In this document: positions 1 to 64,000 of the stretch, in pieces
Layout of the letters: each line of letters begins with the position of its first letter
Position numbering within the stretch: position 1 is the first letter of the stretch
Source: Catajapyx aquilonaris
Lineage: Eukaryota
Assembly: GCA_000934665.2 (NCBI GenBank)
Contig: JYFJ02001216.1
Location: 1 to 64,000, forward strand
Length of the DNA: 64,000 bases
Reading direction: 5' to 3'
Program-made: the position numbers and the translations under genes
Notes under the pieces: generated by a model
What the model saw: the letters and a program-made list of their open reading frames with translations, nothing else
The model's database searches: none
Told to the model about the DNA's origin: nothing

Positions 1-48
1 TCAGGTTGCGAGGAGAGAGTCTTAACCACTAGACCACTGCGCTACTTC
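1..48 (-). mobile_element. tRNA-derived SINE head or tRNA pseudogene, 5' part, cut by the window edge
   Basis: The minus strand reads AGCGCAGTGGTCTAGTGGTTAAGACTCTCTCCTCGCAACCTGA. It has a Pol III A-box (TGGTCTAGTGG) and a D-stem (GTCT/AGAC), but the anticodon stem cannot pair. Confidence 0.5.
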
Positions 49-520
49 GATACTGACACTCTCTCCAGCATGTACTTATTGTAAAGAAAGGGCGCCATCA
101 CTTCAAGATGGGCTAATGACTTGCAAGGATATTTTGACATGTCTTTCTCTGCATAAACCTCCATGTTACAGTAAAGTTAAATGGTTTAACTCGAACGAAT
201 ACTTGAGTAACGTATTTTAATGTATAGAGCCAATCACATGCTATAAAATTGAAGCCTTTTTGATTCTAAATTTCCTTAATAATATACTGTACTTGCCTCC
301 CTGAAGACCTGGCCAACCTCCCTCTGCACACCGTAATTACTCGTAAATTGACCTGGAATCTCAATAAGGAAGAATTTACCGAGGGATAATATATTAAGGT
401 TCTTTATTAGCAAGCTTGCTTTTCTTTTTTTTCGATCCACAGTTATGGGCACAACACGCATTAGTAGCCTACATGAAAAAAATAATCTGCATAATCGCAC
501 ATATATGTAGATTCTGCTAG

Positions 521-716
521 GTATGACTGTGATGACGGTGATGATGGTGCTGCAATATTCCTTCGAGCGTTCTTCTCTGGATTTCTTGGTCCTCCTCCAG
601 GGGGTTTATGTGAACAGGAGCTCCGTCCTGCATCTGAGGAAGACTGGAAAGATAGATGTGAAGCTATTGGCCATCCCTCACTATATAGAGACAGAGACAT
701 TAAGTACGACGTATGA
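521..716 (+). CDS. Probable terminal exon of an upstream gene (YDCDDGDDGAAIFLRAFFSGFLGPPPGGLCEQE...KYDV*)
   Basis: Acceptor ttctgctag at 512-520, then 64 open codons to TGA 714-716. The DC..AxxF..G..C pattern loosely resembles the late exons of family C. I could not place the upstream exons. Confidence 0.4.
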
Positions 717-1328
717 AATCGTAGATTCGGTTATGTTGAAGTAAAAAAGGCGTATTTATTAGTAGGCCTATAATATTGTGCATATTGTATACAATACACA
801 ATGTTATAGGCCTATTAACAAATACGCATTTTTTACTTCAACATAACCGAATCAACGATTTCATACGTCGGAGTACCAAATTCAAGGGGTACCAAGGAGT
901 ACCCCCTTGGACGTTAATTTACACTTTTGGTGATTTAAAATGGCGATTTGAAACCAGAAGCTTCCCATCATAGGTTCAGTCATGGTATAGTGGCATACCA
1001 CCATTATTATTGAGAAATGATAACCCTGTAATATATTATCAGATTATGAGAATCCATATTACAACTACAGACCCTCAATGGGCATAACTTCCGTAAGTAA
1101 TGAACGGCGTGCATAACCACTGCGCATTTGACTGCTTATAATGTTGATTGCTCTTAACTGAGTTAAAGTCATGCCCACAATATTATAAAAATGAGTGCAC
1201 AATTTTCTGGCATGACAAAGTGAATTCAGTCTGTATCATTCTTATCAATAGGAAAAAAAAACACCCTGATTGAATGGCAGGCACCTGATACACACCATTG
1301 CATTGGGATAAACTAGTCTGAAAACCCA

Positions 1329-2898
1329 ATGGGGTCTTTCACTGCTCTTCTGTTGGCCTGCGTCGCTGTCGGTAAGTCTTTTAAAATAATACTCTAGCCC
1401 ATTGCCACATGGCACAGTGCTATGAAAGGACACGTGCTTGTTTTCTTGAAGTCGCAGCGTCCCCTCTTCAAGGCCTGGACGACTCCTTTCTCCAGGAGCA
1501 TGGACACATGGTCATCTCCACGCAGGTGACGGAGAAGGACGACAACTTCCAATTCGTTGAACACGCTGGTGAGTTGACCTCCTAATGCCCTCGACCTCGT
1601 CTGAGATCCGACTTTGTCTTATTCAGATCTGGTCAGTACCATCGGATTCTGCGTCCGTAACTTCGAGAAGACCGGAGTCAGCGAGGCAGGACAATGCATC
1701 TCCAACAGCTTCAAGGGAAGGAAGGTCACTCTTCAGCTCCTCAAGACATTCCTCAAGCAGGTGAGACAATTCGACTAATTGGTCAACAGGCCTTTGACTT
1801 GTTTGCCGTGATTCCTAGACAGCTGAGAAGGCTAATGGCGACCTCGATGTTGACGTTGTTGTCAGCGACGATGTCGACGTCAAGTCTGTCTCCAAGGGAC
1901 TGACCTGGACAGGTGCTGGAACCGTCACTGTCAACGGTCAGGAAGTGTCGTACAACAGGACCGGACTTTTAAACTTCGGTGAACGTCGGGTGACTTTCGA
2001 AGAAGTGGTCCAGGCTCATAGCGTCACCGTCAACGGGGACAGTGTCGACTCTGGTGCAGCCACGTACTTGGACGTCGACATCAGCATATTCAAGAAGGAA
2101 ACATACACTCAGATGGGGACTGCCATCAGCCTCCACCACGGTGCAGGTGTTTCCATCACTGCTGATGACGGTTCCGTTACTGAAGCCACCAGAAGCGGAC
2201 AGGTGACGATCAACGGCAATACCATCGTCAAGAAGGAGGCCAGCAACCTTAATATTGACAGTGCTGGGATGGGTGCCGGTACCGAGATCAGCCACTACCA
2301 CAAGACCAACTCCAACGGTAGCGAGACCCACGTGTCTGCCTCCAAGTCTGATGCTGTCGACGCTTGGGGAAATATCAATATCGCATTTAGTAGTTCGGAC
2401 ATCCAGGTTAGTCCAATTTCATATCCATCGTGTTCCGTCGTGATTCAAAGACGCTCTGCATGATTTGATGCATTTCAGATCGATGCTATCCAAATGATTG
2501 GATTCGGCCAGCACATTTACGTGGGCAAACCTGCCGTTCGTCAGTACAGCACCGGTTCCATCATGAGGACCGGGGCCATATCGGGCGGCAACCAGAAATT
2601 CACTATCACTTCCAAGGGCCAGTTCATGGTCAGTGGAGTGGTCCTGGACTACGAGGACAAAGCTCTGGCCTCTTTCATTGGTGAAAGCGCATCCGACAAC
2701 AAGATCGTCACCCTCGAATCAGACACTTCCATGGACGCCACAGGAAGTGTCAATGGTACCGCCAATTTTGTGGTCACACCCGTCAAGGGAGACAAGAACA
2801 ACATCTGGGTCACAAGCAACATCACCTTCCACGTCTCTGGCAGCGGTAACATCAAACTACACGCTGACATCGAGGCTAAACTCCATGTACACAACTAA
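1329..2898 (+). CDS. Family A gene A1: secreted beta-strand-rich protein, 431 aa, 5 exons
   Basis: Exons 1329-1371, 1458-1568, 1627-1760, 1819-2406, 2479-2898; all GT-AG and frame-consistent (1296 nt). Signal peptide MGSFTALLLACVAVA; motifs LDDSFLQEH, LVSTIGFCVRN, TW, YNRTG, DYED; AATAAA near 2939. Confidence 0.88.
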
Positions 2899-3251
2899 TG
2901 GGAATCAGCCTGAAATATTCATATTTTCCTTACAACAAAATAAAAAACAATGAAATAAACAAAGGTTGATTATACGTAAACACGATTTCTCCCTCACACC
3001 TACTCAAAAGCCGTCGTAGTGATCAAAACTATTTAAACACAATCAAAGAACCATCATCTAAACACAACTATATTGCCCAACACAAGATATGCACTGTAGG
3101 GTTGCGATTACAACAATTAGTCAATAATATGCTGGCGTGGCAACTTGACCTATCTTATCAATATTAAGGTAAAGAGAAAAAAAACACACATACTGATTGA
3201 ACCTCACGCAGGAAGATAAACACATTTGGGATCAACTGGCCTGAGAACACA

Positions 3252-4825
3252 ATGCGGTCCTTCGCTGCTCTTCTGTTGGCCTGCGTCGCTGTCGGTATGC
3301 CTTCGTTAATGTTCAAGGACATTGTCACATCTCTTTGTTATCAAAATGACAAGTGCCTTTTTCTTGAAATTACAGCATCCGCGCTTCATGGCTTGGACGA
3401 CTCCTTTCTCCAGGAGCATGGACACATGGTCATCTCCACGCAGGTGACGGAGAAGGACGACAACTTCCAATTCGTTGAACACGCTGGTGAGTTGACCTCC
3501 TAATGCCCTCGTCGACCTTGTCTGAGATCCGACTTTGTCTGATTCAGATCTGGTCAGTACCATCGGATTCTGCGTCCGAAACTTTGAGAAGACAGGCATC
3601 ACCGAGGCTGGAAACTGCATCTCCAACAGCTTCCGGTCCAGGAAGGCCACTCTTCAGCTCCTGAAGACATTCCTCAAGCAGGTGAGACACTGAAGCATTT
3701 GTCTTAATCAGTGGGCTTTTATCGTGTGCGTCGTGATTCCCAGACCGCTCAGAAGGCTAATGGCGACCTGGATGTTGACATTGTCGTCAGTGACGATGGC
3801 AGCATCAAGGTTGGCTCTAATGGACTGACCTGGATTGCCTCTGGAACAGTCACTGTCAACGGGAAAGGTGTGGCCTACAACAGGACCGGACTTCTCAACA
3901 CCTCTGACAAGCGAGTGACTTTCGAGGAAGTGATCCAAATCTTAGGCGTCACCAGTAATGGGGACGACGTCAACGGTGGAGCAGCCATATACCTGGACGT
4001 CGACATCTACACGTTCAAGAAGGAAACATACACTCAGATAGGCACGAAGAGCAGCCTCCACCACGGTGCAGGTGTCTCCATCACTGGCGATGACGGCTCC
4101 GTCACCGAGGCCACCCGCAGTGGTCAGATGACCGTCAACGGCAATACCATCGTTCAGAATGACAACCAGACCGTAATCATCCAGAGCGCTGGGATGGCCG
4201 CCGGTACCGAGATCGGCCACTACCACAAGACCAACTCCGACGGTAGCGAGACCCACGTGTCTGCCTCCATGTCTGATGCCGTCGACACTCGCGGTAGTGT
4301 CGAAATTGACTTCGGTACCGATGAAATCGAGGTCAGCATTGAGTACAGTGCGGCTGATTTGGTAGGTTCATTATTGACAACTTATTTCAGATCGAGGCTG
4401 TCCAGATGATCGGATTCGGCCATCACATCTACGTGGGCAAACCCGCCGTCCGCCAGTACGGTACCGCATCTGTCCGAAAGACAGGCAGCGTATCCGGCGA
4501 CAAGAAGAAATTCACCATCTCGTCTCAGGACACGTTCATGGTGGACGGAGCCGTCTTGGACTACGAGGACAACGCTCTGGGGTCTTTCTTTGGTGAAGGA
4601 GAGGTGGACAACGAGGTCGTCACCGTCGGATCAGACGCATCTGAAGACGTCGTCGGAAACATAAACGGCACAGCCAATTTTGTGGTCACCCCCGTCAAGG
4701 GAGACAAGGTCAAAATCAGCGTCACAAGCAGCATTACCTCTCACGTTAGCGGAACCAACGACGGCAGCGGTAACATCAAGGGACACGCCGACATAGAGGC
4801 AGAGATAAAGGTCCACACCGAATAA
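3252..4825 (+). CDS. Family A gene A2: secreted beta-rich protein, closest paralog of A1, 5 exons
   Basis: Signal peptide MRSFAALLLACVAVA and the same intron positions as A1. ORFs 3711-4409 and 4406-4825 cover exons 4 and 5. Ends GHADIEAEIKVHTE. Confidence 0.88.
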
Positions 4826-5246
4826 GCAGCGTGAAGTATGTGCAACACACCGTCATTACGCTCAAAAATAATATTGTTAAAAGAATGTACGACAGTTGAA
4901 AATAAATCACACAAACTATAGCCATGAGAAATAATGACTGTTTTGTTTTCCTGTGAACATCGTCGTGTCTATTCCTCATTACCATTTTCAAAACGACTTT
5001 GAATGATTAGTTGTGCAATTGTCACATGGCAGTGGACAATGACACCGTTGAGCCCTTATTGATTGCGATTGCGGTGACCATTAAGTACACCTGTACTCCT
5101 GTAATAATACCTGTAATAATATGTGTGATAATAATCCAGCTTTGCAAATATCTTCCGCCTTATCTGAGAGATACAAGAACTGATTGAACAGCAAGCAGCG
5201 TGGCAGACTGACAGTTACAAAGTCGTAGGCCTAGCCTGTGGACAAA

Positions 5247-6853
5247 ATGAAGTTGTTGGCGGCCCTTCTGTTAGCTTGCGTTGCTGTTGGTAGGTGTGCT
5301 CAGTAGTTTCTGTCCATTTTTCGCATAATAATTAAAACCGAATTTCTCTCTGTGCAAAGTGGCAGCTTCTTCTCTGCAGGACCTGGACGACTCATTCCTG
5401 CAGGAACATGGCTCCAGATTTTTGTTAGAAGAAGCAAGTAGCGAAGACGAGGACTTCCAGTATACAGACTATGTCTGTGAGTGACTTCATGATGTGCTTC
5501 ACAAAAGGTCCCAACTAACATGTTCAATTCAACAGTTCTGGTCAGCGTCATGGAATTCTGCACGCGTCACTTGGAACGCGGTGACGCCAATGACGTCCTC
5601 GGATGCATGGGATACAGCCTGAGTGACCGAAAAACCACTCCAACGATGGTGCACAGCCTCATGAAGAAGGTACTGTACACTCTCATGTCATCAGAATCAC
5701 CAATGAGCAGCATCACAGGCCACTGGTGATGGTTAATAATGTTGTACAGTCTCTGAAAGGTGGGAATGACTACTTCATGGAAGTGGACATCACCGACGAT
5801 GCCAGAGTCACTCATGAGGCTGGGAAGGGCCTGAGATGGACCTCCACTGGTACCGTCAACCTCAACGGAACGACAATACCCTACACCAGAAGCGGACTTG
5901 CTGTACTCTCACATCAGAAGGTCACAATCGAGGAGTCGACACAGGTCAGGGAGGAGTTGATTAAGGCGGATGCATACCTGTACATGGATTTCGACATCTA
6001 CCAACTTGATGGTACGCAAATGATGTCCATCACCAACCTGCACCATCGTACAGTCGTCGCCGCCAATGCCAGCGACGGCACCTCTTCTCAAATCAGCAAC
6101 CGTGGTCAGGTCGTGGTCAGGATCATGGGAACAGTCGAGAAGGAATCGGACGGAGACATCAAGATGTACAGCAACTATACTGTCAGCAGTACCGAAATTG
6201 ACCGTGTTCGCACGACCACTTTTGATGATTCAGTGTGGACCCACGTAGACACCAGGTCTGAAGGCCTGGACGGTGACTGGTATGTCAACATCAGCTTCAG
6301 CAGTCCATCCGATGTCAAGGTTAGGCAATTTGATCCGGATCCAAAAGCAGTTGATTCAATCCATTGTTTTTTCCAGATTTCTGGCCATATGACCAATTTC
6401 GGCGGAGCCAGATTTTATTACGAGAATGGCGAGCCGTCGTTACGTCGCGGTGCCAACGGATTGGTAGACAAATCTGTTGTCATTTCTGGCACCAGAGACA
6501 AATTTAGAGTCACCAGTCACCACACAATGACATCGATGGGGTTCTCCGGCGGAACCTTACAGGGCAAGTTACAAGGCGTTCATATGGACTCGACGAACTC
6601 CACCCGATGCGTCGACACACAAATGGACGTCCTAGTTGGATCAGACAAGTCCGTCGACGTCAAGAGCAACACCAAGACCAGCAGGCAGATCACGATAAGT
6701 GACGTCCCTCCTAATGGACACACGGTAAACATCATCATCGACGACGACGTCAGTTCGCACGTCACCGTCAAGGATAACGGCGACAGTACCTTCACCGTGC
6801 ACTGCGACATGTCCGACAAGACGCACGTCCACACTGATGAATCTATGATATAA
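5247..6853 (+). CDS. Family A gene A3: secreted beta-rich protein, 5 exons
   Basis: MKLLAALLLACVAV; LDDSFLQEH; LVSVMEFCTRH..C. The 375-aa ORF 5726-6853 includes a 57-nt in-frame intron at 6320-6376, at the family-conserved position. Confidence 0.85.
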
Positions 6854-7264
6854 ACCATGTGTAGCAGGCAATAACAACTATATAGTTTACTTACTGGAAA
6901 TAAAACAATATGATAAACTCAGCTAGTGTTGTTTTAAGCAACATTTCCTTACAACCAAGTCTCCATTGTCCTTTTGACAACCACTCACTTATTTTTCGAA
7001 TACCATACCGATTTGCCATAAAGAAATTATTGCTCTCGGTAAAGTACCGTAATTACATAAAATGTTCAATCGGTCTAAAATGAATTTGTTGAAATTGAAT
7101 CAGTTTCTTCGTTAAATGACTTGCACTGTTTTTAAAGGTGATTTGGACATGTTGCCTAATCCTGCAGGTTGTGTTGCAACGATGGGACGCCTGTGATTGC
7201 CTTATCAACATTACGAAGGTACGCGTAGTGCCGACAGTGCGTCTGTCTAATCACATGAGAAAAC

Positions 7265-8867
7265 ATGAAGGTCTTGATCACATTACTTCTCCTCGCTGTT
7301 TCTAGTACCAACAGCAACAGCTCGAAAGATGAAACAGGTTCACACAAGGTGTACGAAGCCTCCTTGCAACAGCATCGAGTACACAGTCTGCTGTTTACTC
7401 CCGTGAACCAGAGGGATGGCAGTGACCAGTTCATTGACTATTCTGGTACGTGTTGTAGTCAAAATTAATATGCACATTAATTTTGAGATGACCTTTTTCT
7501 CAAGAGATATGGCCAGCACCATCGGCTTCTGCTTGCGAAATTATGAAGAGACGGGGATCACCGACGCTGCCATGTGCATGGGTAACACATGGAAAGACAG
7601 AAAGGTTGCTCCAGCTATGCTCCAAACTATATTCAGAAAGGTACTGCACATAATCTCAACGTACGGTATATCATTTCTTGCCATGCTTTATATATTTTTA
7701 ACAAGTTGGATGGTCTTACGAGTGAGGTGACTTATATATTTTTGGTTCACATGTCGTGCAGGCTTTCAGACAGGTCAAGGATGACGAATATCTCGGATGC
7801 GACATCAGCGACGATGCCACGATCCAGACCATGCCGGAAAATACCATAACGTGGAAGGCCACTGGTACAATCACTTGGTTGAACGGTACAGCCACGCCGT
7901 ACACCAGAACTGGATTGCTCAGTGTCTCTCTGACGAGAATAACCTTTGATGACGTGGCGCAGATTGACCAGAAAGGCCTTCAAGCACAGGCCGCAATCTA
8001 CGTCGACATCGACATATCCAGAAAGGTGAAGGACAACCTAGTGAAAATGATGGCCGCCGTCAATGGACACCACGCCACGAGACTCGCCCACACTGACCAC
8101 CATGGCTCATACCACGAGACCGGTCACAACGGACAGGTCGTCATCAATGTGGCCACAACAGCAGAGATATTTGACAGCGATGTCAAAGTGAACACCTTGG
8201 CCACAACCACTGCAAGCCAAATTGCGTATGTGAACGACTACTCTGCCGATGGTACCGTTAAGTCCCATACCACCCATGGACAGTCACATGCAGTCGATAT
8301 GGACGAGACGCTGGGGATTGACATCGGGTCTTCTCCTGGCAAGGTGTGTCTTCTTATAGGGTGGTACGGCCGCCAATACGGACTTGAAATATATTATTCT
8401 CATGTTCGCAGATTCTAGGCACACAATACCTTGTCGGTGCTGTTAGTTACTTCGTGGACGGAACTACCGGTTCCCCGCCCCGTGAGAACTACTGTGGAGA
8501 AATCACCAAAAATGTGACCCTTTTCGGAACCGCGGATGAACCTCTCAACATCATGAGCCGAGCAGATTCGGTGTATGCCAGCACATTCCGGGACGAAGAA
8601 GACCTGTTGGTGGCCACCACCACAGGTACTGGTGTCATCCAAGTACAACTGGACGTCGTTGTCGGACCAGGCAAGACAGAGACCGTCAAAGGAAATGGCA
8701 CCAGCAGCTTGCAAGTCGTCCTCTCTCCTGCGAATCGGGGACCAAAAACGATCTTTGACATTCACGACACTCTCACTGCTCAACTGAAGATTAAGGACAA
8801 CGGCGGCGATACCAGTACCGCACACTCTGACGTCAGTGTCACGGAACACATTCACGTCAACCATTAA
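7265..8867 (+). CDS. Family A gene A4: divergent member, 4 exons (no intron 1)
   Basis: MKVLITLLLLAVSS reads through to FIDYS G|gt. Next come DMASTIGFCLRN..C, a TW/YTRTG exon (ORF 7756-8418) and a last exon ending AHSDVSVTEHIHVNH. Confidence 0.82.
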
Positions 8868-9272
8868 TAAATATATACATCTAGTTAAAAAAAAAACTTG
8901 CAGATTTTCATTACCCAAAGCACCTTTCTGTAACGATGGCTACTCACCGAGCTCAGTATATTATAAATCCGAGTTTCTTTTCGAAAAATCATCAGTTTTC
9001 ATTGTTGACAACAATGCTATGACAATTATTCTGGTTACAATCGAGATTCTAAGATATACTGAGCTCGGTGAAACCGGCCCTAAATGGAGCTGACTGATTA
9101 CATTTTTATGGCAGAATTTTCATGTTAAATTTTTAATAGAAAATAAGAGCGACAGCGGCGGAGATCATCTTTGCACAATGATTGCCGGTATGATTAGCTT
9201 TATCAATTGCCCGATACATTTGAAATGAAATACGTGGCGGTGACCTACTCATTGCCTGTCTGATACAACAAA

Positions 9273-10785
9273 ATGATGAGATCCGTCGCTTTATTCCTGC
9301 TTGTTGGCCTGGTGGCTGGTAAGGTTGTCGCTTGATACTTTTAAAGAAATCATATAAATAACGTTTGATGTTACTTCCAGGCTCGTCATTGGACGACACC
9401 TTTCTCCAGGAGCACGGTCACAGGTTCCTCTCCAGCCAGGTGTATCAGAAGGGAGACGACTTCCAGGTGGTCGACTACGCAGGTGAGTGACTGTATACGA
9501 TGTTCCTTCGACCCCTTATTTTTGAACCTCCTTCTGGACAGAACTGGTCCGCACCATCGGCTTCTGCGTGCGAAACTTTCATGAGACTGGCATAAGCGAT
9601 GCCTCCTTTTGCCTGGGAAAAATCTGGATGGAAAAGAAGGCCACCATTCAGCTGCTTAAACAGGTTAGTGTTACTTCAGTTAGCAGTGTGGCACTAGTTA
9701 TTCACACTTCTTATTCAGAGTCTGAAGGATGGCACCACTATCACGGTCGACATCAGCGACGATGCAAGGCTCAAGGTGGAGGCATGGAAGGGGCTGTCGT
9801 GGGAGTCGAATGGAACAGTCGCCATCGACGGAGCTTCGGTGCCATTTACCAGGCAAGGTATGCTCAGATTCAACACCAAAAGAATCACCTTGGAGGAGAT
9901 GGCCCAGATCGACGGAGCGGATGCTGCCCTGTACCTCGACATTGATCTCCTGATCAAAAATATTGACGATCAGTTGTCCATCGCTTCTGATGTCAGCCTC
10001 CATTACGGATCTAGTTCGGAGACGAAGCTGGAAGATGGATCGGTCGTGGAGAACACCCGGAATGGGCAGGTCAACCTGGAGACCTGGACTCGGGTCATCA
10101 AGGGCAATGGAACCTGGACTGTGGCCACCCAAGGGATGCTGGCTGCCACCAGACTGGCCAAAATGGAAATTATCGACGCTGATGGGAAGCCCTCAGGTCT
10201 TGCAGTGGCCACTCAGTCCGACGCCCTCGATGCTCAGGAGGACTTGAAGCTCGACTTCAGCTCTTCTGGCATCAAGGTGAGGATTTACTTGAATGGTTGT
10301 CCGATATGTCGATGTTATAAATAATATTCTATGTTCAGGTCACTGGTGAACTAGACTTGAGCTATGCCTCGCACTTGTACTCGATCAATCCAACAACCCG
10401 AAATAGTGGTACCGGATACATCGTCAGGAGTTTGGACATTAGCCTAGGTCTAGGCAAGTTCAACGTGGACGCCCACGACGCAGTGGAACTTCACACAGAG
10501 GTGTCCGACTACGACGATAACCTGCAAATGACTGTCCAGACCCAAGGAGAATTGGACGCCCAGTTGGGGGTGGACTTCGGGTCGGACAAGCCCGTCGATG
10601 TCACCAGTACATCAAAGGGCAGCTTCAAGAACGTCAACACTTGGGTCCAAGGAGACGTGGTCACCGTCACCGTCGACAATACCGAAAATGGTCATGTCAC
10701 TGCGATGGTCAATGGCGACGGCACGGGTACCGGACATGCTGACGTCCACATCGTGATCACAGTGGACACCGCTGCAACAAAATAA
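9273..10785 (+). CDS. Family A gene A5, 5 exons
   Basis: MMRSVALFLLVGLVA; LDDTFLQEH; ELVRTIGFCVRN..C; SW/FTRQG; DYDD; ends GHADVHIVITVDTAATK, followed by AATAAA. Confidence 0.85.
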
Positions 10786-12835
10786 AATTCAACGACAGAA
10801 AATAAAATCTGCAGTTCATGCTGACAACCAAACCTTTTCATGTCATTTTTAAACGTTTTAAACAGGTCACCAATGTCCAATATAGTTAAAAACAATCATG
10901 AATGCTTTTAATGATGATGGTGTAAGCTTCAGCTCAGAGTAAAAGTCACGATCATTATTGTTAAAAAAAACCAATGCCATAAAGTGTGCACCTACAATAG
11001 CAGAGTAAATAGCAATAGCATTACTCACAGTTAGTACAGAGCTACAGATATATTCATCACGTATGATCGCCTTTTATTAGAAAATGCAATGGAGCAATAA
11101 ATTAATGCAGAATGTGTGTTATAACTTGCAAAATAATCGGTATAGCCGAGAAATTGCGGTATTATTGCCCTACAACTATAGACCTACAGCTTTACCTCTT
11201 TAAACAATGATTAGGCGAAAATATTCCTGTACAAAGTCAATATTTTACTACATGTTCGATAAGCTTGATTACGGTTAGTTCCAGGAGTTGGAAGGACTGG
11301 TGTCAGCACCAGTCAGAAAGAGGCACGAGTCTGTTGACAATGAGTCTTTCTTATCTGTCGCAGAGATACTGGTAGCCTGCGCAAAAAGTACTACAGCTGA
11401 AGATAGCAAACAGTGTTATCCTAATCAAACAATGGGGGCAAAAAACACGCAATTTTTTTTTGAGAATGAGAAGAAAACTTGGCATCGTCGCATCCACTCA
11501 TAGTGCAATGTTATCAAGTGGAGGATTTTAAATCACACACACGCAAAAAATTACGCCACATGATATTACATCACATGGTCAAGTGGGTCTTTCCTATACG
11601 TAATAAAGTTAATGTCGTATAATTGCTCCGATAAATATTTTATATATATTATTTTCCAAGCAAAGCTTGATATACCGTATATTATTATGCTCTAGGTATT
11701 TCCAAGAGACTTGAGGAGCAGATGCAAATATGTAAAATTATGGATAAATGGTTAGTATAATATAATTATATGAATATTCAAGTGTTAATATAATGTTGCT
11801 TACCAAAGTGTTAGCTGTCGGTCCAATTAACCGGGGTGAAAAATCTCGATTAGTTGTAAAATGATATGTTGAGCTAAAGCGGCCATAAATTTCTTACAAA
11901 ATATTATACGTCATTGATAATAATTTTGCTCAGTTCCACATAACCAAATGTCCATCGCGAGGAATGTGTTATGTAACTTTGTGCTGCATTAAAAAGTGAG
12001 AGTAATTATTAAATTTTCACTTCTCCCAACAATGCAATATTTTGTAATTCAAATTACTATTTTTTCATCTCATATGAAACTTTTCAATCCGGGAATTTTT
12101 TCGACATGCAGCCCTTAATAGCTAGGAGATTTATTATAATAATACTGAATATCCTCCCTCACTTTTACATGGAACCTATTAACTGGCAGTTAAGTTTGAC
12201 CACATATTTTACCGAACATTTCTTTTCAAGTCCGCATGGCGGCTGAAATTATTTTTACCTGCACTTGATATCCGCGTCATTTACCTAACCATAGTAAGGT
12301 CAGAGTTCATTGAGCCCTAAATTTGAACACCAACAAACCGGATTCTCCATATCGGCTATAATATTTATTCTCAGTCATATATTATTTGCCTGGGAAAAAC
12401 CTGATTGCAATCAAAGCCTGCACCTGAGTACACATTGCCTCAACTGCAGCAAAAAATTGCATGCTCTGTGTAACACGAGGGGCCTCGAGAGGTCACGTAA
12501 CCATCCCCCTATGAGTGGACACCGATAAAAAAATTTGACAAGTGTCACCATCCACTTGACAGAGAGCGAGATACGCTGGAAGGCAGTCGAAGGACGCTTC
12601 TGAAGTGGTGGTAAAGTCCGCCGGTATCTCACTAGCCCCGATTTATTTCAAGAGTGTTTGCTATTTCACACATCATCATTTCCTCTGATTGCGAGTCATA
12701 CGTTTCGTAATGTACCGGCCAGGACTGGACGATGAGAGAGCAAAAAAAGTGCAGATCTGTAGATAAGAAATGAAATAAAAGTCGGTGCCGTCCGTCAGCA
12801 CTTCGGAGTTTTGATACGTGCCTGATCTCTCCACC

Positions 12836-14456
12836 ATGAAATACTTCGCAGTCCTTCTCCTTGTCGGCCTTGCCGTCGGTACGTCCCCCGTTTAAAAAAA
12901 CAAAAGTCACGACCATGCTCATGTACCTGTTTCTAATTGACCCACAGCCACCCCTGAGGTCACCGATGACTTCCTGAACGAGCATGCCGGCAAGTTCCTG
13001 ACAGTGAAGCGCACCACCTCCGACAAGGATGACGCCTACGTGAACCTCGATGCCGTCGGTACGTCTTCATTGCACGAATTATGGTCAGTACCCGTATAAA
13101 CCCACGTTCTGTTTTTTAATTTCCAGAGCTGGTCCGAAGCCTTGGCTTCTGCTCCCGCAACCACAAGATGATCGGCGTGGACACCATCGGACCATGCCTG
13201 ACCAGCTACTTCAAGCACAGCCAGGCAGCACCCAGGATGATGCAGAGCTTGCTGAAGAAGGTACACGATTTGCACATATTTTTATGAGGATCAGTTGCGC
13301 TGAATCCAATATTGGGGCTATTTCAGCAACTGGGCGCTGGCAAGGATGTCGAAGTCAAGGTTGACATCGTCGATGACGGCAGCGTGACCAAGGACGGACA
13401 GACCATCACCTGGAATGCCAAGGGAACCATCGCCGTGAACGGCAAGTCTTTCCCTTACGACAGGCAGGGACAGGCCCATTTCGGTAAGGGAAGCGTCACC
13501 GCCGTCGAGGATATCACCTCCAAGGGTGACAGCTACTCATACGGAGCCGCCACCAACGTTCATGTAAGTATTCGCCTGGTTTATACTATAGGATGTTAAC
13601 TATGCCGACGACACCTGCAGGTTGACTTCAACGCAGTCAAGGACTCGTCTGGCAACGTGGCCGTCGAGGCCGTCGTCAGCGGCAACAACGAGGGAGGCGT
13701 GAGCATCACGACCTCAGATGGCTCCAACATCCTCGCCGAGCATCTTGGACAGCTGACCATCCACGCTCACGCTGGAGCAGCCAAGAAGGACAACGTCGTC
13801 TACGTCGTCACCGAGGCCGCCGTGTCCTCCACCAACGGAGACGCCGTCCACACCAAGAAGTCCGATGGAACCATCACCCACGTCCACTCTTCCTCTTCCG
13901 GGGGACTCGATGTCATTGAGGGCGTCAACATCACTCTGGCCAACCCCGTCGATGTAAGTCCTGTCAATGACGATAACTGGCTGGTATGTAATTGTTGTGT
14001 GATTATTTAAAGGTGTCTGCTGCTGCCTTGTTCGCTGGCCGTAGTGCCCACATCGCCGACAAGCCCGACTTCCGCTCTGCCACCGAGGGTGGTGCCAGGT
14101 CCACCGCCAAGATCACCCCAGCAGGAGCTGGCAAGATCTCCATCGCCGGTCACGATGAGGTTGGCACCAAGACTGAGGTCAGCGACTACCAGGACAACGT
14201 GCTCGCCACCATCGAAGCCGGAGCCGAGAGCGACAACACCTTCAACATCGCCGTCGACCTGAACGCCAAGACCCTGAACGTGGAGAGCAGCAGCAAGTTC
14301 GACGGCAAGGTCGTGGTCACCCCAGCCTCCGGATCCGCCGTCACCGTCACCGACGAGGGCACCCTCACCGGAAGCCTCTCCGCCAAGCTCGACAGCGCCA
14401 CCTCCGGAAGCGGACACGCCGAGCAGCACCTCGACGTCACTGTCCACACTGCCTAA
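12836..14456 (+). CDS. Family A gene A6, 433 aa, 6 exons
   Basis: Exons 12836-12878, 12948-13058, 13127-13260, 13327-13563, 13621-13953, 14013-14456 (1302 nt). The first three exon lengths (43/111/134) equal those of A1. CCACCATG start and strong C-ending codon bias. Confidence 0.9.
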
Positions 14457-14870
14457 ACATAGGACTTTCAAGAACCAGCACGGTGTGATAACAGCCAACA
14501 TCCTGTCCATCAAAGCTCTCACAATTACAATGATGCAATAATAAAAATCAGACACAAGCTTTACGAATAATTATCTCTTGTCGCATTTTCAACAATCCTT
14601 TCCTCGCTCTCCAAGCAGCGCAATAATTCCGATTCTGACGTCAAGCAATGGTCGCCACAAATATTGAGAAATAAATAAGGGGACTTGACACAAAAGTGAT
14701 TGTGGAAAAAAACTCAACATTCAGCCTCGTTTCATTAATATACAATATATTGTAATTGATCGAAGAATATGCCATTTCATACGTCACGAATACAGCCTAC
14801 GACACGTTCATTGCCTCAAAAGCTGCCTGCCACATCTACAGTTAGAATTAAAATCGCATAAAAAATTAAC

Positions 14871-15450
14871 TGTAGACCTTCCTCTGGCCTGAACATCACA
14901 CTGTACTTCGATTTTGTGGAGGACGGCACCATATGATGCGAAGGACAAGACTGGATCTTCGATAGGAATGCTTCGTACGCCGGAGAAATATTATTATGTA
15001 ACGTGCTGAAACACCCTTCCAAATGTCATCGGAGGCAACCTTCGAATCCCTCGCACCGATGTCCGTTATTCCTCCAAGGGGTCAGCCAGGTCATCAGCCA
15101 GCCTGACCCTTGCCCACGGAAAGATGTCCGTCGCAGGTCACAACGAGCTGGAAATGAAGACTGACCTGAGAGATTACCAGGACACCTTGCTGCTCGTCAC
15201 AGTGACTAAAGCCGAGTCTGACAACCAAGTTTGCTTGACCGTCAAGGGTGATGCCCATAAGTCCGCTGACCTGGAGGTCAAGGTCAACTTCAGCGGAAAG
15301 ACTGCGGCCATCCCAGAGAACGGATCTGGAACAGTCACCGTCGCCAATAAGGGCACCTTCACAGGCACAGTCACGGCCAAAGACAACGGGGACAACACAG
15401 CCCAAGGTCACACCGAACAATACCTCAAAGTCAACATACAGCAATACTAA
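14871..15450 (+). pseudogene. Family A pseudogene A7 (truncated duplicate of A9)
   Basis: Matches 27025-28113 but lacks exons 1-3. It has TGA at 14934-14936 (AGA in A9), a ~490-nt deletion in exon 4 and smaller deletions. Confidence 0.9.
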
Positions 15451-15523
15451 AGTACAATTTTGAGCAATAAAATGTGACATACAGCAATTGAATATTGCGC
15501 ACTAATTTATCTAAACAGCGCAT

Positions 15524-15728
15524 TCCAATCCGCAGTTTTTCGCGCTAACCTGATTATTTTTAATCAGTTACTTTGTAGATAAAAATTAGCAACTTATGTT
15601 AGAAAGTTACACATAACTGATCGTCAACTTTCATCGTCATCATTACGATGTTTCTGGACTATTTGACACATAATTGTGTTCCTATTTAAGCAACAGATTA
15701 CACGTGTAAATAGGACTGGGCGGTTGGC
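15524..15728. mobile_element. Small insertion, possibly an old MITE, absent from the paralogous A9 3' flank
   Basis: The A9 flank reads acagcgcat-cactttg uninterrupted. Here ~205 nt lie between imperfect 8-bp repeats CAGCGCAT and TAGCGTAT, with weak inverted ends. Confidence 0.4.
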
Positions 15729-16777
15729 TAGCGTATCACTTTGAATTTTCATCCTGGAATACACGCAACCCACAAGCACAAGCCCATACAGTAAGTCCCC
15801 CTCAAAAACGCACTCGTAAAAAACGCGCCAAGTCTTCCGCCGAAAAAACCTGTGAGATAATGTCTGGGAGCCAAGCCTTGTCCACTCCGCCGTACAAAGT
15901 CGTGAGATCGTGGTGGACGCCAAGCCTTTCTTCGAGGCTATAAGCTAAGCGAGATGACTTGGCCGGACTTGGTTCACGGGCACGAGGAACAATATACGCG
16001 TTCAGTTCGCTCGGCCAATATAATAGGGGAAGGAGCGCGTTGAGGGCAGCTAATGCAGGTGACCCTATGTTCCGACTAGCGTGGAATGCTGACCACGACA
16101 GCCAGTTCATACAAGGTTCAGTGGTTGCCAACCTTTTCGTCATGGAGCCCCCCCTTTTCGTTTTCGCCAAACACTCCCCCCCCCTCCCCCCCCCCGGTCC
16201 CAATAAATTTCAGCAAGAGTTTCTTGAAATATGTTTTCATAGCCGAGGAATGAGAACTTGTCGAAAAATGGGAAAAGGGGGTTCAAGGTCACACAAGTTT
16301 AGGTGAATGTAGCTGACAAAGTATAGTGGAATCCCCTTCATATTTCCAGCAGCGCCAAGCGGAAATGTGACATTATGTTACTTATTTCTCATGGCCTCAA
16401 GCCATCATCCCACCACAACGTGTATTAATATTATTACCCAACCCAATGCAGATAACGTAAATATAACATTGCCAACGTGTTCAACGACCCCGAAAACGTA
16501 CGAATACACAGTTCATGTGTACACCAGAGAGCCCACAAATACAGAACAATTCAAACATTATTCACATTCTTGTTCTTGATAATAATATTAAAGCAACTTA
16601 AAGATGATTACCACAGAGATAATCATTCGCTTTTAATTAACATACGCCGCACACCCTTATCTATACAAACTGGTTTTATCCGCACTGTCTTCACTAAATT
16701 ACAGGGTGCACAATTCAATGTATTGCAAGGTGATAAATCATAAATGTAACAGGATGAGTTGATATTGGACTGATTAG

Positions 16778-18820
16778 CTAAAACACAGGCCAACACTGGC
16801 TCAACACACCTGATGTCAAGAGTTCGGCAAAGAAACCCACGAGACTCATGCCCCAAGAAAAAACAAAGAGGAAATAGAGAGCACCGCTCAGCTGACTAAA
16901 GTTGAGGGCCATCGACCTTAGGTACAATAGGTCCTTCTTTCGAGCATCTCTTATTCCCATGGTCAGGCAGGCATACTCGAAGGCTCTCCGGAACTTCTCG
17001 TGTACACCGGACTCTCTGACGTACTTGAGCATCCGGCTCATGATCGGGAATATCAGGCTGTGCTTCTCGGTCAGGATAGAACCGGTCACAATTACGTCTC
17101 TTTCCTGTGCAAATTTTGTGGGCAGATTACCCGCCTTGTCCGCAAACTGATAACAACCGGCCACCAGGATGTCGTAAGTGACAATGCAGCAGTGGTCGGA
17201 GTTGATGGCCTCGAGAACACACATGTTGAGGTCCACATGATCCGTCATTTCCCTGGCAGCAGATGCGAAGTACTCCAGTCCCAGGAGAGCACTGTGGGCG
17301 TAAGGTTTGAAGAATCCTATCGTCCCCCAACTCCACCTGGGCCAATCCTGGTGCTCCCTGTATGTCTCCGGGAGTTCCTCCATCAAGGGAGAGGTCAGGA
17401 AGCCGAAGTAGAGGGCCTCGTACCCACAGATGATGACCAGGGATAAGGCCCACCAGAAGGAGATGAATATTCGGGGTAGTTGGGTGGAGGGGACCAGGTT
17501 CGGGTTCTCTTCGATCAGGGTGGAGGAGAGGTACCTCAGGGAGTACAGGAGGAGGCGGGGGAAGGACCAGGGGCGGCCAGGGAAGGGGGGGAGGGGACTC
17601 CACTTCAAGAGGAGGGCGAGGACTGCGCTGCCTAAGACTACGGAGACCATCACCATCGCCCACATGTCCGGAGTGTACGGTCGGAGCATCGCGTTCCAGG
17701 TGTAGCTCACTCGAGGGGCCCTGGTTACGAACGTGATGGTGGCAAACGCATGGGGAAAACTAATGTCGACCACCAGGGACATGCGATCTTTATTCAATGT
17801 TATTCCGAACACTGCTTTTCTTCGGAGGATGACTCCTGTTGCTCCGGTGTAGTTTCCGTCTGGCAGAGGAACATCCGGTATCACCCCGTCTTCCCCCTCG
17901 GGGGATTCCAAGACCCAGTCGTAATTCATGGCCTGGCTGATGGGCAGGAGGTCCATCATCTCTGGGAACATGGGCAAGTTGTTTTCAAAGAAATACTGAA
18001 GCTCGTTTTTGCTCAGGTCCAACAAGAATGATCCGTTGAGAAATCGGTTGTGCAGATTCCGGGAATAGTCCGGGAAGATATCCAGTCCGGACGGAGTCAC
18101 TTGTCCTCTTCCGGGGTCGAACCATCCCCTCGTGACCACCCCGGGATGACCCCCCTTGCAAAAGTGGCAGTTGGAGAGCAGCCCGACCATCCCTGGATGA
18201 CCTCCCTGGACCCCAGAGGAGGTGTCCACCCCCGCCAGGAAGAGGAACCTCTCCGTGACCCCGTGCAGCATGACCTCCTCCAGCCCCCTCCCTCCCCCCT
18301 CGCTGACCCACACAACGAACTTGTCCCTTCCCGTCTGGATGGAGACCAGTCTGGCCACCTGCTCCACCAGTGACCTCGGGTCATGGTGGTGGTCGGATGA
18401 TGATGGTGACCCGAAGAGCAAGAGCAGGTACACCGCGCACTTGTGCTCCACCGCACCAGGTCTGTGCAACCAAGAGAACCAGTACTCGAACTGACCTGAG
18501 TTGACCTGGTGTGACCCCCTCTTCTGCCGGGTCACGGTGGTGGTGGTGACGGGCAGCACTGGGGTCACCCCCACCCGGTGTATCCTCCTGATGAACCCGG
18601 ATAGTTCAGGCCCGTTGAACCTTCTTCCTTGGTCCGTGGCAGGCACCAAAAGGCAAGAAGGGTACATCCGGCTGACCAAATGGACAAACTCAGTCACTCG
18701 AAACAACTCACTGTCCTCTGGTGATCTAAGGTCAAGGGTGACCTTCCCCTCTCCACCCTTCCCCACTACCAGCGCCCACAAGACGAGCAGCATGAGGACT
18801 GGCAACGAATATGACTCCAT
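16778..18820 (-). CDS. Divergent ionotropic receptor (IR, variant iGluR chemoreceptor), 680 aa, intronless
   Basis: Signal peptide; S1 region GNYTGATGVILRRKAVFGI...VDISFPH...TFVTRAP; pre-M1/M1 LRPYTPDMW; RIFISFWW...GYEALYFGFLT (equivalent of SYTANLAAFLT); S2 ...ESGV; last TM LNFSQLSGALYFL...FFAEL. Confidence 0.9.
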   Translation of the reverse strand: MESYSLPVLMLLVLWALVVGKGGEGKVTLDLRSPEDSELFRVTEFVHLVSRMYPSCLLVPATDQGRRFNGPELSGFIRRIHRVGVTPVLPVTTTTVTRQKRGSHQVNSGQFEYWFSWLHRPGAVEHKCAVYLLLLFGSPSSSDHHHDPRSLVEQVARLVSIQTGRDKFVVWVSEGGGRGLEEVMLHGVTERFLFLAGVDTSSGVQGGHPGMVGLLSNCHFCKGGHPGVVTRGWFDPGRGQVTPSGLDIFPDYSRNLHNRFLNGSFLLDLSKNELQYFFENNLPMFPEMMDLLPISQAMNYDWVLESPEGEDGVIPDVPLPDGNYTGATGVILRRKAVFGITLNKDRMSLVVDISFPHAFATITFVTRAPRVSYTWNAMLRPYTPDMWAMVMVSVVLGSAVLALLLKWSPLPPFPGRPWSFPRLLLYSLRYLSSTLIEENPNLVPSTQLPRIFISFWWALSLVIICGYEALYFGFLTSPLMEELPETYREHQDWPRWSWGTIGFFKPYAHSALLGLEYFASAAREMTDHVDLNMCVLEAINSDHCCIVTYDILVAGCYQFADKAGNLPTKFAQERDVIVTGSILTEKHSLIFPIMSRMLKYVRESGVHEKFRRAFEYACLTMGIRDARKKDLLYLRSMALNFSQLSGALYFLFVFSWGMSLVGFFAELLTSGVLSQCWPVF

Positions 18821-19243
18821 CGTGACTAGTCCTCGCCGGGTCTTATAGTAGCCTTTTTATGCCCTTCGCCGAATAAAATCTGGCCGTCAATTTTGCCCTT
18901 CCAATGCCATAACTTGCGTCCATTTTAAGCCCACGGTTGGAATGAAACATTTTCTGGAACCATAAAAATTGCTCCCTCAATCTGGCAAGTATCTTACCAA
19001 GTGACCTAATTGCTAATCGCCAACTTTTGTCGTTGCAATAGTAGCAAATTACACCTTAGGCCCCACCAGCTACTAGCGTCACTCTCTTGTCGGCACATGT
19101 ATGTCAAATGTCACTAATAATGACATTAAATGATGCCTTTTGATCTCATTTTGGGCATTATTGCTGCTGCTCTTCAAGCAATTCAGAGCGATTTGGTTGT
19201 TGTTGCCACATAGAATGTCAGCAAGCTACCATTAAGTTATGTA

Positions 19244-19454
19244 CACCCGCGAGCATAAAGATAGAGACGGAAAGCTCTCACCTTCGGCAGGCTGCTCTGC
19301 CAATCTCAGCTATTACGGTATCAAATATACTTACATAAATACACGAACACACGCATGAAGCAGCTAACTCGGTCCAAAAAGAGTTCATTAATTTGAGTCT
19401 GATAAAAAAAGGTCGAAAAAGGGCCTGCCGTCTCCATCTTTATGCTCGCGGGGG
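19244..19454. mobile_element. MITE (Tc1/mariner type), 211 bp, upstream of the IR gene
   Basis: TIRs CACCCGCGAGCATAAAGATAGAGACGG and CCGTCTCCATCTTTATGCTCGCGGGGG (2 mismatches), flanked by TA on both sides. Confidence 0.8.
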
Positions 19455-21599
19455 TACATAATAATCATCGGTTCATCCTTTGTATGGTATGTGTTTGATA
19501 ACTCTGGAGAATATTTCGTCTCCCAGCAGTAATGCGTACTTCTGAAGAGAACAGCTTATAGTATTTGCCATGACATCAAGCCAAAATTATTAATTCTGCC
19601 GGTCACTTCCGTCATTTACATAATTATTGTATCATAATAATGTTGTTGTCGTCATTTCCATTAATTAGAGTTTAACTGGGTTCAACTGCTTCACTGAAAG
19701 GATGCCACACGTGTATACCTGTGTTGTTACGCGTGCTGCTCATTAATTTTTAAGGAGGTTTATCGATCATGAGGCATGGCCACGTGGCCTGGAGGCGCAG
19801 CATCCGTAGGCTACTATACAAACATCAGCAAGGAGCAAGTGTATAGGTGAATATCAAAATAATAAAAATGATATGATTTTAAATGCATCCGTTATACACG
19901 TGCTGCTTCGTTCTTTTTATCCCTTCAAACTCAGAGATGGGAACCAGATGGGAACTTACCGACCAGACGTAGCCTGCTGGGTGGTTCCATTTCAGATCAT
20001 CCCGTGAGTGACAAAAGGTGACAGGTCATAGTAATAGATTTTTTTTCAAAAAAATATATGTGAAACCCACATCCAATTGAACTCTTGTGGAGCAATCAGT
20101 TTTACGAGATTAAATTTAGTTGTAGAGATATTCATATTGCGTTTAAGGGGTACCAAAATCACAATCAGCACGGGAAGGTGCGCTTTTTCCATTGCTTTCA
20201 ATGAGTATATTTCAGGAACTGTTCTGGAAACCAACATGAAATTTTAAACTCGTGCTTTTGGAATGACACAATGTTATGTAATGCATAAATGTACAGTACC
20301 TCATTTAATGGTACAGTCACCTGCAAAAAATCTCAAATCTTGCATATTTTGGTCAAAATGCGCATATTTCGCAATTTATTACGCCGCTATGGTAAACGTG
20401 ACGGATGTGCTGATTATATTTTGTGATATTCTCGGTGACCCCCTCCAGGTTATAAAATAAAACCTTTGTTAGCTCCGCGTGTAGTTGAGATATGCGAGGT
20501 GAAAATATGGCAACAAGCGAAAACAGGCACATTTCAAAAAATATTTTTTCAAAAAATTCATTTCTAATTTTTAATTGAAATTTTTTTCTTTTATAAGAAC
20601 GAACATGCTGTAAAATTAACTGGTGTCGAAACACGGTATATATTTTTTATACGTGAGATATAAATTTTTGTAAAGTGACAACTTTCGTAATTGTGCTGCA
20701 AAATTCACACTTCAAATAATGAAGGGGTCGGTGCAATACTGTCCTAACCCACCAAATGACACAAATTGAGTTTCGCGCACTTCCATACACTACACTCAAA
20801 TATCTAATAAAGTACACTGAGATTGTCCAGTTTCTGCCATTTGTCGGTGAGAAATCAAACAATGTTTTTCTTGCTGCAAGGTTATGAATAACTTTTTTGC
20901 AGCCAAACCGCCCTAACCCTCCATCTTCAAATACGGCAGCGAGTTAGGTTGCAGCTGCGAGTAGCTGTGTCTCACGAGTCGGGCTTAAATAATGAGCTTT
21001 TGCCTGATGACACCGATGTGGATGAGAGCACCTAAGATTCAGAGTTCGATCCTGATAATGATGATGTGCAAAGTAGTAGTCAATTGCAGCAAAATAATAA
21101 TAATAGTTGAGTCTTTCCATGTCAAGACAGACAAGTTGGTGGCTCGACCATCTCATAATTTGATAATTATATAAAAATTATTGAAGTGTTGCCAAAAATA
21201 AAGTTTAGAGCCTCCCAGGTGAAAATCCCACGGAGATATGGCAACGTCTTTCAGAAACAATGGAGACGGAAGGTCCATTTATTTCAGGTGAAGTTATTGT
21301 TGTACCCTCATGTTCATATTATATCAAATGAACTGTTGTGAGATGAGGAACATTTTGTGGCAACGTGTTTAACCTAGATTGTGAAATAAAAATGCTAAAA
21401 AATAGCATTATTGTGCAAAACGGACACATTTCATATGGTCCAATGTTATTGTTAAACACATGCTAAGCGTGTGGAATTAATATGGTAGGTACATTGTCAT
21501 TACTACTGATCTCCTGTGGGTGAGGACAGCGGCGGCACGGCGGGTTATCCTTTGTCCACGGTCTAGCTCCATTCAAGGGTACCAGATTAAGTTCTCATC

Positions 21600-21925
21600 A
21601 TAAAAAGACTGGTCCCAGGCCTTAGGACTATAGGCCTCGCTGAAGAACGTCTCCAGTTGGGCTGCTGGGATGGAACACTGCTGCCCCTCCCCCTCCAACA
21701 GCAGTCGGATGGCCCGTTTCCGATTCCTTTTGTATAGCTATTCTGCACGGATTTCGGGTCCTCAACGTCCATCTTTTTGCTTTTTCCTGGGCTCCGTGAT
21801 GTTGGTAGGCGTAGGAATATGCGCCGTCAGCTCCTCCAGGACCGCCTCAAATTGGACACATGCCTCCGGGCACCTCCCTCTTCCATGGATGCGGGCAAAA
21901 TGCTTGTTCAGTAGTTGTGCTAGTC
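21600..21925 (-). mobile_element. Degenerate fragment of an RLE-type (R2/NeSL/Utopia-like) non-LTR retrotransposon ORF
   Basis: Frameshifted minus-strand translation ...DVEDPKSVQ/LYKRNRKRAIRLLLEGEGQQCSIPAAQLETFFSEAYS resembles the conserved basic motif preceding the RT domain in these elements. Recognised by eye. Confidence 0.6.
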
Positions 21926-22036
21926 AAAGATTATTTATTTAGTATACATTGCTATGCAACACTTCACATTATTGTAATAATTGTTGTAATATTGTTGCAG
22001 GATGCAATCTGTGTTTTTTTGTTTTTTTTCTTGTGA

Positions 22037-22357
22037 TAATGGCCATCATCCTGAACCTGGATGGCCGACTTTCAATATCATAATTTTCCTGGAGGTTTGG
22101 AAGCAGGACCTATTTTCCTGCAATATTTGGTGCTTCCAGCATAGCTGGATGTACCCGAACATTTCCGTCTTTCATTGCTCATTGTTGCTGGATGAAATCT
22201 GAATTTTTATTGTTATAATGGCCACCATCCTGAACCAGGATGGCCGACTTTCAATATCTGAATTTTCCCGGAGGTTTGAAAGAATGAAAGCAGGACCTAT
22301 TTTTGTGCCAAATTTGGTGCTTCCAGCGTAGCTGGAAGTACCTGAACATTTGCGTCC
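22037..22357. repeat. Imperfect direct repeat, two ~135-bp units, period ~179 bp
   Basis: TAATGGCCA(T/C)CATCCTGAACC(T/A)GGATGGCCGACTTTCAATATC...GAAGCAGGACCTATTTT...TTTGGTGCTTCCAGC..AGCTGGA at 22037 and 22216. Confidence 0.8.
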
Positions 22358-22845
22358 CAAATCCTATATTGTTATAGCCAGGAAAATAGCCTTGTTTGGG
22401 CGTTTATGAACCGGAGACAGTTTGTCCAAAATTCATGATTTTTTTAAAAAATGGGGTCCGTCCCGCTGTAAGACCAGACCAGGCCATGTAAATCTCAGAC
22501 CTCCAGCCTTACTGACCCAGTCCCGAGTTACAAGGGGCTCGTGTGTAGAGTAACGAGGGGGTTAGTGTAAAGGAAGGGGCAGTGCGGGTGGGTGGGAGGA
22601 GACTTGGTAGTGGTAAAGTCCGCCGGTATCTCACCAGCCCCGATTTATTTCAAGAGTGTTTGCTATTTCACACATCATCATTTCCTCTGATTGCGAGTCA
22701 CACGGTTCGTAATGTACCCGCCAGGACTGGAACGATGAGAGAGCAATAAAAAAGTGCAGATCTGTAGACAAGAAATGAAATAAAAGTCGGTGCCGTCCGT
22801 CAGCACTTCGGAGTTTTGATACGTGCCTGATCTGTCCACGTAACC

Positions 22846-24482
22846 ATGAAATACTTCGCAGTCCTTCTCCTTGTCGGCCTTGCCGTCGGTACGTCCCCCG
22901 TTAACAAAACAAAAGTCACGACCATGCTCATGTACCTGTTTCTAATTGACCCACAGCCACCACTGAGGTCACCGATGACTTCCTGAACGAGCATGCCGGC
23001 AAGTTCCTGACAGTGAAGCGAACCACCTCCGACAAGGATGACGCCTACGTGAACCTCGATGCCGTCGGTACGCCTTTATTGCACGAATTATGGTCAGTAC
23101 CCGTATAAACCCACGTTCTGCTTTTAAATTTCCAGAGCTGGTCCGAAGCCTTGGCTTCTGCTCCCGCAACCACAAGATGGTCGGCTTGGACACCATCGGA
23201 CCATGCCTGACCAGCTACTTCAAGCACAGCCAGGCAGCACCCAGGATGATGCAGAGCTTGCTGAAGAAGGTACACGATTTGCACATATTTTTATGAGGAT
23301 CAGTTGCGCTGAATCCAATATTGGGGCTATTTCAGCAACTTGGCGTTGGAAAGGATGTCGAAGTCAAGGTTGACATCGTCGATGACAGCAGCGTGACCAG
23401 GGACGGACAGACCATCAGCTGGAATGCCAGGGGAACCATCGTCGTGAACGGCCAGACTGTCCCTTACCACAGGACGGGACAGGTTCATTTCGGTAAGGGA
23501 AGCGTCACCGCCATCGAGGATATCTCCTCCAAAGGTGGCAACTACCAGTTCTCAGCCGCCGCCAACGTTCATGTAAGTATTCGCCTGGATTATACTATAG
23601 GATGTTAACTATGCCGACGACACCTGCAGGTTGACTTCAACGCAGTCAAGGACCAGTCTGGCAACGAGACCGTCGAGGTCGTCGTCAGCGGCAACAACGA
23701 GGCTGGCTTGAGCATCACGACCTCAGACGGCTCCAACTTCCTCGCCGAGTATCTTGGACAGCTGACCATACACGCTCACTCTGGAGCCGCCGAGAAGGAC
23801 TACGTCGTCTCCGTCGCAACCGAGGCCGCCGTGTCCTCCGCCAACGGATACTCAGTCCACACCAAGAAGTCCGATGGAACCATCACCCACGTCCACTCTT
23901 CCTCTTCCGCGGGACTCGATGTCATTGAGCACGTCAGCGTCACTCAGTCCAACCGGTATAACCCCGTCGTCTATGTAAGTCCTGTCAATGACGTTAACTG
24001 GCTGGTATGTACGATAATTGTTGTGTGATTATTTAAAGGTGGAAGCTGGTGCCTCGTTCGCTGGCCGTGGTGCCCACATCTCCGACAAGCCCGACTACCG
24101 CTCCGCCACCCAGGGTGGTGCCACGTCCAGCGTCAAGATCACCCCAGCAACAGTTTGCAAGTACTCCATCGCCGGTCACGATACGGTTGGCAGCAGGACT
24201 GTGCTTAGCGACTACCAGGACAACGTGCTCGCCACCGTCAACGCCGGAGTCGCTAGCGACGACACCTTCAACATCGCCGTCGACCTGAAAGCCAAGACCC
24301 TGAACGTGGAGAGCAGCAGCAAGTTCGACGGCGCGGTCGGGGTCACCCCAGCCTCCGGATCCGCCGTCAACGTCAACTACGATGGCACCCTCACCGGAAG
24401 CCTCTCCGTCAAGCTCGACAGCGCCACCTCCGGAAGCGGACACGCCGAGCAGCACCTTGACGTCACTCTCCACACTGCCTAA
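22846..24482 (+). CDS. Family A gene A8 (recent duplicate of A6), 6 exons
   Basis: Signal peptide MKYFAVLLLVGLAVA and intron positions identical to A6. All exons are open; ends GHAEQHLDVTLHTA. Confidence 0.9.
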
Positions 24483-24629
24483 ACATAGGACTTTACACGA
24501 ACCAGCACGGTGTGATAACAGCCAACATCCTGTCCATCAAAGCTCTCACAATTACAATGATGCAATAATAAAAATCAGACACAAGCTTTACGAATAACCA
24601 CTTTTTGTCGCATTTTCAACAATCCTCTC

Positions 24630-24634
<5 letters not shown>

Positions 24635-24671
<37 letters not shown>

Positions 24672-24695
24672 NCACACACACACACACACACACAC
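24635..24695. repeat. Compound microsatellite (CT)n-N-(CA)n
   Basis: Seen directly; ambiguous base at 24672. Confidence 0.95.
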
Positions 24696-25376
24696 TCCAA
24701 GAAGAGTAATAATACCGACAACGTGATATTGACGTCAAACAATATATTGTCGCAACCAATATTGAGAAAATAATGAGGGTACTTGACACAAAAATTATTG
24801 TCGGAAAAAACTCAATATTCAGCCTCGTTTCATTAATATACAATATATTGGAATTGATCGAAGAATATGCCATTTCATACGTCACGAATACAGCTTACGA
24901 CACGTTCATTGCCTCAAAAGATGCCTGCCCCATCTACAGTTAGAATTAAAATCGCATAAAAATGAACTGGACAATGTAGCTTACGTGTTAGGATATTTTG
25001 TACCTTGTAGATGTGAAGCGAAAGATAACAAATGGCGCTTCCATACATAAAGGTGTCTATTCTTGTTTGTACATAATCTACCACCCATTCCAAAGGAACA
25101 AGTTTGTAGATACCACGATATTTCCCTCGTCCCTATCACACTTCGCAGTAAACATAATAGAAAAAAATCCTCTCACGCACTTTCCAGATACATAAGCACT
25201 GTTTCAAGCTAAGGCATAGATTTCGTCAACAATGCTATCCATTCTCTCCATTCTTCCATGTCAACAAATGGGGCCTAATATCACTGGGCCAGATACTTCT
25301 GTTGGACGCGCATTGTCTCGTACTGCTTGTATAAATAAGTGGCCTGTCCGTCTCGACAACAGCAAATTGCTCCAGC

Positions 25377-25931
25377 ATGAGCTCCAGACTGTTTCTGATG
25401 GCCTCCATCACCTTGGCTGTGATGACCACTCCTGCACTCTCACACACAAAGTCTTCCGAGCCACTCGCCAGGCTCAGCAAGTGCTATGGCCGCATGGCCA
25501 ACGCAGTGGAGATCAGCCTCAAGGAGAATAAGCCAGGGATCCTCTGCTGGTCAGTATAAAATGTACAACATAACAATAATATACAAGTGTAAATAATGCT
25601 ACCTATCCAGGCAGTTGACTCTTATCGATATTTATTATTGCTAAACAATTATTGCATTTTCATGGGCAGTGCTGTTAAACCGTTCATAAAATGCGTGGGG
25701 AGGATTGGAGGAATAGGAGCAAGAGACGGAGCTTCTGCACACAGATACTACGACCGCCTATTGGTAAGTCTCACTGGCATCAGCTGCTGCATATTAATTA
25801 TTTTTTCTGAATAGATGATTGTCATTGTGACCAATTCAAAATATGCTTTTTGCCTATATTTTCAGGGTGCTTGCTACATTCTTATGTGGTACATGCCAAT
25901 ACCTTGCCTCCTCCCAGAGGAAACATCGTGA
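25377..25931 (+). CDS. Family B gene B1: small secreted Cys-bonded helical protein, 3 exons
   Basis: TATAAATA at 25330; exons 25377-25549, 25670-25763, 25866-25931. Protein MSSRLFLMASITLAVMTTPALS...KCY..ILCC|AVKPFIKC..AHRYYDRLL|GACY..PC..*. Confidence 0.85.
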
Positions 25932-26571
25932 CGTTTTAAATAAAATAATTGTACATTATACGTACTCAACTTCGTTTGTTATTGCATTAGTATAATGCAA
26001 CGGACACCTAAGAAGGGATACACATTGCACCATGCAGTAATATACTGCATGCAAAGTGTCAATGTTTCAAGTTTGACAATGGTTTAGGCCCACGGGGGGG
26101 TTGCACAGCCCCAATTAATCTTCAATAATTACACACAATTGCTTATGTGAAATTAAATGTGACGCACCTGAGGAGTAAAATTATTCACATGTTTTCAGAA
26201 GGAAAATCACACGGTTCAAGTGATAGCATATTGAAGTTCATGTATGTTTTATTATTAAGTGTTTCTTTCAGAGTGTGCCAACAATGCTTTCTCATAAAAT
26301 TAATTAGTCAGAATGAGCGATTTCATTCAGCTTTTCAGTTGCATTACAATGCAGAAATTTTAAATCATTGCCATTATTTTAATGCCAATAAATGATTCCC
26401 CCCTTTTTTGGCTGATACTGTGCTGTAAGGGTGTATTTCACAATCTGACAAACACTGTCACTACCCTATGATAACGTAATATTATTGATAAGACAAGGTG
26501 CGAAATGGAGTGATCCGTCAGCCACTTATTGGTTTGCTTGACATGTGCGTCGATTCTATCGAGCCGCAACA

Positions 26572-28113
26572 ATGGAGTTATTGCTAGTCCTTCTCTTCGT
26601 GGCCCTTGCTGCTGGTATGCTAGTAATTTTCTTCTGGTTAGCAATGTTACCAAGTCCCTTTTAATCCTCAGCTTCACCGATTCAGTCCGTCATAAACGAT
26701 GACATATTGAACGAGCATGCACACAACTTCATGTCCGTCAGACGCACCGTCATCGACAAGAACGACGCCTTCGACAATCTCGACGCCCTCGGTATGTCTC
26801 GCAAATTACGTTTGCAACAAACTCACTGTAAATGGTTGCAGAGCTGGTTCGCAGCTTGGCGTTTTGCTCGCGAAATGGCGTCGAGAGAGTCGGTCCTTGC
26901 ATGGCTGTCAACTTTCGCGAAGGCAAGGCTGCACCCAGGATGATGAACCGCTTCGTTCAGAAGGTGGCCATACCACAATTATTATGCAATCTTCATACAC
27001 TAATTTATTAAAGCATGCAATTATTGTAGACCTTGAATAGCTCTGGCCTGAACATCACACTGTACTTCGATTTTGTGGAGGACGGCACCATAAGATGCGA
27101 AGGACAAGACTACACCTGGATCTTCGATGGGAATGCTTCGTACGCCGGAACCTCCCTTCCATACCAACGAAAAGGTAGCTTTCACGGGGTCTCAGGAAGC
27201 TGGACATTTTCTGAAGGAATCACATCCTCCGGTGACCACTACCAGGCCGACATGTCTTATTCGGTGCACGTGGATTTGGGACTGCCAAAGGACAATAACC
27301 CTGTTCATGGAGATGTAATAATATCGGTGAGCCTGTACGGCAGGTTGACATTCCAGTCAGATGACGGATCCATCACAGACTCTGAACGCATCGGTCAGGG
27401 CACGGCATACCTCAAGATTAAGAGCATTCAGACGGGCAGCCTGGTCACCTTCACCGTTCCAACCACGGCGTCGTCCACCGTCGAGGACGTCGTCACCATC
27501 CAATCTGCAGACGGATCAATCATCAGGACATTTGGAGACTCCACGACCTACGGAGGTGACATCCTGGAAGTGCTTAACGTCACTCTCACCCATGACGGAC
27601 TCGTACATGTACGACACAAATGTACTCACTTTCCCGGAGCAATTATGTAACGTGCTGTAATTCCAGGTGTCATCGGAGGCAACCTTCGAATCCCTCGCAG
27701 CCCACATGGCCGACCAGCCCGATGTCCGTTATTCCTCCAAGGGGTCAGCCAGGTCTGCAGCCAGCCTGACTCTTGCCCCCGGAAAGATGTCCGTCGCAGG
27801 TCACAACGAGCTGGAAATGAAGACTGACCTGAGTGATTACCAGGACACCTTGCTGCTCGTCACAGTGACTAAAGCCGAGTCTGACAACCAAGTTTGCTTG
27901 ACCGTCGAGGGTGATGCCGATAAGTCCGCTGACCTGGAGGTCAAGGTCAACTTCAGCGGAAAGACTGTGGCCATCCCGGAGAACGGATCTGGAACAGTCA
28001 CCGTCGCCAATAACGGCACCTTCACAGGCACAGTCACGGCCAAAGACAACGGTGACAACACAGCCCAAGGACACACTGAACAACACCTCAAAGTCAACAT
28101 ACAGCAATACTAA
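26572..28113 (+). CDS. Family A gene A9, 5 exons
   Basis: MELLLVLLFVALAA; NDDILNEH; ELVRSLAFCSRN..C; TW/YQRKG; SDYQD; ends GHTEQHLKVNIQQY, followed by AATAAA. Confidence 0.87.
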
Positions 28114-28343
28114 AGCGGTGCAATTTTGAGCAATAAAATGTGACATACAGCAATTGAATATTGCGCACTAATTTATCTAAACAGCGCATCACTTTGTATT
28201 ATTTTTCATCCTGGAATATACGCAACCCACAAGCCCATACAGTAAGTCATGTATTTTCAAGGTGATATTGGACACGTATAAATGAAGATAAGAATGAAGA
28301 TAAAAGTTTGTCGGATGATCCATTTTGATTAATTCACTCAGCC

Positions 28344-29966
28344 ATGAAGTTGTTAGCAGTCCTTCTATTGTCCTGCTTCTCAATAGGTGATTATTATTAT
28401 TATTAATAATAAAAAATAATTAATTAATTAATTTTTTGATTTTATTTCCCGAGCTTCCCCGCTGCTGTCACTAAATGACGACATACTGAACGATCATGCT
28501 CACAACTTCTTGTCGTTCCGGAGTAAGCATACGGTCAACGAGGTCTTTGACAACATAGAAGCCACAGGTAAGTTGCATAAACTGTGTTTACGATTCTTGC
28601 AATGAAAGCCATGTTCGATTGTTGCAGAACTGGTTCGCAGCTTGACGTTTTGCTCTCGAAATAATGTGGATACCATCGGACCATGCATGGCCACCAACTT
28701 CAGGGAAGGCAAGGCTGCACCCAGGATGATGAACCGATTCGTTCAGAAAGTGCGACACATCAATGCCGTACTTGATACACATCACTATAAACGCATTCAT
28801 ATATTTCAGGCTTTGAAGAAAGTTGGTCAGAACATAACAGTACAGATCGACCTTTCGGAGGACGGCACCATTAAGCCATACCACGGGCCAGACGGAGACG
28901 GCCATACCTGGACCTTCCGAGGTACCGCTTCGTGCGATGGACAAACAGTGTCATACCTGAGAGAAGGCAGTTTTATCAACTACTTAGGCAGCCAATTCCT
29001 GGAGAAAATAAGTTCATCCGGCGACGACTATCGAGCCAACACTTCTTACGCGGTACATGTAAGTACTACATATAGTACACAGCGTACACATTCAGGAGTT
29101 AAAATGCAATCCGATAAACCAGGTGGGCTGCGGATCGGTTCCAAACACGACAGTTGTTTCGTTCGAGTGCATGGTCAGTGTGAACATGTACGCAGTCCTG
29201 CGCACCAGGAACGTCGACGCAGACTACGTCGGACTGGCCATACTTTACGCGAAGATTCGTGGAGTCAATGATGGACACACGGCGCACATGACGACTCCAA
29301 CTACTGTGTCGTACACTGCCGAAGACACAGTCACCATCAGTGAATCAGACGGGTCCGTGAAGCATTTTGGTGAATCCGTGTCTGAAGGATCAAACATTGA
29401 GGCTGAATTGAATGTCACGCAGACGGAGAGTTTAGTACAGGTAATATAAAGGCCAAATATTAATTTAGATATTTTAATTTTGCATATGAATGAGCCTATT
29501 GCCATATATTTTTCGGAATAATTTGTAGATATCAACTTCCGGAGACATCACAGCACTTGCCACTCACTTTTCTGACCATCCCGACTACCGCTATGATTCG
29601 AGTGGGTCAGTATGGTCAACAGCCAGCGTGACCCTCGACAACGGAAAGGTCATGGTCACGGGCCAAGAAGCAACTTACCTGAGAGAGACTATCAGCGACT
29701 ACGAAGGCAACCTTCTGGCCACTGTCCAGTCCGACACTGAGTCTGTCGCCACCATTGACGTGGTCACCGACAACAGATCTACCGACCTCAAAGGCAGTGG
29801 TCATTTCAGCTCTAGCGTCAAGGCCACGTGCAAGGACGGTCAAGCTGTTTCCGACAGTGAGGACCAAGGCACCTTCACAGGCACCGTCACGCTTACAAAC
29901 AACGACGACGGAACCATGTCAGGACACTCTGAGCTGCATCTCACAGTGAATGTCCACAAAGAATGA
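28344..29966 (+). CDS. Family A gene A10, 6 exons
   Basis: MKLLAVLLLSCFSI; NDDILNDH; ELVRSLTFCSRN..C; TW/YLREG; extra intron after AVH as in A6/A8; SDYEG; ends GHSELHLTVNVHKE. Confidence 0.85.
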
Positions 29967-30470
29967 AAAAAAAACAATATTGTATTGACAACACAATGAG
30001 TGTGTTCATTGAATTTGGTATGATCTGCTTATTCAAGATTACAATGCAAGATTGGTTTAAATGAGAATAAAACATTTGCAGTGTAATAATGTGCAATTTG
30101 TTTATGTTTTGTACCATTATGACAGCATCAAGGCTGATTTTATGCTGCATTTGTGCAACAATAATAATCGAGTGCAACAAATAATTATCACTGCGTACAT
30201 CTGGCGTACATAATAAAACGGGAGCTATACGTAACGCAATACACTGGATGCACTTGCACATATAAAATTAACGAACTTTCAGCCGAATTTAGCAACAATC
30301 AGTCTCTATTATTCCATTGTCGCTATTCATTGCTCGATTTGCTATCAGGACAAAAATTAGCACATTCTCCTGAGTTATGACAAGGTCCGACACCAAGGAT
30401 CTTGCAGGACTATATGTATAAAAGTCCTAAAAATAATTTAGAGTTACTCTGACGAGCTTCATCGGGCAAC

Positions 30471-31001
30471 ATGTATTCCGCAAAGCTTCTCCTGGTTGTC
30501 GCCGCGATTCTGTCATCTTCACGGGCCTCTATGGAGCAGCATCCGCAGATAAAGAAGTGCTACGCCCTGGTGACATCAGCCGTCGAGGACAGCATACACC
30601 AGAACAAGCCAGATCTTATGTGCTGGTCAGTATGTCCCCCCCAAAAAATATTTTTCGGACAAACGTATCCTCGAGAGGCAAAATTTTTGCTCTTTTGTTT
30701 TTGCTATTTCTATTTTCAATTTATTGCCAAGGAGAGAGAATGACATGCTCATTTTGCAGTTCCTTGGAGCGTTTCAAAACATGCGTGGAAGAAGTGGACT
30801 ACGTGGAACCGGATGAACTTGAACCTGCTCATAGATACTACGATCGCCTCTTGGTACGTAACTGTACTGAGAAGTAACGCACATCTAATTTTATCAAATC
30901 GCTTGCAGCTAACAATGACTACTGTTTCTGCATTCACAGGGCGCTTGCTACATATTCACATGGTTCATGCAAATGCCATGTTTCCTCCCGGATCACATTG
31001 A
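30471..31001 (+). CDS. Family B gene B2, paralog of B1, 3 exons
   Basis: TATAAAAG at 30417. Protein MYSAKLLLVVAAILSSSRA..KKCY..LMCC|SLERFKTC..AHRYYDRLL|GACYIHMVHANAMFPPGSH*. Confidence 0.85.
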
Positions 31002-32191
31002 AACTGCCTAATAAACTTTGATTGTAATAATAAAACTTCTATCAGCGAAAATTTGGGTTTGTCCATTTACTTCCGATCCTGACTCCTGTAGCAACTATGG
31101 CGAGGATATATCTTGAACGCCTATAGCGGCAGCATCCCACTGCCCATCAGCGATCTCACAAATAAATATCCGGATAAAGACAAGGGTTGTTCAAATGTGA
31201 CTGCTTAACGAGGTTTGCACAGAGAGGCTGGGCCTGTCACACTATGCTCTGAAAGGTGAACAACTTTGAAGTAAATTTCACATCAAAATGGAAATATCCA
31301 TCTATATATTTTTAAAGGACTCGAGGACTATTTCAGATAACAAAGGAGCACTGCAGGCCATCAACACGAGCAATATTTATTATATATTTATTACTCATGC
31401 AAGACTTGAATAAATGCATCGGAACCTACTCATAGGTTATGTGCAGGTTATGAACATGTGTGTTGGACATTCTGAGGATGGTCGTACAGTACCGTACATG
31501 AAAATTATCCACGTTCAAGATAAGGGAAGGATTAATAGTTTTTCGCTTATCAAAAATGTTATAAATTTCCCGTGTGTGACTATGTTGGTGAATGAAGAAT
31601 ATTTTTTTATACTCTTATCACACTAGTTACATTCATTCTCTTAATTATATGCGCCATAGTCGTAACCAATAACCTAAGAGTGGTGCATGTTACAGGGTGG
31701 TTTTCATAAATAAAAGTAATATTCTGAGCTATTATTAGGATATCAATGATAATAGGATATCAATGATAATGATAATGATGATTATTAAGATATAACTGTC
31801 AAGGTTCGCAAATATTCTGCTGCATACTTGATTTGGATGAACCACAAAATACGGCAAAGATTTTTAACGGCTCAGTTAATTTCAATTATTTTGCAGATAT
31901 CTTGCACTAGTACCTATAGCAATAATATTGTTGAAAATTTCCATTCGATTACTTTTAAAAATTTATAAACGTAATATGATTGGATGGCGCCGGGTTAGGC
32001 TCCTACCGTTATCATCAGGTGTCACCACTGCTGGAGATAAGCAACCTTTCAACATGTACACACCCTGATAAGGCGAAAAAAAACACTGTGGCCAGGAGAA
32101 ACTGGCGTCGTACTCTGCATTGTTCGGAAAGCCAAGGCTAATATTTTATAACAAGTTATGTGTTTGGCGTAACAAGGAATTTGGGACCATA

Positions 32192-33637
32192 ATGGCAAGA
32201 ACGTCCTTCATTCTGGTTCTCACGATTATGACAGCGGGTAAGTGCAGCAAAAAATATGACTTCAATGCAATCATGAAGTAGTTGTAAGATAATGACTTGG
32301 CGGCAGTCGTATAGTCATAACAATGGTCTAAGTATGTTATATTTGTCGGCCATTTTCTCTAATCGGAAATGAAGTTGGATTATGTGCCAGAAGTGACGTC
32401 ACATCTGATGGCTGCCTGCAAGATTTCTTTTCGGCTGTCGAATCCGTCACAGATGACAACAATGACGTAAATAATCTGGAGGTCATCTGCCCGTAAGTAT
32501 GCTCATATTGACTCAGTATTATTATGGGTGCATACACAAACAATATTGTGTTCAGAGCAGCTGAAGCTTTGCAACAATGCGTCAGAGGAAGTAATGTCGA
32601 CGTGGATTTGACATTGCCTGAAGATGTCCAGATTCATTTTGAAGATGCCTTGGTATGCAAGATGTGACTCATGATTGACAGCTGCAGTATAATTTCCAAA
32701 TAATTTCATTAACCGCCAGAGAATGTGCGGGCCATACTTCTTGCATCTACACATAAGACAACTGGTTCGACACAAGCGAGACACTCCTGATCCGTCTGAA
32801 GCATGTTTCGACACCCTGAACGTAGCGGCGCTGAACGCTTCGTGGCAAATCATCTACGGAAAAAGGCTGAGGATAATATGCCCGTCAGTCATCTTGCTTA
32901 CAACGATTTTGCTGCACATAGGTTAAATATTGTAAGTAATGCTTTTTTCTTCTTCAAAAATGCAAGGGCCATAGAGAAGTTCGACCAGTGCATCGATGAA
33001 ATACCCGATGTTGACCCAGAAATTAAGGAAGCAACTGAAGTACTCTACTACAACAGGTCCATGCCCTCTGTAAGTCAATTGACCACATTTAAATCTGTCG
33101 TTGTGTTTATATGTTTAAAAAATATATTTATAATAGTTATATGCAATAAAATATCACTTGCACACTGCAGGATGAATGCTTTCCGTACATGCCAGGACCT
33201 GAAAAGTTGTTGTCATCTCTCAAAAACAAGAACGAAAGCATATCAAAATGCTGGCCGGATTTTCGCCAAGCAACAGAAGGAGCACACAGATACTCGAATG
33301 AAGACGAGAGACAGCTGTTTTGCCGGTTAGCTCATCAACAATAGTATCCAAGACACAATGCACTTTTTATATTCCATGTTCTCCTTGTTCTCAGCGCAAT
33401 CACGAAGCTGAAGAAATGCGTTGATGCAATACCTGACGCCAACCGTGAAGCTGTAGATGTTCTGGACGACATGTACAGACATATTCAGAAGGTGGTGTAT
33501 ATCGAGTATAGTATTACTCAATAACAATACCTTTGTAACAATGACCACCGACCTTACAGAACGACTGCCAGCCTTACTGGAAGCTGAGTTCTCTTATGAA
33601 CACCCTTCGGAGAACTACTCCGCCCGAAAAGGAATAA
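32192..33637 (+). CDS. Family B gene B3: secreted protein with three tandem 4-Cys modules, 8 exons
   Basis: Signal peptide MARTSFILVLTIMTAVGLC. Modules GC..ICP|AAEALQQC..|RMCGPY, AC..ICP|AIEKFDQC..|DECFPY and KC..FCR|AITKLKKC..|NDCQPY; the phase-2/phase-0 intron pair repeats three times. Confidence 0.85.
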
Positions 33638-34434
33638 ATTATTTGCACATTTCCATTGCCCTCATCATAATAATTGCATGATGCATACTCAAATGAATTC
33701 GCGGATATGACATTGTGTCACTGTGTTCCGAAAGTGTTTGTTTGTGACACTTTTTGTCACGAAGAATTTTCAAAGTCTAAATAATTCTTGTCACATATAA
33801 TAAATGAAGCGATTTTAAAATATAATATGTACCATAATATTCAGACTTGTGACGAGTAACTATTATTCGGATTTTTTTTTCTTTCTTGGAATGGTTGTAA
33901 TGTCGTACATTAACACTTTTTCACAGCTAGAGTCTCTCATATGTGAATTATTTTGTTTAAAATTCAAATTGAAATTTTATATAGGCCATCATGCAGTACC
34001 CCCCACGACTGCAATCATTTATGGTTGCAATAACTATTATGCAGATGGGTACTTTATGGGGTTGCGATAATATTTGAATTTCTCAACTTTATGAAACAAT
34101 AAATTTGCAAATTTCCCGCGTGCCTGCAATTTGAAAATGAATTAAATCTTTCGCCGTTCTTTCACAATGGAGGAGGAGCAAGGAGGAGGATTCCGCAGAG
34201 AATGAATAGATTGCACCGAAATCTCCCTTATTGTTCCGAAACCCCATTTCTATTTGTTTAACAAATCACAAAGGCCATGCGAGGATCCCGAAAAAAGAAG
34301 GAAGGCTGCCAATGCCCCATTGTCACCAAATCTGCGATCCGAAGAGTGACGCCCGGAGGATAAACCCGGAATAAAAAGGTACGAATATTTTGAGAGCGAC
34401 TGCAGTCGTGTGGTGTCATTAGCAAGGAGTTAAC

Positions 34435-35269
34435 ATGTCTCCTTCTCGTGCCCTGCTTCTGGCCCTGGCCTTCGTCTTTCTGGCAGGTGAGGTAACTCTT
34501 TCTTACAATGCATTTGTCTCGCACTAATTATTATACCAAACTATAAACAATGCCTTCTAGCTCTAGTGTCGGTGTCAGCCAAAAAGTGTCCAAAAGATTG
34601 CTTCAAAGATGTGAAGGACAAGATACGAAAGTCGACTAAATCCAATGCGAAGGACACCGTGTGCAAGTGAGTATAATCTGGGCAATTATAACGGCTAAGA
34701 TTTATGCAGTATTGTTAATGGGGACATTACAAACTTTCACATTCAATTCGTAAAATTTTATTCACAATTTCAGCAGTTCTTTCTGCACTTTCAGTGAATG
34801 AAAATCCTTACAACTGCATGAGTAATCCCGGTTTTGCTAGTTTTTAAACTGACAGTTAACAAACAATTTGTTAACTCTCAGTGACGGTAGTTTTAGTGGC
34901 AGAACAACTGGATGCTGTAAACTGCAGTTAGCTCGTGACAGCCAATTAAACGGCTGGAGAATTCATTATAAAAAGAGGAGCCATTTAACATATGCCTAAT
35001 AATATTATTGTTGCTACTTCTCTAATTATTGTTATCCTACCATTCTATTCGCAGTGCCCCGGACGACTTCAAAAAATGCCTGAAGGATAATGGTATTCTG
35101 AACGACAAGTCCAAAAAGACTCACGAAACTCTCAAGAGGATTATTCAGGTGAGTACCCATTTAAAAAAGTTATTAGAATCGAGAGAATGTCAAATTATTA
35201 ATCCTTTTTGCTTTCTTCCAGCTACCGTGTCACTTGCTGACTCAAGGAGAAACAGGAGACGATGATTAG
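34435..35269 (+). CDS. Family B gene B4: Lys-rich small secreted protein, 4 exons
   Basis: MSPSRALLLALAFVFLA|ALVSVSAKKCPKDCFKDVKDKIRKSTKSNAKDTVCN|APDDFKKCLKDNGILNDKSKKTHETLKRIIQ|LPCHLLTQGETGDDD*; AATAAA follows. Confidence 0.82.
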
Positions 35270-36934
35270 GTTATTGATCCACGGGCCAATAAAAAAAAAT
35301 GACGCCGAATAATTATAGAATAAAATAGTCCGTCTGCATTACATCTCAGTTACTTTTTTTATCTCCAGATTATGTATGTCACCATATTTCCAGCTAATGA
35401 GAAAAAGGGAAACTCAACGGACTTTTCTTGTTATAAGGTTTAATTATGACGTTGAGTTTGACATAACATTATCAGTTACCTCTGAGAAAATAATGTTTGT
35501 AATATATTCTCATTATCTACCAGAGAAATGTTTCTTATTGATGAGAAACCTTATAATTATGCTGTTTTTAAATCGCATGTTATTGAAGCAGACGCATAGG
35601 GCTAACACCAATTATTATAATCATAAAGATTGTGTCAATTACTGCTTTTATGCAAGATGCAGGCCTATCATAATTGATAATGTATGTAATATTTTATAAA
35701 CAATCTAGTTTTTCATGATAACACTGTGTTTCATTATCGACAAAAATGAAGCAATTCAACAAAGGTTCGCTTCTTTTAAAAAACAATCTCCTTATAATTA
35801 TGTATGGAGTGAATGCTGCATTTGTTTGTATGTAACACGTAATATAACATTTCACTTTCACTTTGCATTGACTTCTACGAAATATTATTGCTACTTGAGA
35901 GAGCTGGCTGTGAAACTTGGGTGCTGTACGGATATCATCAGCCTTTATAATAATACTAGTAGCGGACTCGTTGCCAAATTTTGGCAACACTGCTTGGCCC
36001 ACCCCCCAACTTGGACGTACAGTAGATTTATACGGAGTCTCAGGGCCCCTACCAGTTGGCGCATAGGCTGTCCCTCTGCACACTACTGCCCCTCTCAAGG
36101 GGAAAGTAGTACTACATGCACGTTGGTGATGAGTCACAGCGCGGACAAAGCCCACCAGGGTGCTAATAACCAGCTCGTGTCTCGCCTGCCATTGACTTTG
36201 GGCCTACCGTATCTGACCGCTATAAATTATGCCGTCTATAATATTGTTAAAGGGGAAAGTGAAAATCTATGGTAGGCAATGAGAAGTGTTGCCGGACATA
36301 ATTTATAAGCGGAAAGAGAGGATAGGGCTTTTAGGTATATATGCATATATTATATTTTTGCTAATAATATTGTAACTCATTATTGATATTATGACGTCAG
36401 TACTCAAGGTACGATTAGGTATAGCAATAAACAAAGAAAAAGTGGTCACATTTACAATGCATTGAGTGTGTTGACCAATCGACTATTTTTGCAGGCATTT
36501 ATCAGAGTGTTACAATTGCAAATTGAAAAACAAATTATGGGGAAGAATGTGCGATTTATACCAATATTTTGCGCTAGTTTTCTTCCTGTATGTAATACTG
36601 TTAAGAAAATCCTCATCAGTTATGAGCCCCTTGCAAGCATCCAGAGTCATATATACTGAAGGACTTGGCAAAGAAGGACAAGGAGAATATGCATATACGG
36701 ACTGAAAGCGCAAATGAATTAGAGTTGCGAAATTAATTACCATTATGCAGGTGGTGTCAGCACCATCTAACCTCGTCGTGGTAAGGTCTGTGCTATAAAC
36801 ACGGTTATGACAGGAAATAAAAGCTGATAAGTGCCCGTCGTAATTAATATTTCCCTCGTTGAAAAAGGAGAGTCACTTGCAGTCATTATTTCAGAACCGC
36901 CAGACTGACTGGACCATCAGCAGGTATTATCGCA

Positions 36935-37847
36935 ATGAATAATTTGGCGCTGTTGACATTTCTTTCAGCAGGTAAGACGCACAATTTTCTTCCAAATGCA
37001 CAGTGTATAGGATTATATATAAACGTCTTTTCCACCCTCACATGCTTCTGCCCATAAACAGCATTCGCATTATCTCCCATGAATGTGACATGCCCTCTGC
37101 AAGTCTTAGACCAGATAGTGCTTATGGCAAACGAAGCTTTGAAGGACAATCAGCACTTTCCTATTGACGGAAAGGAGCTGGACGAGCACTGCAGGTATAA
37201 TAATTATTTTCCCAAAGTGTAGTATTCACACAGCCGCTTTTTTTCTTGCAAAATATTCGCAAAGTATGAACTAACCTTACATGGTTCCAGCATTTTTAAG
37301 AAGCTGTTGAGCGACGTGCAAGAACTGATGCTTCCATGCCTCCCAGGCTTCCTGAAAGTGTTTCTGCCTGACATTTTGAGTGGTGTGTTGGATGTAGAGG
37401 ATCGCATGTGCAATCCCAGCAACGGAGACTTAAGGAAAAGTATGTCTCGTTATGTACACACACAATTCTATCTCTTAAAACAATCAAGTGTTGATATTAT
37501 ACCGAATTGTTTGCAGGATATTTGCATGAGGCCGCTTGTCTGAGGGAGAAAGAAGCAAGGTTCGGGCCTTGCAGCCATCAAATGTCACGGGCTATGTACA
37601 ACGCTTCTGTAAATAGAAGCATAGGAGAATTTTGCTGGCGAGTTATTTATTACCTTTCTACATAGGTGCTATGGTTTGAACTTTAATTTTCTTTCCCTGC
37701 AGCGCAATTCCAAAGTGGAAGAAGTGCTCTGGGGACGCGGCCATGCTCTGTGGACACCAGGCCTTGTCTTTCATCAATGATTTCATCTCAAACATGGAAG
37801 GAGAGCTGATCCGTGGATTTTGCGCCGGATGTATTTGCACTGATTAG
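36935..37847 (+). CDS. Family C gene C1: secreted Cys-rich helical protein (DUF19/T20D4.11-like), 5 exons, one GC-AG intron
   Basis: MNNLALLTFLSA|AFA..TC..HFPIDGKELDEHCS|..PC..MCNP..|YLHEAAC..PC..FCC|AIPKWKKC..LCG..AxxF..FCAGCICTD*. Family label comes from the Cys/motif pattern recognised by eye. Confidence 0.8.
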
Positions 37848-38592
37848 TACCGTACTGCTACCCCATGTCACGCACAGTCACGCTGGACCCAACCCGTTCT
37901 TTTCTCACATCACAGTCTGTCACGATGTTGATGTACTATAGCTACGACCTTATAATCATAAAGAAATAATATTTGTCGCAAATAAAATGCATTATTCCTT
38001 ATTTCAAAATTTCCCAACTATACAAAAGCTCAATGACAAAAATAACAATGTGGTTATGTAGGCTAACAGATTTAAATGCTGTAGGTGCAATCATACCAGA
38101 CTTAAAGTTTACACTATACCTATTTGCATTGATATAACCGATGTGCGTAAAATACTAGGTGAAACCTATAAGTTCAAACACAGAAAAAAATACATTTTCC
38201 GACAGTACTATAAAATCCACAGTGTCATCATCATTAATGTACACATGTACGCTCCCTATAGAAGTGTCGCAAGATTTCTTCAGGGATAATGCTGTGTGAT
38301 AAGCTCCTTTCTCTAGTAGTACTTAGATATAAAAAATCGCTCTTTGTCTGAGGCTGACAATAAGATCGAAGTACTCTTATCGTTTATGAATGGAATAATT
38401 CCATCCGAATATCTAAGCAGATGTTGGGAAACCGTCAGAATAATTAGTATAATCCGACTGAACCTGAAGGCAGACGCCTTTCATTATTCAAGTGGTTCAC
38501 ATGCACTAAGTGGCTAAAGGAAGTCTTGTAGTGGCAAGGATTTTATGAAGCAACCCTGCTGTGGAGACACGGAAGATTGAACAGGACCGGAA

Positions 38593-39262
38593 ATGTCAAG
38601 GAGAATCATACTCGGCCTATTTTGTCTAGCAGCAGGTAAGCTCTCAACTTTTATAAATCTGCGATCATACCTATTTACTTTTCAACCATACAACGACTTA
38701 CTCAAACTAAGAATGGTTGCATTTCCTGTCAAGTTTTGGTGCTGGTCTCGTCCAAGAAATGCAAAAAAGCGATGCGTAACGACGCCCCGTCCAAAGACTC
38801 GCCACAAAAGGCATGCCTGCAAGCTGAGATAAATAAGCTTCTAGCTACAAAAGCCTCTAACGCAGAAGACAACGTTTGCAAGTGAGCATTTTACGACTTC
38901 TTAAAAATTCTACATTAGTAATTGTGGTGGTGATAATGTTTTTTTTTTCATTTTTAAAGTTTGGCAACTGAGTTAGAAAAGTGCCTTAATGATAAAAAAG
39001 TGTCCCCAGACAGAATCAAGGACATCATGGAGAAAGTGGATGAGTTGATTAAGGTTAGTAAACCCTTTAATACGAATACGCTCTAATTAATACAATTTTA
39101 AATATTAGTCACCGCTGTCGTTCGTTTCAGAGAACCTGCAAAATGATCAAGGATCTACAGGACAAACGCAAAGAAGAACTGAATGCTGCCGAGTCAGGTG
39201 AAGAAGGTTCAGATGAAAAAGGTTCAGATGAAGAAGGTTCAGATGAAGAAGGTTCAGATTAG
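38593..39262 (+). CDS. Family B gene B5: Lys-rich module with an acidic repeat tail, 4 exons
   Basis: MSRRIILGLFCLAA|VLVLVSSKKCKK..KAC..NVCN|LATELEKC..ELIK|RTCK...AESG-EEGSD-EKGSD-EEGSD-EEGSD*. Confidence 0.82.
39200..39259 (+). repeat. Coding 15-bp tandem repeat x4 (GAAGAAGGTTCAGAT = EEGSD)
   Basis: Seen directly at the B5 C-terminus. Confidence 0.95.
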
Positions 39263-39505
39263 TCCTAGTTGCAAAAGTACTAATTGCAGTAATTGTGTCA
39301 CGACCACCTAATCTCCTCAAGTTAAAGTCTGTACTAAACACTGTTAATGGGGCGCAATAAAAAGTGAATAAGTATAGTGCTGGAAGAAAGAAAGGCCGCA
39401 GAGTTAATTTGTCCTGTTCACAAAGAAGATAATTATTTTGGCTCGATTACTTCATAATTATACATGAAGCAGTCCAGCGGGACCGGTTCATCAACAGGTA
39501 ACACA

Positions 39506-39735
39506 ATGAGTGTCAAATCGGTTGTGTTGTCCCGGTGGTGTTCTCACGTCTTGCAGCAGGTAAGACTCACCAGTTTTTTTTCTTCTCCAAAATGCATTGC
39601 TTTAACGCTCCTTCTTTTCCATGCGTTTACATGCAAGCAGTAATTGAAAGTGTGAGTGTGACATGTCCTGCAGCTGCAGATGTCTTTGACCAAGTAGTTA
39701 GCATGACCAGAGATGCTTTTCGTCTGAACCTCATT
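39506..39735 (+). pseudogene. Family C pseudogene fragment (C1-like exon 1 and part of exon 2)
   Basis: Frameshifted signal exon ending LAA G|gtaag, then AVIESVSVTCPAAADVFDQVVSMTRDAF, similar to C1 NVTCPLQVLDQIVLMANEAL. It ends abruptly. Confidence 0.7.
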
Positions 39736-40008
39736 TGTCCACTGCGACTGCTAACATGCATTGTCTGTACACCTCAAATCCGCTGCAATAAAAAATGATT
39801 GAATTTAGTTTCATGATCCGCACTGTCACAATTAAACTTAGGCACATACTTACCAGCAAATTGAGTCTGATTGCCTGTCCTCGTTGAACTTGACCTCCAC
39901 CAACGAGCTGTTGTAGCACTTTTTAAACTCCTTCACTCCTACATTTGGAAATTACAACCAACCGGTCAAAATGAGGAAGAGGAATGTGGTGGTGCTGTGA
40001 AGGTCCAT
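39734..40008 (-). pseudogene. Family B pseudogene fragment on the minus strand
   Basis: MDLHSTTTFLFLILT G|(24-nt intron remnant)|VKEFKKCYNSSLVEVKFNEDRQSDSICC|GFEVYRQCMLAVAVDK*, giving the KKCY..CC|x7C pattern of B1/B2. Minus-strand TATA-like AATATAAA near 40051-40058. Confidence 0.7.
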
Positions 40009-41452
40009 GGCTGCTGCGGTGTGAAAGGACGGCCAGACACGTGCTGGCCTTTTATATTCTCGGACCTCATTGGCTCATTTGCATGCACAGCTCGAATGTG
40101 ACGTAGCAGTGTTCGATGGGAATATTCTGTCTACCTGGGCCATATTGCTGAATTCGCAATTTTACCAACGAAGGCATACTTGACATAGCATAACTGGGGA
40201 TTTGCAGTAAAACGCTACCTTATTTTTAATCAACTTGTCGTACGACTTATCTTAATTTATTGTCGGCGTAAAAGTACATAAGCTGGCGAATTGCGAGTAA
40301 ACAATGTTAATGACATTTTGCGCACTCTGCATTATTAAGCTATTTTTTTGTGCAGGGTGGTGCACTGCCAATTCCCCCATTTCATTTCGGGCGCCGGATG
40401 CATTTGCAACAATGACTTATAATATTATTCCGTTTCAGACGAAGCAAGGTACTGCTAAAATTGCGATTGTAAATAAAGTAGTATTATGAACTGAACGTCT
40501 AGATTTCAGAGTATATAGAAAATGCTGAGACTAAATGACATCTTGACATAAAGTGATCCTCTAAAAGTATGGCTTAATAAGAATTGCTTTTAAATACCAT
40601 ATATCATTTACTTACTTAATTATAGCGAGGCAGAGGACAAGTGTGGGCGTAAAAACAGGTCAAAACGCAGCAGCCACATATTACACGGGCGGTGTTGCTT
40701 TATCTTGAAGCTAGTTCCACTCATAAAATAATATTACGACGCCCGTGCATAGTTATAAAAGTTTTCTTTGGATATTAACTATACATTTCACAAGCATATA
40801 AGTTATCTGCACATCATGGACTGTGACATGCAATATCCAGAGGAAGAAGATTAACACACTATATCATGTGTGATGTAGCTACACCATCCGAAGGGGGCAG
40901 CGATCTTTAATCCTACCTAACTTAACTTGTAAGAGTGTTAAAAGTGATCACGTCTTGATAAAATGTATTGGTTCAGAAGCAGGAAATTCTAGTTGTATCG
41001 GAATGAACAACTGTTTTAAACTCAGTTTTTATCATCTATGCTAAAGAAAGTAGTAGACAATCATCATTGATGCATCGTTATTGGCTGTTTTACCGCCCTT
41101 CGATTGCGAAACTCCTTCTTGCACAACTTTTATTATAGTTACTGTAGTAGGTTCAACTGTATGATTCTGCAATAATAATCTAGACAGGTTGGCTTACATT
41201 TCATGAGTTATGATCGGCGCATCTTATGACTTGGGACGATATGCCTGAACAATGAGCTTAGTTTCCACAAATATTCTGCACATTGATTTATGAACACTGT
41301 TGTATCATATGACAAGAAAGATAAGATGTATACCAGGAAAGAGAAAAATACAGGTAGAGTGTTGCTATAAGTAAATAGTCTACTACAACCCCAAACCACC
41401 AGTCTGAAGCCTTACTTTGTGTGAGGAAAACCTATCGATTCTTCATGTTACT

Positions 41453-44400
41453 ATGAGCTACAATCTGAAAATGTTGACGGTATTACTCATACTGCTACCA
41501 GGTGAGTATTAGCAGAATATAATAATTGAAGAGCTTATTAGGTCAGGAAGGGGACATGTCCAGTTCAGGCTTTTTTGAGATCCCATTATTTTCCTCACGT
41601 TTATATCGCTTTGCAAGCTTCCTTTTTCGGAAGGAAGGATGAAAATATTATGTCGTACTGCGGTGGCAGTGTTAATTCATAAACCCCCCCNCCCCCCCCC
41701 CCCCCAATGGGCATGTCCCCCTTTTGATTTAAGAACCTCAATCATCATTATTAATGCCTATAGTGTTATCAAACCTGCCCTCCCAACACGTGCCTAAAAT
41801 GTACAACGATTCTCTGCAGTTTTTAAATGTAAAGAGTTTCTTGTTTCTCAACAGCTCTGACTTGGAGCCAGCTATGTGACCAATCTGAAGTTGACCGAGT
41901 GGTACAAAGTATTACAGATCAGGTTGTCGATGCGTTCAACACCACTGGAAAGGGCATTCCATTGAATTCCACAGAATTGGAGGATACCTGCCCGTATGTC
42001 ATCATCACAGCACACATTTCGCAGATAATTTTTGATGAATTTACTATTTTTGTATTTTAGAGCATTACTTACCTTAATATTGCCATTATATAGAGACCAC
42101 ATTCACTATCATGTGCTCCATGTAACATTCACAGCTCCTTGCGGAATTTGTCTAGCGGAATTTACATGGCAGTGGAACCATGCATTCCGGAAATGGACCG
42201 ACCAGATGTGCAGGATCTAATAAACAGCCTGGAAGTAATCGTAGAGAATCTTTGCGACAACAGCACCTTGCAATCACGTAAGGCTCACACTGAAAATAAT
42301 ATTACCTTAATATACAGTACGAATGACCCCTCCATACAGAATAACGGAACCTGGCTTCAGATGCAACTTATTGATAACTAAAAATTTTGTTTGCTCCTGG
42401 AGAAAAAATAATCGAGCATTTCTGTCACATGTAACGGAAACCTGTTCAGACAAAATGTTTTATGGCATCGGACGATTCCCTTTTAGAGAGAAGGAATTAT
42501 GGATTGTTTACCTCAAGAAACCAGTGTAAACGGTAAAGAGAAGGAACAATCACAAGGGAGTGGTGAACCATTGAACATGTGGTTGTATCCCCCCCCTCTC
42601 TCGGATGGCTTCTCATAAAACTACGTACAGTTCATAACTAACTTTTTCTTATTCTCCTCCTCCTTCCCCTTGGACAGAGCACCAATCTACGACTATGCAG
42701 ACTGTAGACTCATCTTATCTCTCTGGAAAAAATATGCCTGTAAACGAGAAATTTTATTATAATTTATTAATGATTGCATTGACAATGGGGGGATGGAATT
42801 GGAAGTAGGGGTGGCGTATTTTACGAGACAATTTTCTGTGGTCGCCAACAAAAAAAAGGTTGAGAAGCCCTGCTGTAGATTGCATGTAGGTTGCATTGTC
42901 ACGTTGCATATGTGCACCCGGGAAGACCACACATCTATATTAATATGCAGTACATGTATGTGACAAAAGTCCTGGGAACAGTTGCATCTGGTGCGTGGGT
43001 AACAAAATAATCTGTATAGTATTAAATTACATAATCTAAAACACTGTCGGTTTCAGTGTATCTGGCAGCAGCACGCTGCATGCACTTCAACATGTCTATT
43101 GCGATCAATGGTTACGGCGACCGGGTACTGCAAGAAATGAACGATATACTTAGCCACTACTTCAAAACGGATAACTTGTGCTGGTAAGTATTTATGAAAT
43201 GGTCAAATGAGATTAATATTTTTTCTGTATCAGTCATTATTCTGCGCACAGTGGTAAGGTACTACAATACGTCTGTGATGGAACATGTGTATATAACTCC
43301 CTTTTAATTCTAATAACATTCTGTCAAACATAGCTTGTGATCAGAATATTTCTAGAACCATATTTCTATCAAATAATTCAATTTCAAGTGAAATACATCA
43401 AATGAAAGAATGAAATGAAAGTTTGAGCTTGCCTATATATGGAATAAAACCAAAGTTTCATCCAGGGTTCCTAATAATTTCACCATAATTATAAGCCTCA
43501 TTTACTATAGTAGTTAATCATTTAACGTGCCAAATGTTATACCATAATAATGAACATTACTAGAAAAAGTTTTGTGTCATTTTACGTTTTGTTCATTTAC
43601 AGTCCCATTGTCCAATCCAAGTATTTCATGGACTTGTTCGCAAGGCAGTACTGTAAAGACACGAAAGCAGATGAATTCTTCCAGGAAGCATTCGGGATGG
43701 TGGAAAGCAGCGAAATATATCAGGTAGGGTTATATTATTTTCATACAAGTTACTGCAAAACTCAATCATCAGTATTGCCAAAAGTTACTAATTTTCCGTT
43801 GATTTATGTATGTAAGCATCAATGAAAGGGAAAGTATACAGCCCCTGGCCTGTTTGAAGAATTTAAACTTGACTGTGTGGTCTTTACGAAAATGCGCGAA
43901 AATGTGTGAGAGAGGTAGGAAAATCAGGTGAATATGGGGTGAATCCCATATGCTTTTGGCGGAATGCCTGTCACTTCTGTGACACGATTGTCTGCATTAG
44001 TACTCTTATTTTTTTTTCTAAAGAAAGGCCATTATTTTATCAAGCAGTGATTTGGACCTCTCATTATAGTGTAATTACGAAAGTATTCGGAGCAGTATTT
44101 TAACAATGAGCTTATACCACATATTTTACAATTAGATCAAAAAGTCATTCGTCATTTGGCCCCGTTTACTGCAATAATGAACCTCTTTTTCAGCAATTCT
44201 GCCTAACAGAAGATTGTCACACTTGGACGACACCAATACCTACCACTACACCTACTATTATTACAACACGTACCACAGCAAATGCCGGCACAACAACAAC
44301 CACCTCCAGTCCTCCCACAACATCCTCCACCCCGCCAACGAAGACCACCGCATCCAGCACTGATTCGAGTACAACAAGTGCAACAACTGCAACCTCGCCA

Positions 44401-44529
44401 TTCACCACCGGAGTCACCACAGCTACTACCACTACCGGTACTTATCCTCCAGCGCCTTATGTTTACATGGAATATGACCAAACCATACACAAAGTCATCC
44501 ATTTCCGGAGGAGAGAAGTTCGCCACTGA
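41453..44529 (+). CDS. Family C gene C2: single domain plus Thr-rich mucin stalk, 6 exons
   Basis: MSYNLKMLTVLLILLP|ALTWSQLC..IPLNSTELEDTCP|..PC..LCDN..|YLAAARC..LCC|PIVQSKYF..YC..|QFCLTEDCHTW-TTP...HFRRREVRH*. Confidence 0.82.
41538..41732. mobile_element. Possible MITE in C2 intron 1
   Basis: Imperfect inverted ends TTAGGTCAGGAAGGGGACATGTCC and GGGCATGTCCCCCTTTTGATTTAA around a poly-C run; absent from C3 intron 1. Confidence 0.4.
42721..42872. mobile_element. Truncated hAT-like element end in C2 intron 3
   Basis: Ends AAAAAGGTTGAGAAGCCCTG (reverse complement CAGGGCTTCTCAACC, a typical hAT/Charlie terminus). The segment is absent from the paralogous C3 intron; the left TIR is missing. Confidence 0.5.
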
Positions 44530-45911
44530 GCTGAACGGCTGTCCATGATTAAATTGTGTGATGCTGTATAATTACGACATACTGACCAATAAATGTAATG
44601 TACTGAGTAAAGCTGAGCATATAGGATTTTTGTTTATTTATTGAAAGGTATTGTTTAGGTGAATGCAGGATGGTGCAGAAGGTTATGGTGCAGGTGTTAT
44701 GATGGATGGTTCACTCCAGCAACCCTGTTTCAAGAAAAGCAACCACCACGACAGGTGATTGTTGCTTCTCTAGTTGAACTGGCTGCTGGGATAAACAATA
44801 TCATAATTTTTTTCTTCCTGTATACTGTCATCTTGGACTTAGCTCACGTACTGTATAACAGACAAATTATGCAACTATGGGCGGTAGTTGCATAAATTAT
44901 AGTCAGCCGGCATTCAATTATTATCAGATTAAATTCACCCTTCACCAACAATAAGTGTCCATTATCATGTCATTTACGTTACTAGACTGTAACGCGCCTT
45001 GCCAGTTTTGCATATTTTGCCAATATGCATGCAAATGGCAAAAATCTTCTATCCTGGCGAAAACTTTATTTCGAAGTTGTTTATCTAATAATATGGAAAT
45101 GACTTGCAAATAAAGAATAAGTCACCTATTTAATATTGATTTTTATTGCTGCTTATTGCATGTGGATCTTAAGCAGAGTCTTTATTAGTCGATTTGAAAA
45201 TGATAATTGAGGTAAAGTGTTAATACAAGAGTACACGATTAGTCCGAGCTAGAGCTGCAAAAATTCTGATTTTGTATGGACTTTGTGTGAACTTCATCGT
45301 CCAATGTTAAACTGTAGCTTTTGTACTTGCCTTTTTAATTAACCCAATGGCCAGAATCACGTGGTACATGCTCAGGACTACTTTACGATGAATCTCAATT
45401 TATTTCCGAGCAATTTCCCAGAGAGATATACAAATTAAAAATAAATGACCAAACTGGTGCTCTATAACGGACGGATTACAACCTGAGACATGTGATTTTA
45501 TTCAACAACTTATTACATCCAGGCTTATCCACAAAATCATAGACAACTACACTGCTGGACTATGTTTGGTTTCAGTTGTCTAATGAAAGACAGGAAGCAT
45601 TATAAATTGTTTAAAATATTTACTAAACCTACGAAGTGAAGCACTCACTGCGTTAAACAATACTTCAGTGATCTAGTGGAAGGCCATTTTTAGGTTAATG
45701 TTTCCTTATGATTACATATATACGGTTCCGTGAACCCAGCGATAGGATAACTTCAGTATCTCTGTGCACAGGGTGAATTAGCATGATAAGATATGGTATA
45801 CAGGAAAAAGAGCCATCTGATGTGTAGAGGTGTATGATACACGATAATATCGAGCGAACAGCCGCCATCCTTTGTGTGAGCAAAATCTATGGATCCTGGA
45901 GGTTAAATAAC

Positions 45912-48900
45912 ATGGGCGGCTCACACTTTATGTTGGTGCTCATCTTCTTGCTACCGAGTGAGTTGTATTATTGGCACATCTGTCAAGCGTATCATTGACT
46001 CGTATTTTTTAAAAACTGTTGTTTCTCAACAGCTCTGACTTGGAGCCAGCTATGTGACCAATCTGTAGTTGACCGAGTGGTACAAAGTATTACAGATCAG
46101 GTTGTCGATGCGTTCAACACCACTGGAAAGGGCATTCCATTGAATTCCACAGAATTGGAGGATACCTGCCCGTATGTCATCATCACAGCACACATTTCGC
46201 AGATAATTTTTGATGAATTTACTATTTTTGTATTTTAGAGCATTACTTACCTTAATATTGCCATTATATAGAGACCACATTCACTATCATGTGCTCCATG
46301 TAACATTCACAGCTCCTTGCGGAATTTGTCTAGCGGAATTTACATGGCAGTGGAACCATGCATTCCGGAAATGGACCGACCAGATGTGCAGGATCTAATA
46401 AACAGCCTGGAAGTAATCGTAGAGAATCTTTGCGACAACAGCACCTTGCAATCACGTAAGGCTCACAGTGAAACATTACTTTAAATACGAATGAAGCCTG
46501 CATTACAGTATAACGGAACCTGGCTTCAGATGAAACTTATTGATTACTAAAATTTTTGTTTGGTCGTGGAGAAAAAATATTCGAGCATTTCTGTCACATA
46601 TGTAACGGAAACCTGTTCAGACAAAAGGTTTTATGGCATCGGACGATTCCCTTTTAGATAGAAGGAATTATGGATTGCTTACCTCAAGAAACCAGTGTAA
46701 ACTGTAAAGAGAAGGAACAATCACAAGGGAGTGGTGAACCATTGAACATGTGGTTGTTTATTTCTCTCTTCATAACTAACTTTTTCTTATTCTCCTCTTC
46801 CTTCCTCTTGAACTGCTGGAGCCTTTGGTCAGAGCACCAATCTACGACTATGCAGACAGTAGACTCATTCTATCTAGATTGCATGTAGGTTGCATTGTCA
46901 CATAACATCTCGGGAAGACCACACATCTATATACAGGGTGTCTCAACTTTTTTGTCCGAACAATTATTGGAAATATTGCACTAAGCTGCTTATTTTTTAG
47001 CAGTGATGCATCCCTGGCTTTATCAGTTGAAGGATGTGCCAGGAATGTTGGGGCATATTCTGGCTACATAGCTAGAAGATACATAAAATGCTTTTCCGAT
47101 AACTGTTCGGACAAAAAAAATCGAGACACCCTGTATATATACAGTACATTTATATGTGACAAAAGTCCAGGGAACAGTTGCATCTGGTGGGCAATAAATC
47201 TGTAAATTACGAGGTAAATTACCTAATCTAAAACACTGTCCGTTTCAGTGTATCTGGCTGCAGCACGCTGCATGCACTTCAACATGTCTATCGCGGTCAA
47301 GGATTACGGCGACCGGGTACTGCAAGAAATGAACGATATACTTAGCCACTACTTCAAAACGGATTACTTGTGCTGGTAAGTATTTATGAAATGGTCAAAT
47401 GAGATTAATATTATTTCTGTATCAGTCATTATTCTGAGCACAGTGGTAAGGTATACTACAATCCGTCTGTGTTGGAACATGTGTAGAAAACTCCCTTTTC
47501 ATTCTAATAAAATCATGTCAAACATATACGTAGCTTGTGATCAGAATGTTCCTTGAACCATATTTTTATTCAGTTCAATTTCAAATGAAATACATCAAAT
47601 TAATGAATGGAAGCACCTAATTGAATGCTTACACGTGATTCTCTCATAATTACATTGATAATTTCTGAGGCATGTGAGCAAGTGCATAGTTTCAGCATAA
47701 CGTTTTTAGTGATTTTGTCAACCTCAGATATATTTTCCAAACTATCAAATATGTTAAGATGTTTCCCCCCTTCAGATGTTAAGCTGTAAATATGTATGAC
47801 GCTAAAAACCAAACCAGTAACAATGTTAGTAATTATATTCACAATGGTAACCAGTCGTCTCCCCCCAAAGGTTTTTTAAACCCACCAGGGTACAATAAAT
47901 AAATAAAATAATTACATTGATAAGCTTGAAGTTAATGCTCCGTGTATTAATGCTGAGGAAAGGACCTCGACGTACCAATAACAGAATCCTGCAAGTCCAC
48001 ATGCAAGAAACCTCCATCTGGATCTGAACCCATCTGTGATGAATTCATACAGTTTTCCTAAGAAATTAACTGAGCATACTGAAAAGTCAAAGCCGTGGAG
48101 AAGGGGAAGTGACATGCAATTTTTTGATTGCGCTTTACATAGAATAGAAGTTACTGTGAACATGTATACTACATATACATACGTATATGGTTGAAGTAAT
48201 TAGCACCCCAGGTTTAAGCATGTCCATCGAATCAGACCAGTCTCATCCAGGTTTTATACCTATATACTTCACCATATAAGTGTTACTTACTTTAAAAATT
48301 AATATGTACTGTAAAATATGCAATGTAATGAATTATTAGCTTATACTAAAAAGTTGTGTATAATGTGGCATACTTTTCATCCACAGTCCCATTGTTCAAT
48401 CCAAATATTTACTCGACTTGTTCGCAAGTCAGTACTGTAATGACACGAAAGCAGAAGAATTTATCCAGGAAGCATTCGGGATAGTGGAAAGCAGAACAAC
48501 TTATCAGGTAGGCCTATTGCAAAACTCAATCACTATAGACATATGTTACTAATATTTAGTAGATGCATGTACGTGTGTGGGGGGTGGGTGTATAGGGAAA
48601 AAGCATACACCTATTGGCATCGTGAAAAACTTTTTATCGTGGTATTTTTTTAAAATGTTGCAATGGTCGAAAAATTAGGTGTAAATCCCACATTCTTTGG
48701 CGGAATGATTGATCGTTAGATAAAACGCCTATTACTTTGGGCTACACGTAATTGCCTGGTATTTTCTAAAAAGTGGCCATTTTGAGAGCACTCATTTTAT
48801 ATTAGTTAATCTTTAGAGAATTCTTATGGTAACGCCCCCTCTGCGTGCATTTGACCAGTGCTCCAAATAATATTATTTTCCTAATTGATCAACCTAGATA

Positions 48901-50388
48901 ATTAAGATTACCTCAGCTTACATTAATTAAACACTTACTATACGTTCTAGGCCTATAGATTATTAGTTTGACTTTTGGAAGACGCCTGTTACATAAATAC
49001 TTTTTACTTGCAAGATATTGACATTATTATTTATGACTTTTATGCCTATAACTTTTTCAGGCGATGAACTGGTAATCCGCAACACGGATAATAATCCGTA
49101 CCCGAATAATCGAGGGAACAGTCCTCTGCACACATATTTGCTCTCTATCTTCGAACATCACACTTCAGTGCCTCTTATTAGTGCGTATTTGTGCATATGA
49201 TAGTTAAGTGCCTCTTCAGTGCCTCTGAACTGTGACTAATGGGGTTTTCCTTATTGCACATTAGCGTCTCCTTTTCTGTCTGCAGCTCCTGCCACAGCCT
49301 GTGTCACCGACATTGGCAAAAGTACATTCGCGGAAAAACCTTAGGCCTTAGGGATAAAACACAATGAAGTCTTCCATCCGGAAAGATGCAATACTCGGCC
49401 GAAGACTTTGGAAATCATGTTTGACGAAGATAGCCGACTTATTGGCTAATTTTGCAGATTTCATCCTCTTGTTATGGTCTCCAGAAAACTCATTTCGATC
49501 CGGCTCTTTGGCTCATTAGATGCGTCTTTACTTGAAGAAATAAATGGGAGTGCCAGCTCACTCAGAAAAATAGCAAATATGGTCAGACACCTCCTCGACA
49601 ATATTACTATATATGAATGATTTTTTTTGGACATCTAACTGAAAAATGCAACAGTTCCAGTCAGCATTCACACACACGGACATTAACTCAGATAACTAAC
49701 TATGAACTCGTATCTAGGTTGGCGATATAATTATTCTGTCCTCAGCAACCCGGCATAGTGGACACGGTTCGAATCCGGGTGCTGCTTCCTCATCGGTGAT
49801 ATGTAAAATGACGACAGTGTCAGATACACAATAATTTATGATAAATATTATTTTATGAGTGAGGAATAGATCTGGATTCTCTATTGTCATTGTAACAAGC
49901 CTTTTATACTGCAATGAACCCTTTTTCAGCAATTCTGCCTAACAGAAGATTGTCACAGTTGGACGACCCCAATACCTACCACTATACCTACTACAACACT
50001 AACCACAACAACAGTCAGTACAACAACTACCAGTCCGACCACAATATCAGGTGCGACTAAATCAAGTACCCGAGGGTCAAGCCCAACAGGCACTACCGCT
50101 AGTCCCGGTACGGTAAGCAGCTCCAGAGCCACTACGGGTAGCTCAAGTACCTTGGTGACAAGCGGTACGTTCACTCCAACAACCCACAAAATATCACTAC
50201 TGATCTGTAGTGACATTCCTACCACATCCTTCACAGGTTCATCCAAGACGACGACAACTCCTGGGACAAGCAGCTGCCCTCTCCCATATTCGACGACAAA
50301 AGGGGCTAGCGGACACCCATCATCTTCTCTAACATCTACTCTGACTTGCTTTATTGTCACATGCACCATATCGATAATAAATTGGTGA
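45912..50388 (+). CDS. Family C gene C3: single domain, long Ser/Thr stalk, hydrophobic C-terminus (GPI-like), 6 exons
   Basis: MGGSHFMLVLIFLLP; exons 2-4 nearly identical to C2. Last exon QFCLTEDCHSW-TTP...KGASGHPSSSLTSTLTCFIVTCTISIINW*. Confidence 0.8.
46934..47133. mobile_element. MITE (Tc1/mariner type), 200 bp, in C3 intron 3
   Basis: TIRs CAGGGTGTCTCAACTTTTTTGTCCGAACA and TGTTCGGACAAAAAAAATCGAGACACCCTG, TA flanks. The empty site is visible in C2 near 42935-42945. Confidence 0.88.
49732..49790 (+). mobile_element. tRNA-derived SINE remnant in C3 intron 5
   Basis: Perfect B-box GGTTCGAATCC at 49766-49776, preceded by CTGTCCTCAGCAACC, similar to CTCTCCTCGCAACC in the element at 1-48. No cloverleaf. 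Confidence 0.4.
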
Positions 50389-51543
50389 TACATGCACACA
50401 ACTCCATGTTCCGTACCAGTTTCTACCACCTTGACATCATACTGCTTCACCTTTCTTTAGTCAAGAAGGAATTTTGCTCTTATGACCATCCAGTCAATGG
50501 CAGCTTATTCCTGGCAGCAAAAAATGAATATTAAGATTACAGGACCACCAGATAATGGCAGCGAGGTGCAGCAGGATAGATCAATTATACGCCAAAAATG
50601 ATGGCGATAATGAGTGGACTGATACCACTTGAAAATAGCCTGACGTCACCCATGTTTGTCCCAGAACGTATCGGTTGACGATTAAAGTCAAACTGATAGG
50701 AAGCCTGTCGCTTGTGTCGGTGTTCATTTTCTTGTCCTTTAGGACTGTTATCTTATTTAATACCAAATCATACTTTTTTGAAACGAGACAAGGAAAATCT
50801 TATAGGAATTGTATCGGGCTCAACCAAAGAGGCGAGATAAGCAATATGAGGCGACCTACAGCTGCTAAGGTGACATTTCAGTAATTGCCACGAATGAGGA
50901 AAGGTTACCTACATTATCACCGTTAGAGTGCAAGTACAGTGCAAGTACAAGTGACCACTAGACCTATCAGATTATAGCTTATTGGGCCTGTACTGATAAC
51001 CTGACTGCGAAATGTTCCGGTGCATTTGTTATTTTTTGTTACGCACGAATTTAAGCAACATATTGCATACACTTGTATAAATTTTAGTGCTTTTAATATG
51101 TGGCCTGGATTATCAAAAATAAAAGAAATAAGCATAAATCCGTGTTTTATTTTGCATTATACTGAGCAAAAATGTGCGGATTATTGGAACACAAGCAACC
51201 GAGGCCATCATACATGAGTCCAAATGTGATGTATCATCAATATTTCCCAGTATTACGTTATTTGTGTTCGGTTATTATTATTATTCTATAGAGTACATGC
51301 AACATTAAGCAACGAGTCATGTAAATCAAATAGGATAGCAGTATGTGTGTTATGCATCAGCTACGACGTACTTCACAAGACTTTTTCTCAACAGCAGCTA
51401 ACGATACGACCAGTATTGTGCAATAAAAAAGATGCGACGAAGTCCCTTACACAATATAAAGCAATTACTCGACAGATTAGATACTACAAGTAAGCCCTAA
51501 CGTCAATCACTCTCGACAAGACGTTCAATTGGGCAGCAACAAG

Positions 51544-53855
51544 ATGATCCAGACAAAACTATTCACCTTTTTTGTGCTTCTAGCTGGTGAGTTAATAAAC
51601 ATGATCATTCCTGTGATATAGGCCACGTCCCTCATTAAAATTCAAATTAAGCGTCACATTTAAAAATTTTCAGCCAGCGCATCTTCCATGAGGATAGAGC
51701 AGCAGTGTGACGACATCCTGAGAGTGGCCATAAATGTCTTGAAGCAAGTGGACAATAACTTCGGACCGCATCTTCCGACAACATCGGAGAAACTTGCAGA
51801 GGACTGCCAGTATGTCGGATTTCAATGACAGACTTGCAGTTCTGACTCACCCTGTACTCTCTTTTTATATGTGCCAGTGTCTTCAAGCCAACAGAAATCG
51901 ACATATTCAACCTGCTGAATCCGTGTCTTCCCGAAGATCTGCAACCACTGGTGTTTCCTTTTCTGGCCCCTATTATTGACCCTTTTGTGAAAGATGTCTG
52001 CAATCCGAAGCACGATATCCACGACCGTATGTATTATGAGCTAAATAGGAGTAATACCTCAATATAATTCCCGCTAATTTGCCTTCCAGTGTACTTGGAG
52101 TCTATTACATGTTTAGTAGCAAACATAACTCACGCTCTACCTTGCGCCGAGCAGTTGGGAGAAGAACTGGGGCCCATTTTGAAACATATGGACTTCACTA
52201 ACCTCACACCATTATGCTGGTTAGTTGCATAATACTCAGTCATAAATGCGCATTAAAATAATCTGTCGTATGATTATCCATGTAGCCCTCTGGCACAAGC
52301 CCAGTTCTGCATTGGCGAAAAAGTGGAACACGATTGTGGTCCAAAAGCAAAGCAGTTCATCGACGATGCAGCGGATGATCTCGGAGCAATGCTCAAGGTA
52401 CAGTGTGTGCCATGAGAAATAATTGCATACATGTATGTGGCATTGGCGTATTTTCAGAGCGCTTGCTCGTCGCAAGATTGCAGTGGATGGCTGACAGATC
52501 CACCTGCAGAAATCACCACGCCAACCACGGGTCGTCACGAAGCAAAATCATACAAAATCGCAGAAGGGAAACAACGGCATTCACTTAGAATCGCGCGAAA
52601 TTCACCAAAATTCCAAGCGAACAGGAAATTCATACAGGAATCTACCCTGTTTAATGTGAAGACCACAAACCAAGGTGAGAAAAATGCAATCATGTGTTCC
52701 CATTTTACCATTAATCAAATTCAATTCCAAAAAAACGACCTTGTACATTTTTGTCATCACATTGCGTCATTTTGTGCAATTTTTGATGATAATATCATAT
52801 AGGAGGGGCACTCACCACATTGAAGGACGATTCAGGGTGTGATGACTTCCTGAACGTGACGATAAACGTACTGGAGTTGGTGGATGATAATTTCGGTCCA
52901 CACCTTCCAGTCACCAGTGACGAACTGGACAACGATTGCAAGTAATATGCGCCGAATATATTAGATTGTAATGAACGCACGAGTCTTAAAAATAATGCAG
53001 CATTGATTCTGCCATAACATTTCAGGACCTTCGATCCAACACTAAAAAGTATACTAGATATTGTCCTGCCTTGTGTTGTTTCGCCAAGTTTGAAGGACCT
53101 CATAGAAAATGTTTTGATGAGCACTGTAGATCCCGTGAAGAACAAAGTGTGCGACCCAAAGCAGGATATGCATAATCGTAAGGCTACACAAGGCATTAGT
53201 TCTTTATACTGATGTTCAATTTGCTTCATCTCTTTGTACTTGTTTCAGAGTATTTAAGTTCGATTACATGCATGGAAGATAACTGGTCCCATGGTTTTTC
53301 CTGTATTGAACAACTGGCGCAAGAGTTGGGACCAATCCTACTCCACGGATTTTCCATAAAGGATCTCAATAAATTATGCTGGTGAGTGTCACGCGAGTGA
53401 CGCAGCATAAAATATCTGGAAATATGAAAAGATAATAATTATGTTGTTATTATTTTGTCGCAGTCCTTTGGCTCAAGCACAGTTCTGCCTTGCTGAAAAA
53501 GCAACCCAAGACTGCGGCTCAGACGCAGGGAATTTCCTCAATGGAGTTGGCGATACCCTGGGACAGTCTGGTATCTTTCAGGTACAAGTTATGATATGAT
53601 TTTTCACAATTTCTAGATGTGTCATTGACTCACATGGAATAAGAAGAGTGCCAATTATAATATAATACTCTTTGGGTCACCTTATTATTGACTTGCGTTT
53701 CATGCAGTCTACACAAGGAAGAAAAATGAAACATGCAAATTAACTGTCTTTCTTTGTTCCAGCTCGCAGAATGTCCATCAACTGATTGCAGTGGGTGGCT
53801 AACGGATGCTCCGAATGAAAACACTGTGTCCATCGCCCCTGAAATTAGCAACTAG
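51544..53855 (+). CDS. Family C gene C4: two tandem domains, 11 exons
   Basis: MIQTKLFTFFVLLA|..QCDD..NFGPHLPTTSEKLAEDC..DCSGWLTDPP. The linker exon ends with a phase-1 donor at 52675; the second domain is GCDD..NFGPHLPVTSDELDNDC..DCSGWLTDAP..EISN*. Confidence 0.82.
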
Positions 53856-55246
53856 GAAAACCAGTCTAAAGCCGGTCATATAGGAAACCATTTTTAATAG
53901 AAATCAACCAGTCCAAAGGAAGAATACTATGAGGTACGAGAGGCAATCTGCTTGCTCAGCCAGAGATTTCTGGCGAATAGACACTTGATATTTCCTGCTG
54001 AAAAAAATTAAAACCAAAATTATTGAGATGAGATGGGGAGGACCGGATATTGCGAATTTGCAATATCGTGTATTTTATTGGACCAAGCCACATTAGTGAC
54101 CTACGCAGATCGGTTATCCCATCAAAATTCTTTTGTCCACAGACATTTCGTCCTCTGTAAACTTAGTCAGAATTGACACTTTGCTCAAAAAGTTTGTAAT
54201 TATTGCGTATGACGCAAAAATAACCAACAACTGTTTGGGCGAAGTGGCATGACGATATGTCCATCACTATAACCTTCCTAAGTCTTCTGGATGCACCTTA
54301 ACGTCTTATTTGATCCAACGGTATCTGGCAATAAATGGCGAAAGAAAAACATTAATTTATCATATATAGACATTCATTATTTTGTACAATTACTTATCTA
54401 ATCTTACATCAATGACTGATAAATAAATAGTATGTGACACATTTTCTCTGTTTTGATTACTACCACTTTTTCTGAACACGCTTAGGAGGAAGAAGATTTT
54501 TTTACAGATGTACTGTACCCTCTGTTAGCATGGAAGCTATACTCCCGTATGGACCATGAAGTCCGAGTTAAATGCACCGGACAGTTATTTTAGCTCATTT
54601 ATAATTTCTCAATTTGCTTCTATTTTAACTGGCTTGACTGGCTTGGCAAAGATTAGTGGTAAGGAAAGGAAATTTTGTCTATCGAATCACTAGCAATCTT
54701 GTACCAGTAATGTTGTTAGATCGGGCACAATAGCATAACCTTGTAGAAAAAAAAGGCACTGTTATACAGTACTCTCAGGCAGCCTGATGAATACTCTCCC
54801 CTACACCACTTGAACTTGACATCATTTGCATTTTTATATATTCTTGTACATATGTACTGCGCAAATTGTTGTGACAGATGTGGCTTCCTACACACTATAC
54901 AAAGGCAAACAATGCTAATATGTAGCCTACTTATGTGCACTTGACACACGACATTGTGCAATAAATCGAAACAGATACCAGCGATACGTCTAGTAAATCA
55001 GCCACAATTCACCAAGGCTTTCTCGTAAGCCGGTTAAGGACTCTAAAGTTTGGTTTCGCAACCAACCAGAAGATTCAGCAAAACGTCCCTCACGCAATGT
55101 AGCGCGATTAAAGCGGCAGATCAGATAGGGCCTTAAGCCCTAAAATCAATCACTCTGGCAGGAAAGGCAGGTAATAATCGGGCCAGCAAAAGATGCCCAA
55201 GTCTCTTTTCGCACCTGGATCGTCACGACATCACCAGGCGCCCAAC

Positions 55247-58200
55247 ATGATGACTCTGATGTGCACCTTGGTAGTGCTGCTGACCGGTGAGTAAATAATC
55301 ACTTTTTTGTTGTTTTATCGCTCCATATCAAATTATGTGGGAGAGTAAGAAATTGCAATGTTCTCCAGATGCGGCTGTTATTCCAGCAGCTGGACACAGT
55401 GACAATGACGTGAAAGGGCTAGTGTCTAATTTTCTAACCAAGCAGCAAAGGTGGGCACAGCTAACCGAAAAATCAGCTTCTCTAACAGCTGATCAGCTAA
55501 CTACAAAAAAATGGATTTGCTAAATAGCTAATGCTAAATGGCTAGAAAATTAGTTAAAGCTAATGCTAACAGCTAACAGCTAACTTCCTTATTTTTTCCC
55601 TCCATGACCCTTAAAAAACAGACATACGCTGATAAAGCCTAGAGAGCATTGCTACACTTACGCCTTATTTAGATACTCGTATTTAGGCTACTGTTCCGTA
55701 CAAAAAGTAATAAACAAATCCAAAAAGGCAGAAAGTTTATTTGTCTCAGAAGAAAGCTACCGTACAAAGACAGGCAAGGCAAAATTTATATTTAAAAACT
55801 GGTAACTATAATAATTATAATCCGCGCACCGAAGTGATCGGAAAATAAGTTTTGGCCAGGTAGACAGAGAATTTACAATCCGGCACCTTGCCCTGTAAAA
55901 CTGGTCTATTTTAATCCCTGCCTGAAGTGGAAACAATGCAACTTTAAAAAGTAACAGACAGCGAGACAGGAACACGAATGAAATTTGTTAGCTGAAGTTA
56001 TTTAGCTGCAGTGCAGTACTAATTTAGTGGGAGCTAATTAGTCAGCTAGCGGCCTGAAAAGTTAGAGAAGACAGCTAATCAGCTAACGAAAAGTTAGTTC
56101 AGCTATTAGCTGTTAGCTGATTAGAGGCGCTAATGCCCACCTTTGCCAAGCAGTATCATAAAACATTACAATATGCATGCCTATACAATTTCACTTCGAC
56201 CTCACATAATTTTCTTCGCTGCTTTAGGAGCTGTATCTTCAATGAGGATAGTGCAGCAGCAGGACCAGTGCGAAGACTTTCTAAACGTGACCATAAAGGT
56301 CTTGAAGGAAGTGGAGTACAACTTCGGGCCGCATCTTCCAGTCACAAACGAGAAACTGGAACACGATTGCAGGTACCATGGACGGGCTTCGTGGCATGAG
56401 GTAACAATATACAATAGCTGATATTAATACTTTTCATCTCATGTCAGTGTCTTCATGGACACAGAAACCACGATAATCAACCTGGCGAATCCGTGTCTTC
56501 CCGAACCGCTGCAGCCACTTTTCTTTCCCTTGTTGGACAATATTGTCAATCCTTACGTGACAGATATCTGCGATCCGAAGAAGGATATCCACAGCCGTAA
56601 GAATGTAATCACGGATAAACATTGTCAGCACTGCAATCCCGCCTATTTGCTTTCCAGTGTACTTGGATACTGTGACATGTTTAGAAGCGAACATAACTCA
56701 CGCTCTACCTTGCGCAGTGCAGCTGGCAGAAGAACTGTGGCCCATTTTGAAACACCTGGACATAACCAACCTGGCCCAAATATGCTGGTGGGTGTCGGCA
56801 ATGCATCAGTGCACAGTCTTGTCACGAGCAACTAAATAACCCTTGCTAATTATTTTTCACTTAGCCCTCTGGCACAAGCCCAGTTCTGCATTGGAGAAAA
56901 GGTGGAGCACGATTGCGGTCCAAATGGAAAGAAGTTCATCGATGAAACCACTGAAATACTCGGGGGAATACTTGAGGTATGTTGGAACATTGAATCCCGG
57001 TGAAAAAAATTAGTTTACATGGCACCGAGTTAAAGCGTTGCCTTTGTTCCCATGTAAACAATGTACAATTTTGCCTAAAAAGCCTCAGATGTAGGCCTAC
57101 TTATCTTGTCAGCTGTGTCTCCTTTATTTTTCTTCTTATAATAATTCCTAAATAACATGAACTGATTGCTTTTCCTCGTCCATTTTCGATTATTACAAAC
57201 CCATACTTTCAGAGTTACTGCGTGTCTCAAGATTGCAGTGGGTGGCTCACCGATTCGCCTGGAGAAAGTACCACACCAGGCCAACACACAACTGAGCATA
57301 CAACACTGCCGCCTAGTCCAACAACCACCACAACACAAGCGACTAGTCCAACAACCACCACAACACAACCGCCTAGTCCAACAACCACCACAACACAAAC
57401 GCCTAGTCCAACAACCACCACAGAGAAACCACAATCACCTAAAACCACAAGCTCCAAGCCACAACCTGTTCAAACAACAACAAATGGAAAGCATAAGCCT
57501 GATCTGCACAAAGCGGCCAGAAATCCACGTAGTCTGAAGAAAGAGTCTGGTTACCCATCGTTTTATGGCAAGTTCACCAACAAAGGGAGAGCCGGGGAGA
57601 GCTCAATGTGATTAAAATGTAGTGTTTACACATGTCGACATGTGGTGTTACTGTGATAAATTAGTGCACCGTGACATAGATTACACGAACAACATTATTT
57701 GTACAGAGCAAGCCTTTATTATCGTCATGTTTCACACATTTACACTCTTCGCTTCATTTTCAGAGAAGGCACAGGGCTCGTGGAATGGCCCATCCGAGTG
57801 TGGAGTCTTGCTCAACATGACAATTGATATTTTGGAGTTGGTGGATGATAATTTTGGACCGCACCTTCCAATCACCAGTGACGAACTTCACACCGATTGC
57901 AAGTAATATTATACGCAAAATTACCCAGTAAAATATTTAACGAATAATGCACCACTGATTGTGTCATAACATTTTAGGAACTTCGACACAACACTAAAAA
58001 ATATACTGGATATCGTTCTGCCATGTGTTGTTCCGCCACTTTATAAGGGCTTCATAGAAAGTACTTTGATGAGTACTGTAGATCCCGTTATGAACAAAGT
58101 ATGCGATCCAACGCAGGAAATGCACAATCGTAAGGATGCGTAAGACATGATTTACTATTCAATAATTTCACGTTCAATAACATTTTTGTCATTTATTTAA

Positions 58201-59035
58201 TGTTGTAGTGTATTTGAATTCGGTTGAATGCCTGGAAGAGAACTGGTCCCATGGCCTTTCCTGCATCGGACAACTGGCGCAAGAGTTGGGACCAATCATA
58301 CTCCATGGATTTTCCATAGCGGATCTCAATAAATTATGCTGGTGAGTGCCACGACGTTGACACCAAAAAAGGGCTGGAAATGACAAATAACATGTTTTTT
58401 TTTTGGTGACAGTCCTTTGGCTCAGGCCCAGTTCTGCCTTGCTGAAAAAGCAACCCAAGACTGCGGCTCAGACGCGGGCAAATTCATCAATGAAGTTGGC
58501 GATACCCTGGGACAGACTGTCCTTTTTGAGGTAGATATTGCATAAAACAATCTGTTTATGATCTCTGCTTCCGAGCATTCATCACCACTCTAAATGACGT
58601 AGTAATTATTTCAGCAGCAAATTGGCTTGTAATTTAGTCCGATCACCCGCAATACATGAAACAGTAAATGTAAACCATGTTTTGCAGATGTTTATTTGTC
58701 CATCACCTGACTGCACGGGGTGGCTAACTGACTCCCCCGACGACACAACCACCTCCACGTCCCACACAAGAACTACACAAACAAGTTCAAATCCTTCTCA
58801 GGCGACGGGATCAAGCATGAACCCTTCCCAACCCACTGGATCCACGGTAAACCCGTCTCATTCGACAAAATCCAGCGTGAACCCTTCCCAACCCACTGGA
58901 TCGACTTCAAATCCTTCTCAGGGTACAAGCCCGCACACGAATCCACCAACTACCCAAGGCAGTGAGTCAACTGCAACCTCTTCGTCCACGGGGATTGCAC
59001 TTCTTCTTCTAACAACGTACATTTTCAACATCTGA
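55247..59035 (+). CDS. Family C gene C5: domain, mucin linker, domain, Ser/Thr stalk, GPI-like tail (joining splice uncertain)
   Basis: MMTLMCTLVVLLT (in-frame upstream ATG at 55193). Both domains have intact exons paralogous to C4; ends SSSTGIALLLLTTYIFNI*. The linker donor equivalent to C4 reads GGGAGA, so the gene may stop at 57611. Confidence 0.72.
55446..56145. mobile_element. Non-autonomous hAT transposon, 700 bp, in C5 intron 1
   Basis: Perfect TIRs CAAAGGTGGGCA and TGCCCACCTTTG; perfect 8-bp TSD CCAAGCAG (55438-55445 and 56146-56153); many subterminal AGCTAA/TTAGCT motifs. Confidence 0.92.
57312..57423 (+). repeat. Coding 30-bp tandem repeat (~4x, SPTTTTTQxx)
   Basis: CTAGTCCAACAACCACCACAACACAA units in the C5 linker exon. 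Confidence 0.92.
58782..58925 (+). repeat. Coding 30-bp degenerate repeat (~5x, SxNPSQPTGS)
   Basis: NPS(Q/H) recurs every 10 residues in the C5 last exon. Confidence 0.85.
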
Positions 59036-60437
59036 ATGTCAAATAATCACTTTGGTCTTGTCCTGCACTTGGGAGTACAAACTGGTGGGCTCATGCTGTA
59101 AACATTGTCAATAGATTGTTCACAAACGTTATGACAGTCTTCATTATCTGATGTGTCTTTTCCACACCTCCTCTCATTTCCAGCACATAACTACTGTTCT
59201 GTTGAAATTATTATGTCGTAAAGTGATCTCTAATTCAACAGAAAGATCCGCACTCAGCAATCGGACCATGCAGTGAGCTACAGAAAAATTCGTGACATGT
59301 ATTCCAATAAGTAAGAAGTAGGTTCATTACGATGTATGGAAAAGGAAAATAAAAATAAAAAGTATTCAAATAAAATTATTTTGCAATTGATATGCATGTC
59401 CCAAAAATCTGAAAGACTAATGAAATAATGCAAAACAAATAGGAATTACCTATATCACCTGCAAGGATAATATTCCTCTGGCATTAGATGTAGCCTAAAC
59501 ATATCACTCCTCAATCTTAAATTCTAATATTGTTTATATATAAACATATATTGTAATATATCAACGGCATGAAATAAGCCCACTAATATCCATCGGACAA
59601 ATCAATAGTCCCAAATCCTTTTATTTATGTGTTCAGATAAGAGTTGTTCATGTTTATGAAGACATCACAAACTGCTAAGTGTACTACATGCACTTATCTA
59701 GATAATGTGGGTTGTCTGCCGATGGGATTCCATAAGAACGCCGTGTGACGTATTCATTGCAAAGATTTATAGACATAATCTTCAAATAGGAGATATGAAT
59801 TTTACCAGTTGCGTATTTAATCAAGATTTTATGCAACGAAAAGTTTGTTTGAGCCTGATAGGAAGCTTCGAGTACTTTTCATTTTTAAATATTTAAATAG
59901 ATTACGAGTGCATAACTGTTTATAGTTTATTTTCGGAAAAAATTCTCTCCATCATAACGAAAGGATTGGTGTGTGAAGGTTCAGTGTAACTCTCCCATTC
60001 ACGTTACATGATTGCTTCCAGCAACCAATTTAAATTAATGTTCCATTGAAATTTACAAACTTCAACCAACATATTTTTGTCTGAAGGTGTCACTTGGATT
60101 ATTATTGCTGTTTTATTCTTTTCGTGGATTTAATGCTCTAATCACCCCCCCTGATCCCCAAGGTCGCAGGGTCACATGCTATCAGGATTAACGCCTCGTG
60201 ACACTGATCGATGTGTTATCAATCAACAAAAGCCATAAAATGTTGGGCTTGTTATCCTTAACGTTAGGTGCTATAAGCTATATTATCCCCAAGCGAATAA
60301 CAAAATTTCATTAGGTAAGAGGTATTGATAAATAAGATATATATTGCAGTGTTCACTATCTATCATCCAGGAAGAGAGTAAAAAGGCAGATCTGCTTTCG
60401 AGGAAACGATTCAGCGAACAGCACTGCAGCTGGCAAG

Positions 60438-63400
60438 ATGATTTCTGCTAAGCTCTGCACATTAGCTGTGATTCTGACAGGTAAATGTATAGGCTACCTT
60501 TTGGTGCAATGCCCACATCTCCAGTTCGAGTTTAAAGAGAAGCTGCAATATTACGAAAATTGCAGCAAATCGCAACAGCACAATGGGTTACTGGAGTCAA
60601 AAACTCAAATATTCTCGACAAAACTTGAACTGGACTGCTGGGCAGTGCATTCCACTGTTTAATGCGTACACTCTGCAATATATTATTCACATAGGTATAA
60701 TCAAAGCTCTCTTTTACATTTTTATTAACCTAATAATAAATATTATTGTTTCAGTGGCATCGTCTTCGGTAATTAAAGACGATCCAACATGCAACGACCC
60801 GCTTCAAATCGCTATTGATATTCTCAAAGTTGTTGACGCTAATTTCGGATGGCACATTCCTTTCAATGGCGACGAGCTGGATTCTGATTGCAAGTACGAA
60901 CATTGACATTTCTTTGTTTATTAGTCTGCTAATGTGAACAACCCCATTTTTATTAATCGGTTGTGCCTTTCAGAAACTTCAAAACAGCCGAAACTGACAT
61001 CCTCAATATCATAACTCCATGTGTTCCGCCATCAATGCAGTCCGTTCTTAGTACCGTGGTTCCTCTGCTTATCGACCCATTCGTTAAGGACCTGTGTGAC
61101 CCGTCGAATGAACTTCATGACCGTAAGGCCCCATATAGTTAGTGCAGCCACAGTGTAATTAATTCCAAATAATTCCTTTCAGTGTATCTGGAGTCTGCTG
61201 TATGCTTGAGCTCCAACTGGACTCATTCTTTGCCCTGCAGTCTCCAACTGGCCAAAGAGGCCCTGTCCATCGTGCCAAATATTCACGGCTTTTCTGACAT
61301 TTGCCAACTGATGTGGTCCGTATAACACAGAGTGGTCCAACAAGGAAGGCCCTTACAGAAATTTGTCAATTAAAAATTCACTAGCAGAACATCTGCCAGC
61401 GTCATTCACCTTCCTTGTTGGACCACCCTGCGCAATAATAATTAAGATTCATAATGCAACCTGGAATAATGATTAATGACTTAATGATCTTCGTAGTCCC
61501 ATGGAGCAGGCCGGATACTGCACCGACAAACAAGTAAACACGGATTGTGGACAGGATGCAGTCAAGTTCATCAACATGGCTGCTATGCAGCTGGGAGGAT
61601 CCCTGCTTCAGGTACCATAATTATTCTGAAACTTCTAATAATGTTGCAATATATAGAAGATATGCAGCACATTCGCCTATATTGTCGTCTTTTAGTTATT
61701 TTGTTATCCTTTGGAAGGGTCTTCAAAGGTTCATAATGGACAAAACAGCCGTAAAGTTAAGGCTGTCTTACACAGAAAATGGCTAAATTTTCAAAGAGAC
61801 ATGTATGTTTTCTATTTGACGAGATACTATACAGTATATGTAACTGTCTTGAGTCTGTAGGAGTTGTGCGGAACGCCCGACTGTGACGGCTGGCTGACTG
61901 ATGCACCACCACTTGACGTTACTGAATCGCCAGAGCAAGAAACATTCATACAGGAGATGCACAGGAGGAAGGAAGGTGATTGTACGTGCATATAGCATTC
62001 TTTCAGTAAAATTAATTGCAGCTTTCTTCATACAAATTTGACTCAAGATTTATATACTGTATGCCAGTAATATGTTGCATGATATTTCTAAAAATTCGCA
62101 AATTTAACTGTTAAAATATGTTAATCTTATTCAATATTATTAACAGCATGTGCTTAAATTTGTCATGCTGATTTTGAATAAATAAAAAATAATGCCTTAA
62201 ATTTTACAGTGTAGTTCTACTGTAGAATAATTTCTGTCACTTTCATGTCTGTCTTTATAATGATTTAAAAACAATTCTATCTCCTTACAGTGTTCTGGTT
62301 GACTAGCATCTGGAAGGACGACCCTCAGTGTCAGGACATCCTCAATGCCACAATTCAAGTGTTGCAAGTGGTGCACGACAATTTGGGCTCCCACATCCCT
62401 ACAGATGACAAGTCCCTTGACAAAGTCTGCAAGTAAGGGGAAACTCCATAATTTCTGAGGGGCAGTTTTAATATTGACGTTTATCGTACGATGTAGGGAG
62501 TTCAGCCCCACTGAAAAAGAAATTTTGGACATTGTCGGGCCATGCATTCCATCATCACTGGATCCAGTGAAGGACATGGTGGTGGGAATAGTCAACGACT
62601 TCGTCAAGTCCCTGTGCGATCCATCCCAGGATTTTCATAAGCGTAAGAACGGTTGCTTTATCATAGTTGGTAAAGTTTCAGCCACTATTTAAAAAAATGA
62701 AAAACGCAATCACATAAAAGTTGCAAAAATACCTCACCTTACTGTTTATTTACGCAACAATAACAGTTGGTTTTCTGTCTCTCTCGTATGAGATTAAGGG
62801 TCTGATTACAAGACTTCCCCAAACTTCTTTCTAGCAATCATTATCGAATCACTAGACTGTGACATCTTTCTGGTACAAGTGCTACTTGTTACATCGTTAC
62901 CTTTTAATTTTTTAGAATGAATGTGTTGCAATAAAATCTATAAGTAATAATGTAACATGCAAAAATTCAGTGCAATAGGTACTCTGTAGACATCTCCTTG
63001 AAACAGTCTAATTATTATGTTTTCCAGTGTACCTGGAGTCTATTTCCTGCCTGCTGGCTAAAGGGGCTGATTCCTTGCCCTGCGACATTCAGTTTGCTCA
63101 GGACGTGGCCATCATCCTACCTCAAATACACAGCGTCACCGATGCGGTTAAACTCTGCTGGTGAGCATTAGTAATACTCTACAATATTATGATGACTATG
63201 CACTGAAATGCTGCACAGAGAGAAGACACACTGAACTGGAAGATAAGAAATATACAATCTGTTTTCTTCATGATCCAGCCCTGTTGAGCAAGTCACCTAC
63301 TGCCTCAACTCAACCACAACTCAAGACTGCGGCTCAGACGCAGCTGAGTTCGTCAACGAAGCTATTGGTAAACTGGCAGGCACATTGACGGTAATATAAG

Positions 63401-63599
63401 CACAGACGAATTTTCCGAATGAGGTTTCTCTTCCTTCATCGCATATGGGCTTTTCTTTATGTCCTTAACAATTCGTACTTTTCTTTCCTTCCAGTCTATT
63501 TGCCCGTGGATTGGTCCAGACTGCAGCGGATGGCTTACCCCGTCTCCTACACCAGCAGTATTCACAACAGAACCATCGTTCAGGAAGAAGTTCAACTGA
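60438..63599 (+). CDS. Family C gene C6: two tandem domains, 11 exons
   Basis: MISAKLCTLAVILT|..TCND..NFGWHIPFNGDELDSDCK|..DCDGWLTDAP..MHRRKE|..QCQD..NLGSHIPTDDKSLDKVCK|..LCC|..DCGSDAAEF..|SICPWIGPDCSGWLTP..RKKFN*. Confidence 0.82.
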
Positions 63600-64000
63600 C
63601 TGCCTTACACAACTTGCTGTCTGATACAACCTTCACCTTGCCCTGCTTAATTCCAGTTACCAATTTAGAAGTAAATGCTAAAATTTTTCCGATTTTATGC
63701 GAAACAGTTTATACACATTGTGAAGAATTTGTGTATAGTGTCAATAAAATCATACCCAGAGTAAGTGTATTATTTTGTCCGGATTTATTAATACGCCAGG
63801 TAAGCAACATACAGCAACTCTTATAAACTTTCAGATTAAGTTCAAAGAATTGTTGTCCATCATGCGCAACAACAACTAGGATCAACAATAATTGGTTTTA
63901 GGACATCTCGTAATCCCGTTCTAAGGGACTTTAGATATTAACCTTCAAAATGTTTTTAGCACCCATTATTTAAAACCTTTACTTAAAGGTTGCCGGTACG

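Follow-up and report, generated by a model that had tools for sequence, protein, structure and literature searches.

Venom genes, including those encoding snake venom PLA2, are reported to have exons that evolve faster than their introns. Accelerated exon evolution at the host-parasite interface is also described for the schistosome MEG/VAL genes in the available excerpt of that report (PMC4350168). The venom peptides of the ant Tetramorium bicarinatum, according to the available sections of the relevant report, are encoded by unrelated precursor families lying in tandem arrays that arose by local duplication; exon structure was kept after duplication, and several families have GATA sites clustered in their promoters (PMC10800049). 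These genes encode short peptides in 2-3 exons, are demonstrably expressed in the venom gland, and have promoters that are their least conserved part. The Osiris genes, as portrayed in the accessible portion of the source, constitute one insect-only family, defined by four domains of which one is transmembrane, and are deeply conserved in both sequence and synteny (PMC3284338).

Here we analyze a 64,000-nt stretch of Catajapyx aquilonaris contig JYFJ02001216.1 (the window), in which about twenty same-direction secreted-protein genes were modelled (Table 1). Our preferred reading, to which we give about an even chance, is that the locus is a lineage-restricted, co-expressed secretome island: at least five unrelated signal-peptide gene families would have grown here through local duplication, and many of their genes would probably be transcribed jointly and tissue-specifically, driven by a GATA-type factor in a single secretory tissue. 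For an invertebrate, this would typically mean gut, digestive gland or fat-body-like tissue.

The window is eukaryotic; its introns are ~60 nt long and mostly bounded by GT..AG. It contains nine intact paralogues and one fragment (A6b) of family A. Alongside them are the five genes B1-B5, all small and Cys-rich, and the helical family C, characterized by 12 Cys, which comprises Ca, Cc, Cd and the six domains Ce-Cj. The preliminary description of this DNA, as a co-oriented block from 1329 to 63599 with interleaved families and no housekeeping gene, holds on each of these points. Its limits are the ATG of A1 and the stop codon of Cj; all members of families A, B and C listed above are on the plus strand, the sole exception in the block being a minus-strand iGluR/IR-like ORF; B1 lies between A7 and A8, and Ca between B4 and B5. 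In searches for housekeeping genes, none of 106 scanned ORF translations (14 + 92 ORFs) matched Pfam at the curated cut-off, and tRNA and Rfam scans of the window were both empty. A signal peptide had also been ascribed to every gene, which is true of most units. Signal peptides and GPI-like ends were called by hydropathy alone, and by this heuristic the N-termini of 9/9 A and 5/5 B products, as well as those of Ca, Cc, Cd, Ce, Cg and Ci, are hydrophobic; no signal exon precedes Cf or Cj, and that of Ch is weak. In the A genes, B3, B4, B5, Ca, Cc, Ce, Cg and Ci, a short phase-1 exon (37-52 nt) encodes the signal peptide alone.

Table 1. Features of the window, with positions counted from its first nucleotide.
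Feature	Position	Strand	Description
A1	1329..2898	+	5 exons, 431 aa, 43-nt signal exon; WGATAAG at -88
A2	3252..4825	+	5 exons, 436 aa; WGATAAG at -98
A3	5247..6853	+	5 exons, 444 aa
A4	7265..8867	+	5 exons, 439 aa; WGATAAG at -64
A5	9273..10785	+	5 exons, 429 aa; looser motif alone, TGATAAA at -73
A6	12836..14456	+	6 exons, 426 aa; slower member of A6/A7 pair
A6b	14871..15450	+	truncated A8 copy: part of exon 4 start and exon 5
iGluR/IR-like channel subunit	16778..18820	-	single exon, 680 aa; sole minus-strand gene
A7	22846..24482	+	6 exons, 432 aa; fast-evolving member of A6/A7 pair
B1	25377..25931	+	3 exons, 110 aa, 6 Cys; signal peptide within first exon; B2 paralogue
A8	26572..28113	+	5 exons, 436 aa; WGATAAG at -86
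A9	28344..29966	+	6 exons, 427 aa; backed by transcript contig; signal exon 28344-28386
B2	30471..31011	+	3 exons, 106 aa, 6 Cys; B1 paralogue
B3	32192..33330	+	5 exons, 173 aa, 10 Cys, C-terminal part Lys/Arg-rich; WGATAAG at -157, -126
B4	34435..35269	+	4 exons, 99 aa, Lys-rich, acidic end; B5 paralogue
High-copy repeat	35950..36170		between B4 and Ca
Ca	36935..37847	+	single C-type domain, 194 aa, 13 Cys, no stalk; WGATAAG at -110
B5	38593..39262	+	4 exons, 138 aa, 6 Cys, acidic tail of 15-nt repeats; B4 paralogue
Cb	39500..40100	+	degenerate C-like remnant; spliced-alignment score 53; low-confidence gene
Cc	41453..44529	+	divergent C-type, 6 exons, 304 aa; one domain and Thr/Pro-rich tail; WGATAAG at -134
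Cd	45912..50388	+	Cc duplicate, longer introns, mucin-like tail, hydrophobic C-terminus; partial model; WGATAAG at -128
Ce, Cf	51544..53855	+	two 12-Cys domains
Cg, Ch	55247..59035	+	two 12-Cys domains with 30-nt Thr/Pro repeats after each; alternative start 56173
Ci, Cj	60438..63599	+	two 12-Cys domains; no mucin tail seen

The models of 9/9 A genes, 5/5 B genes, Ca, Cc and Ce read across their introns without stops. Spliced alignment of A1 to A3 shows no stop or frameshift, and every intron is GT..AG; intron 4 of A3 (6320-6376) is in frame, and 5729-6853 is therefore one long ORF. The A6b fragment is without 5' exons and only its last exon aligns, its blastn matches being 14871-14984 to 27025-27149 (88.8%) and 14993-15523 to 27642-28189 (91.9%). 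Additional exon-like ORFs occur at 33395-33678, outside the B3 model. The repeats of B5 occupy 39194-39259, the last intron of Ca has a GC donor, and Cd matches Cc at 74-90% (blastn) with exons 1-2 almost identical. The six domains Ce-Cj probably form three two-domain genes (Ce+Cf, Cg+Ch, Ci+Cj), because a signal exon stands before Ce, Cg and Ci alone. In the first of these a consensus phase-1 donor at 52674 (AAG|GTGAGA) joins in frame to the Cf first-domain acceptor at 52803; the tandem repeats of Cg/Ch lie at 57300-57448 and 58786-58922, and a phase-1 donor of Ci/Cj (AAG|GTGATT) is at 61975. At the high-copy repeat, probably a mobile-element fragment, the word depth of the DNA run X1 is 3944 in bin 35839-36505 versus ~37 elsewhere, and joints and loose ends are numerous.

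The minus-strand gene is unrelated to the secreted families and resembles the M1-pore-M3 region of GluK5, GluD2 and GluK2. Its best phmmer match in the PDB is GluK5 (E 6.1e-12, residues 310-501), followed by GluD2, among 232 distinct PDB sequences at E <= 1; Pfam Lig_chan (PF00060) scores E 2e-5 and 24.9 bits, under the curated cut-off of 30.8. A crude hydropathy window places hydrophobic segments at residues 1-19, 387-405, 448-476 and 647-665, consistent with a signal peptide, three membrane segments and a pore loop. Unlike a full iGluR, the product, given its length, is too short to contain a complete amino-terminal domain.

The secreted genes had been assigned to three families, a number that profile comparison revises upwards. 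Just 2 of 21 set pairs reached a probability of 98.3% in hhalign, the C core with Cc/Cd and the C core with Ca, the latter using a Ca sequence derived from a guide-biased alignment. Every pair among the family A N-terminus, B1/B2, B3, B4/B5 and C scored at or below 6%, and these mutually unrelated groups therefore represent at least five families. Duplication blocks within the window (blastn, 77-92% identity; A2 versus A1, 77%) account for most of the co-orientation, and tandem duplication yields direct copies by itself. A possible, if unlikely, explanation is that the window holds neighbouring but independent tandem arrays, each grown through unequal crossing-over where genes are sparse and duplications frequent. 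Adjacency and orientation would then be functionally meaningless, and the GATA sites would mean that a widespread factor is used commonly but separately; the lack of relationship among the families would fit this. Set against it is a shared orientation that exceeds chance modestly. By simple arithmetic, five unrelated founders would fall in one orientation with a chance of ~1/16, and these founders together with three dispersed copies (B1 apart from B2, B4 from B5, and Ca from Cc) about 1 in 100 times if each is independent.

The promoters bear on both readings. The GATA-factor type motif WGATAAG occurs at 28 sites in the window, 12 of them within -160..-40 of the 20 start codons, intervals that make up 3.8% of the sequence (p 1.5e-10). 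It is found in 11/20 proximal promoters, those of 7/9 A genes together with B3, Ca, Cc and Cd, as a cis-regulatory element shared by three families; 59 permuted motifs of the same composition matched a mean of 1.15 genes and a maximum of 4. The A promoters are related by descent, although blastn finds no similarity left between the upstream regions of A1-A5 and those of A6-A9. Since Cc and Cd are duplicates, the independent matches outside family A number three (B3, Ca, Cc/Cd); the looser WGATAR adds B2, Cg and Ci, with 9 non-A sites (p 0.002). Enrichment in three unrelated families, far above the permuted controls, argues against independent arrays, to which the nine promoters without the strict motif (A5, A7, B1, B2, B4, B5, Ce, Cg and Ci) lend support. 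Given the shared motif, genes of the proposed island may become active jointly in a single secretory tissue.

Additionally, the RNA-like run X5 contains spliced contigs of A9 (28564>28625, 28749>28810, 29058>29123 and 29438>29527) and of Cc (43182>43602 and 43719>44190, matching the model), whereas the DNA run X1 shows none of these six GT..AG joints. The occurrence of A and C transcripts in one run is a further point against independent arrays; X5 is a single run, and its contigs cannot rank expression. Unspliced X5 pieces cover the A8 3' exon (contig 27667-28228) and 33809-34124, downstream of the B3 model, with X5 depth in bins 32504-34504. The co-regulation originally proposed for the whole locus finds partial support in the 11 motif-bearing promoters of three families and the A9 and Cc transcripts; the nine promoters without the strict motif speak against it.

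The families are under differing evolutionary regimes, as the independent-arrays explanation would have it: A1/A2 (dN/dS = 0.36) and the compared C pairs, whose exons are better conserved than their introns, look constrained, and the beta domain of A6/A7 looks, from sequence comparison, positively selected. The A6/A7 duplicate block (12605-14605 versus 22607-24632, blastn 92.4%) differs at 104/993 positions in the beta exons (10.5%), 7/339 in introns (~2%) and 4/288 in the N-terminal exons (Fisher p 6e-13, beta exons versus introns and N-terminal exons). In the beta domain dN is 0.133 and dS 0.078 (dN/dS 1.7). Nonsynonymous sites exceed introns (p 4e-9), the comparison of dN with dS taken alone is marginal (p 0.044), and synonymous sites are also above introns (18/242 versus 7/339, p 0.003), a raised synonymous change that is beyond what selection alone explains. 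Gene conversion from unseen paralogues may be a source of the exon differences. Of 78 differing residues, the outgroup shares 37 with A6 and 7 with A7, placing the exon-specific fast change mostly on the A7 side; exon acceleration of this kind was seen in this single pair.

The core of family A is confidently predicted to be an all-beta, long meander sheet. The modelled exon 4 of A3 (5750-6319; pLDDT 87.9, pTM 0.74) has nine antiparallel strands of up to 20 residues, most of them two-faced, with a hydrophobic content of ~0.5-0.8 on one side versus ~0-0.5 on the other; exon 5 (6377-6850) folds poorly (pLDDT 59). A family A protein would then be soluble, as the preliminary description had it in calling these products soluble and beta-rich. 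A short N-terminal region with Cys residues would precede ~16 long beta strands, and these may form one large sheet with a hydrophobic face, the half encoded by exon 5 being the poorly modelled one. Such a sheet could bind a ligand, a lipid or a foreign surface, and diversifying selection on it would point to a changing target, for example microbes, food or parasites.

Long amphipathic antiparallel strands, as modelled here, would also suit beta-barrel pore formers or toxins of a venom or defence gland, making the island an offensive or defensive effector cluster, an explanation that we consider doubtful. The best structural alignments of the core are to transmembrane beta-barrels (FhaC, Z 13.0; CymA, Z 11.9), and exons outpace introns, as in venom genes. 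Clusters of GATA sites also mark ant venom gene promoters in the available text of PMC10800049. However, the alignments at Z 9-13 to many barrels each cover part of the barrel and use the confident half of the protein, and middling Z values are common by the alignment tool's own note, so that Z 10-13 may reflect nothing beyond a generic meander sheet. Foldseek gives no match to the core at E <= 0.001: alpha-haemolysin-type entries reach E 5e-3 with TM-scores of ~0.20, and lipid-transfer (MTP/vitellogenin-type) entries include 8eoj_B (probability 0.99, TM-score 0.41, E 0.018) and 6i7s_H (probability 0.95, TM-score 0.34), both absent among the best 50 structural alignments (VIA). Furthermore, Pfam aerolysin, ETX/MTX2 and leukocidin are without a match at E <= 0.1 in the 14 family A ORFs and at E <= 1 in P0001, an unnamed environmental protein that is the sole outside homologue found and is full-length.

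Family C proteins would carry disulphide-rich helical domains on Thr/Pro-rich stalks, held off the cell or released. Their earlier characterization as membrane-tethered with a mucin stalk fits Cd and Ch only: among eight C tails, four are S/T/P-rich in their best 40 aa (Cc 85%, Cd 75%, Cg 88%, Ch 68%), Ce, Cf, Ci and Cj have no such repeat tail, and hydropathy finds the last 18 residues hydrophobic in Cd and Ch, the latter resembling a GPI signal. The Cc model is intact, and its transcript-supported ORF ends in a charged stretch with no hydrophobic end; the best Pfam Mucin match (E 0.013) is under its cut-off. The B proteins are putative small, charged secreted peptides, and the earlier label of small cationic or acidic helical components suits the sequences of B4/B5. 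That beta-rich A, helical B and stalked C products assemble or interact as one physical secretion or surface system, as first proposed, now appears improbable. Linkage, co-orientation, interleaving, the common promoter motif and the recurrence of the signal-only phase-1 exon in A, B and C genes would agree with such a system, but the families differ in copy number (9 A, 2+1+2 B and ~6-9 C units) and two of eight C tails look membrane-anchored. The fast change of A7 has no parallel in the compared C pairs and therefore does not suggest co-evolving partners. In the co-expressed island that we favour, the families need not touch one another.

Compared with the described systems, to the extent that the sources available in part allow, the window shares with the Osiris cluster (PMC3284338) some twenty clustered genes with secretion signals in one block, and differs in holding at least five families with one outside homologue found. 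Osiris membership was considered and set aside; no Pfam family reached threshold in the 106 ORFs or in P0001. Like toxin and host-parasite genes as partly documented, A6/A7 have mature-domain exons that outpace introns and dN above dS in a recent duplicate; unlike those cases, the acceleration was seen here in the single pair A6/A7 and lies mostly on the A7 side. In organization the window resembles the T. bicarinatum arrays, with unrelated secreted families, local duplication, an exon structure that outlasts duplication and GATA-type promoter sites in both. Unlike what the available part of that account describes, the products here are ~100-450 aa with no sequence in common with the ant peptides, and conservation between A6 and A7 is highest in the promoter and introns.

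The preliminary description of about 20 co-oriented, interleaved genes with secretion signals proved largely right in substance. Six-frame open reading frames (ORFs) of the window, whose GC content is 37-50%, form repeated groups that lie nearly all on the plus strand. The absence of housekeeping genes was likewise upheld: Pfam thresholds were reached by none of the 106 ORFs scanned in the window, which also contained no tRNA and no Rfam family. A homologous-protein search with the only minus-strand gene, encoding an iGluR/IR-like subunit (IR), gave no relative. Also on the minus strand, at 20356-21177, three successive ORFs share one frame with single stops between them; they lack a Pfam match, are not similar to the IR gene, and may be a decayed gene or chance. 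The high-copy repeat, whose overlapping ORFs have no Pfam match, is probably a mobile-element fragment.

Features of the window (A1-A9, intact family A paralogues)
Feature	Positions	Strand	Description
A1	1329-2898	+	spliced alignment
A2	3252-4825	+	spliced alignment
A3	5247-6853	+	spliced alignment
A4	7265-8867	+	spliced alignment
A5	9273-10785	+	spliced alignment
A6	12836-14456	+	spliced alignment
A6b	14871-15450	+	tenth copy, truncated derivative of A8
IR	16778-18820	-	iGluR/IR-like subunit, 680 aa, single exon
A7	22846-24482	+	spliced alignment
B1	25377-25931	+	3 exons; paralogue of B2
A8	26572-28113	+	spliced alignment
A9	28344-29966	+	X5 transcript contig
B2	30471-31011	+	3 exons; paralogue of B1
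B3	32192-33330	+	173 aa, 10 Cys; no paralogue among B genes
B4	34435-35269	+	99 aa
High-copy repeat	35950-36170		about 100-fold word-depth excess in DNA run X1, many joints and loose ends
Ca	36935-37847	+	divergent C member
B5	38593-39262	+	138 aa
Cb	near 39.5-40.1 kb	+	degenerate C remnant (spliced alignment)
Short signal exons	starts at 1329, 3252, 5247, 7265, 9273, 12836, 22846, 26572, 28344, 32192, 34435, 36935, 38593, 41453, 51544, 55247, 60438		

Evidence for splicing came from X5, a sequencing run of no recorded kind that was taken as RNA-like solely on its spliced contigs. Over 26501-46500 these contigs omit GT..AG stretches: four in A9, each 60-88 nt long (28564>28625, 28749>28810, 29058>29123 and 29438>29527), and two in the C gene Cc (43182>43602 and 43719>44190). 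None of these six joints is present in the DNA run X1, and the window is thus eukaryotic, with introns of about 60 nt. Recoding of stop codons in family A was considered and discarded; the single in-frame stops between ORFs fall inside short GT..AG introns, so recoding is not required. X5 has no cover at 26501-27167, 30503-32503, 36506-39173 and 39841-42508, and is uninformative on expression of the 5' part of A8, B2, Ca and B5.

Family A was modeled with our own spliced aligner, using the transcript-supported A9 model as guide. Each of the nine intact paralogues has 5-6 exons with GT..AG introns and encodes 426-444 aa without an internal stop or frameshift. The first exon, 43 nt long in six copies, has a phase-1 end and codes for nothing but a hydrophobic signal-like peptide. 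The protein consists of an N-terminal region of some 80 residues, in which two Cys are conserved, and a second part, some 330 residues long, that is rich in Thr, Ser, Val, Gly and Asp. AlphaFold2, given an alignment of 11 paralogous pieces, predicted the A3 exon-4 domain to be a plain meander in which nine antiparallel strands run for up to 20 residues (pLDDT 87.9, pTM 0.74); a confident predicted structure now covers half of an unannotated 430-aa protein. For the exon-5 domain seven further long strands were predicted, at pLDDT 59. Hydrophobic content in most strands is about 0.5-0.8 on one face versus about 0-0.5 on the other. An internal repeat was rejected: MAFFT stacked exon-5 on exon-4 pieces, yet the hhalign probability was 0.2%, and hhalign detected no homology between the two halves.

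Searches for relatives of family A reached a single protein. A Foldseek search of the PDB with the A3 exon-4 model returned no match at E <= 0.001; the rows of highest probability were microsomal triglyceride transfer protein (probability 0.99, TM-score 0.41) and FecA. A second, Foldseek-independent structure search with the exon-4 model found 93 chains at Z >= 8, with partial alignment to many transmembrane beta-barrels (FhaC, Z 13.0; CymA, Z 11.9), which we read as reflecting a generic long-meander sheet rather than membership of that class. The family has no Pfam family and no sequence relative in the PDB, and a word-indexed homologue search with the A3 exon gave no match. When 1.84 billion representatives were scanned in full by HMMER with the exon-5 profile, two proteins reached E <= 0.001. 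One, of 3377 aa (E 1.3e-4), is repetitive and was disregarded. The other, P0001, is a genuine full-length relative (443 aa, E 3.3e-27) with 47-55% identity to the A6 exons; it comes from one 1435-nt JGI contig and is therefore intron-free, and its sequence is probably a transcript. A homologue search with P0001 returned P0001 alone, with no match in Pfam, NCBIfam or PDB and no usable Atlas match, and a scan of metagenome contigs gave 108 pattern matches, none of them confirmed.

The blocks of the recent duplicates A6 and A7 (12605-14605 and 22607-24632) are 92.4% identical, and the differences are very unevenly spread. Promoter, introns and N-terminal exons are 96-100% identical, with differences at 2-4% of sites per 100-nt bin upstream (12600-12835), at 7/339 sites in the five introns and at 4/288 in exons 0-2 (raw counts). 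Divergence is confined to the three beta-domain exons, exons 3-5 (28/237, 32/312 and 44/444; in total 104/993, or 10.5%). The excess is significant against introns plus N-terminal exons (Fisher p 6e-13) and against introns 3 and 4 alone (2/137 differing; p 1.3e-4). Differences in the beta exons fall at codon positions in counts of 42, 45 and 22, with dN 0.133 and dS 0.078 (ratio 1.7; p 0.044), and both nonsynonymous (p 4e-9) and synonymous (p 0.003) sites exceed introns. At the 78 differing residues the outgroup P0001 matches A6 at 37 and A7 at 7, and A8 matches A6 at 26 and A7 at 5, indicating that change occurred mostly on the A7 side. Relaxed constraint was rejected as the cause, since it cannot raise exons above the intron level. 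The likely explanation is either strong diversifying selection or an input of variation limited to exons, and the raised synonymous rate keeps the latter in play. Other pairs show other regimes: A1/A2 have a dN/dS of 0.36, Ce/Cg diverge by 16-27% in exons versus 30-54% in introns, and Cf/Ch by 7-27% versus 32-42%.

The preliminary description had counted three families in all, which the B genes contradict. B1 and B2 encode about 108 aa with 6 Cys and carry the signal peptide within the first exon; B4 and B5, Lys-rich with acidic ends, share a structure of four exons with intron phases 1, 2 and 0; B3 stands apart. Comparison by hhalign of B1/B2, B3 and B4/B5 with one another, and with A or C, gave no relation (probabilities <= 6%), and by these profiles the 'B family' is three unrelated families. 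Downstream of the B3 stop, at 33395-33678, lie two exon-like ORFs that cannot be joined in frame to B3. One contains a conserved helical motif with Cys, similar to a B3 exon, and the other a hydrophobic tail at its end. A longer B3 model including that tail (33560-33678) was abandoned because it required two frameshifts. X5 shows depth in the bins over 33171-34504, and its one listed piece there, 33809-34124, begins beyond these ORFs.

Family C is built on a domain of about 185 aa with 12 Cys, encoded by four exons; in most cases a conserved DC-x-GW motif comes after it. The stretch 51.5-63.6 kb is occupied by six clear copies (Ce, Cf, Cg, Ch, Ci and Cj). Cc and Cd (41.5-50.4 kb), together with Ca, are divergent members (hhalign 98.3%, E ~1e-14, the Ca score being inflated by a guide-biased alignment). 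The Cc model is intact and agrees with both X5 joints; the Cd model is provisional at its 5' junction; Ca reads through only with a GC donor in the last intron (37637/37638), and otherwise has a frameshift. Between Cc and Cd, exons 1-2 with their intervening intron (41841-42720 and 46019-46875) show 1 difference in 430 aligned bases, the adjoining introns differing by 26-58%, which suggests a recent gene-conversion patch.

A signal peptide had been claimed for every unit. Signal exons do lie 5' of Ce (51544), Cg (55247, or an in-exon ATG at 56173) and Ci (60438); Cf and Cj have none preceding them and Ch has a weak in-frame start only, so that the claim fails for these units. By nucleotide similarity Ce goes with Cg, and Cf with Ch, indicating that the duplicated unit was a pair of domains. 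Correctly phased consensus donors (AAG|GTGAGA at 52674 and AAG|GTGATT at 61975) lie just 5' of the Ce and Ci stops, and the Ce-to-Cf join is in frame and reads through. From the signal-exon pattern, paired similarity, phased donors and this join, we somewhat favor Ce-Cf, Cg-Ch and Ci-Cj as three two-domain genes. The Cf exon-4/exon-5 junction is provisional (a 4-nt micro-exon in one spliced alignment). Membrane-tethered mucin stalks, also proposed, were borne out to the extent that four of eight C tails (Cc, Cd, Cg and Ch) are S/T/P-rich, with 30-nt repeats after Cg and Ch; they do not hold in general, a hydrophobic C-terminal stretch occurring in Cd and Ch only, where it could be a GPI signal.

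Co-regulation of the locus found support for part of the island. GATA-type sites were first spotted by eye in the A promoters (120 nt upstream of each start) and counted afterwards. WGATAAG occurs 28 times in the window, both strands counted, and 12 of these sites are located between -160 and -40 of 20 start codons, in windows that cover 3.8% of the sequence (binomial p 1.5e-10). The genes concerned are A1-A4, A6, A8, A9, B3 (twice), Ca, Cc and Cd; across 59 permutations of the same letters the mean was 1.15 genes matched and the maximum 4. WGATAAG is absent from these windows of A5, A7, B1, B2, B4, B5, Ce, Cg and Ci. At -73, A5 carries TGATAAA, and A7 has a one-base variant at the position homologous to the A6 site. 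The looser WGATAR adds sites in B2, Cg and Ci (nine non-A sites, p 0.002). Because Cc and Cd are duplicates, independent support outside family A comes from B3, Ca and Cc/Cd. The enrichment, together with A9 and Cc transcripts in the single run X5, supports the view that part of the island is under common transcriptional control. Three WGATAAG sites within 100 nt (31518, 31546 and 31614), about 600 nt upstream of B3 and distant from modeled starts, are a possible enhancer, or a possible promoter for a gene outside the models.

A first exon of 37-52 nt that encodes the signal peptide only, with its phase-1 end one base into a Gly or Ala codon, is common to unrelated families; B1 and B2 are without it. 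This common 5' architecture could be a genome-wide habit or a mark of exon shuffling.

It is in taxon-restricted clusters of secreted-protein genes, mostly unannotated, that animals tend to evolve new digestive, immune, venom and surface functions. The window is a compact example, five orphan families in one block, and its families are new to the sequence libraries searched. It also illustrates how sequence-only gene counts can mislead, six C 'genes' being probably three and one 'B family' three unrelated ones, and the recent change of A6/A7 in beta-domain exons only is a pattern of interest for follow-up. A single secretion or surface system for A, B and C is conjecture. GATA factors drive gut, fat-body and gland genes in invertebrates, and a GATA factor is the candidate regulator that the window offers. 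A bolder proposal, to which we give little credence, is that family A is a new class of secreted animal proteins with a very large amphipathic beta-meander of about 16 long strands, shaped as a giant soluble sheet or as a barrel. These proteins would be released from a gut or gland island under GATA control and, evolving fast, would act on microbes, parasites or prey by binding or by forming pores. If so, A7 would have diverged in its exons alone under intense diversifying selection, or through a process that targets exons, for instance conversion from spliced copies. Lineage-specific tandem islands of secreted-protein genes, of which this is one, are known from insects, venomous animals and pathogens, and GATA-site hot spots are reported for the tandem venom-peptide gene families of an ant (PMC10800049).

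Follow-up and report, generated by a model that had tools for sequence, protein, structure and literature searches.

What are the proteins encoded by the tandem genes in the first half of this 64,000-nucleotide stretch of DNA (the window, below), and what would a genome gain from keeping so many different copies of them? The original prediction had described ten members of an unrecognised secreted family between 1329 and 29966, and these are indeed where the first gene has its ATG and the last its stop codon. The nine paralogs it had called intact could all be built as spliced open reading frames (A1 to A9, of 433, 436, 446, 450, 423, 433, 437, 436 and 427 amino acids), every one on the forward strand and with GT..AG introns of 50-121 nt.

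From its splice sites and reading frame, A1 lies at 1329..2898 (exons 1329-1371, 1452-1568, 1627-1760, 1819-2406 and 2479-2898). Models combined with RNA-type X5 contigs give A2 at 3252..4825 (exons 3252-3294, 3376-3486, 3548-3681, 3744-4331 and 4391-4825) and A3 at 5247..6853 (exons 5247-5289, 5360-5476, 5536-5669, 5750-6319 and 6377-6853). A4, at 7265..8867 (exons 7265-7445, 7507-7640, 7762-8343 and 8412-8867), is a model, one exon of which is matched to within 2 nt by an X5 contig piece at 7760-8341; the same contig is one base short at 7821, and it is possible that A4 has a null allele. An X5 contig gives A5 at 9276..10785 (exons 9276-9318, 9381-9482, 9542-9663, 9719-10276 and 10339-10785), and X5 joints give A6 at 12836..14456 (exons 12836-12878, 12948-13058, 13127-13260, 13327-13563, 13621-13953 and 14013-14456), with a poly-A loose end near and behind 14570. 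RNA support thus covers A1 to A6, and the remaining three genes are known from models: A7 at 22846..24482 (exons 22846-22888, 22957-23067, 23136-23269, 23336-23572, 23630-23974 and 24039-24482), by homology to A6 only, A8 at 26572..28113 (exons 26572-26614, 26672-26791, 26842-26963, 27030-27608 and 27667-28113, the donor of the last intron being either 27602 or 27608), and A9 at 28344..29966 (exons 28344-28386, 28454-28567, 28628-28749, 28810-29058, 29123-29440 and 29529-29966). A9 is the most aberrant member, with 7 Cys, and its acceptor at 29123, placed by alignment only, yields a 64-nt intron and takes away a 9-aa insertion. Intron positions are, as had been claimed, common to the family in general, except that A4 is without intron 1 and that A6, A7 and A9 have one additional intron inside the beta region. 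The last intron of A3, which had been thought missing, is present after all: it is 57 nt long (6320-6376), in frame and stop-free, so that the reading frame runs through it.

The tenth copy is a pseudogene, as expected, at 14871-15523 on the forward strand. Namely, it is a truncated, internally deleted copy of A8, 89-96% like it, that retains the beginning of exon 4, interrupted by a TGA in frame, the end of the last intron, exon 5 and the 3'UTR; by blastn, 14871-14984 matches 27025-27149 of A8 at 88.8%, and 14993-15523 matches 27642-28189 at 91.9% with gaps (508 of 531 positions in an ungapped local alignment). A tblastn comparison of all members with the window turned up no additional pieces of the array. 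A second tandem family, mucin-like, adjoins the array at 44-59 kb, and an animal iGluR-like gene is its neighbour as well.

The genes are transcribed and spliced, since the X5 contigs skip introns; the DNA run X1 contains no splice joints. Fifteen of the 19 joints are listed, all of them GT..AG and at the modelled junctions (within the cut offsets of the tool) of A2, A3, A5 and A6. In each of A2, A3 and A5 an X5 contig skips all four introns, the in-frame one of A3 among them. Three joints are listed for A6, and loose ends at 13955 and at 14013 back its last intron; parts of A1 are covered by X5 contigs, its joints lying outside the fifteen.

Where might the products be secreted? In 7 of 9 genes GATAAG or CTTATC precedes the ATG by 57-98 nt, against a background of 0.58 per kb (binomial P 8e-7): CTTATC in A1 (1241-1246, 88 nt upstream), A2 (3154-3159), A3 (5159-5164) and A4 (7201-7206), GATAAG in A6 (12762-12767) and A9 (28287-28292), and TGATAAG in A8 (26486-26492). 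A5 has TTATCA at 9200-9205, 76 nt upstream, and the A7 promoter has AGACAAG in place of the GATAAG of A6. According to work on C. elegans intestine promoters, TGATAA sites are over-represented there (PMC10411582). By this analogy, and because of the GATA sites, the proteins are probably secreted from gut, hepatopancreas or fat-body-type tissue, but yolk or storage proteins made in fat body or gut would explain the sites equally well.

An alignment of 10 sequences, the nine paralogs and P0001, a full-length relative, contains the motifs first described and has 16 invariant columns: the L and H of D..L.EH, F-C-x-R, the second C, the D of DD, the W of (T/S)W, the R and G of (Y/F)xRxG, the G of GQ, P..R and one C-terminal H. 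Just two Cys columns are 10/10, in keeping with the claim of only two conserved cysteines, and DY(E/Q)D is common without being invariant, A3 lacking it and A4 having it altered. Between subgroups, paralogs are 20-37% identical in pairwise comparison; A1/A2 reach 74%, A6/A7 82% and A8/A9 45%. With paralog-against-paralog tblastn E-values of 1e-8 to 1e-26, the relatedness is, on sequence comparison, far beyond chance. Each protein, about 45 kDa and with a net charge of -12 to -26, begins with the predicted signal peptide, cleavable-looking as read from the sequence: M, one or two polar residues, 10-13 hydrophobic ones (e.g. ALLLACVAV, AVLLLVGLAV) and then small residues.

The family could indeed be assigned to no characterised family in Pfam, NCBIfam or PDB sequences. 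In particular, full-length P0001 matched nothing in Pfam at E<=10, and exon pieces gave, for some only, chance-level matches (E 0.0088-0.28) that all fell under the curated cut-offs; NCBIfam gave sub-threshold matches only, and among PDB sequences the beta-region profile found nothing at E<=10 and the N-terminal profile one chance match (E 0.89). The novelty is bounded by protein collections that we judge poor in animal proteins, because relatives of the neighbouring iGluR-like gene were missed in them too. Within these bounds, the comparisons show a lineage-restricted, unclassified protein family in tandem birth-and-death.

AlphaFold2, given the paralog alignment, predicts the beta-dominated fold that had been proposed: residues 117-442 form a hairpin meander of 16 antiparallel strands of 11-22 residues, mostly at pLDDT ~90 (76-95 in 10-residue blocks from 121 on), with a pTM of 0.67 and a mean pLDDT of 75.0-76.3 over five models. 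This prediction depends on the 10 aligned relatives; when they are left out, a different, beta-helix-like model of low confidence is returned (mean pLDDT 53, beta blocks 28-63). In this C-terminal domain of ~330 residues the predicted strands are linked by tight D/G/N/S turns, and in all 16 of them one residue parity is on average hydrophobic and the other polar, the in/out alternation running unbroken for 12-17 residues in many. The hydrophobic columns hold V (30%), I (16%), L (13%) and A (11%), with aromatics making up 10% of residues on that face, and the polar columns are rich in T/S/G/D, giving an acidic, His-containing face. The cap, too, comes out helical: an N-module of ~85 residues is predicted as four helices with moderate confidence (block pLDDT 67-82 at 51-90, with N-terminal rows in the alignment), and it is pinned by the only two invariant cysteines. 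It is the best-conserved part of the protein, with a mean column identity of 0.40 against 0.27-0.33 in the beta classes.

Is the predicted sheet closed? The fit to FhaC, CdiB and TamA, which we take to be 16-stranded, is bad (rmsd 11.3-12.8 A; 11-13 A for 14-16-strand barrels), and it is best to arcs of what are presumably much larger barrels, i.e. MtrB (4.5 A), the SlpA complex (5.2 A) and SprA (5.5 A). For this reason the model suggests an open curved sheet rather than a closed 16-strand barrel. If, on the other hand, the sheet were closed or folded on itself, its aliphatic face may be no more than a normal protein core, from which lipid binding could not be deduced.

The array had been called old and maintained. 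For the deep pairs this stands, with dS >1 and dN/dS of 0.41-0.59, but the array is still turning over, as the pseudogene, the possible null allele of A4 and the young A7 indicate. In the older pairs dS is mostly saturated (dN/dS 0.36-0.59); A1/A2 have a dS of 0.48 and a dN/dS of 0.36. Between A6 and A7, 99 of 1013 beta-exon sites differ (9.8%), against 13 of 582 (2.2%) in introns, 150-nt promoter and 3'UTR, i.e. the exons are 4.5-fold more diverged (Fisher p 1.4e-9); identity is 89-91% in beta exons, 94-100% in introns and 99% in the 3'UTR. The beta region has a dN of 0.128 and a dS of 0.063 (ratio 2.0, Fisher p 0.011), and the N-terminal part 0.014 and 0.015. Among the polarisable changes, 46 of 57 are assigned to A7 (p 3e-6), so that dN/dS >1 is seen in one pair and mainly in one lineage; A1/A2 have no exon-intron contrast. 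Judged by these substitutions, A7 is a young copy under positive selection, and such fast protein change in the newest copy points to a role in defence or attack.

We favour, at a probability of roughly 40%, the reading that the array supplies secreted effectors with an amphipathic sheet, shaped by birth and death, for extracellular defence or digestion. In this reading, the large sheet would be the working surface of the secreted protein. Lipid or membrane would be bound by its aliphatic face, which might wrap around acyl chains jointly with the helical module or else settle on, or insert into, a foreign membrane; it is from amphipathicity and the predicted fold only that we infer such binding. 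The helical module may be the constant part (a lid, docking or folding unit), leaving the beta domain free to diversify against targets that vary, for example microbes, parasites or food. Additional copies would arise by segmental duplication and then undergo positive selection, as A7 may have, or loss, as in the pseudogene and possibly the A4 allele.

The strongest competitor, about half as probable, is a protein that carries or stores endogenous ligands in gut lumen, haemolymph or yolk, comparable to lipoprotein beta-sheets but small and monomeric. Its sheet and helical module would enclose a large apolar cavity for self lipids, sterols, carotenoids or hormones. The dyad amphipathic strands with their aliphatic face would suit it, as would promoter sites of the type found in gut and fat-body genes and a conserved N-module that could serve as lid; in Foldseek, apoB100 (9coo_A, E 8.4e-5, TMq 0.18) and MTP (6i7s_H, E 1.1e-4, TMq 0.11) match locally. 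However, these TM values are very low and neither entry is among the best 50 VIA matches, Pfam finds no Vitellogenin_N or other lipid-transfer domain, and beta exons outpacing introns and UTR at a dN/dS of 2 are unexpected for a carrier of self ligands. Somewhat less probable is a structural secretion, the protomers of which join by sheet edges or faces to build fibres, films or matrices, as in adhesives, egg envelopes, the lining of the gut or surface-active layers. A Cys-poor beta protein rich in S/T/G/V/D, with open sheet edges if the model is truly an arc, could well be of this kind, tandem arrays are common among such genes, and the adjoining family is mucin-like; yet the beta domain is of defined length, keeps its turns and the 16 invariant columns and lacks internal repeats, and selection for amino-acid change would be unexpected for bulk material. 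We regard as improbable a porin-like secreted animal protein in which the helical disulfide module keeps the 16-strand arc soluble and two or more arcs join edge to edge into a ~32-strand barrel in a foreign membrane. Such an effector would form a class of its own among beta-barrel pore-formers, with no relation to aerolysins, MACPF or gasdermins, and positive selection would keep it diverse. Least probable of all is that the meander is an artefact and the region a beta-solenoid or other repetitive binder acting as a lectin-, adhesin- or enzyme-like surface, given that the beta-helix-like model scores so far below the aligned one, that an hhalign self-comparison finds no internal repeats (best off-diagonal probability 1.3%) to support rungs, and that the alternation exceeds solenoid rung segments.

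If the prediction holds, we have here a eukaryotic secreted protein with a main domain like a piece of bacterial outer-membrane barrel in the absence of any sequence relation, an architecture that we know from no animal carrier, toxin or matrix protein. Being transcribed and arranged in a birth-and-death array, the youngest copy of which bears a signature of positive selection among the clearest local ones, the family lends itself to study, both as a candidate new effector of host defence or feeding and as a case of the birth and expansion of a new fold-level family. What is more, a natural water-soluble 16-strand amphipathic sheet, as predicted, would interest membrane-protein and nanopore engineering.

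How does the family compare with known systems? Outer-membrane beta-barrels (MtrB, TonB-dependent transporters, FhaC/TamA/CdiB, CymA, porins, Sam50/Toc75) share with the predicted domain an antiparallel, all-next-neighbour meander of amphipathic strands, but have no sequence relation to it. In contrast to them, the array proteins come from spliced nuclear animal genes, start with a signal peptide of ER type, include a helical N-module with a disulfide, and carry few aromatics on the hydrophobic face. The C-terminal beta-signal of outer-membrane barrels ends in an aromatic residue; array C-termini read HVHN, VHTE, DESMI, HVNH, AATK, VHTA, LHTA, IQQY and VHKE, and eight of the nine lack the terminal aromatic. 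With regard to a possible insertion into an outer membrane by BAM/SAM, the ER-type signal peptide, the introns and the iGluR-like neighbour speak for an animal cell's secretory pathway.

Animal beta-pore-forming toxins and immune effectors (aerolysin-like proteins such as biomphalysins, lysenin, actinoporins, MACPF) are secreted, often tandemly expanded and fast-evolving, and use amphipathic beta-hairpins to form a barrel in the membrane, so that by analogy the array proteins resemble them in kind. Searches of Pfam with P0001 and large exons found no aerolysin/ETX-MTX2, lysenin, actinoporin or MACPF domain, and such folds are not among the Foldseek or VIA matches listed. In known beta-pore-formers, each protomer changes conformation and then adds one or two hairpins, whereas an array protein would bring 16 ready-made strands. 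ApoB100, MTP and vitellogenin also have extended antiparallel amphipathic sheets, which in their case face lipid; the array protein is ten times smaller, has another N-terminal module and shows signs of positive selection. Finally, in snake three-finger toxin genes, as described in one study, introns are conserved beside divergent exons (PMC2474615), and such accelerated-evolution families (three-finger toxins, PLA2) share with the array duplication, conserved introns and UTRs and diverging mature-protein exons (PMC2474615). Their proteins and folds are unrelated to ours, and in the array the signature comes from one young pair. It is in this pair, A6/A7, and not in A1/A2, that the array has what marks accelerated-evolution effectors: tandem duplicates, exons changing faster than introns and UTRs, and a dN/dS >1.

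Across the window the DNA looks eukaryotic, with short GT-AG introns, and Rfam gave no match anywhere in it. Gene models were built starting from a stop-to-stop list of open reading frames and a tblastn search of the window with the longest of them (5627-6853), which found relatives at six other plus-strand places (E 1e-8 to 1e-26); exon chains were then assembled so that phases matched those of the first gene, frames stayed open and borders read GT/AG. The outcome is nine open spliced genes between 1329 and 29966 on the plus strand, A1 to A9, with introns of 50-121 nt and with protein products of, in that order, 433, 436, 446, 450, 423, 433, 437, 436 and 427 amino acids. A degraded, A8-like tenth copy, a pseudogene at 14871-15523, has lost exons 1 to 3 entirely and retains only about 110 nt of exon 4, with an in-frame TGA; after this come the final stretch of the last intron, all of exon 5 and the 3'UTR. 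No further pieces of the array were found in the 64 kb window by tblastn with all members. The original prediction had the paralogs sharing their intron positions, and overall they do, with three exceptions. Namely, intron 1 is absent from A4, an additional phase-0 intron lies within the beta region of A6, A7 and A9, and the last intron of A3 is 57 nt long, in frame and free of stop codons, which is why A3 appears as one long open reading frame.

The surroundings of these genes deserve a few words. Within the array, on the minus strand, lies an intronless gene (16781-18820) for a 680-aa protein with a signal-peptide-like start. This protein has a weak Pfam Lig_chan match and, in the PDB, matches kainate/delta glutamate receptors of animals (E 6e-12), which suggests a divergent ionotropic receptor. 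Adjoining the array, six plus-strand exons with the motif C..DC(S/T/H)xW (at 44200, 49936, 52464, 53772, 57219 and 58697), four of them continuing into long T/S/P-rich, mucin-like runs, seem to belong to another tandem family, with products that look secreted. Between A4 and A5, at 8896-9376, a high-copy repeat is suggested by a word depth of 3042 in a DNA run of another study (X1; outside this stretch about 28-45) and by numerous loose ends at 8945-9085. Finally, the window's two N bases apparently fall inside about 24616-24894, where an open reading frame translates with X beside alternating E/R codons, suggestive of a GA-type dinucleotide repeat.

Evidence for transcription comes from X5, a run of unrecorded kind from a second study, in which 0.56 of the sampled words were present and whose contigs were compared with positions 1200-15600, a part of the window that covers A1-A6. 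These contigs skip GT..AG intervals at the modelled junctions, to within the printed cut offsets, and 15 of the 19 joints are listed: all four in each of A2, A3 (6320-6376 among them) and A5, and three in A6, whose last intron is supported by loose ends bearing letters of the neighbouring exon. Since none of these joints occurs in the DNA run X1, X5 is RNA-derived. In other words, A2, A3, A5 and A6 are transcribed and spliced, and a 25-A loose end after 14570 in A6, downstream of AATAAA, marks polyadenylation. The large exon of A4 is matched to within 2 nt by an X5 contig piece. The A4 contig (word depth 11.5) is without one G at 7821 relative to the window; if real, this would cause a frameshift and an early stop, and the cause could be an error in the contig or a null allele carried by another individual. 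In 1200-15600 the pseudogene and the greater part of the intergenic DNA have no X5 cover, which we do not count as evidence. Word depth is 4,398 in the contig with the listed A6 joints (12744-14667), where bin values go up to 84,554, and 11.5-121 in the contigs for A2 to A5. The A6 transcript may be very abundant, a lead only, as contig depth cannot rank genes.

The array, then, holds transcribed tandem genes whose products have a signal-peptide-like start and two invariant Cys in a conserved N-terminal helical part, the N-module. All nine proteins begin with M, one or two polar residues, 10-13 hydrophobic residues and then small ones, which, going by sequence, we read as an ER-type signal peptide, so that the proteins are probably secreted. 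There follow D..L.EH, an acidic stretch, LV..(I/L).FC.R and, 11-15 residues on, the second Cys. When the nine paralogs are aligned with P0001, an outside relative from a large protein collection, 16 columns are invariant, and just two Cys columns are occupied in 10 of 10 sequences, as had been anticipated; the two residues would form a single disulfide. The C-terminal beta domain (about 330 residues) is rich in T/S/G/D/V and has few Cys. Net charge ranges from -12 to -26, and there are 10-18 His. Pairs from different subgroups are 20-37% identical, A1/A2 74%, A6/A7 82% and A8/A9 45%.

The expectation that these proteins belong to no recognised family was borne out in the collections searched. 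At E<=10, Pfam assigns neither P0001 nor any of the N-terminal exons to a family; some large exons give Pfam rows, at chance level only and all under the curated cut-offs. NCBIfam gave sub-threshold rows only, and neither the beta-part nor the N-terminal-part profile matched PDB sequences (best row E 0.89). Searching 1.84 billion representatives with the A3 exon (HMMER) returned one protein, P0001 (E 4.5e-11), a full-length 443-aa JGI/IMG sequence encoded without introns on a 1435-nt contig and 52% identical to A6. Word-indexed searching of proteins, started from the A3 exon and from P0001, returned P0001 itself only, metagenome contig scans with P0001 and A6 exon 6 found no relative, and the ESM Atlas gave no usable match. 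That said, the neighbouring iGluR-like protein, used as a control in the word-indexed search, found nothing at E<=1e-5 despite its clear match to animal receptors in the PDB, and animal proteins are therefore scarce in these collections: the statement that there are no relatives applies to Pfam, the PDB and microbial/metagenomic space, and not to animals. In the literature searched we found no paper with any of six peptide motifs of the family; looking by keyword for a family of this description led to unrelated papers only, and keywords for the exon-versus-intron evolutionary signature gave nothing on these genes. Horizontal transfer of a bacterial barrel gene was dropped in view of the introns in these genes and because the 1.84 billion proteins, for the most part microbial, yielded no bacterial relative. 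Within the Pfam, PDB and microbial/metagenomic searches, we rate the family as categorically new at the family level, because it displays no defining feature of a known family save a generic membrane-barrel meander.

What structure might such a sequence adopt? When P0001 was aligned for folding with translated exons 4 and 5 of every paralog, AlphaFold2 returned models with a mean pLDDT of 76.3 (75.0-76.3 over five models) and pTM of 0.67. In agreement with the original prediction of a beta-dominated structure, residues 117-442 are modelled as 16 strands of 11-22 residues, paired with their neighbours via tight turns, with pLDDT of 76-95 in 10-residue blocks; residues 1-112 are unconfident because the alignment has no rows there. 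Each of the 16 strands is, on average, hydrophobic at one parity of positions and polar at the other. Over the 87 hydrophobic columns of the strands, V, I, L, A and F make up 30, 16, 13, 11 and 7 percent (aromatic residues 10%), and the turns consist of D/G/S/N. A self-comparison with hhalign detected no internal repeat or duplication. The model fits poorly to what we take to be 14-16-strand barrels (CymA 13.0 A, FhaC 11.8 A, CdiB 12.1-12.8 A), and its best fits, among the matches listed, are to MtrB (4.5 A over 308 residues), the SlpA complex (5.2 A) and SprA (5.5 A), presumably along arcs of sixteen strands in very large barrels. For this reason, the beta domain would not close into a 16-strand barrel but would form a sheet that is open and gently curved, with its strands probably arranged as a meander. 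A second folding job, with alignment rows on the N-terminal part only, models the N-module as four helices (29-40, 49-75, 80-90 and 94-107; block pLDDT 67-82 over residues 51-90), with the invariant Cys in the second and third.

The old pairs of paralogs are saturated in dS (1.1-1.7), with dN/dS of 0.41-0.59, and A1/A2 (dS 0.48, dN/dS 0.36) have diverged equally in exons and introns. In A6/A7, 13 of 582 aligned sites (2.2%; 3'UTR 1/114) are different across the 150-nt promoters, five introns and 3'UTR, as against 99 of 1013 (9.8%) in the three beta exons between those introns (Fisher p 1.4e-9; p 0.0017 against introns 4 and 5 alone, 2/116). The beta region has Nd 90 and Sd 15 (dN 0.128, dS 0.063, ratio 2.0, p 0.011), and exons 1-3 have dN 0.014 and dS 0.015. 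Amino-acid differences number 4/103 in the N-terminal part, 9/59 in turns, 19/87 in hydrophobic and 47/183 in polar strand columns; when changes are polarised against P0001 and A8, 46 are placed on A7 and 11 on A6, with 23 not assignable. Relaxed constraint on A7 was dropped as a cause, as it cannot take exons past the level of neutral change in the adjoining introns and UTR, and so was gene conversion, whose tracts would ignore exon borders and would need to coincide with every intron and the UTR. Consequently, the simplest reading of these substitutions is positive selection on the A7 beta domain. A6 with the pseudogene, and A7 with A8 further on, look like two products of one segmental duplication. 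Past the A6 poly-A site, just before the pseudogene, 14771-14870 is again 96% identical to the DNA downstream of A7, which fits a single duplication of an A7-A8-like pair.

Upstream of the ATG, from which (and not from transcription start sites) these distances are counted, GATAAG/CTTATC occurs at 57-98 nt in seven of the nine genes, against a window background of 0.58 per kb (binomial P 8e-7), and A5 has TTATCA at 76 nt. A7 reads AGACAAG at the position of A6's AGATAAG, in promoters (22700-22845 and 12686-12835) that are 96.7% identical, and this fast-evolving copy may also have altered regulation. GATA sites mark gut, fat-body and haemocyte genes in invertebrates other than C. elegans, and it is from parallels of this kind that we infer the tissue of expression of the family. 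In C. elegans, sites of this type mark intestinal promoters, according to one published account (PMC10411582).

Starting from a beta-rich, dyad-amphipathic C-domain and from positive selection in one young copy, one can ask what the proteins do. The aliphatic face of a sheet of about 16 strands could hardly stay exposed to water, and would have to be covered by the helical module together with a ligand, a second copy, or a membrane or lipid surface. Because of this need for cover, along with the diversifying selection and birth-and-death dynamics of the array, we place first an effector of defence or digestion that is directed at lipid or membranes, with a probability of roughly 40%. Its boldest version, in which a ready-made arc oligomerises into a giant barrel pore, we regard as improbable. 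An endogenous carrier comes second and is unlikely, though not strikingly so; a self-assembling material comes third and is more doubtful still. Least probable, in fourth place, is a mis-predicted fold.

The family can be set beside two known systems. With membrane barrels it has the generic meander architecture in common, and it departs from several of the features by which membership of that class is recognised. With snake toxin genes the likeness concerns evolution: a published account of them (PMC2474615) describes the same pattern as in A6/A7, namely, exons that diverge beyond their introns and UTR.

Follow-up and report, generated by a model that had tools for sequence, protein, structure and literature searches.

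The last three exons of A6 and A8, two intact neighbouring genes of a secreted-protein family, diverge faster than the introns that separate them, and the excess is confined to the exons of a single beta domain. About one quarter of the amino acids encoded by these exons differ between the copies. The divergence is strongly one-sided with A8 as the derived copy, a feature absent from an earlier, sequence-only reading of this DNA; the claim of that reading that exons diverge faster than introns is confirmed. The explanation we prefer is that a tandem duplication occurred recently and that the beta domain of A8 then came under positive selection; we give it slightly better than even chances of being correct.

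Both genes lie in a 64,000-nucleotide stretch of DNA, the window, which was analysed as a whole and in which ten family loci are found on one strand within 30 kb. The six-exon models of A6 and A8 were built on the open frame and GT..AG borders; every splice site of A8 is GT..AG and its frame is unbroken. The features are as follows.

12605..12835, plus strand: 5' flank of A6 with promoter and 5' UTR; counterpart in A8 at 22607-22845
12836-12878, 12948-13058, 13127-13260, 13327-13563, 13621-13953 and 14013-14456, plus strand: exons of A6 (12836-14456), 433 amino acids
12836..13326, plus strand: exons 1-3 and introns 1-3 of A6, encoding the signal peptide and a helical N-terminal domain that contains two Cys
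13327..13563, plus strand: exon 4 of A6, 79 codons, start of the beta domain; counterpart in A8 at 23336-23572
13564..13620, plus strand: intron 4 of A6, 57 nt
13621..13953, plus strand: exon 5 of A6, 111 codons
13954..14012, plus strand: intron 5 of A6, 59 nt
14013..14456, plus strand: exon 6 of A6, 147 codons and stop
14457..14570, plus strand: 3' UTR of A6; AATAAA lies at 14540-14545 and polyadenylation occurs after 14570
14571..14738, plus strand: diverged non-coding patch behind the A6 poly(A) site
15055..15450, plus strand: A7, an exon-6-only remnant co-duplicated with exon 6 of A9 (27718-28113); internal control
22846..24482, plus strand: A8, derived copy (gene model; polarised by the homologue P0001 and the family majority)
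22846-22888, 22957-23067, 23136-23269, 23336-23572, 23630-23974 and 24039-24482, plus strand: exons of A8, 437 amino acids

Alignment of A6 with A8 revealed, from 5' to 3', 7/231 mismatches and 3 indels in the 5' flank, 0/43 mismatches in exon 1, 1/68 in intron 1, 2/111 in exon 2, 4/68 in intron 2, 2/134 in exon 3 and 0/66 in intron 3. Exon 4 differed at 28/237 nucleotides and 20/79 amino acids, exon 5 at 32/333 and 24/111 and exon 6 at 44/444 and 33/147, with 1/57 mismatches in intron 4, 1/59 and a 5-nt indel in intron 5, and 6/143 in the 3' flank. A 12-nt insertion near the 3' end of exon 5 adds four residues to A8. Over the ~114 nt of transcribed 3' UTR the copies differed by one mismatch and one single-base indel. 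Taken together, exons 1-3 differed at 4/288 nucleotides and 3/96 amino acids (dN 0.0136, dS 0.015) and introns 1-3 at 5/202 positions. The 104/1014 mismatches of exons 4-6 contrast with 2/182 in introns 3-5 (Fisher p = 3.6e-6), 7/318 in the five introns together (p = 6e-7) and 20/692 in all in-gene non-coding DNA (p = 2e-9). The mature-region exons outpace the introns and UTRs, the pattern by which genes of the venom type are recognized. These counts bear out the sequence-only reading where it described introns 3 and 4, the promoter and the 3' UTR as almost identical, with a single difference in intron 4, and exons 5-6 as rich in replacements with a short insertion; its 20 of 79 residues for exon 4 was returned exactly by the recount. 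The near identity it reported for exons 1-3 was also found, although with three amino acid differences rather than about two.

The similarity of the two genes begins abruptly at 12605, a limit taken from blastn, and no relationship is seen over the 45 nt upstream of that position (23 mismatches in 52). Behind the poly(A) site a patch at 14570-14738 carries 27 mismatches in 169 aligned bases and several indels relative to the A8 side, where a (CT)n(CA)n microsatellite is located at about 24632-24695. This patch is as diverged as the exons, and therefore the neutral yardstick is not uniform. No better match to 14571-14738 was found elsewhere within the window.

The gene models were compared with contigs from sequencing runs. 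Run X5 behaves like RNA and covers A6, its contigs being spliced and polyadenylated with introns 2, 3 and 4 skipped exactly. One contig skips precisely 13564-13620 (intron 4, GT..AG ends), the junction of exons 5 and 6 is given by loose ends at 13955 and 14013, which mark intron 5, and one contig passes directly from 14570 into a run of A. A6 is very highly expressed, its transcript being among the most abundant in one sample. At the A8-variant places listed, no other letter was present in X5; since contigs drop rare variants, this result is uninformative on expression of A8. Runs X6 and X7, which carry other organism labels, each contained one identical piece of 245-267 nt at a depth of 2-3; these pieces are probably carry-over of the abundant transcript and were left out as orthologues.

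Contigs of the DNA run X1 indicate that the pair is no assembly chimera. For each of exons 4, 5 and 6 one contig matched A6 exactly and a second had 22-30 differences, and at 80% likeness or more there were only two versions of each exon. Among the 40 variant places listed, the other letter was always carried by exactly one contig, so that no close third copy is seen, and a single A8-type contig covers exon 5, intron 5 and exon 6. The depth was 21-35 for version-specific contigs and 51 for the collapsed shared parts. X1 may be the sample of the assembly itself and is not counted as independent support.

A6 and A8 are part of a larger young duplication comprised of [A6 + A7 fragment] and [A8 + A9], which supplies a control. 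Exon 6 of A7 and A9 differs at 14/395 nucleotides (Nei-Gojobori, NG, pS 0.064, pN 0.030; pN/pS 0.47), with a gap of ~19 nt and larger deletions in A7. The same exon differs more between A6 and A8 (44/444, p = 3e-4) and with a different ratio of replacement to silent differences, 40:4 vs 9:6 (p = 0.012). Co-duplicated DNA outside the gene, the dead A7 fragment included, is diverged at 35/824 positions (4.2%). The older pair A1/A2 gave an omega of 0.28-0.42 with a dS of 0.50-0.74, indicating that synonymous sites move freely in this family, and its 140 replacement to 94 silent differences compare with 89:16 for A6/A8 (p = 3e-6). The replacement rate of A6/A8 is far above the family norm represented by A1/A2 and A7/A9. 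Introns, the co-duplicated dead A7 and the older A1/A2 pair thus provide yardsticks inside one 64 kb window. Constraint on introns was rejected as a cause of the intron identity of A6 and A8, the introns of A1 and A2 being more diverged than their exons. Gene conversion is active in this cluster: A1 and A2, otherwise 23% diverged, share a stretch of ~190 nt (about 1470-1660) with ~2 mismatches that runs through exon 2, intron 2 and exon 3.

The direction of change was determined with P0001 as outgroup, which agrees with A6 at 37 of the differing sites and with A8 at 9 (p = 4e-5), placing ~4/5 of the polarised replacements on the A8 branch. The family majority likewise shares the A6 state at 49 sites and the A8 state at 16. 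A6 is near the family consensus; A8 has altered several family-conserved positions, for example D to Y at column 290 and G to C at column 392. The probability that a frame stays open after 104 random substitutions is 0.074, so that the intact frame of A8 is weak evidence of function; we infer that A8 is functional.

Exons 4-6 contain 89 replacement and 16 silent differences. The dN of 0.12-0.13 exceeds the neutral yardstick about 3-4-fold (p about 1e-12); Nd/N was 89/764 compared with 20/692 in in-gene non-coding DNA (p = 6e-11) and 55/1516 in the pooled neutral yardsticks of non-coding and co-duplicated DNA (p = 9e-13). The formal dN/dS, obtained like the other rate tests from a pairwise comparison of two sequences, is model-dependent and ranges from 1.04 to 2.13. 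Omega for exons 4-6 was 1.87 by NG (Fisher p = 0.022), 2.13 by ML with equal codon frequencies (LRT p = 0.0046), 1.57 by MG94-F3x4 (p = 0.10) and 1.04-1.05 by GY94-F3x4 and F61, the last not significant against omega = 1. Exon 6 alone gave 3.5 (NG), 2.95 (MG94, p = 0.036) and 1.8 (GY94-F3x4, not significant). The GY94 models with F3x4 or F61 absorb the strong bias towards C-ending codons, and dS then rises to 0.11. The pairwise dN/dS verdict in this strongly codon-biased gene hangs on the codon-frequency model, and the external neutral yardsticks help to decide it. For the pattern of positive selection that had been proposed from the sequence, the results establish a replacement rate above every available neutral yardstick, the patch behind the poly(A) site excepted, and above the family norm; dN/dS above 1 holds under some models and not others.

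It had also been proposed that dN/dS at or below 1 together with elevated exon dS would point to conversion of the introns or to donation from a third paralog. The dS of exons 4-6 (0.065 by NG, 0.11 by F3x4) is indeed above the intron divergence of 0.022, and by NG the 16/247 silent differences exceed the 7/318 of introns (p = 0.017). However, the NG pS of 0.065 is equal to the 0.064 of the A7/A9 control, and codons with an unchanged amino acid have 8/192 silent differences (4.2%) against a yardstick of 3.6% (p = 0.68). By these two measures exon dS is ordinary, neither conversion nor a donor is called for, and the anomaly is dN.

The differences are distributed 44:44:21 over the three codon positions (chi-square p = 0.008). 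Among the 89 differing codons 71 have a single change and 18 have two or three, and the single-change codons by themselves yield a dN far above the neutral yardstick. Third-position changes cluster in replaced codons (12/77 vs 8/260, p = 2e-4; seven are silent by themselves), and adjacent-base differences are in modest excess, 17 observed for 10.6 expected (p = 0.027). This adjacent and within-codon clustering points to multi-nucleotide mutation, a process that inflates signals of the dN/dS type. We infer that the acceleration of the beta domain was driven by selection rather than by mutation.

The family is unannotated, without a Pfam family and with one homologue in 1.84 billion representatives. 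Searches of Pfam with exons 4, 5 and 6 returned nothing above cut-off, the sole match being DUF6798, which scored 15.3 bits (E = 0.017) where the cut-off is 26.9, and 29 further open reading frames of the window matched no Pfam family. Exhaustive phmmer with exon 6 against the 1.84 billion representatives retrieved P0001 (E = 1.5e-27), the only member of a cluster without a name, and a weak partial match, P0002. A phmmer search of the PDB with P0001 found no matches at E up to 1. Homologous-protein searches with exon 6 and with P0001 returned nothing beyond P0001 itself, the same search with an iGluR-like open reading frame of the window gave no new relative, the ESM Atlas gave no usable match, and metagenome scans with P0001 and with exon 5 of A6 as queries yielded pattern matches but no relative. 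Judged from sequence, the members appear to be lineage-restricted secreted proteins. Since the family is unannotated and its conservative copy ranks among the most abundant transcripts of one sample, an important and lineage-specific function is probable.

The predicted model of P0001 shows 16 long antiparallel strands with a pLDDT of about 90. Replacements were placed on the predicted strands by strand parity and hydropathy, and fell at 31/135 and 34/135 positions on the two strand faces and at 10/59 in loops. They are near-uniform along exons 4-6, hot spots are absent, the longest identical runs are not significant, and no long identity tracts were found inside exons 4-6. The replacements lean conservative, with a mean BLOSUM62 score of +0.19 against -0.45 expected for random single-base changes (p = 0.001), and being more conservative than random they indicate that a structural filter still acts on the pair. 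The suggestion from the sequence that the beta region contacts a varying target found no support in this even, conservative spread over both faces and loops, which on the predicted strands is unlike the patchy picture expected for a binding surface under selection. Foldseek with the predicted fold gave no convincing match (TM-scores 0.32 or lower), and VIA-align matched generic large beta-barrels, among them 6r2q_B (MtrB; Z = 17.3, rmsd 4.6 A over 308 residues). The protein was not assigned to any of these folds; the sequence identity is 4-7%.

The preferred explanation runs as follows. A recent tandem segmental duplication would have produced [A6 + A7] and [A8 + A9], each with a gene for a protein predicted to consist of a signal peptide, a helical N-terminal domain of short length and a domain of roughly 330 residues with 16 long antiparallel beta strands. 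Divergence in the neutral DNA of this segment is ~3-6%, and introns, UTRs and exons 1-3 would simply reflect the young age of the pair. The beta domain encoded by exons 4-6 has acquired amino acid replacements at 3-4 times the neutral rate, with ~4/5 of them in A8, most likely through positive directional selection that re-tuned the domain of the new copy (neofunctionalisation) while the fold was kept.

An older duplication could give a similar picture if repeated gene conversion had kept the promoter, exons 1-3, introns and 3' UTR alike and selection against conversion of coding sequence had held exons 4-6 apart, in which case the pair would be as old as those exons (about 10% or more). The A1/A2 tract of ~190 nt documents conversion within this cluster, the 5' block 12605-13326 with 16 differences in 721 aligned bases could be one tract, the 16% divergence of the patch at 14570-14738 looks as if homogenisation had missed it, and exon dS is well over that of introns by GY94-F3x4 (0.11) and by NG. 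We regard this course of events as unlikely. The islands of low divergence fit introns 4 and 5 within a few bases, the nearest exonic differences being at 13552 and 13645 for intron 4 and at 13951 and 14016 for intron 5, which places exonic differences 2-24 nt from four junctions. Tracts of ~60 nt would need ends at all four, only 50 of 840 exon windows of 58 nt have one difference or fewer, and identity that crosses borders is seen only in the 5' block. The co-duplicated DNA (35/824), dead A7 included, would also have to have been converted across large deletions, and a neutral divergence of 10-12% would predict more silent differences in unchanged codons than the 8/192 observed (p = 0.002 to 0.0001). 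Even under conversion omega is about 1-2, far over the family norm. Donation from a third paralog, whereby patches of A8 exons 4-6 were overwritten by a distant member with non-homologous introns so that tracts ended at exon borders, is very unlikely. The ten clustered loci on one strand could supply donors, the A8 residues at columns 171-173 and 178 (KSF..Q to QTV..T) also occur in A10, A1 and A2, and short templated tracts can give within-codon clustering. However, 0/104 variant alleles of either copy lie under an exact match of at least 14 nt to another part of the window, A8 alleles match other window DNA no better than A6 alleles, the other family loci of the window have a protein identity of 45% or less, and X1 shows two versions per exon only. 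No paralog favours A8, the best being A10 (15 to 15) and A3 (11 to 9). A donor under purifying selection would also import many silent differences, in contrast to the 89 replacement and 16 silent differences observed with an exon pS equal to that of the control pair.

A non-adaptive course, in which A8 came under relaxed constraint or began to decay while mutation rose in the exons alone, for instance through clustered multi-nucleotide events, is decidedly unlikely, although it would suit the uniform spread over strands, faces and loops, the altered conserved positions (290 D to Y, 392 G to C), the excess of tandem and within-codon double changes, the weakly informative intact frame (p = 0.074) and the omega of about 1 by GY94-F3x4. 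Relaxation cannot by itself lift dN over neutral: if A8 evolved freely, A6 stayed at omega 0.3 and neutral divergence summed over the two branches was 0.065-0.11, a dN of 0.04-0.07 would be expected, compared with 0.12-0.13 observed. It would need a mutational process that spares introns of 57-59 nt, and we know of none that does so between exons. Moreover, the conservative filter on replacements (p = 0.001) shows that selection still acts, and the mutation spectrum is flat with no dominant class (CpG observed/expected 0.98). CpG or methylation-driven exon mutation was rejected on that CpG value and on 42 transitions to 62 transversions, and adenine-specific (DGR-like) mutagenesis on the flat spectrum. 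An assembly artefact, in which two alleles or a collapsed and re-expanded repeat were set in tandem, would account for version-specific X1 contigs at about half the depth of shared ones, and X1 may be the assembly's own sample; it is scarcely credible given that the DNA upstream of A6 and A8 is unrelated with both junctions present in X1 (loose end 12608), that the downstream neighbours differ (deleted A7 fragment vs complete A9), that about 8 kb with the iGluR-like open reading frame lie between the genes, and that no gap separates the copies, the only two N of the window being single bases at 24672 and 41691. A long shot is that exon-limited mutational or templated rewriting of the A8 coding segments, rather than selection on a surface, produced the excess or, independently, that the family is a secreted monomeric 16-strand beta-barrel-like animal protein, of a build known elsewhere in the membranes of bacteria and organelles. 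Rewriting fits because replacements are spread uniformly over both faces of the sheet, replaced codons contain silent changes and tandem substitutions are in excess; it would also fit the sharp stop of divergence a few bases from five exon-intron junctions.

Several known systems resemble the A6/A8 pair. Multi-nucleotide mutations were reportedly described by Venkat, Hahn and Thornton in 2018 as a source of false signals of positive selection, and A6/A8 shares the signs of that artefact in 18 of 89 codons with two or three changes, silent third positions in replaced codons and 17 adjacent differences for 10.6 expected; it differs in that the excess is modest and 71 of the 89 codons have a single change. 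The introns of primate red/green opsin and HLA/MHC class I genes are homogenised by gene conversion while selection keeps the exon differences. Like these genes, A6 and A8 are tandem paralogs with introns closer than the adjoining exons, and conversion is also active in their cluster as judged by the A1/A2 tract. Unlike in those genes, divergence in the co-duplicated DNA and at the silent sites of unchanged codons is as low as in the introns, and the identity islands are just 57-59 nt and coincide with introns. The MtrB barrel 6r2q_B and the single-layer sheet of OspA have a large antiparallel beta architecture in common with the P0001 model, a likeness of predicted architecture that does not imply homology; in contrast to bacterial barrels, the A6/A8 protein is eukaryotic, with a signal peptide and few aromatic residues.

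The original PLA2 papers on accelerated evolution of venom genes are said to be those of Nakashima, Ogawa and Ohno. Duplicated snake-venom genes, such as those of PLA2 isozymes and three-finger toxins, show accelerated evolution (PMC2474615, PMC2711939, PMC6062510). The venom genes and A6/A8 are alike in forming a tandem multigene family of secreted proteins, in having a near-identical signal-peptide exon, introns and UTRs with faster exons for the mature protein, and in replacements that exceed silent changes with the fold kept. They differ in that the accelerated part of A6/A8 is a beta domain of 337 residues where the venom proteins are small disulphide-rich toxins, one copy accounts for most of the acceleration, and single substitutions are evenly spread without the segment-switch pattern of venom ASSET. 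A6 and A8 belong to an uncharacterised family of an arthropod-like organism, and the likeness to the venom genes is one of divergence pattern, without a link to venom, prey or target. A6/A8 is a clean and very young case of one-sided divergence after tandem duplication within one structural domain, a pattern that is a known sign of adaptive change in duplicated genes.

The interval 13327-14456 covers the last three exons (4-6) of A6 and the two introns between them (4 and 5). A6 has six exons, lies on the plus strand and is one of ten loci of a secreted-protein family located by tblastn on one strand between 1.6 and 30 kb. A blastn search of the locus against the window revealed A8 as its sole close copy, 12605-14599 aligning with 22607-24626 at 92.4%. 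Contigs from run X5 have the character of RNA: introns 2, 3 and 4 of A6 are skipped exactly, loose ends give the exon 5-exon 6 junction, and a poly(A) run begins after 14570, with an AATAAA (14540-14545) ending 25 nt before it. Since depth in X5 over A6 also reached thousands to hundreds of thousands, the results indicate that the A6 mRNA is real, spliced and very abundant. Runs X6 and X7, labelled as other organisms, each hold one contig at depth 2-3 identical to A6 exon 6 or 3' UTR; these are less likely to be orthologues than carry-over of so abundant a transcript.

Features of the family cluster
12836-12878, 12948-13058, 13127-13260, 13327-13563, 13621-13953, 14013-14456, plus strand: A6 exons (433 aa)
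A8: six exons as in A6, GT..AG at all borders, open frame of 437 aa
14015-14259 and 14287-14553: X6/X7 contigs matching A6
15055-15450: A7 exon-6 remnant, with a further ~19-nt gap relative to A9
14571-14738 and 24632-24800: diverged non-coding patch, which in A8 includes a (CT)n(CA)n array
~1470-1660 and ~3390-3580: tract shared by A1 and A2, a pair 77% identical overall
16781-18856, minus strand: intronless iGluR-like ORF (692 codons), situated between A7 and A8

Locus A3 (5627-6853) is a single open frame of 408 codons that corresponds to part of exon 3 and to exons 4-6; judged from its sequence, the introns separating these exons in A6 have apparently been lost. The iGluR-like ORF matched Lig_chan (PF00060) weakly, with E = 2.3e-5 and 24.7 bits, under the cut-off of 30.8, and the protein collection yielded no relative of it. 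The right half of the window (30000-64000) is AT-richer, with GC of 0.37-0.44, and no Pfam families were found in the 25 ORFs of at least 100 codons tested there.

Mismatches per aligned bases, A6 versus A8
5' flank: 7/231
Exon 1: 0/43
Intron 1: 1/68
Exon 2: 2/111
Intron 2: 4/68
Exon 3: 2/134
Intron 3: 0/66
Exon 4: 28/237
Intron 4: 1/57
Exon 5: 32/333, A8 being 12 bases longer
Intron 5: 1/59, plus a 5-nt indel
Exon 6: 44/444
3' flank: 6/143

The faster divergence of exons than introns claimed in the sequence-only reading was confirmed (exons 4-6 versus introns 3-5, Fisher p = 3.6e-6). Amino acid differences numbered 20/79 in exon 4, as that reading had counted, and 24/111 and 33/147 in exons 5 and 6, respectively, with 3/96 in exons 1-3 where about two had been given. 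Assembly chimera was rejected as the cause, since both exon versions are present in the DNA run X1, possibly from the source sample. For each of exons 4-6 this run contains two contigs of similar depth, one matching A6 exactly and the other carrying 22-30 differences; parts common to both genes collapse into one contig of double depth, and an A8-type contig continues through intron 5. N occurs just twice in the window, one base each time, at 24672 and at 41691.

The duplicated unit exceeds the gene: 12605-15797 matches 22607-28248 piecewise, such that A6 with its neighbour A7 corresponds to A8 with A9. The A6 side is short of ~2 kb and ~0.5 kb relative to the A8/A9 side, deletions that explain why A7 is only an exon-6 remnant. 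Since A7/A9 were duplicated together with A6/A8, they serve as a control of the same age. Exon 6 of A7/A9 differs at 14/395 bases, with Nei-Gojobori (NG) pS of 0.064 and pN of 0.030, and the remaining co-duplicated pieces differ at 4/76, 3/46, 3/114 and 11/193. The total of 35/824 (4.2%) is not significantly different from the 20/692 (2.9%) of A6/A8 in-gene non-coding DNA (p = 0.17), indicating neutral divergence of ~3-6% and a young pair. An exception is the ~170 nt that follow directly after the poly(A) site, where 27/169 aligned bases differ (16%) and several indels occur; high A6/A8 identity stops within 1-2 bases of the transcript end. No better match for this patch was found elsewhere in the window, and we assume a local change associated with indels and the microsatellite.

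Against this background the silent divergence of A6/A8 is ordinary and the replacement divergence is the outlier. For exons 4-6, NG counting gave 16 silent differences over 247 sites and 89 replacement differences over 764 sites (dS 0.068, dN 0.127, omega 1.87), the silent divergence equalling that of A7/A9; exons 1-3 gave dN of 0.014 and dS of 0.015. The 260 codons with the same amino acid showed 8/192 silent differences (4.2%), compared with 3.6% for the yardstick of pooled in-gene non-coding and co-duplicated DNA (p = 0.68), while replacement differences (89/764) far exceeded that yardstick (55/1516, p = 9e-13). Exon 6 differed at 44/444 bases in A6/A8 versus 14/395 in A7/A9 (p = 3e-4), with replacement-to-silent ratios of 40:4 versus 9:6 (p = 0.012). 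Differences at codon positions 1, 2 and 3 were 44:44:21 (p = 0.008). The older pair A1/A2 shows the normal regime of the family, with dS of 0.50-0.74, dN of 0.21, omega of 0.28-0.42 and exons less diverged than introns; its replacement-to-silent ratio differs from that of A6/A8 at p = 3e-6.

Pairwise maximum likelihood codon models, in our own implementation, were tested on exons 4-6, and dN/dS above 1 was not fully robust, depending on the codon model. Equal codon frequencies gave omega of 2.13 (LRT versus omega = 1, p = 0.0046), MG94-F3x4 gave 1.57 (p = 0.10), and GY94 with F3x4 or F61 gave 1.04-1.05 with dS of 0.11 (not significant); exon 6 only gave 2.95 under MG94-F3x4 (p = 0.036). C occupies 60% of third positions. 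The combination of elevated exon dS and omega no higher than 1, named in the sequence-only reading as contrary to its interpretation, appeared only under a model taking codon bias as mutational, and the external yardsticks point the opposite way; thus, that interpretation is partly supported.

Introns homogenised by conversion are known from opsin and MHC genes, and conversion of the non-coding parts could likewise leave exons the more diverged. The process occurs in this cluster, where the A1/A2 tract of ~190 nt, which extends from exon 2 over intron 2 into the beginning of exon 3 with ~2 mismatches, has the look of classical gene conversion; the best argument for it at A6/A8 is the diverged patch behind the poly(A) site. 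Against it, intron 4 has exonic differences as close as 13552 and 13645 and intron 5 as close as 13951 and 14016, long identity runs within exons are not significant, and only 50/840 exonic windows of 58 nt have at most one difference. Moreover, an old pair would be expected to differ more at the silent sites of unchanged codons (p at most 0.002). The overwriting of exons 4-6 by a donor paralog is opposed by the finding that exact matches of at least 14 nt elsewhere in the window cover 0/104 variant alleles of either copy; A6 alleles match the window as well as or better than A8 alleles, and X1 contains only two versions per exon at 80% likeness or more. A donor under purifying selection would also import many silent differences, which are absent.

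Relaxed constraint on A8 is compatible with its open frame, which is not rare after 104 random changes (p = 0.074), but is unable to raise dN above the neutral level. Relative to random changes, single-base replacements are shifted towards conservative ones (mean BLOSUM62 +0.19 versus -0.45, p = 0.001), indicating that a structural filter is still acting. Mutational oddities remain: 18/89 of the differing codons have changed at 2-3 positions, changes at third positions are concentrated in replaced codons (12/77 versus 8/260, p = 2e-4; 7 silent alone), and adjacent differences number 17 versus 10.6 expected (p = 0.027). The mutation spectrum is flat, with CpG observed/expected of 0.98.

The only database homologue, P0001 (443 aa, from a JGI contig of 1435 nt), is identical to A6 at 224/432 residues and to A8 at 196/433. 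Of the 80 sites differing between the copies it sides with A6 at 37, A8 at 9 and neither at 34 (relative-rate test with P0001 as outgroup, p = 4e-5), and the majority of nine family members sides with A6 at 49 and A8 at 16, with 13 ties. These results indicate that A8 is the fast, derived copy. It lost 6 acidic residues and gained 5 Tyr and one Cys, the pI over the aligned domain shifting from 4.99 (A6) to 5.33 (A8).

No Pfam family was found for exons 4-6, and a PDB sequence search with P0001 gave no match. An AlphaFold2 model of P0001, with an alignment of 25 rows from the window's exon translations, had a mean pLDDT of 75.7; residues 1-91, with predicted helices, fell below 50, and residues 117-442 formed 16 long antiparallel strands at pLDDT ~90. 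The strand region corresponds to exons 4-6, bearing out their earlier description as a beta region, and the acceleration ends at a domain border. Foldseek with the model found nothing convincing (TM at most 0.32). VIA-align returned large bacterial outer-membrane barrels, e.g. 6r2q_B (Z = 17.3, rmsd 4.6 A, 308 residues, 6% identity), a likeness that on the predicted fold is one of common architecture only. Faces were assigned by strand parity, one per strand being more hydrophobic and one more polar. The differences were even over both (31/135 hydrophobic, 34/135 polar, loops 10/59), and since no single variable surface was seen, the proposal that the beta region contacts a varying target is unsupported. 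At a guess, the protein could be soluble and serve in haemolymph or a secretion as a carrier or binding protein, in which case A6 might be its abundant, conserved version and A8 a version tuned anew.

With modest confidence, we favor a recent tandem origin of the pair and positive selection acting on A8 in its beta domain. Tandem duplication of the segment would have been followed by re-shaping of this domain in A8, with A6 conserved. Exons diverging faster than introns in tandem secreted-protein families are familiar from older work on snake-venom PLA2. Accelerated evolution of duplicated three-finger toxin and PLA2 genes of snake venoms, with exons outpacing introns, is the classic form of this pattern (PMC2474615). 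A6/A8 resemble these genes as members of a tandem secreted family with exons faster than introns, but stand apart in belonging to an arthropod-type family without annotation and in the strong one-sidedness of the change. The pair thus represents an already known pattern of accelerated evolution rather than a new kind of system, with internal controls that are unusually good.

Follow-up and report, generated by a model that had tools for sequence, protein, structure and literature searches.

Probable origin of small secreted Cys-rich proteins of Catajapyx aquilonaris from the C-terminal half of a DUF19-like domain

In animals, secreted Cys-rich proteins have often expanded in particular lineages. 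The CPG4 domain (PF15481, 94 positions), a Cys-rich nematode domain with six Cys, is grouped with DUF19 and has roughly the length of the half-unit considered below. The DUF19/T20D4.11-like proteins (PF01579) are likewise secreted, Cys-rich and expanded as a gene family, as are the two families described here, and an excerpt of a C. elegans report counts 51 DUF19 genes coding for proteins of 140-220 aa, 42 with a signal peptide and 14 up-regulated on infection (PMC3534327). No paper on DUF19 structure or mechanism was found in the literature searched (subscription papers, InterPro and AlphaFold DB, which may describe an internal repeat, were outside its scope). DUF1397, the domain of the 27-kDa haemolymph protein (PF07165), has been recruited into the venom of scutigeromorph centipedes, according to an excerpt of PMC6878950.

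In the window analysed, a 64-kb stretch of contig JYFJ02001216.1 of Catajapyx aquilonaris, five small genes predicted to encode secreted proteins (family B) are found on the + strand:

B1, 25377..25931, + strand: 110 aa; signal peptide and one module, 6 Cys, core charge +5; exons 25377-25549, 25670-25763 and 25866-25931, intron phases 2, 0; TATA at 25330 and AATAAA at 25939.
B2, 30471..31011, + strand: 106 aa; paralog of B1 (45% identity over the module) with an acidic core (-7); exons 30471-30625, 30760-30853 and 30940-31011, intron phases 2, 0.
B3, 32192..33637, + strand: 285 aa; signal exon and three tandem 4-Cys modules; intron phases 1, 2, 0, 2, 0, 2, 0; a furin-type RHKR motif (residues 104-107) in the stretch between the first and second modules; three N-x-S/T sites.
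B4, 34435..35269, + strand: 99 aa; signal exon and one module, core charge +7; intron phases 1, 2, 0; one additional N-terminal Cys and a short acidic tail.
B5, 38593..39262, + strand: 138 aa; signal exon and one module; intron phases 1, 2, 0; an additional N-terminal Cys, and a KRK motif ahead of an acidic repeat tail.

A divergent ionotropic receptor gene is located 6.5 kb upstream of family B.

In these gene models, whose splicing is read from the sequence, all 17 introns of family B have GT-AG boundaries and leave open frames, an AATAAA or ATTAAA signal lies downstream of each gene, and a TATA box precedes two of the five. All five proteins begin with a hydrophobic stretch (mean Kyte-Doolittle value of 2.3-3.5 over 9 residues), and their signal peptides are predicted from this hydrophobicity scan rather than by a dedicated predictor. 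The Cys spacing and the phase-2 and phase-0 introns that the initial annotation had described as common to B1-B5 are present in all seven modules, each of which follows C-x20-24-C-x8-C-x25-28-C (the middle gap being 8, or 0 and 7), with the phase-2 intron within the codon after the second Cys, then x7-C, and the phase-0 intron two codons ahead of the fourth Cys. The gene models also agree with the annotated use of single modules in B1, B2, B4 and B5 and of a triple one in B3, and the very different surface charges are confirmed by core net charges from -11 (B3 module 1) to +7 (B4), while the minidomain size of about 70 aa has to be corrected to a core of 57-64 aa, measured Cys to Cys. Helical hydrophobic moments are found in the B segments, with values of 0.43-0.65 for the segment following the second Cys. 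In B1 and B2 the intron-split codon encodes Cys, forming a CC doublet, and a further Cys is placed 11 residues beyond the last core Cys, as in the C-terminal halves of family C; the mature chains of B4 and B5 have 5 Cys, one extra being N-terminal. With B1/B2 set aside, pairwise identity among the modules is only 10-26%, so family B may not be one clade.

The second family of the window, family C, is encoded by the following genes:

C1, 36935..37847, + strand: single-domain gene between B4 and B5; one GC-AG intron, phase-0 intron absent; C-terminal half at 13.1 bits against the B profile, among the two best-scoring C-terminal halves.
C3, 41471..44529, + strand: gene with a Thr-rich tail; its C-terminal half lacks Cys slots 2 and 4 (defined below) together.
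C5+C6, 51544..53855, + strand: single gene, two DUF19-like domains linked across a phase-1 intron.
C7+C8, 56228..59036, + strand: probable two-domain gene with a hydrophobic tail resembling a GPI signal; signal exon probably near 55247 (tentative joined model).
C9+C10, 60438..63620 (end approximate), + strand: probable two-domain gene; one C9 acceptor is non-canonical in the model.

The two exons coding for the N-terminal half (N-half) of the family C domain are flanked by two phase-1 introns, and in the genes modelled at 51.5-63.6 kb the C-terminal half (C-half) carries the two introns of B, phase-2 and phase-0. The sharing of these introns, claimed for the whole of family C, holds for those genes, whereas C1 is without the phase-0 intron. 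A scan that used splice signals, phases and Cys positions only, and was otherwise blind to sequence, returned 12 matches on the + strand of the window, namely the seven B modules and five C-halves of family C, and 0 on the - strand; 100 Markov sequences of 64 kb gave a mean of 0.36 and a maximum of 3 matches. The signature was derived from the B and C genes themselves and does not amount to an independent discovery of them; the scan shows a single exon pattern common to both families that seldom arises by chance. In 84 kb at other loci the same scan gave six matches, four of them C-type exons and two apparently due to chance, and none of B type.

The relationships of family C become apparent from two genes of this genome, D1 (L012) and D2 (L025/L024), which score 38.5 and 63.3 bits, respectively, against the family C profile (0/300 Cys-fixed shuffles in both cases), the D1 exon itself being above the Pfam DUF19 cut-off (26.7 bits vs 23.2). 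These scores make family C a homologue of DUF19-scoring genes in this genome, and the undescribed scaffold envisaged in the initial annotation is not supported. D1 has in common with family C the phase-2 intron of the N-half, the phase-1 and the phase-0 introns, and D2 both phase-2 introns, including the split CC, plus the phase-1 intron; of these positions, B shares the phase-2 intron after slot 3 (D2, C) and the phase-0 intron before slot 6 (D1, C). With single exons as queries, the DUF19 model matched none of the 14 B exons (31-57 aa), none of the four D2 exons, and one of 24 C exons (E 0.1, below the cut-off; none of the first 10, then 1 of 14).

The slots are the six Cys positions of a half-unit, as defined by three genes of this genome (D1, D2 and the one for DUF1397). 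Family B retains slots 2, 3, 4 and 6 and has no slot 5, whereas the C-halves of family C carry slots 1 and 5 in addition, and the distance from slot 4 to slot 6 is 25-28 in B as against 31-34 in D1/D2 and in the C-halves having both extra Cys. Of the identical layout attributed to B and the C-half, the two introns and their phases match but the Cys pattern does so in part. Slot 1 is missing in B1, B2 and B3 modules 2-3; the upstream Cys of B3, at residue 19, lies probably within the signal peptide, and those of B4 and B5 are found at a spacing unlike slot 1. Instead of a two-half domain of ~150 residues, B has single modules (B1, B2, B4, B5) or three modules of the C-half type (B3). Cys slots appear to be lost in pairs, slots 2 and 4 being jointly absent from the N-halves of family C, the N-half of D1 and the C-half of C3, and slots 1 and 5 from B, with the exception of the L1a and L6a N-halves, which lack slot 1 but have slot 5. 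Because of these paired losses, a disulfide wiring 1-5, 2-4, 3-6 is predicted for the domain, in which case B would keep the bonds 2-4 and 3-6, with one further pair in B1/B2.

Sequence similarity between B and C was assessed with profiles from a 13-member spliced C set, which omits C9 and the C3/C4 genes and keeps the L2a row despite its non-canonical exon-4 acceptor. The B modules score 3.7-11.2 bits against the C-half profile, and for six of the seven at most 4 of 300 shuffles score better, the exception being B4, outscored by 38/300; B5 is equally good on the N-half profile (8.2 bits, 0/300 shuffles). Reciprocally, the B profile gives 2.0-15.0 bits on the 13 C-halves and -1.8 to 1.5 on the 13 N-halves. 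The HMM-HMM comparison called for at the outset also favours the C-half (hhalign E 0.006, and 0.0008 against C and D halves together, vs 0.64 for the C N-half), yet its probability is low, from 6% (C) to 25% (C+D). The real score was reached by 0/150 block shuffles and not by a block-reversed control; shifting the blocks by 7 residues gives a control that ties it (19.9 vs 19.3), and therefore the likeness beyond the Cys may be due to helical periodicity alone. Exon-level comparisons of B and C profiles were not significant (probability 0.07% and 2.5%). These figures, together with the failure of B exons to match DUF19 and a slot 4-6 spacing several residues off that of C, are what would be expected if the small, helical, secreted B proteins had no kinship with C and owed their likeness to a Cys spacing proper to disulfide-linked helices and to coincident introns. 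Such a coincidence would have to place two introns at equal phase and Cys offset in both families, which by a rough hand estimate may happen about once in 1,000 cases, and would leave aside the intron-split CC and extra C-terminal Cys common to B1/B2, the C-halves and D2, the interleaving of B and C genes in one cluster, and the preference of the B profile for C-halves over N-halves. We consider this explanation unlikely.

Instead, we propose, with a probability of about 0.72, that B1-B5 arose from the C-terminal half of a DUF19-like domain, the one carried by family C, and that their products are secreted, small, largely helical and cross-linked by disulfides. The description of B as a free-standing C-half of family C is supported by the introns and phases, by 4-6 matching Cys slots, by the tandem arrangement of the genes and by a weak profile signal in favour of the C-half. 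Loss of the N-half exon pair would bring the signal exon in frame with the C-half, because these exons lie between two phase-1 introns, and the exon layout predicted by such a loss is that of B3, B4 and B5. Family B would further have lost Cys slots 1 and 5 plus several residues around slot 5, and B3 would then have triplicated the two-exon unit between phase-0 introns. The cluster may accordingly display the likely steps by which a DUF19 domain was halved, stripped of one disulfide and re-multiplied, and B is most likely a local variation on the known DUF19 family rather than a new scaffold.

Common ancestry of B and C could also mean that the source of B was an older member of the DUF19/DUF1397/CPG4 group that had a single unit, with no local loss of an N-half. 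The nearest Atlas look-alikes of the D1 half-exon, which are a lead only, are unnamed nematode clusters of 93-116 aa (score 0.87), about one half in size; the B genes are far diverged from C, and the B profile scores D2 halves and those of the DUF1397 gene (6.2-7.2 bits, 7.2 for the N-half; 4-11/300 shuffles) about as well as most C-halves. Nevertheless, in the two-half genes examined only C-halves have a phase-0 intron, a CC doublet and a seventh Cys, the phase-1 signal intron of B is the one expected from exon-pair loss, B is located within the C cluster, and four exon searches of the genome, of low sensitivity, found no B-like gene on any other contig. An older single unit is, on this evidence, an improbable source of B.

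No unspliced reading frame spans an entire B module, and structural comparison relied on an AlphaFold model of the D1 half-exon, folded with exon-5 rows only; when C exons 4 and 5 were aligned together on the D1 exon, the two ended up on a single half, and that alignment was dropped. Three helices are predicted (pLDDT 67.6, pTM 0.49), and the last Cys is missing from the model. Foldseek gave no clear match (best E 3.6), and the best VIA hits were unrelated helical chains (Z 6.1, rmsd 5.4 over 79 residues). Since the model is of middling quality and without its last Cys, absent fold matches do not point to a new fold. Searches of PDB sequences returned nothing with E below 0.35 and no solved relative. 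No database homologs were found for the C exon-4 profile, for the C exon-5 profile against 1.84 billion representatives, or for the D1 and DUF1397 exons; because these last two belong to known families, the blanks show low sensitivity for short queries and not novelty. A CPG4 search of the genome gave two matches (L018, L019), which fell below cut-off and outside both B and C; the stretches inspected for these, and for two of five extra D1-exon matches (L021, L022), were unconvincing. The ESM Atlas returned for a B3 exon unnamed clusters of 49-60 aa and a Retrotrans_gag family at 15%, judged uninformative.

Small, secreted, helical, Cys-rich proteins also include lipid carriers of the odorant-binding-protein (OBP) or saposin-like kinds. 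The hallmark of insect OBPs is C-x3-C, and CxxC or other close Cys pairs are typical of the saposin-like, CHH/ITP and CSP families; B cores contain neither motif, show no such close pairs and do not follow the six-Cys spacing of insect or chelicerate OBPs. OBP, CSP, saposin and CHH models matched none of the 14 B exons. Varroa OBP1 is the top PDB sequence match of the DUF19-half alignment (E 0.97), in two short, non-significant stretches, and its Cys spacing misfits B along the chain (Cys at 21, 41, 68, 111, 132 and 141; pairing C1-C6, C2-C3, C4-C5 in PDB 7NYJ, as given in an excerpt of PMC8222343). Even with the ionotropic receptor gene upstream of B counted in its favour, a lipid carrier of this kind is very improbable. 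One B exon of 14 matched secretoglobin/uteroglobin (PF01099; 14.5 bits, E 0.047) below the cut-off of 24.8.

As to the role of B, a tentative guess is extracellular binding or defence by a module that diverges fast and varies in its surface. B3 might be cleaved at RHKR, acidic tails might mask the B4/B5 cores, and the odd Cys of B4/B5 might form covalent dimers. A bolder and rather doubtful extension is that the module would be a self-folding, two-disulfide, ~60-residue minimal DUF19 unit, used in lineage-specific processed peptide effectors through furin release (B3), tail masking (B4/B5) and odd-Cys dimers. If true, it would constitute a peptide scaffold absent from the literature searched and would provide a small, producible entry point to a domain that is widespread and without assigned function. 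Given that expansions of such proteins are common and the role of B is putative, the interest of the locus is moderate.

Compared with known systems, the DUF1397 gene found in this genome (G000:C1096) is built of two halves with six Cys each, similarly spaced, and its introns, of phases 2, 1, 2, coincide in position with introns of family C, but it lacks both the CC doublet and the phase-0 intron; its link to family C is made by Cys spacing and introns, because the family C profile is not above shuffles on this gene (0.6 bits, 92/300). Chelicerate OBP-like proteins are small, secreted and helical with six Cys, in a spacing and pairing unlike those of B. In contrast to the two-half domain of DUF19, B consists of one half-unit or of three in tandem, has neither slot 1 nor slot 5, spans fewer residues from slot 4 to slot 6, and has exons that fall short of the Pfam model.

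The window (G000:C509:1-64000) belongs to a 286-Mb genome with short spliceosomal introns and carries three families of tandem secreted genes, the beta-rich family A and families B and C. An arthropod source is suggested by a DUF1397 gene on another contig and by a divergent ionotropic receptor gene in the window. Models of the five B genes (B1-B5, 25377-39262) were built by hand, with splicing inferred from sequence, and all 17 of their introns take the form GT-AG, giving putative open frames that are 99-285 aa long and begin with a hydrophobic stretch. B3 has three modules and the other four genes one apiece. All seven display C-x20-24-C-x8-C-x25-28-C; in each, the codon following the second Cys is split by a phase-2 intron and a phase-0 intron falls two codons ahead of the fourth Cys, as the initial annotation had described along with the single and triple units. 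The very different surface charge that it claimed is likewise found, core charge ranging from -11 to +7; pairwise identity among modules is 10-26%, except for B1/B2 (45%). A scan of the window for the exon signature, using splice signals, phases and Cys positions only, retrieved the seven B modules and five C-terminal halves (C-halves) of the family C domain on the plus strand and nothing on the minus strand, versus a mean of 0.36 matches in 100 Markov controls, and gauges rarity and common fit only, since the signature was written from these same genes.

Family A comprises about ten genes with a long beta-rich region (window ~1.5-30 kb, e.g. 5627-6853, 26587-28113 and 28345-29966), two of which precede B1 and B2, respectively; near-duplicates, including upstream DNA, lie at 12632-14456 and 22631-24482. 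No Pfam match over cut-off was obtained for this family. A one-exon model, confident for residues 20-185 only, predicts a long antiparallel sheet, and its top Foldseek row, microsomal triglyceride transfer protein, was not significant (E 0.0015, TM 0.23), with pore-forming toxins and porins ranking below. Opposite the secreted cluster lies one further gene:

16778-18856, minus strand: divergent ionotropic-receptor-like gene, a single ORF with 692 codons between stops that matches Lig_chan at E 2e-5, short of the cut-off

B had been regarded as a free-standing half of the family C domain, identical in layout to the C-half. Both introns do match, but the C-half has two more Cys and 31-34 residues between Cys slots 4 and 6 of the half-unit, against 25-28 in B. 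Two traits of C-halves, a CC doublet split by an intron and a seventh Cys, recur in B1 and B2, and an odd N-terminal Cys is present in B4 and B5. The phase-0 intron is missing from C1, a family C gene situated among the B genes, and a GC-AG intron (37638-37702) sits in C1 at the site of the conserved phase-2 intron that splits the CC doublet. A C-half profile scored 3.7-11.2 bits on the B modules; no more than 4 of 300 shuffles equalled the score for six of them, against 38 of 300 for B4, and an N-half profile gave a good score for B5 alone. Conversely, a B profile reached 2.0-15.0 bits on 13 C-halves versus -1.8 to 1.5 on 13 N-halves. In the HMM-HMM comparison, hhalign gave a probability of 6% (E 0.006) against C-halves and 25% (E 0.0008) when the DUF19-like genes D1 and D2 were added, and none of 150 block shuffles reached the real score, but a 7-residue shift tied it. 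Exon-level profile comparisons of B and C were not significant. Taken alone, sequence is suggestive at best of homology between B and the C-half, which is argued instead from the two matching introns, the CC doublet and seventh Cys of B1/B2, and the interleaved gene positions.

Single family C exons matched Pfam in none of ten cases in one set and in one of 14 in another (DUF19, E 0.1). D1 (L012), with one exon over the DUF19 cut-off, came from a genome-wide family search, and that exon led to D2 (L024/L025), of which none of four single exons matches DUF19. A profile built from 13 spliced C domains scored 38.5 bits on D1 and 63.3 bits on D2, its top match, and none of 300 Cys-fixed shuffles reached the score of either. 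C, D1 and D2 have in common a phase-1 intron between halves and, in the N-half, a phase-2 intron after slot 3, while the phase-2 intron inside CC is found in C and D2, and the phase-0 intron before slot 6 in C and D1. Judged from these profile scores and intron positions, family C is DUF19-like. The initial interpretation is partly supported: B as a C-half-like unit is, an undescribed scaffold is not. The DUF1397 gene has six-Cys halves and the intron phases of family C (2, 1, 2), but the C profile did not score it significantly. D2 (G000:C881, ~50.4-55.5 kb) has a full Cys set, a Ser-rich linker and a hydrophobic tail, and is probably GPI-anchored.

Family C is a large expansion, its matching exons, at least 26 of them, being spread over many contigs. 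C5 and C6 belong to a single two-domain gene, and C7+C8 and C9+C10 probably each make up another. A degraded C1-like copy with frame breaks (39507-40420) is a probable pseudogene. The genes at ~41.5-44.5 kb and 45.9-50.4 kb, near-identical, have tails rich in Thr and intron DNA that is duplicated in part, and represent a recent duplication (41471-50000).

B most likely derives from the C-half of the family C domain. In family C, two N-half exons are flanked by phase-1 introns, and their loss would join the signal exon in frame to the C-half; the intron layout of B3, B4 and B5 (phases 1, 2, 0) is that expected from such a loss, and B1 and B2 lack the first, phase-1 intron. A two-exon unit between phase-0 introns could then be duplicated in frame, yielding the B3 pattern 2,0,2,0,2,0. 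Cys are mostly missing pairwise, slots 2 and 4 in the N-halves of C and D1 and in the C-half of the first Thr-tailed gene (C3, ~41.5-44.5 kb), and slots 1 and 5 in B, with the exception of the N-halves of two family C domains (L1a and L6a), where slot 1 alone is missing. Because these losses are mostly paired, a disulfide wiring 1-5, 2-4, 3-6 is predicted, of which B would keep 2-4 and 3-6. In the C paralogs L001, L002, L006 and L007, the slot 3 Cys of the C-half is replaced by Met, and a Cys occurs roughly a helical turn earlier, at three residues' distance. The contiguous D1 half-exon is predicted to fold into three helices (pLDDT 67.6, pTM 0.49), and B segments display helical amphipathicity. 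Atlas look-alikes of the D1 exon comprise a DUF19 cluster (0.77) and unnamed nematode clusters of 93-116 aa (0.87), a hint of half-size relatives elsewhere.

Secretion, fast divergence, tandem expansion and a wide charge range would be consistent with B acting outside the cell as a variable module for binding or defence, a role that we consider possible but less likely than not; B could also conceivably serve as a lipid carrier, or as a gland or reproductive secretion. C. elegans DUF19 genes are reported to be mostly secreted, with 14 of 51 up on infection (PMC3534327), and DUF1397 to have been recruited into a centipede venom (PMC6878950). Processing and dimer formation may be indicated by the motifs RHKR in B3 and KRK in B5, by the acidic tail of B5 and by the odd Cys of B4 and B5.

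B does not fit the Cys patterns of OBPs, Varroa OBP1 among them, nor those of saposin, CSP or CHH. Searches of the open-access literature yielded no description of a DUF19 structure or of a half-domain. In architecture, B resembles a trimmed half of DUF19, and since it lacks two DUF19 features, the six Cys and the two halves, we class it as a DUF19-derived variant, outside DUF19 membership proper.
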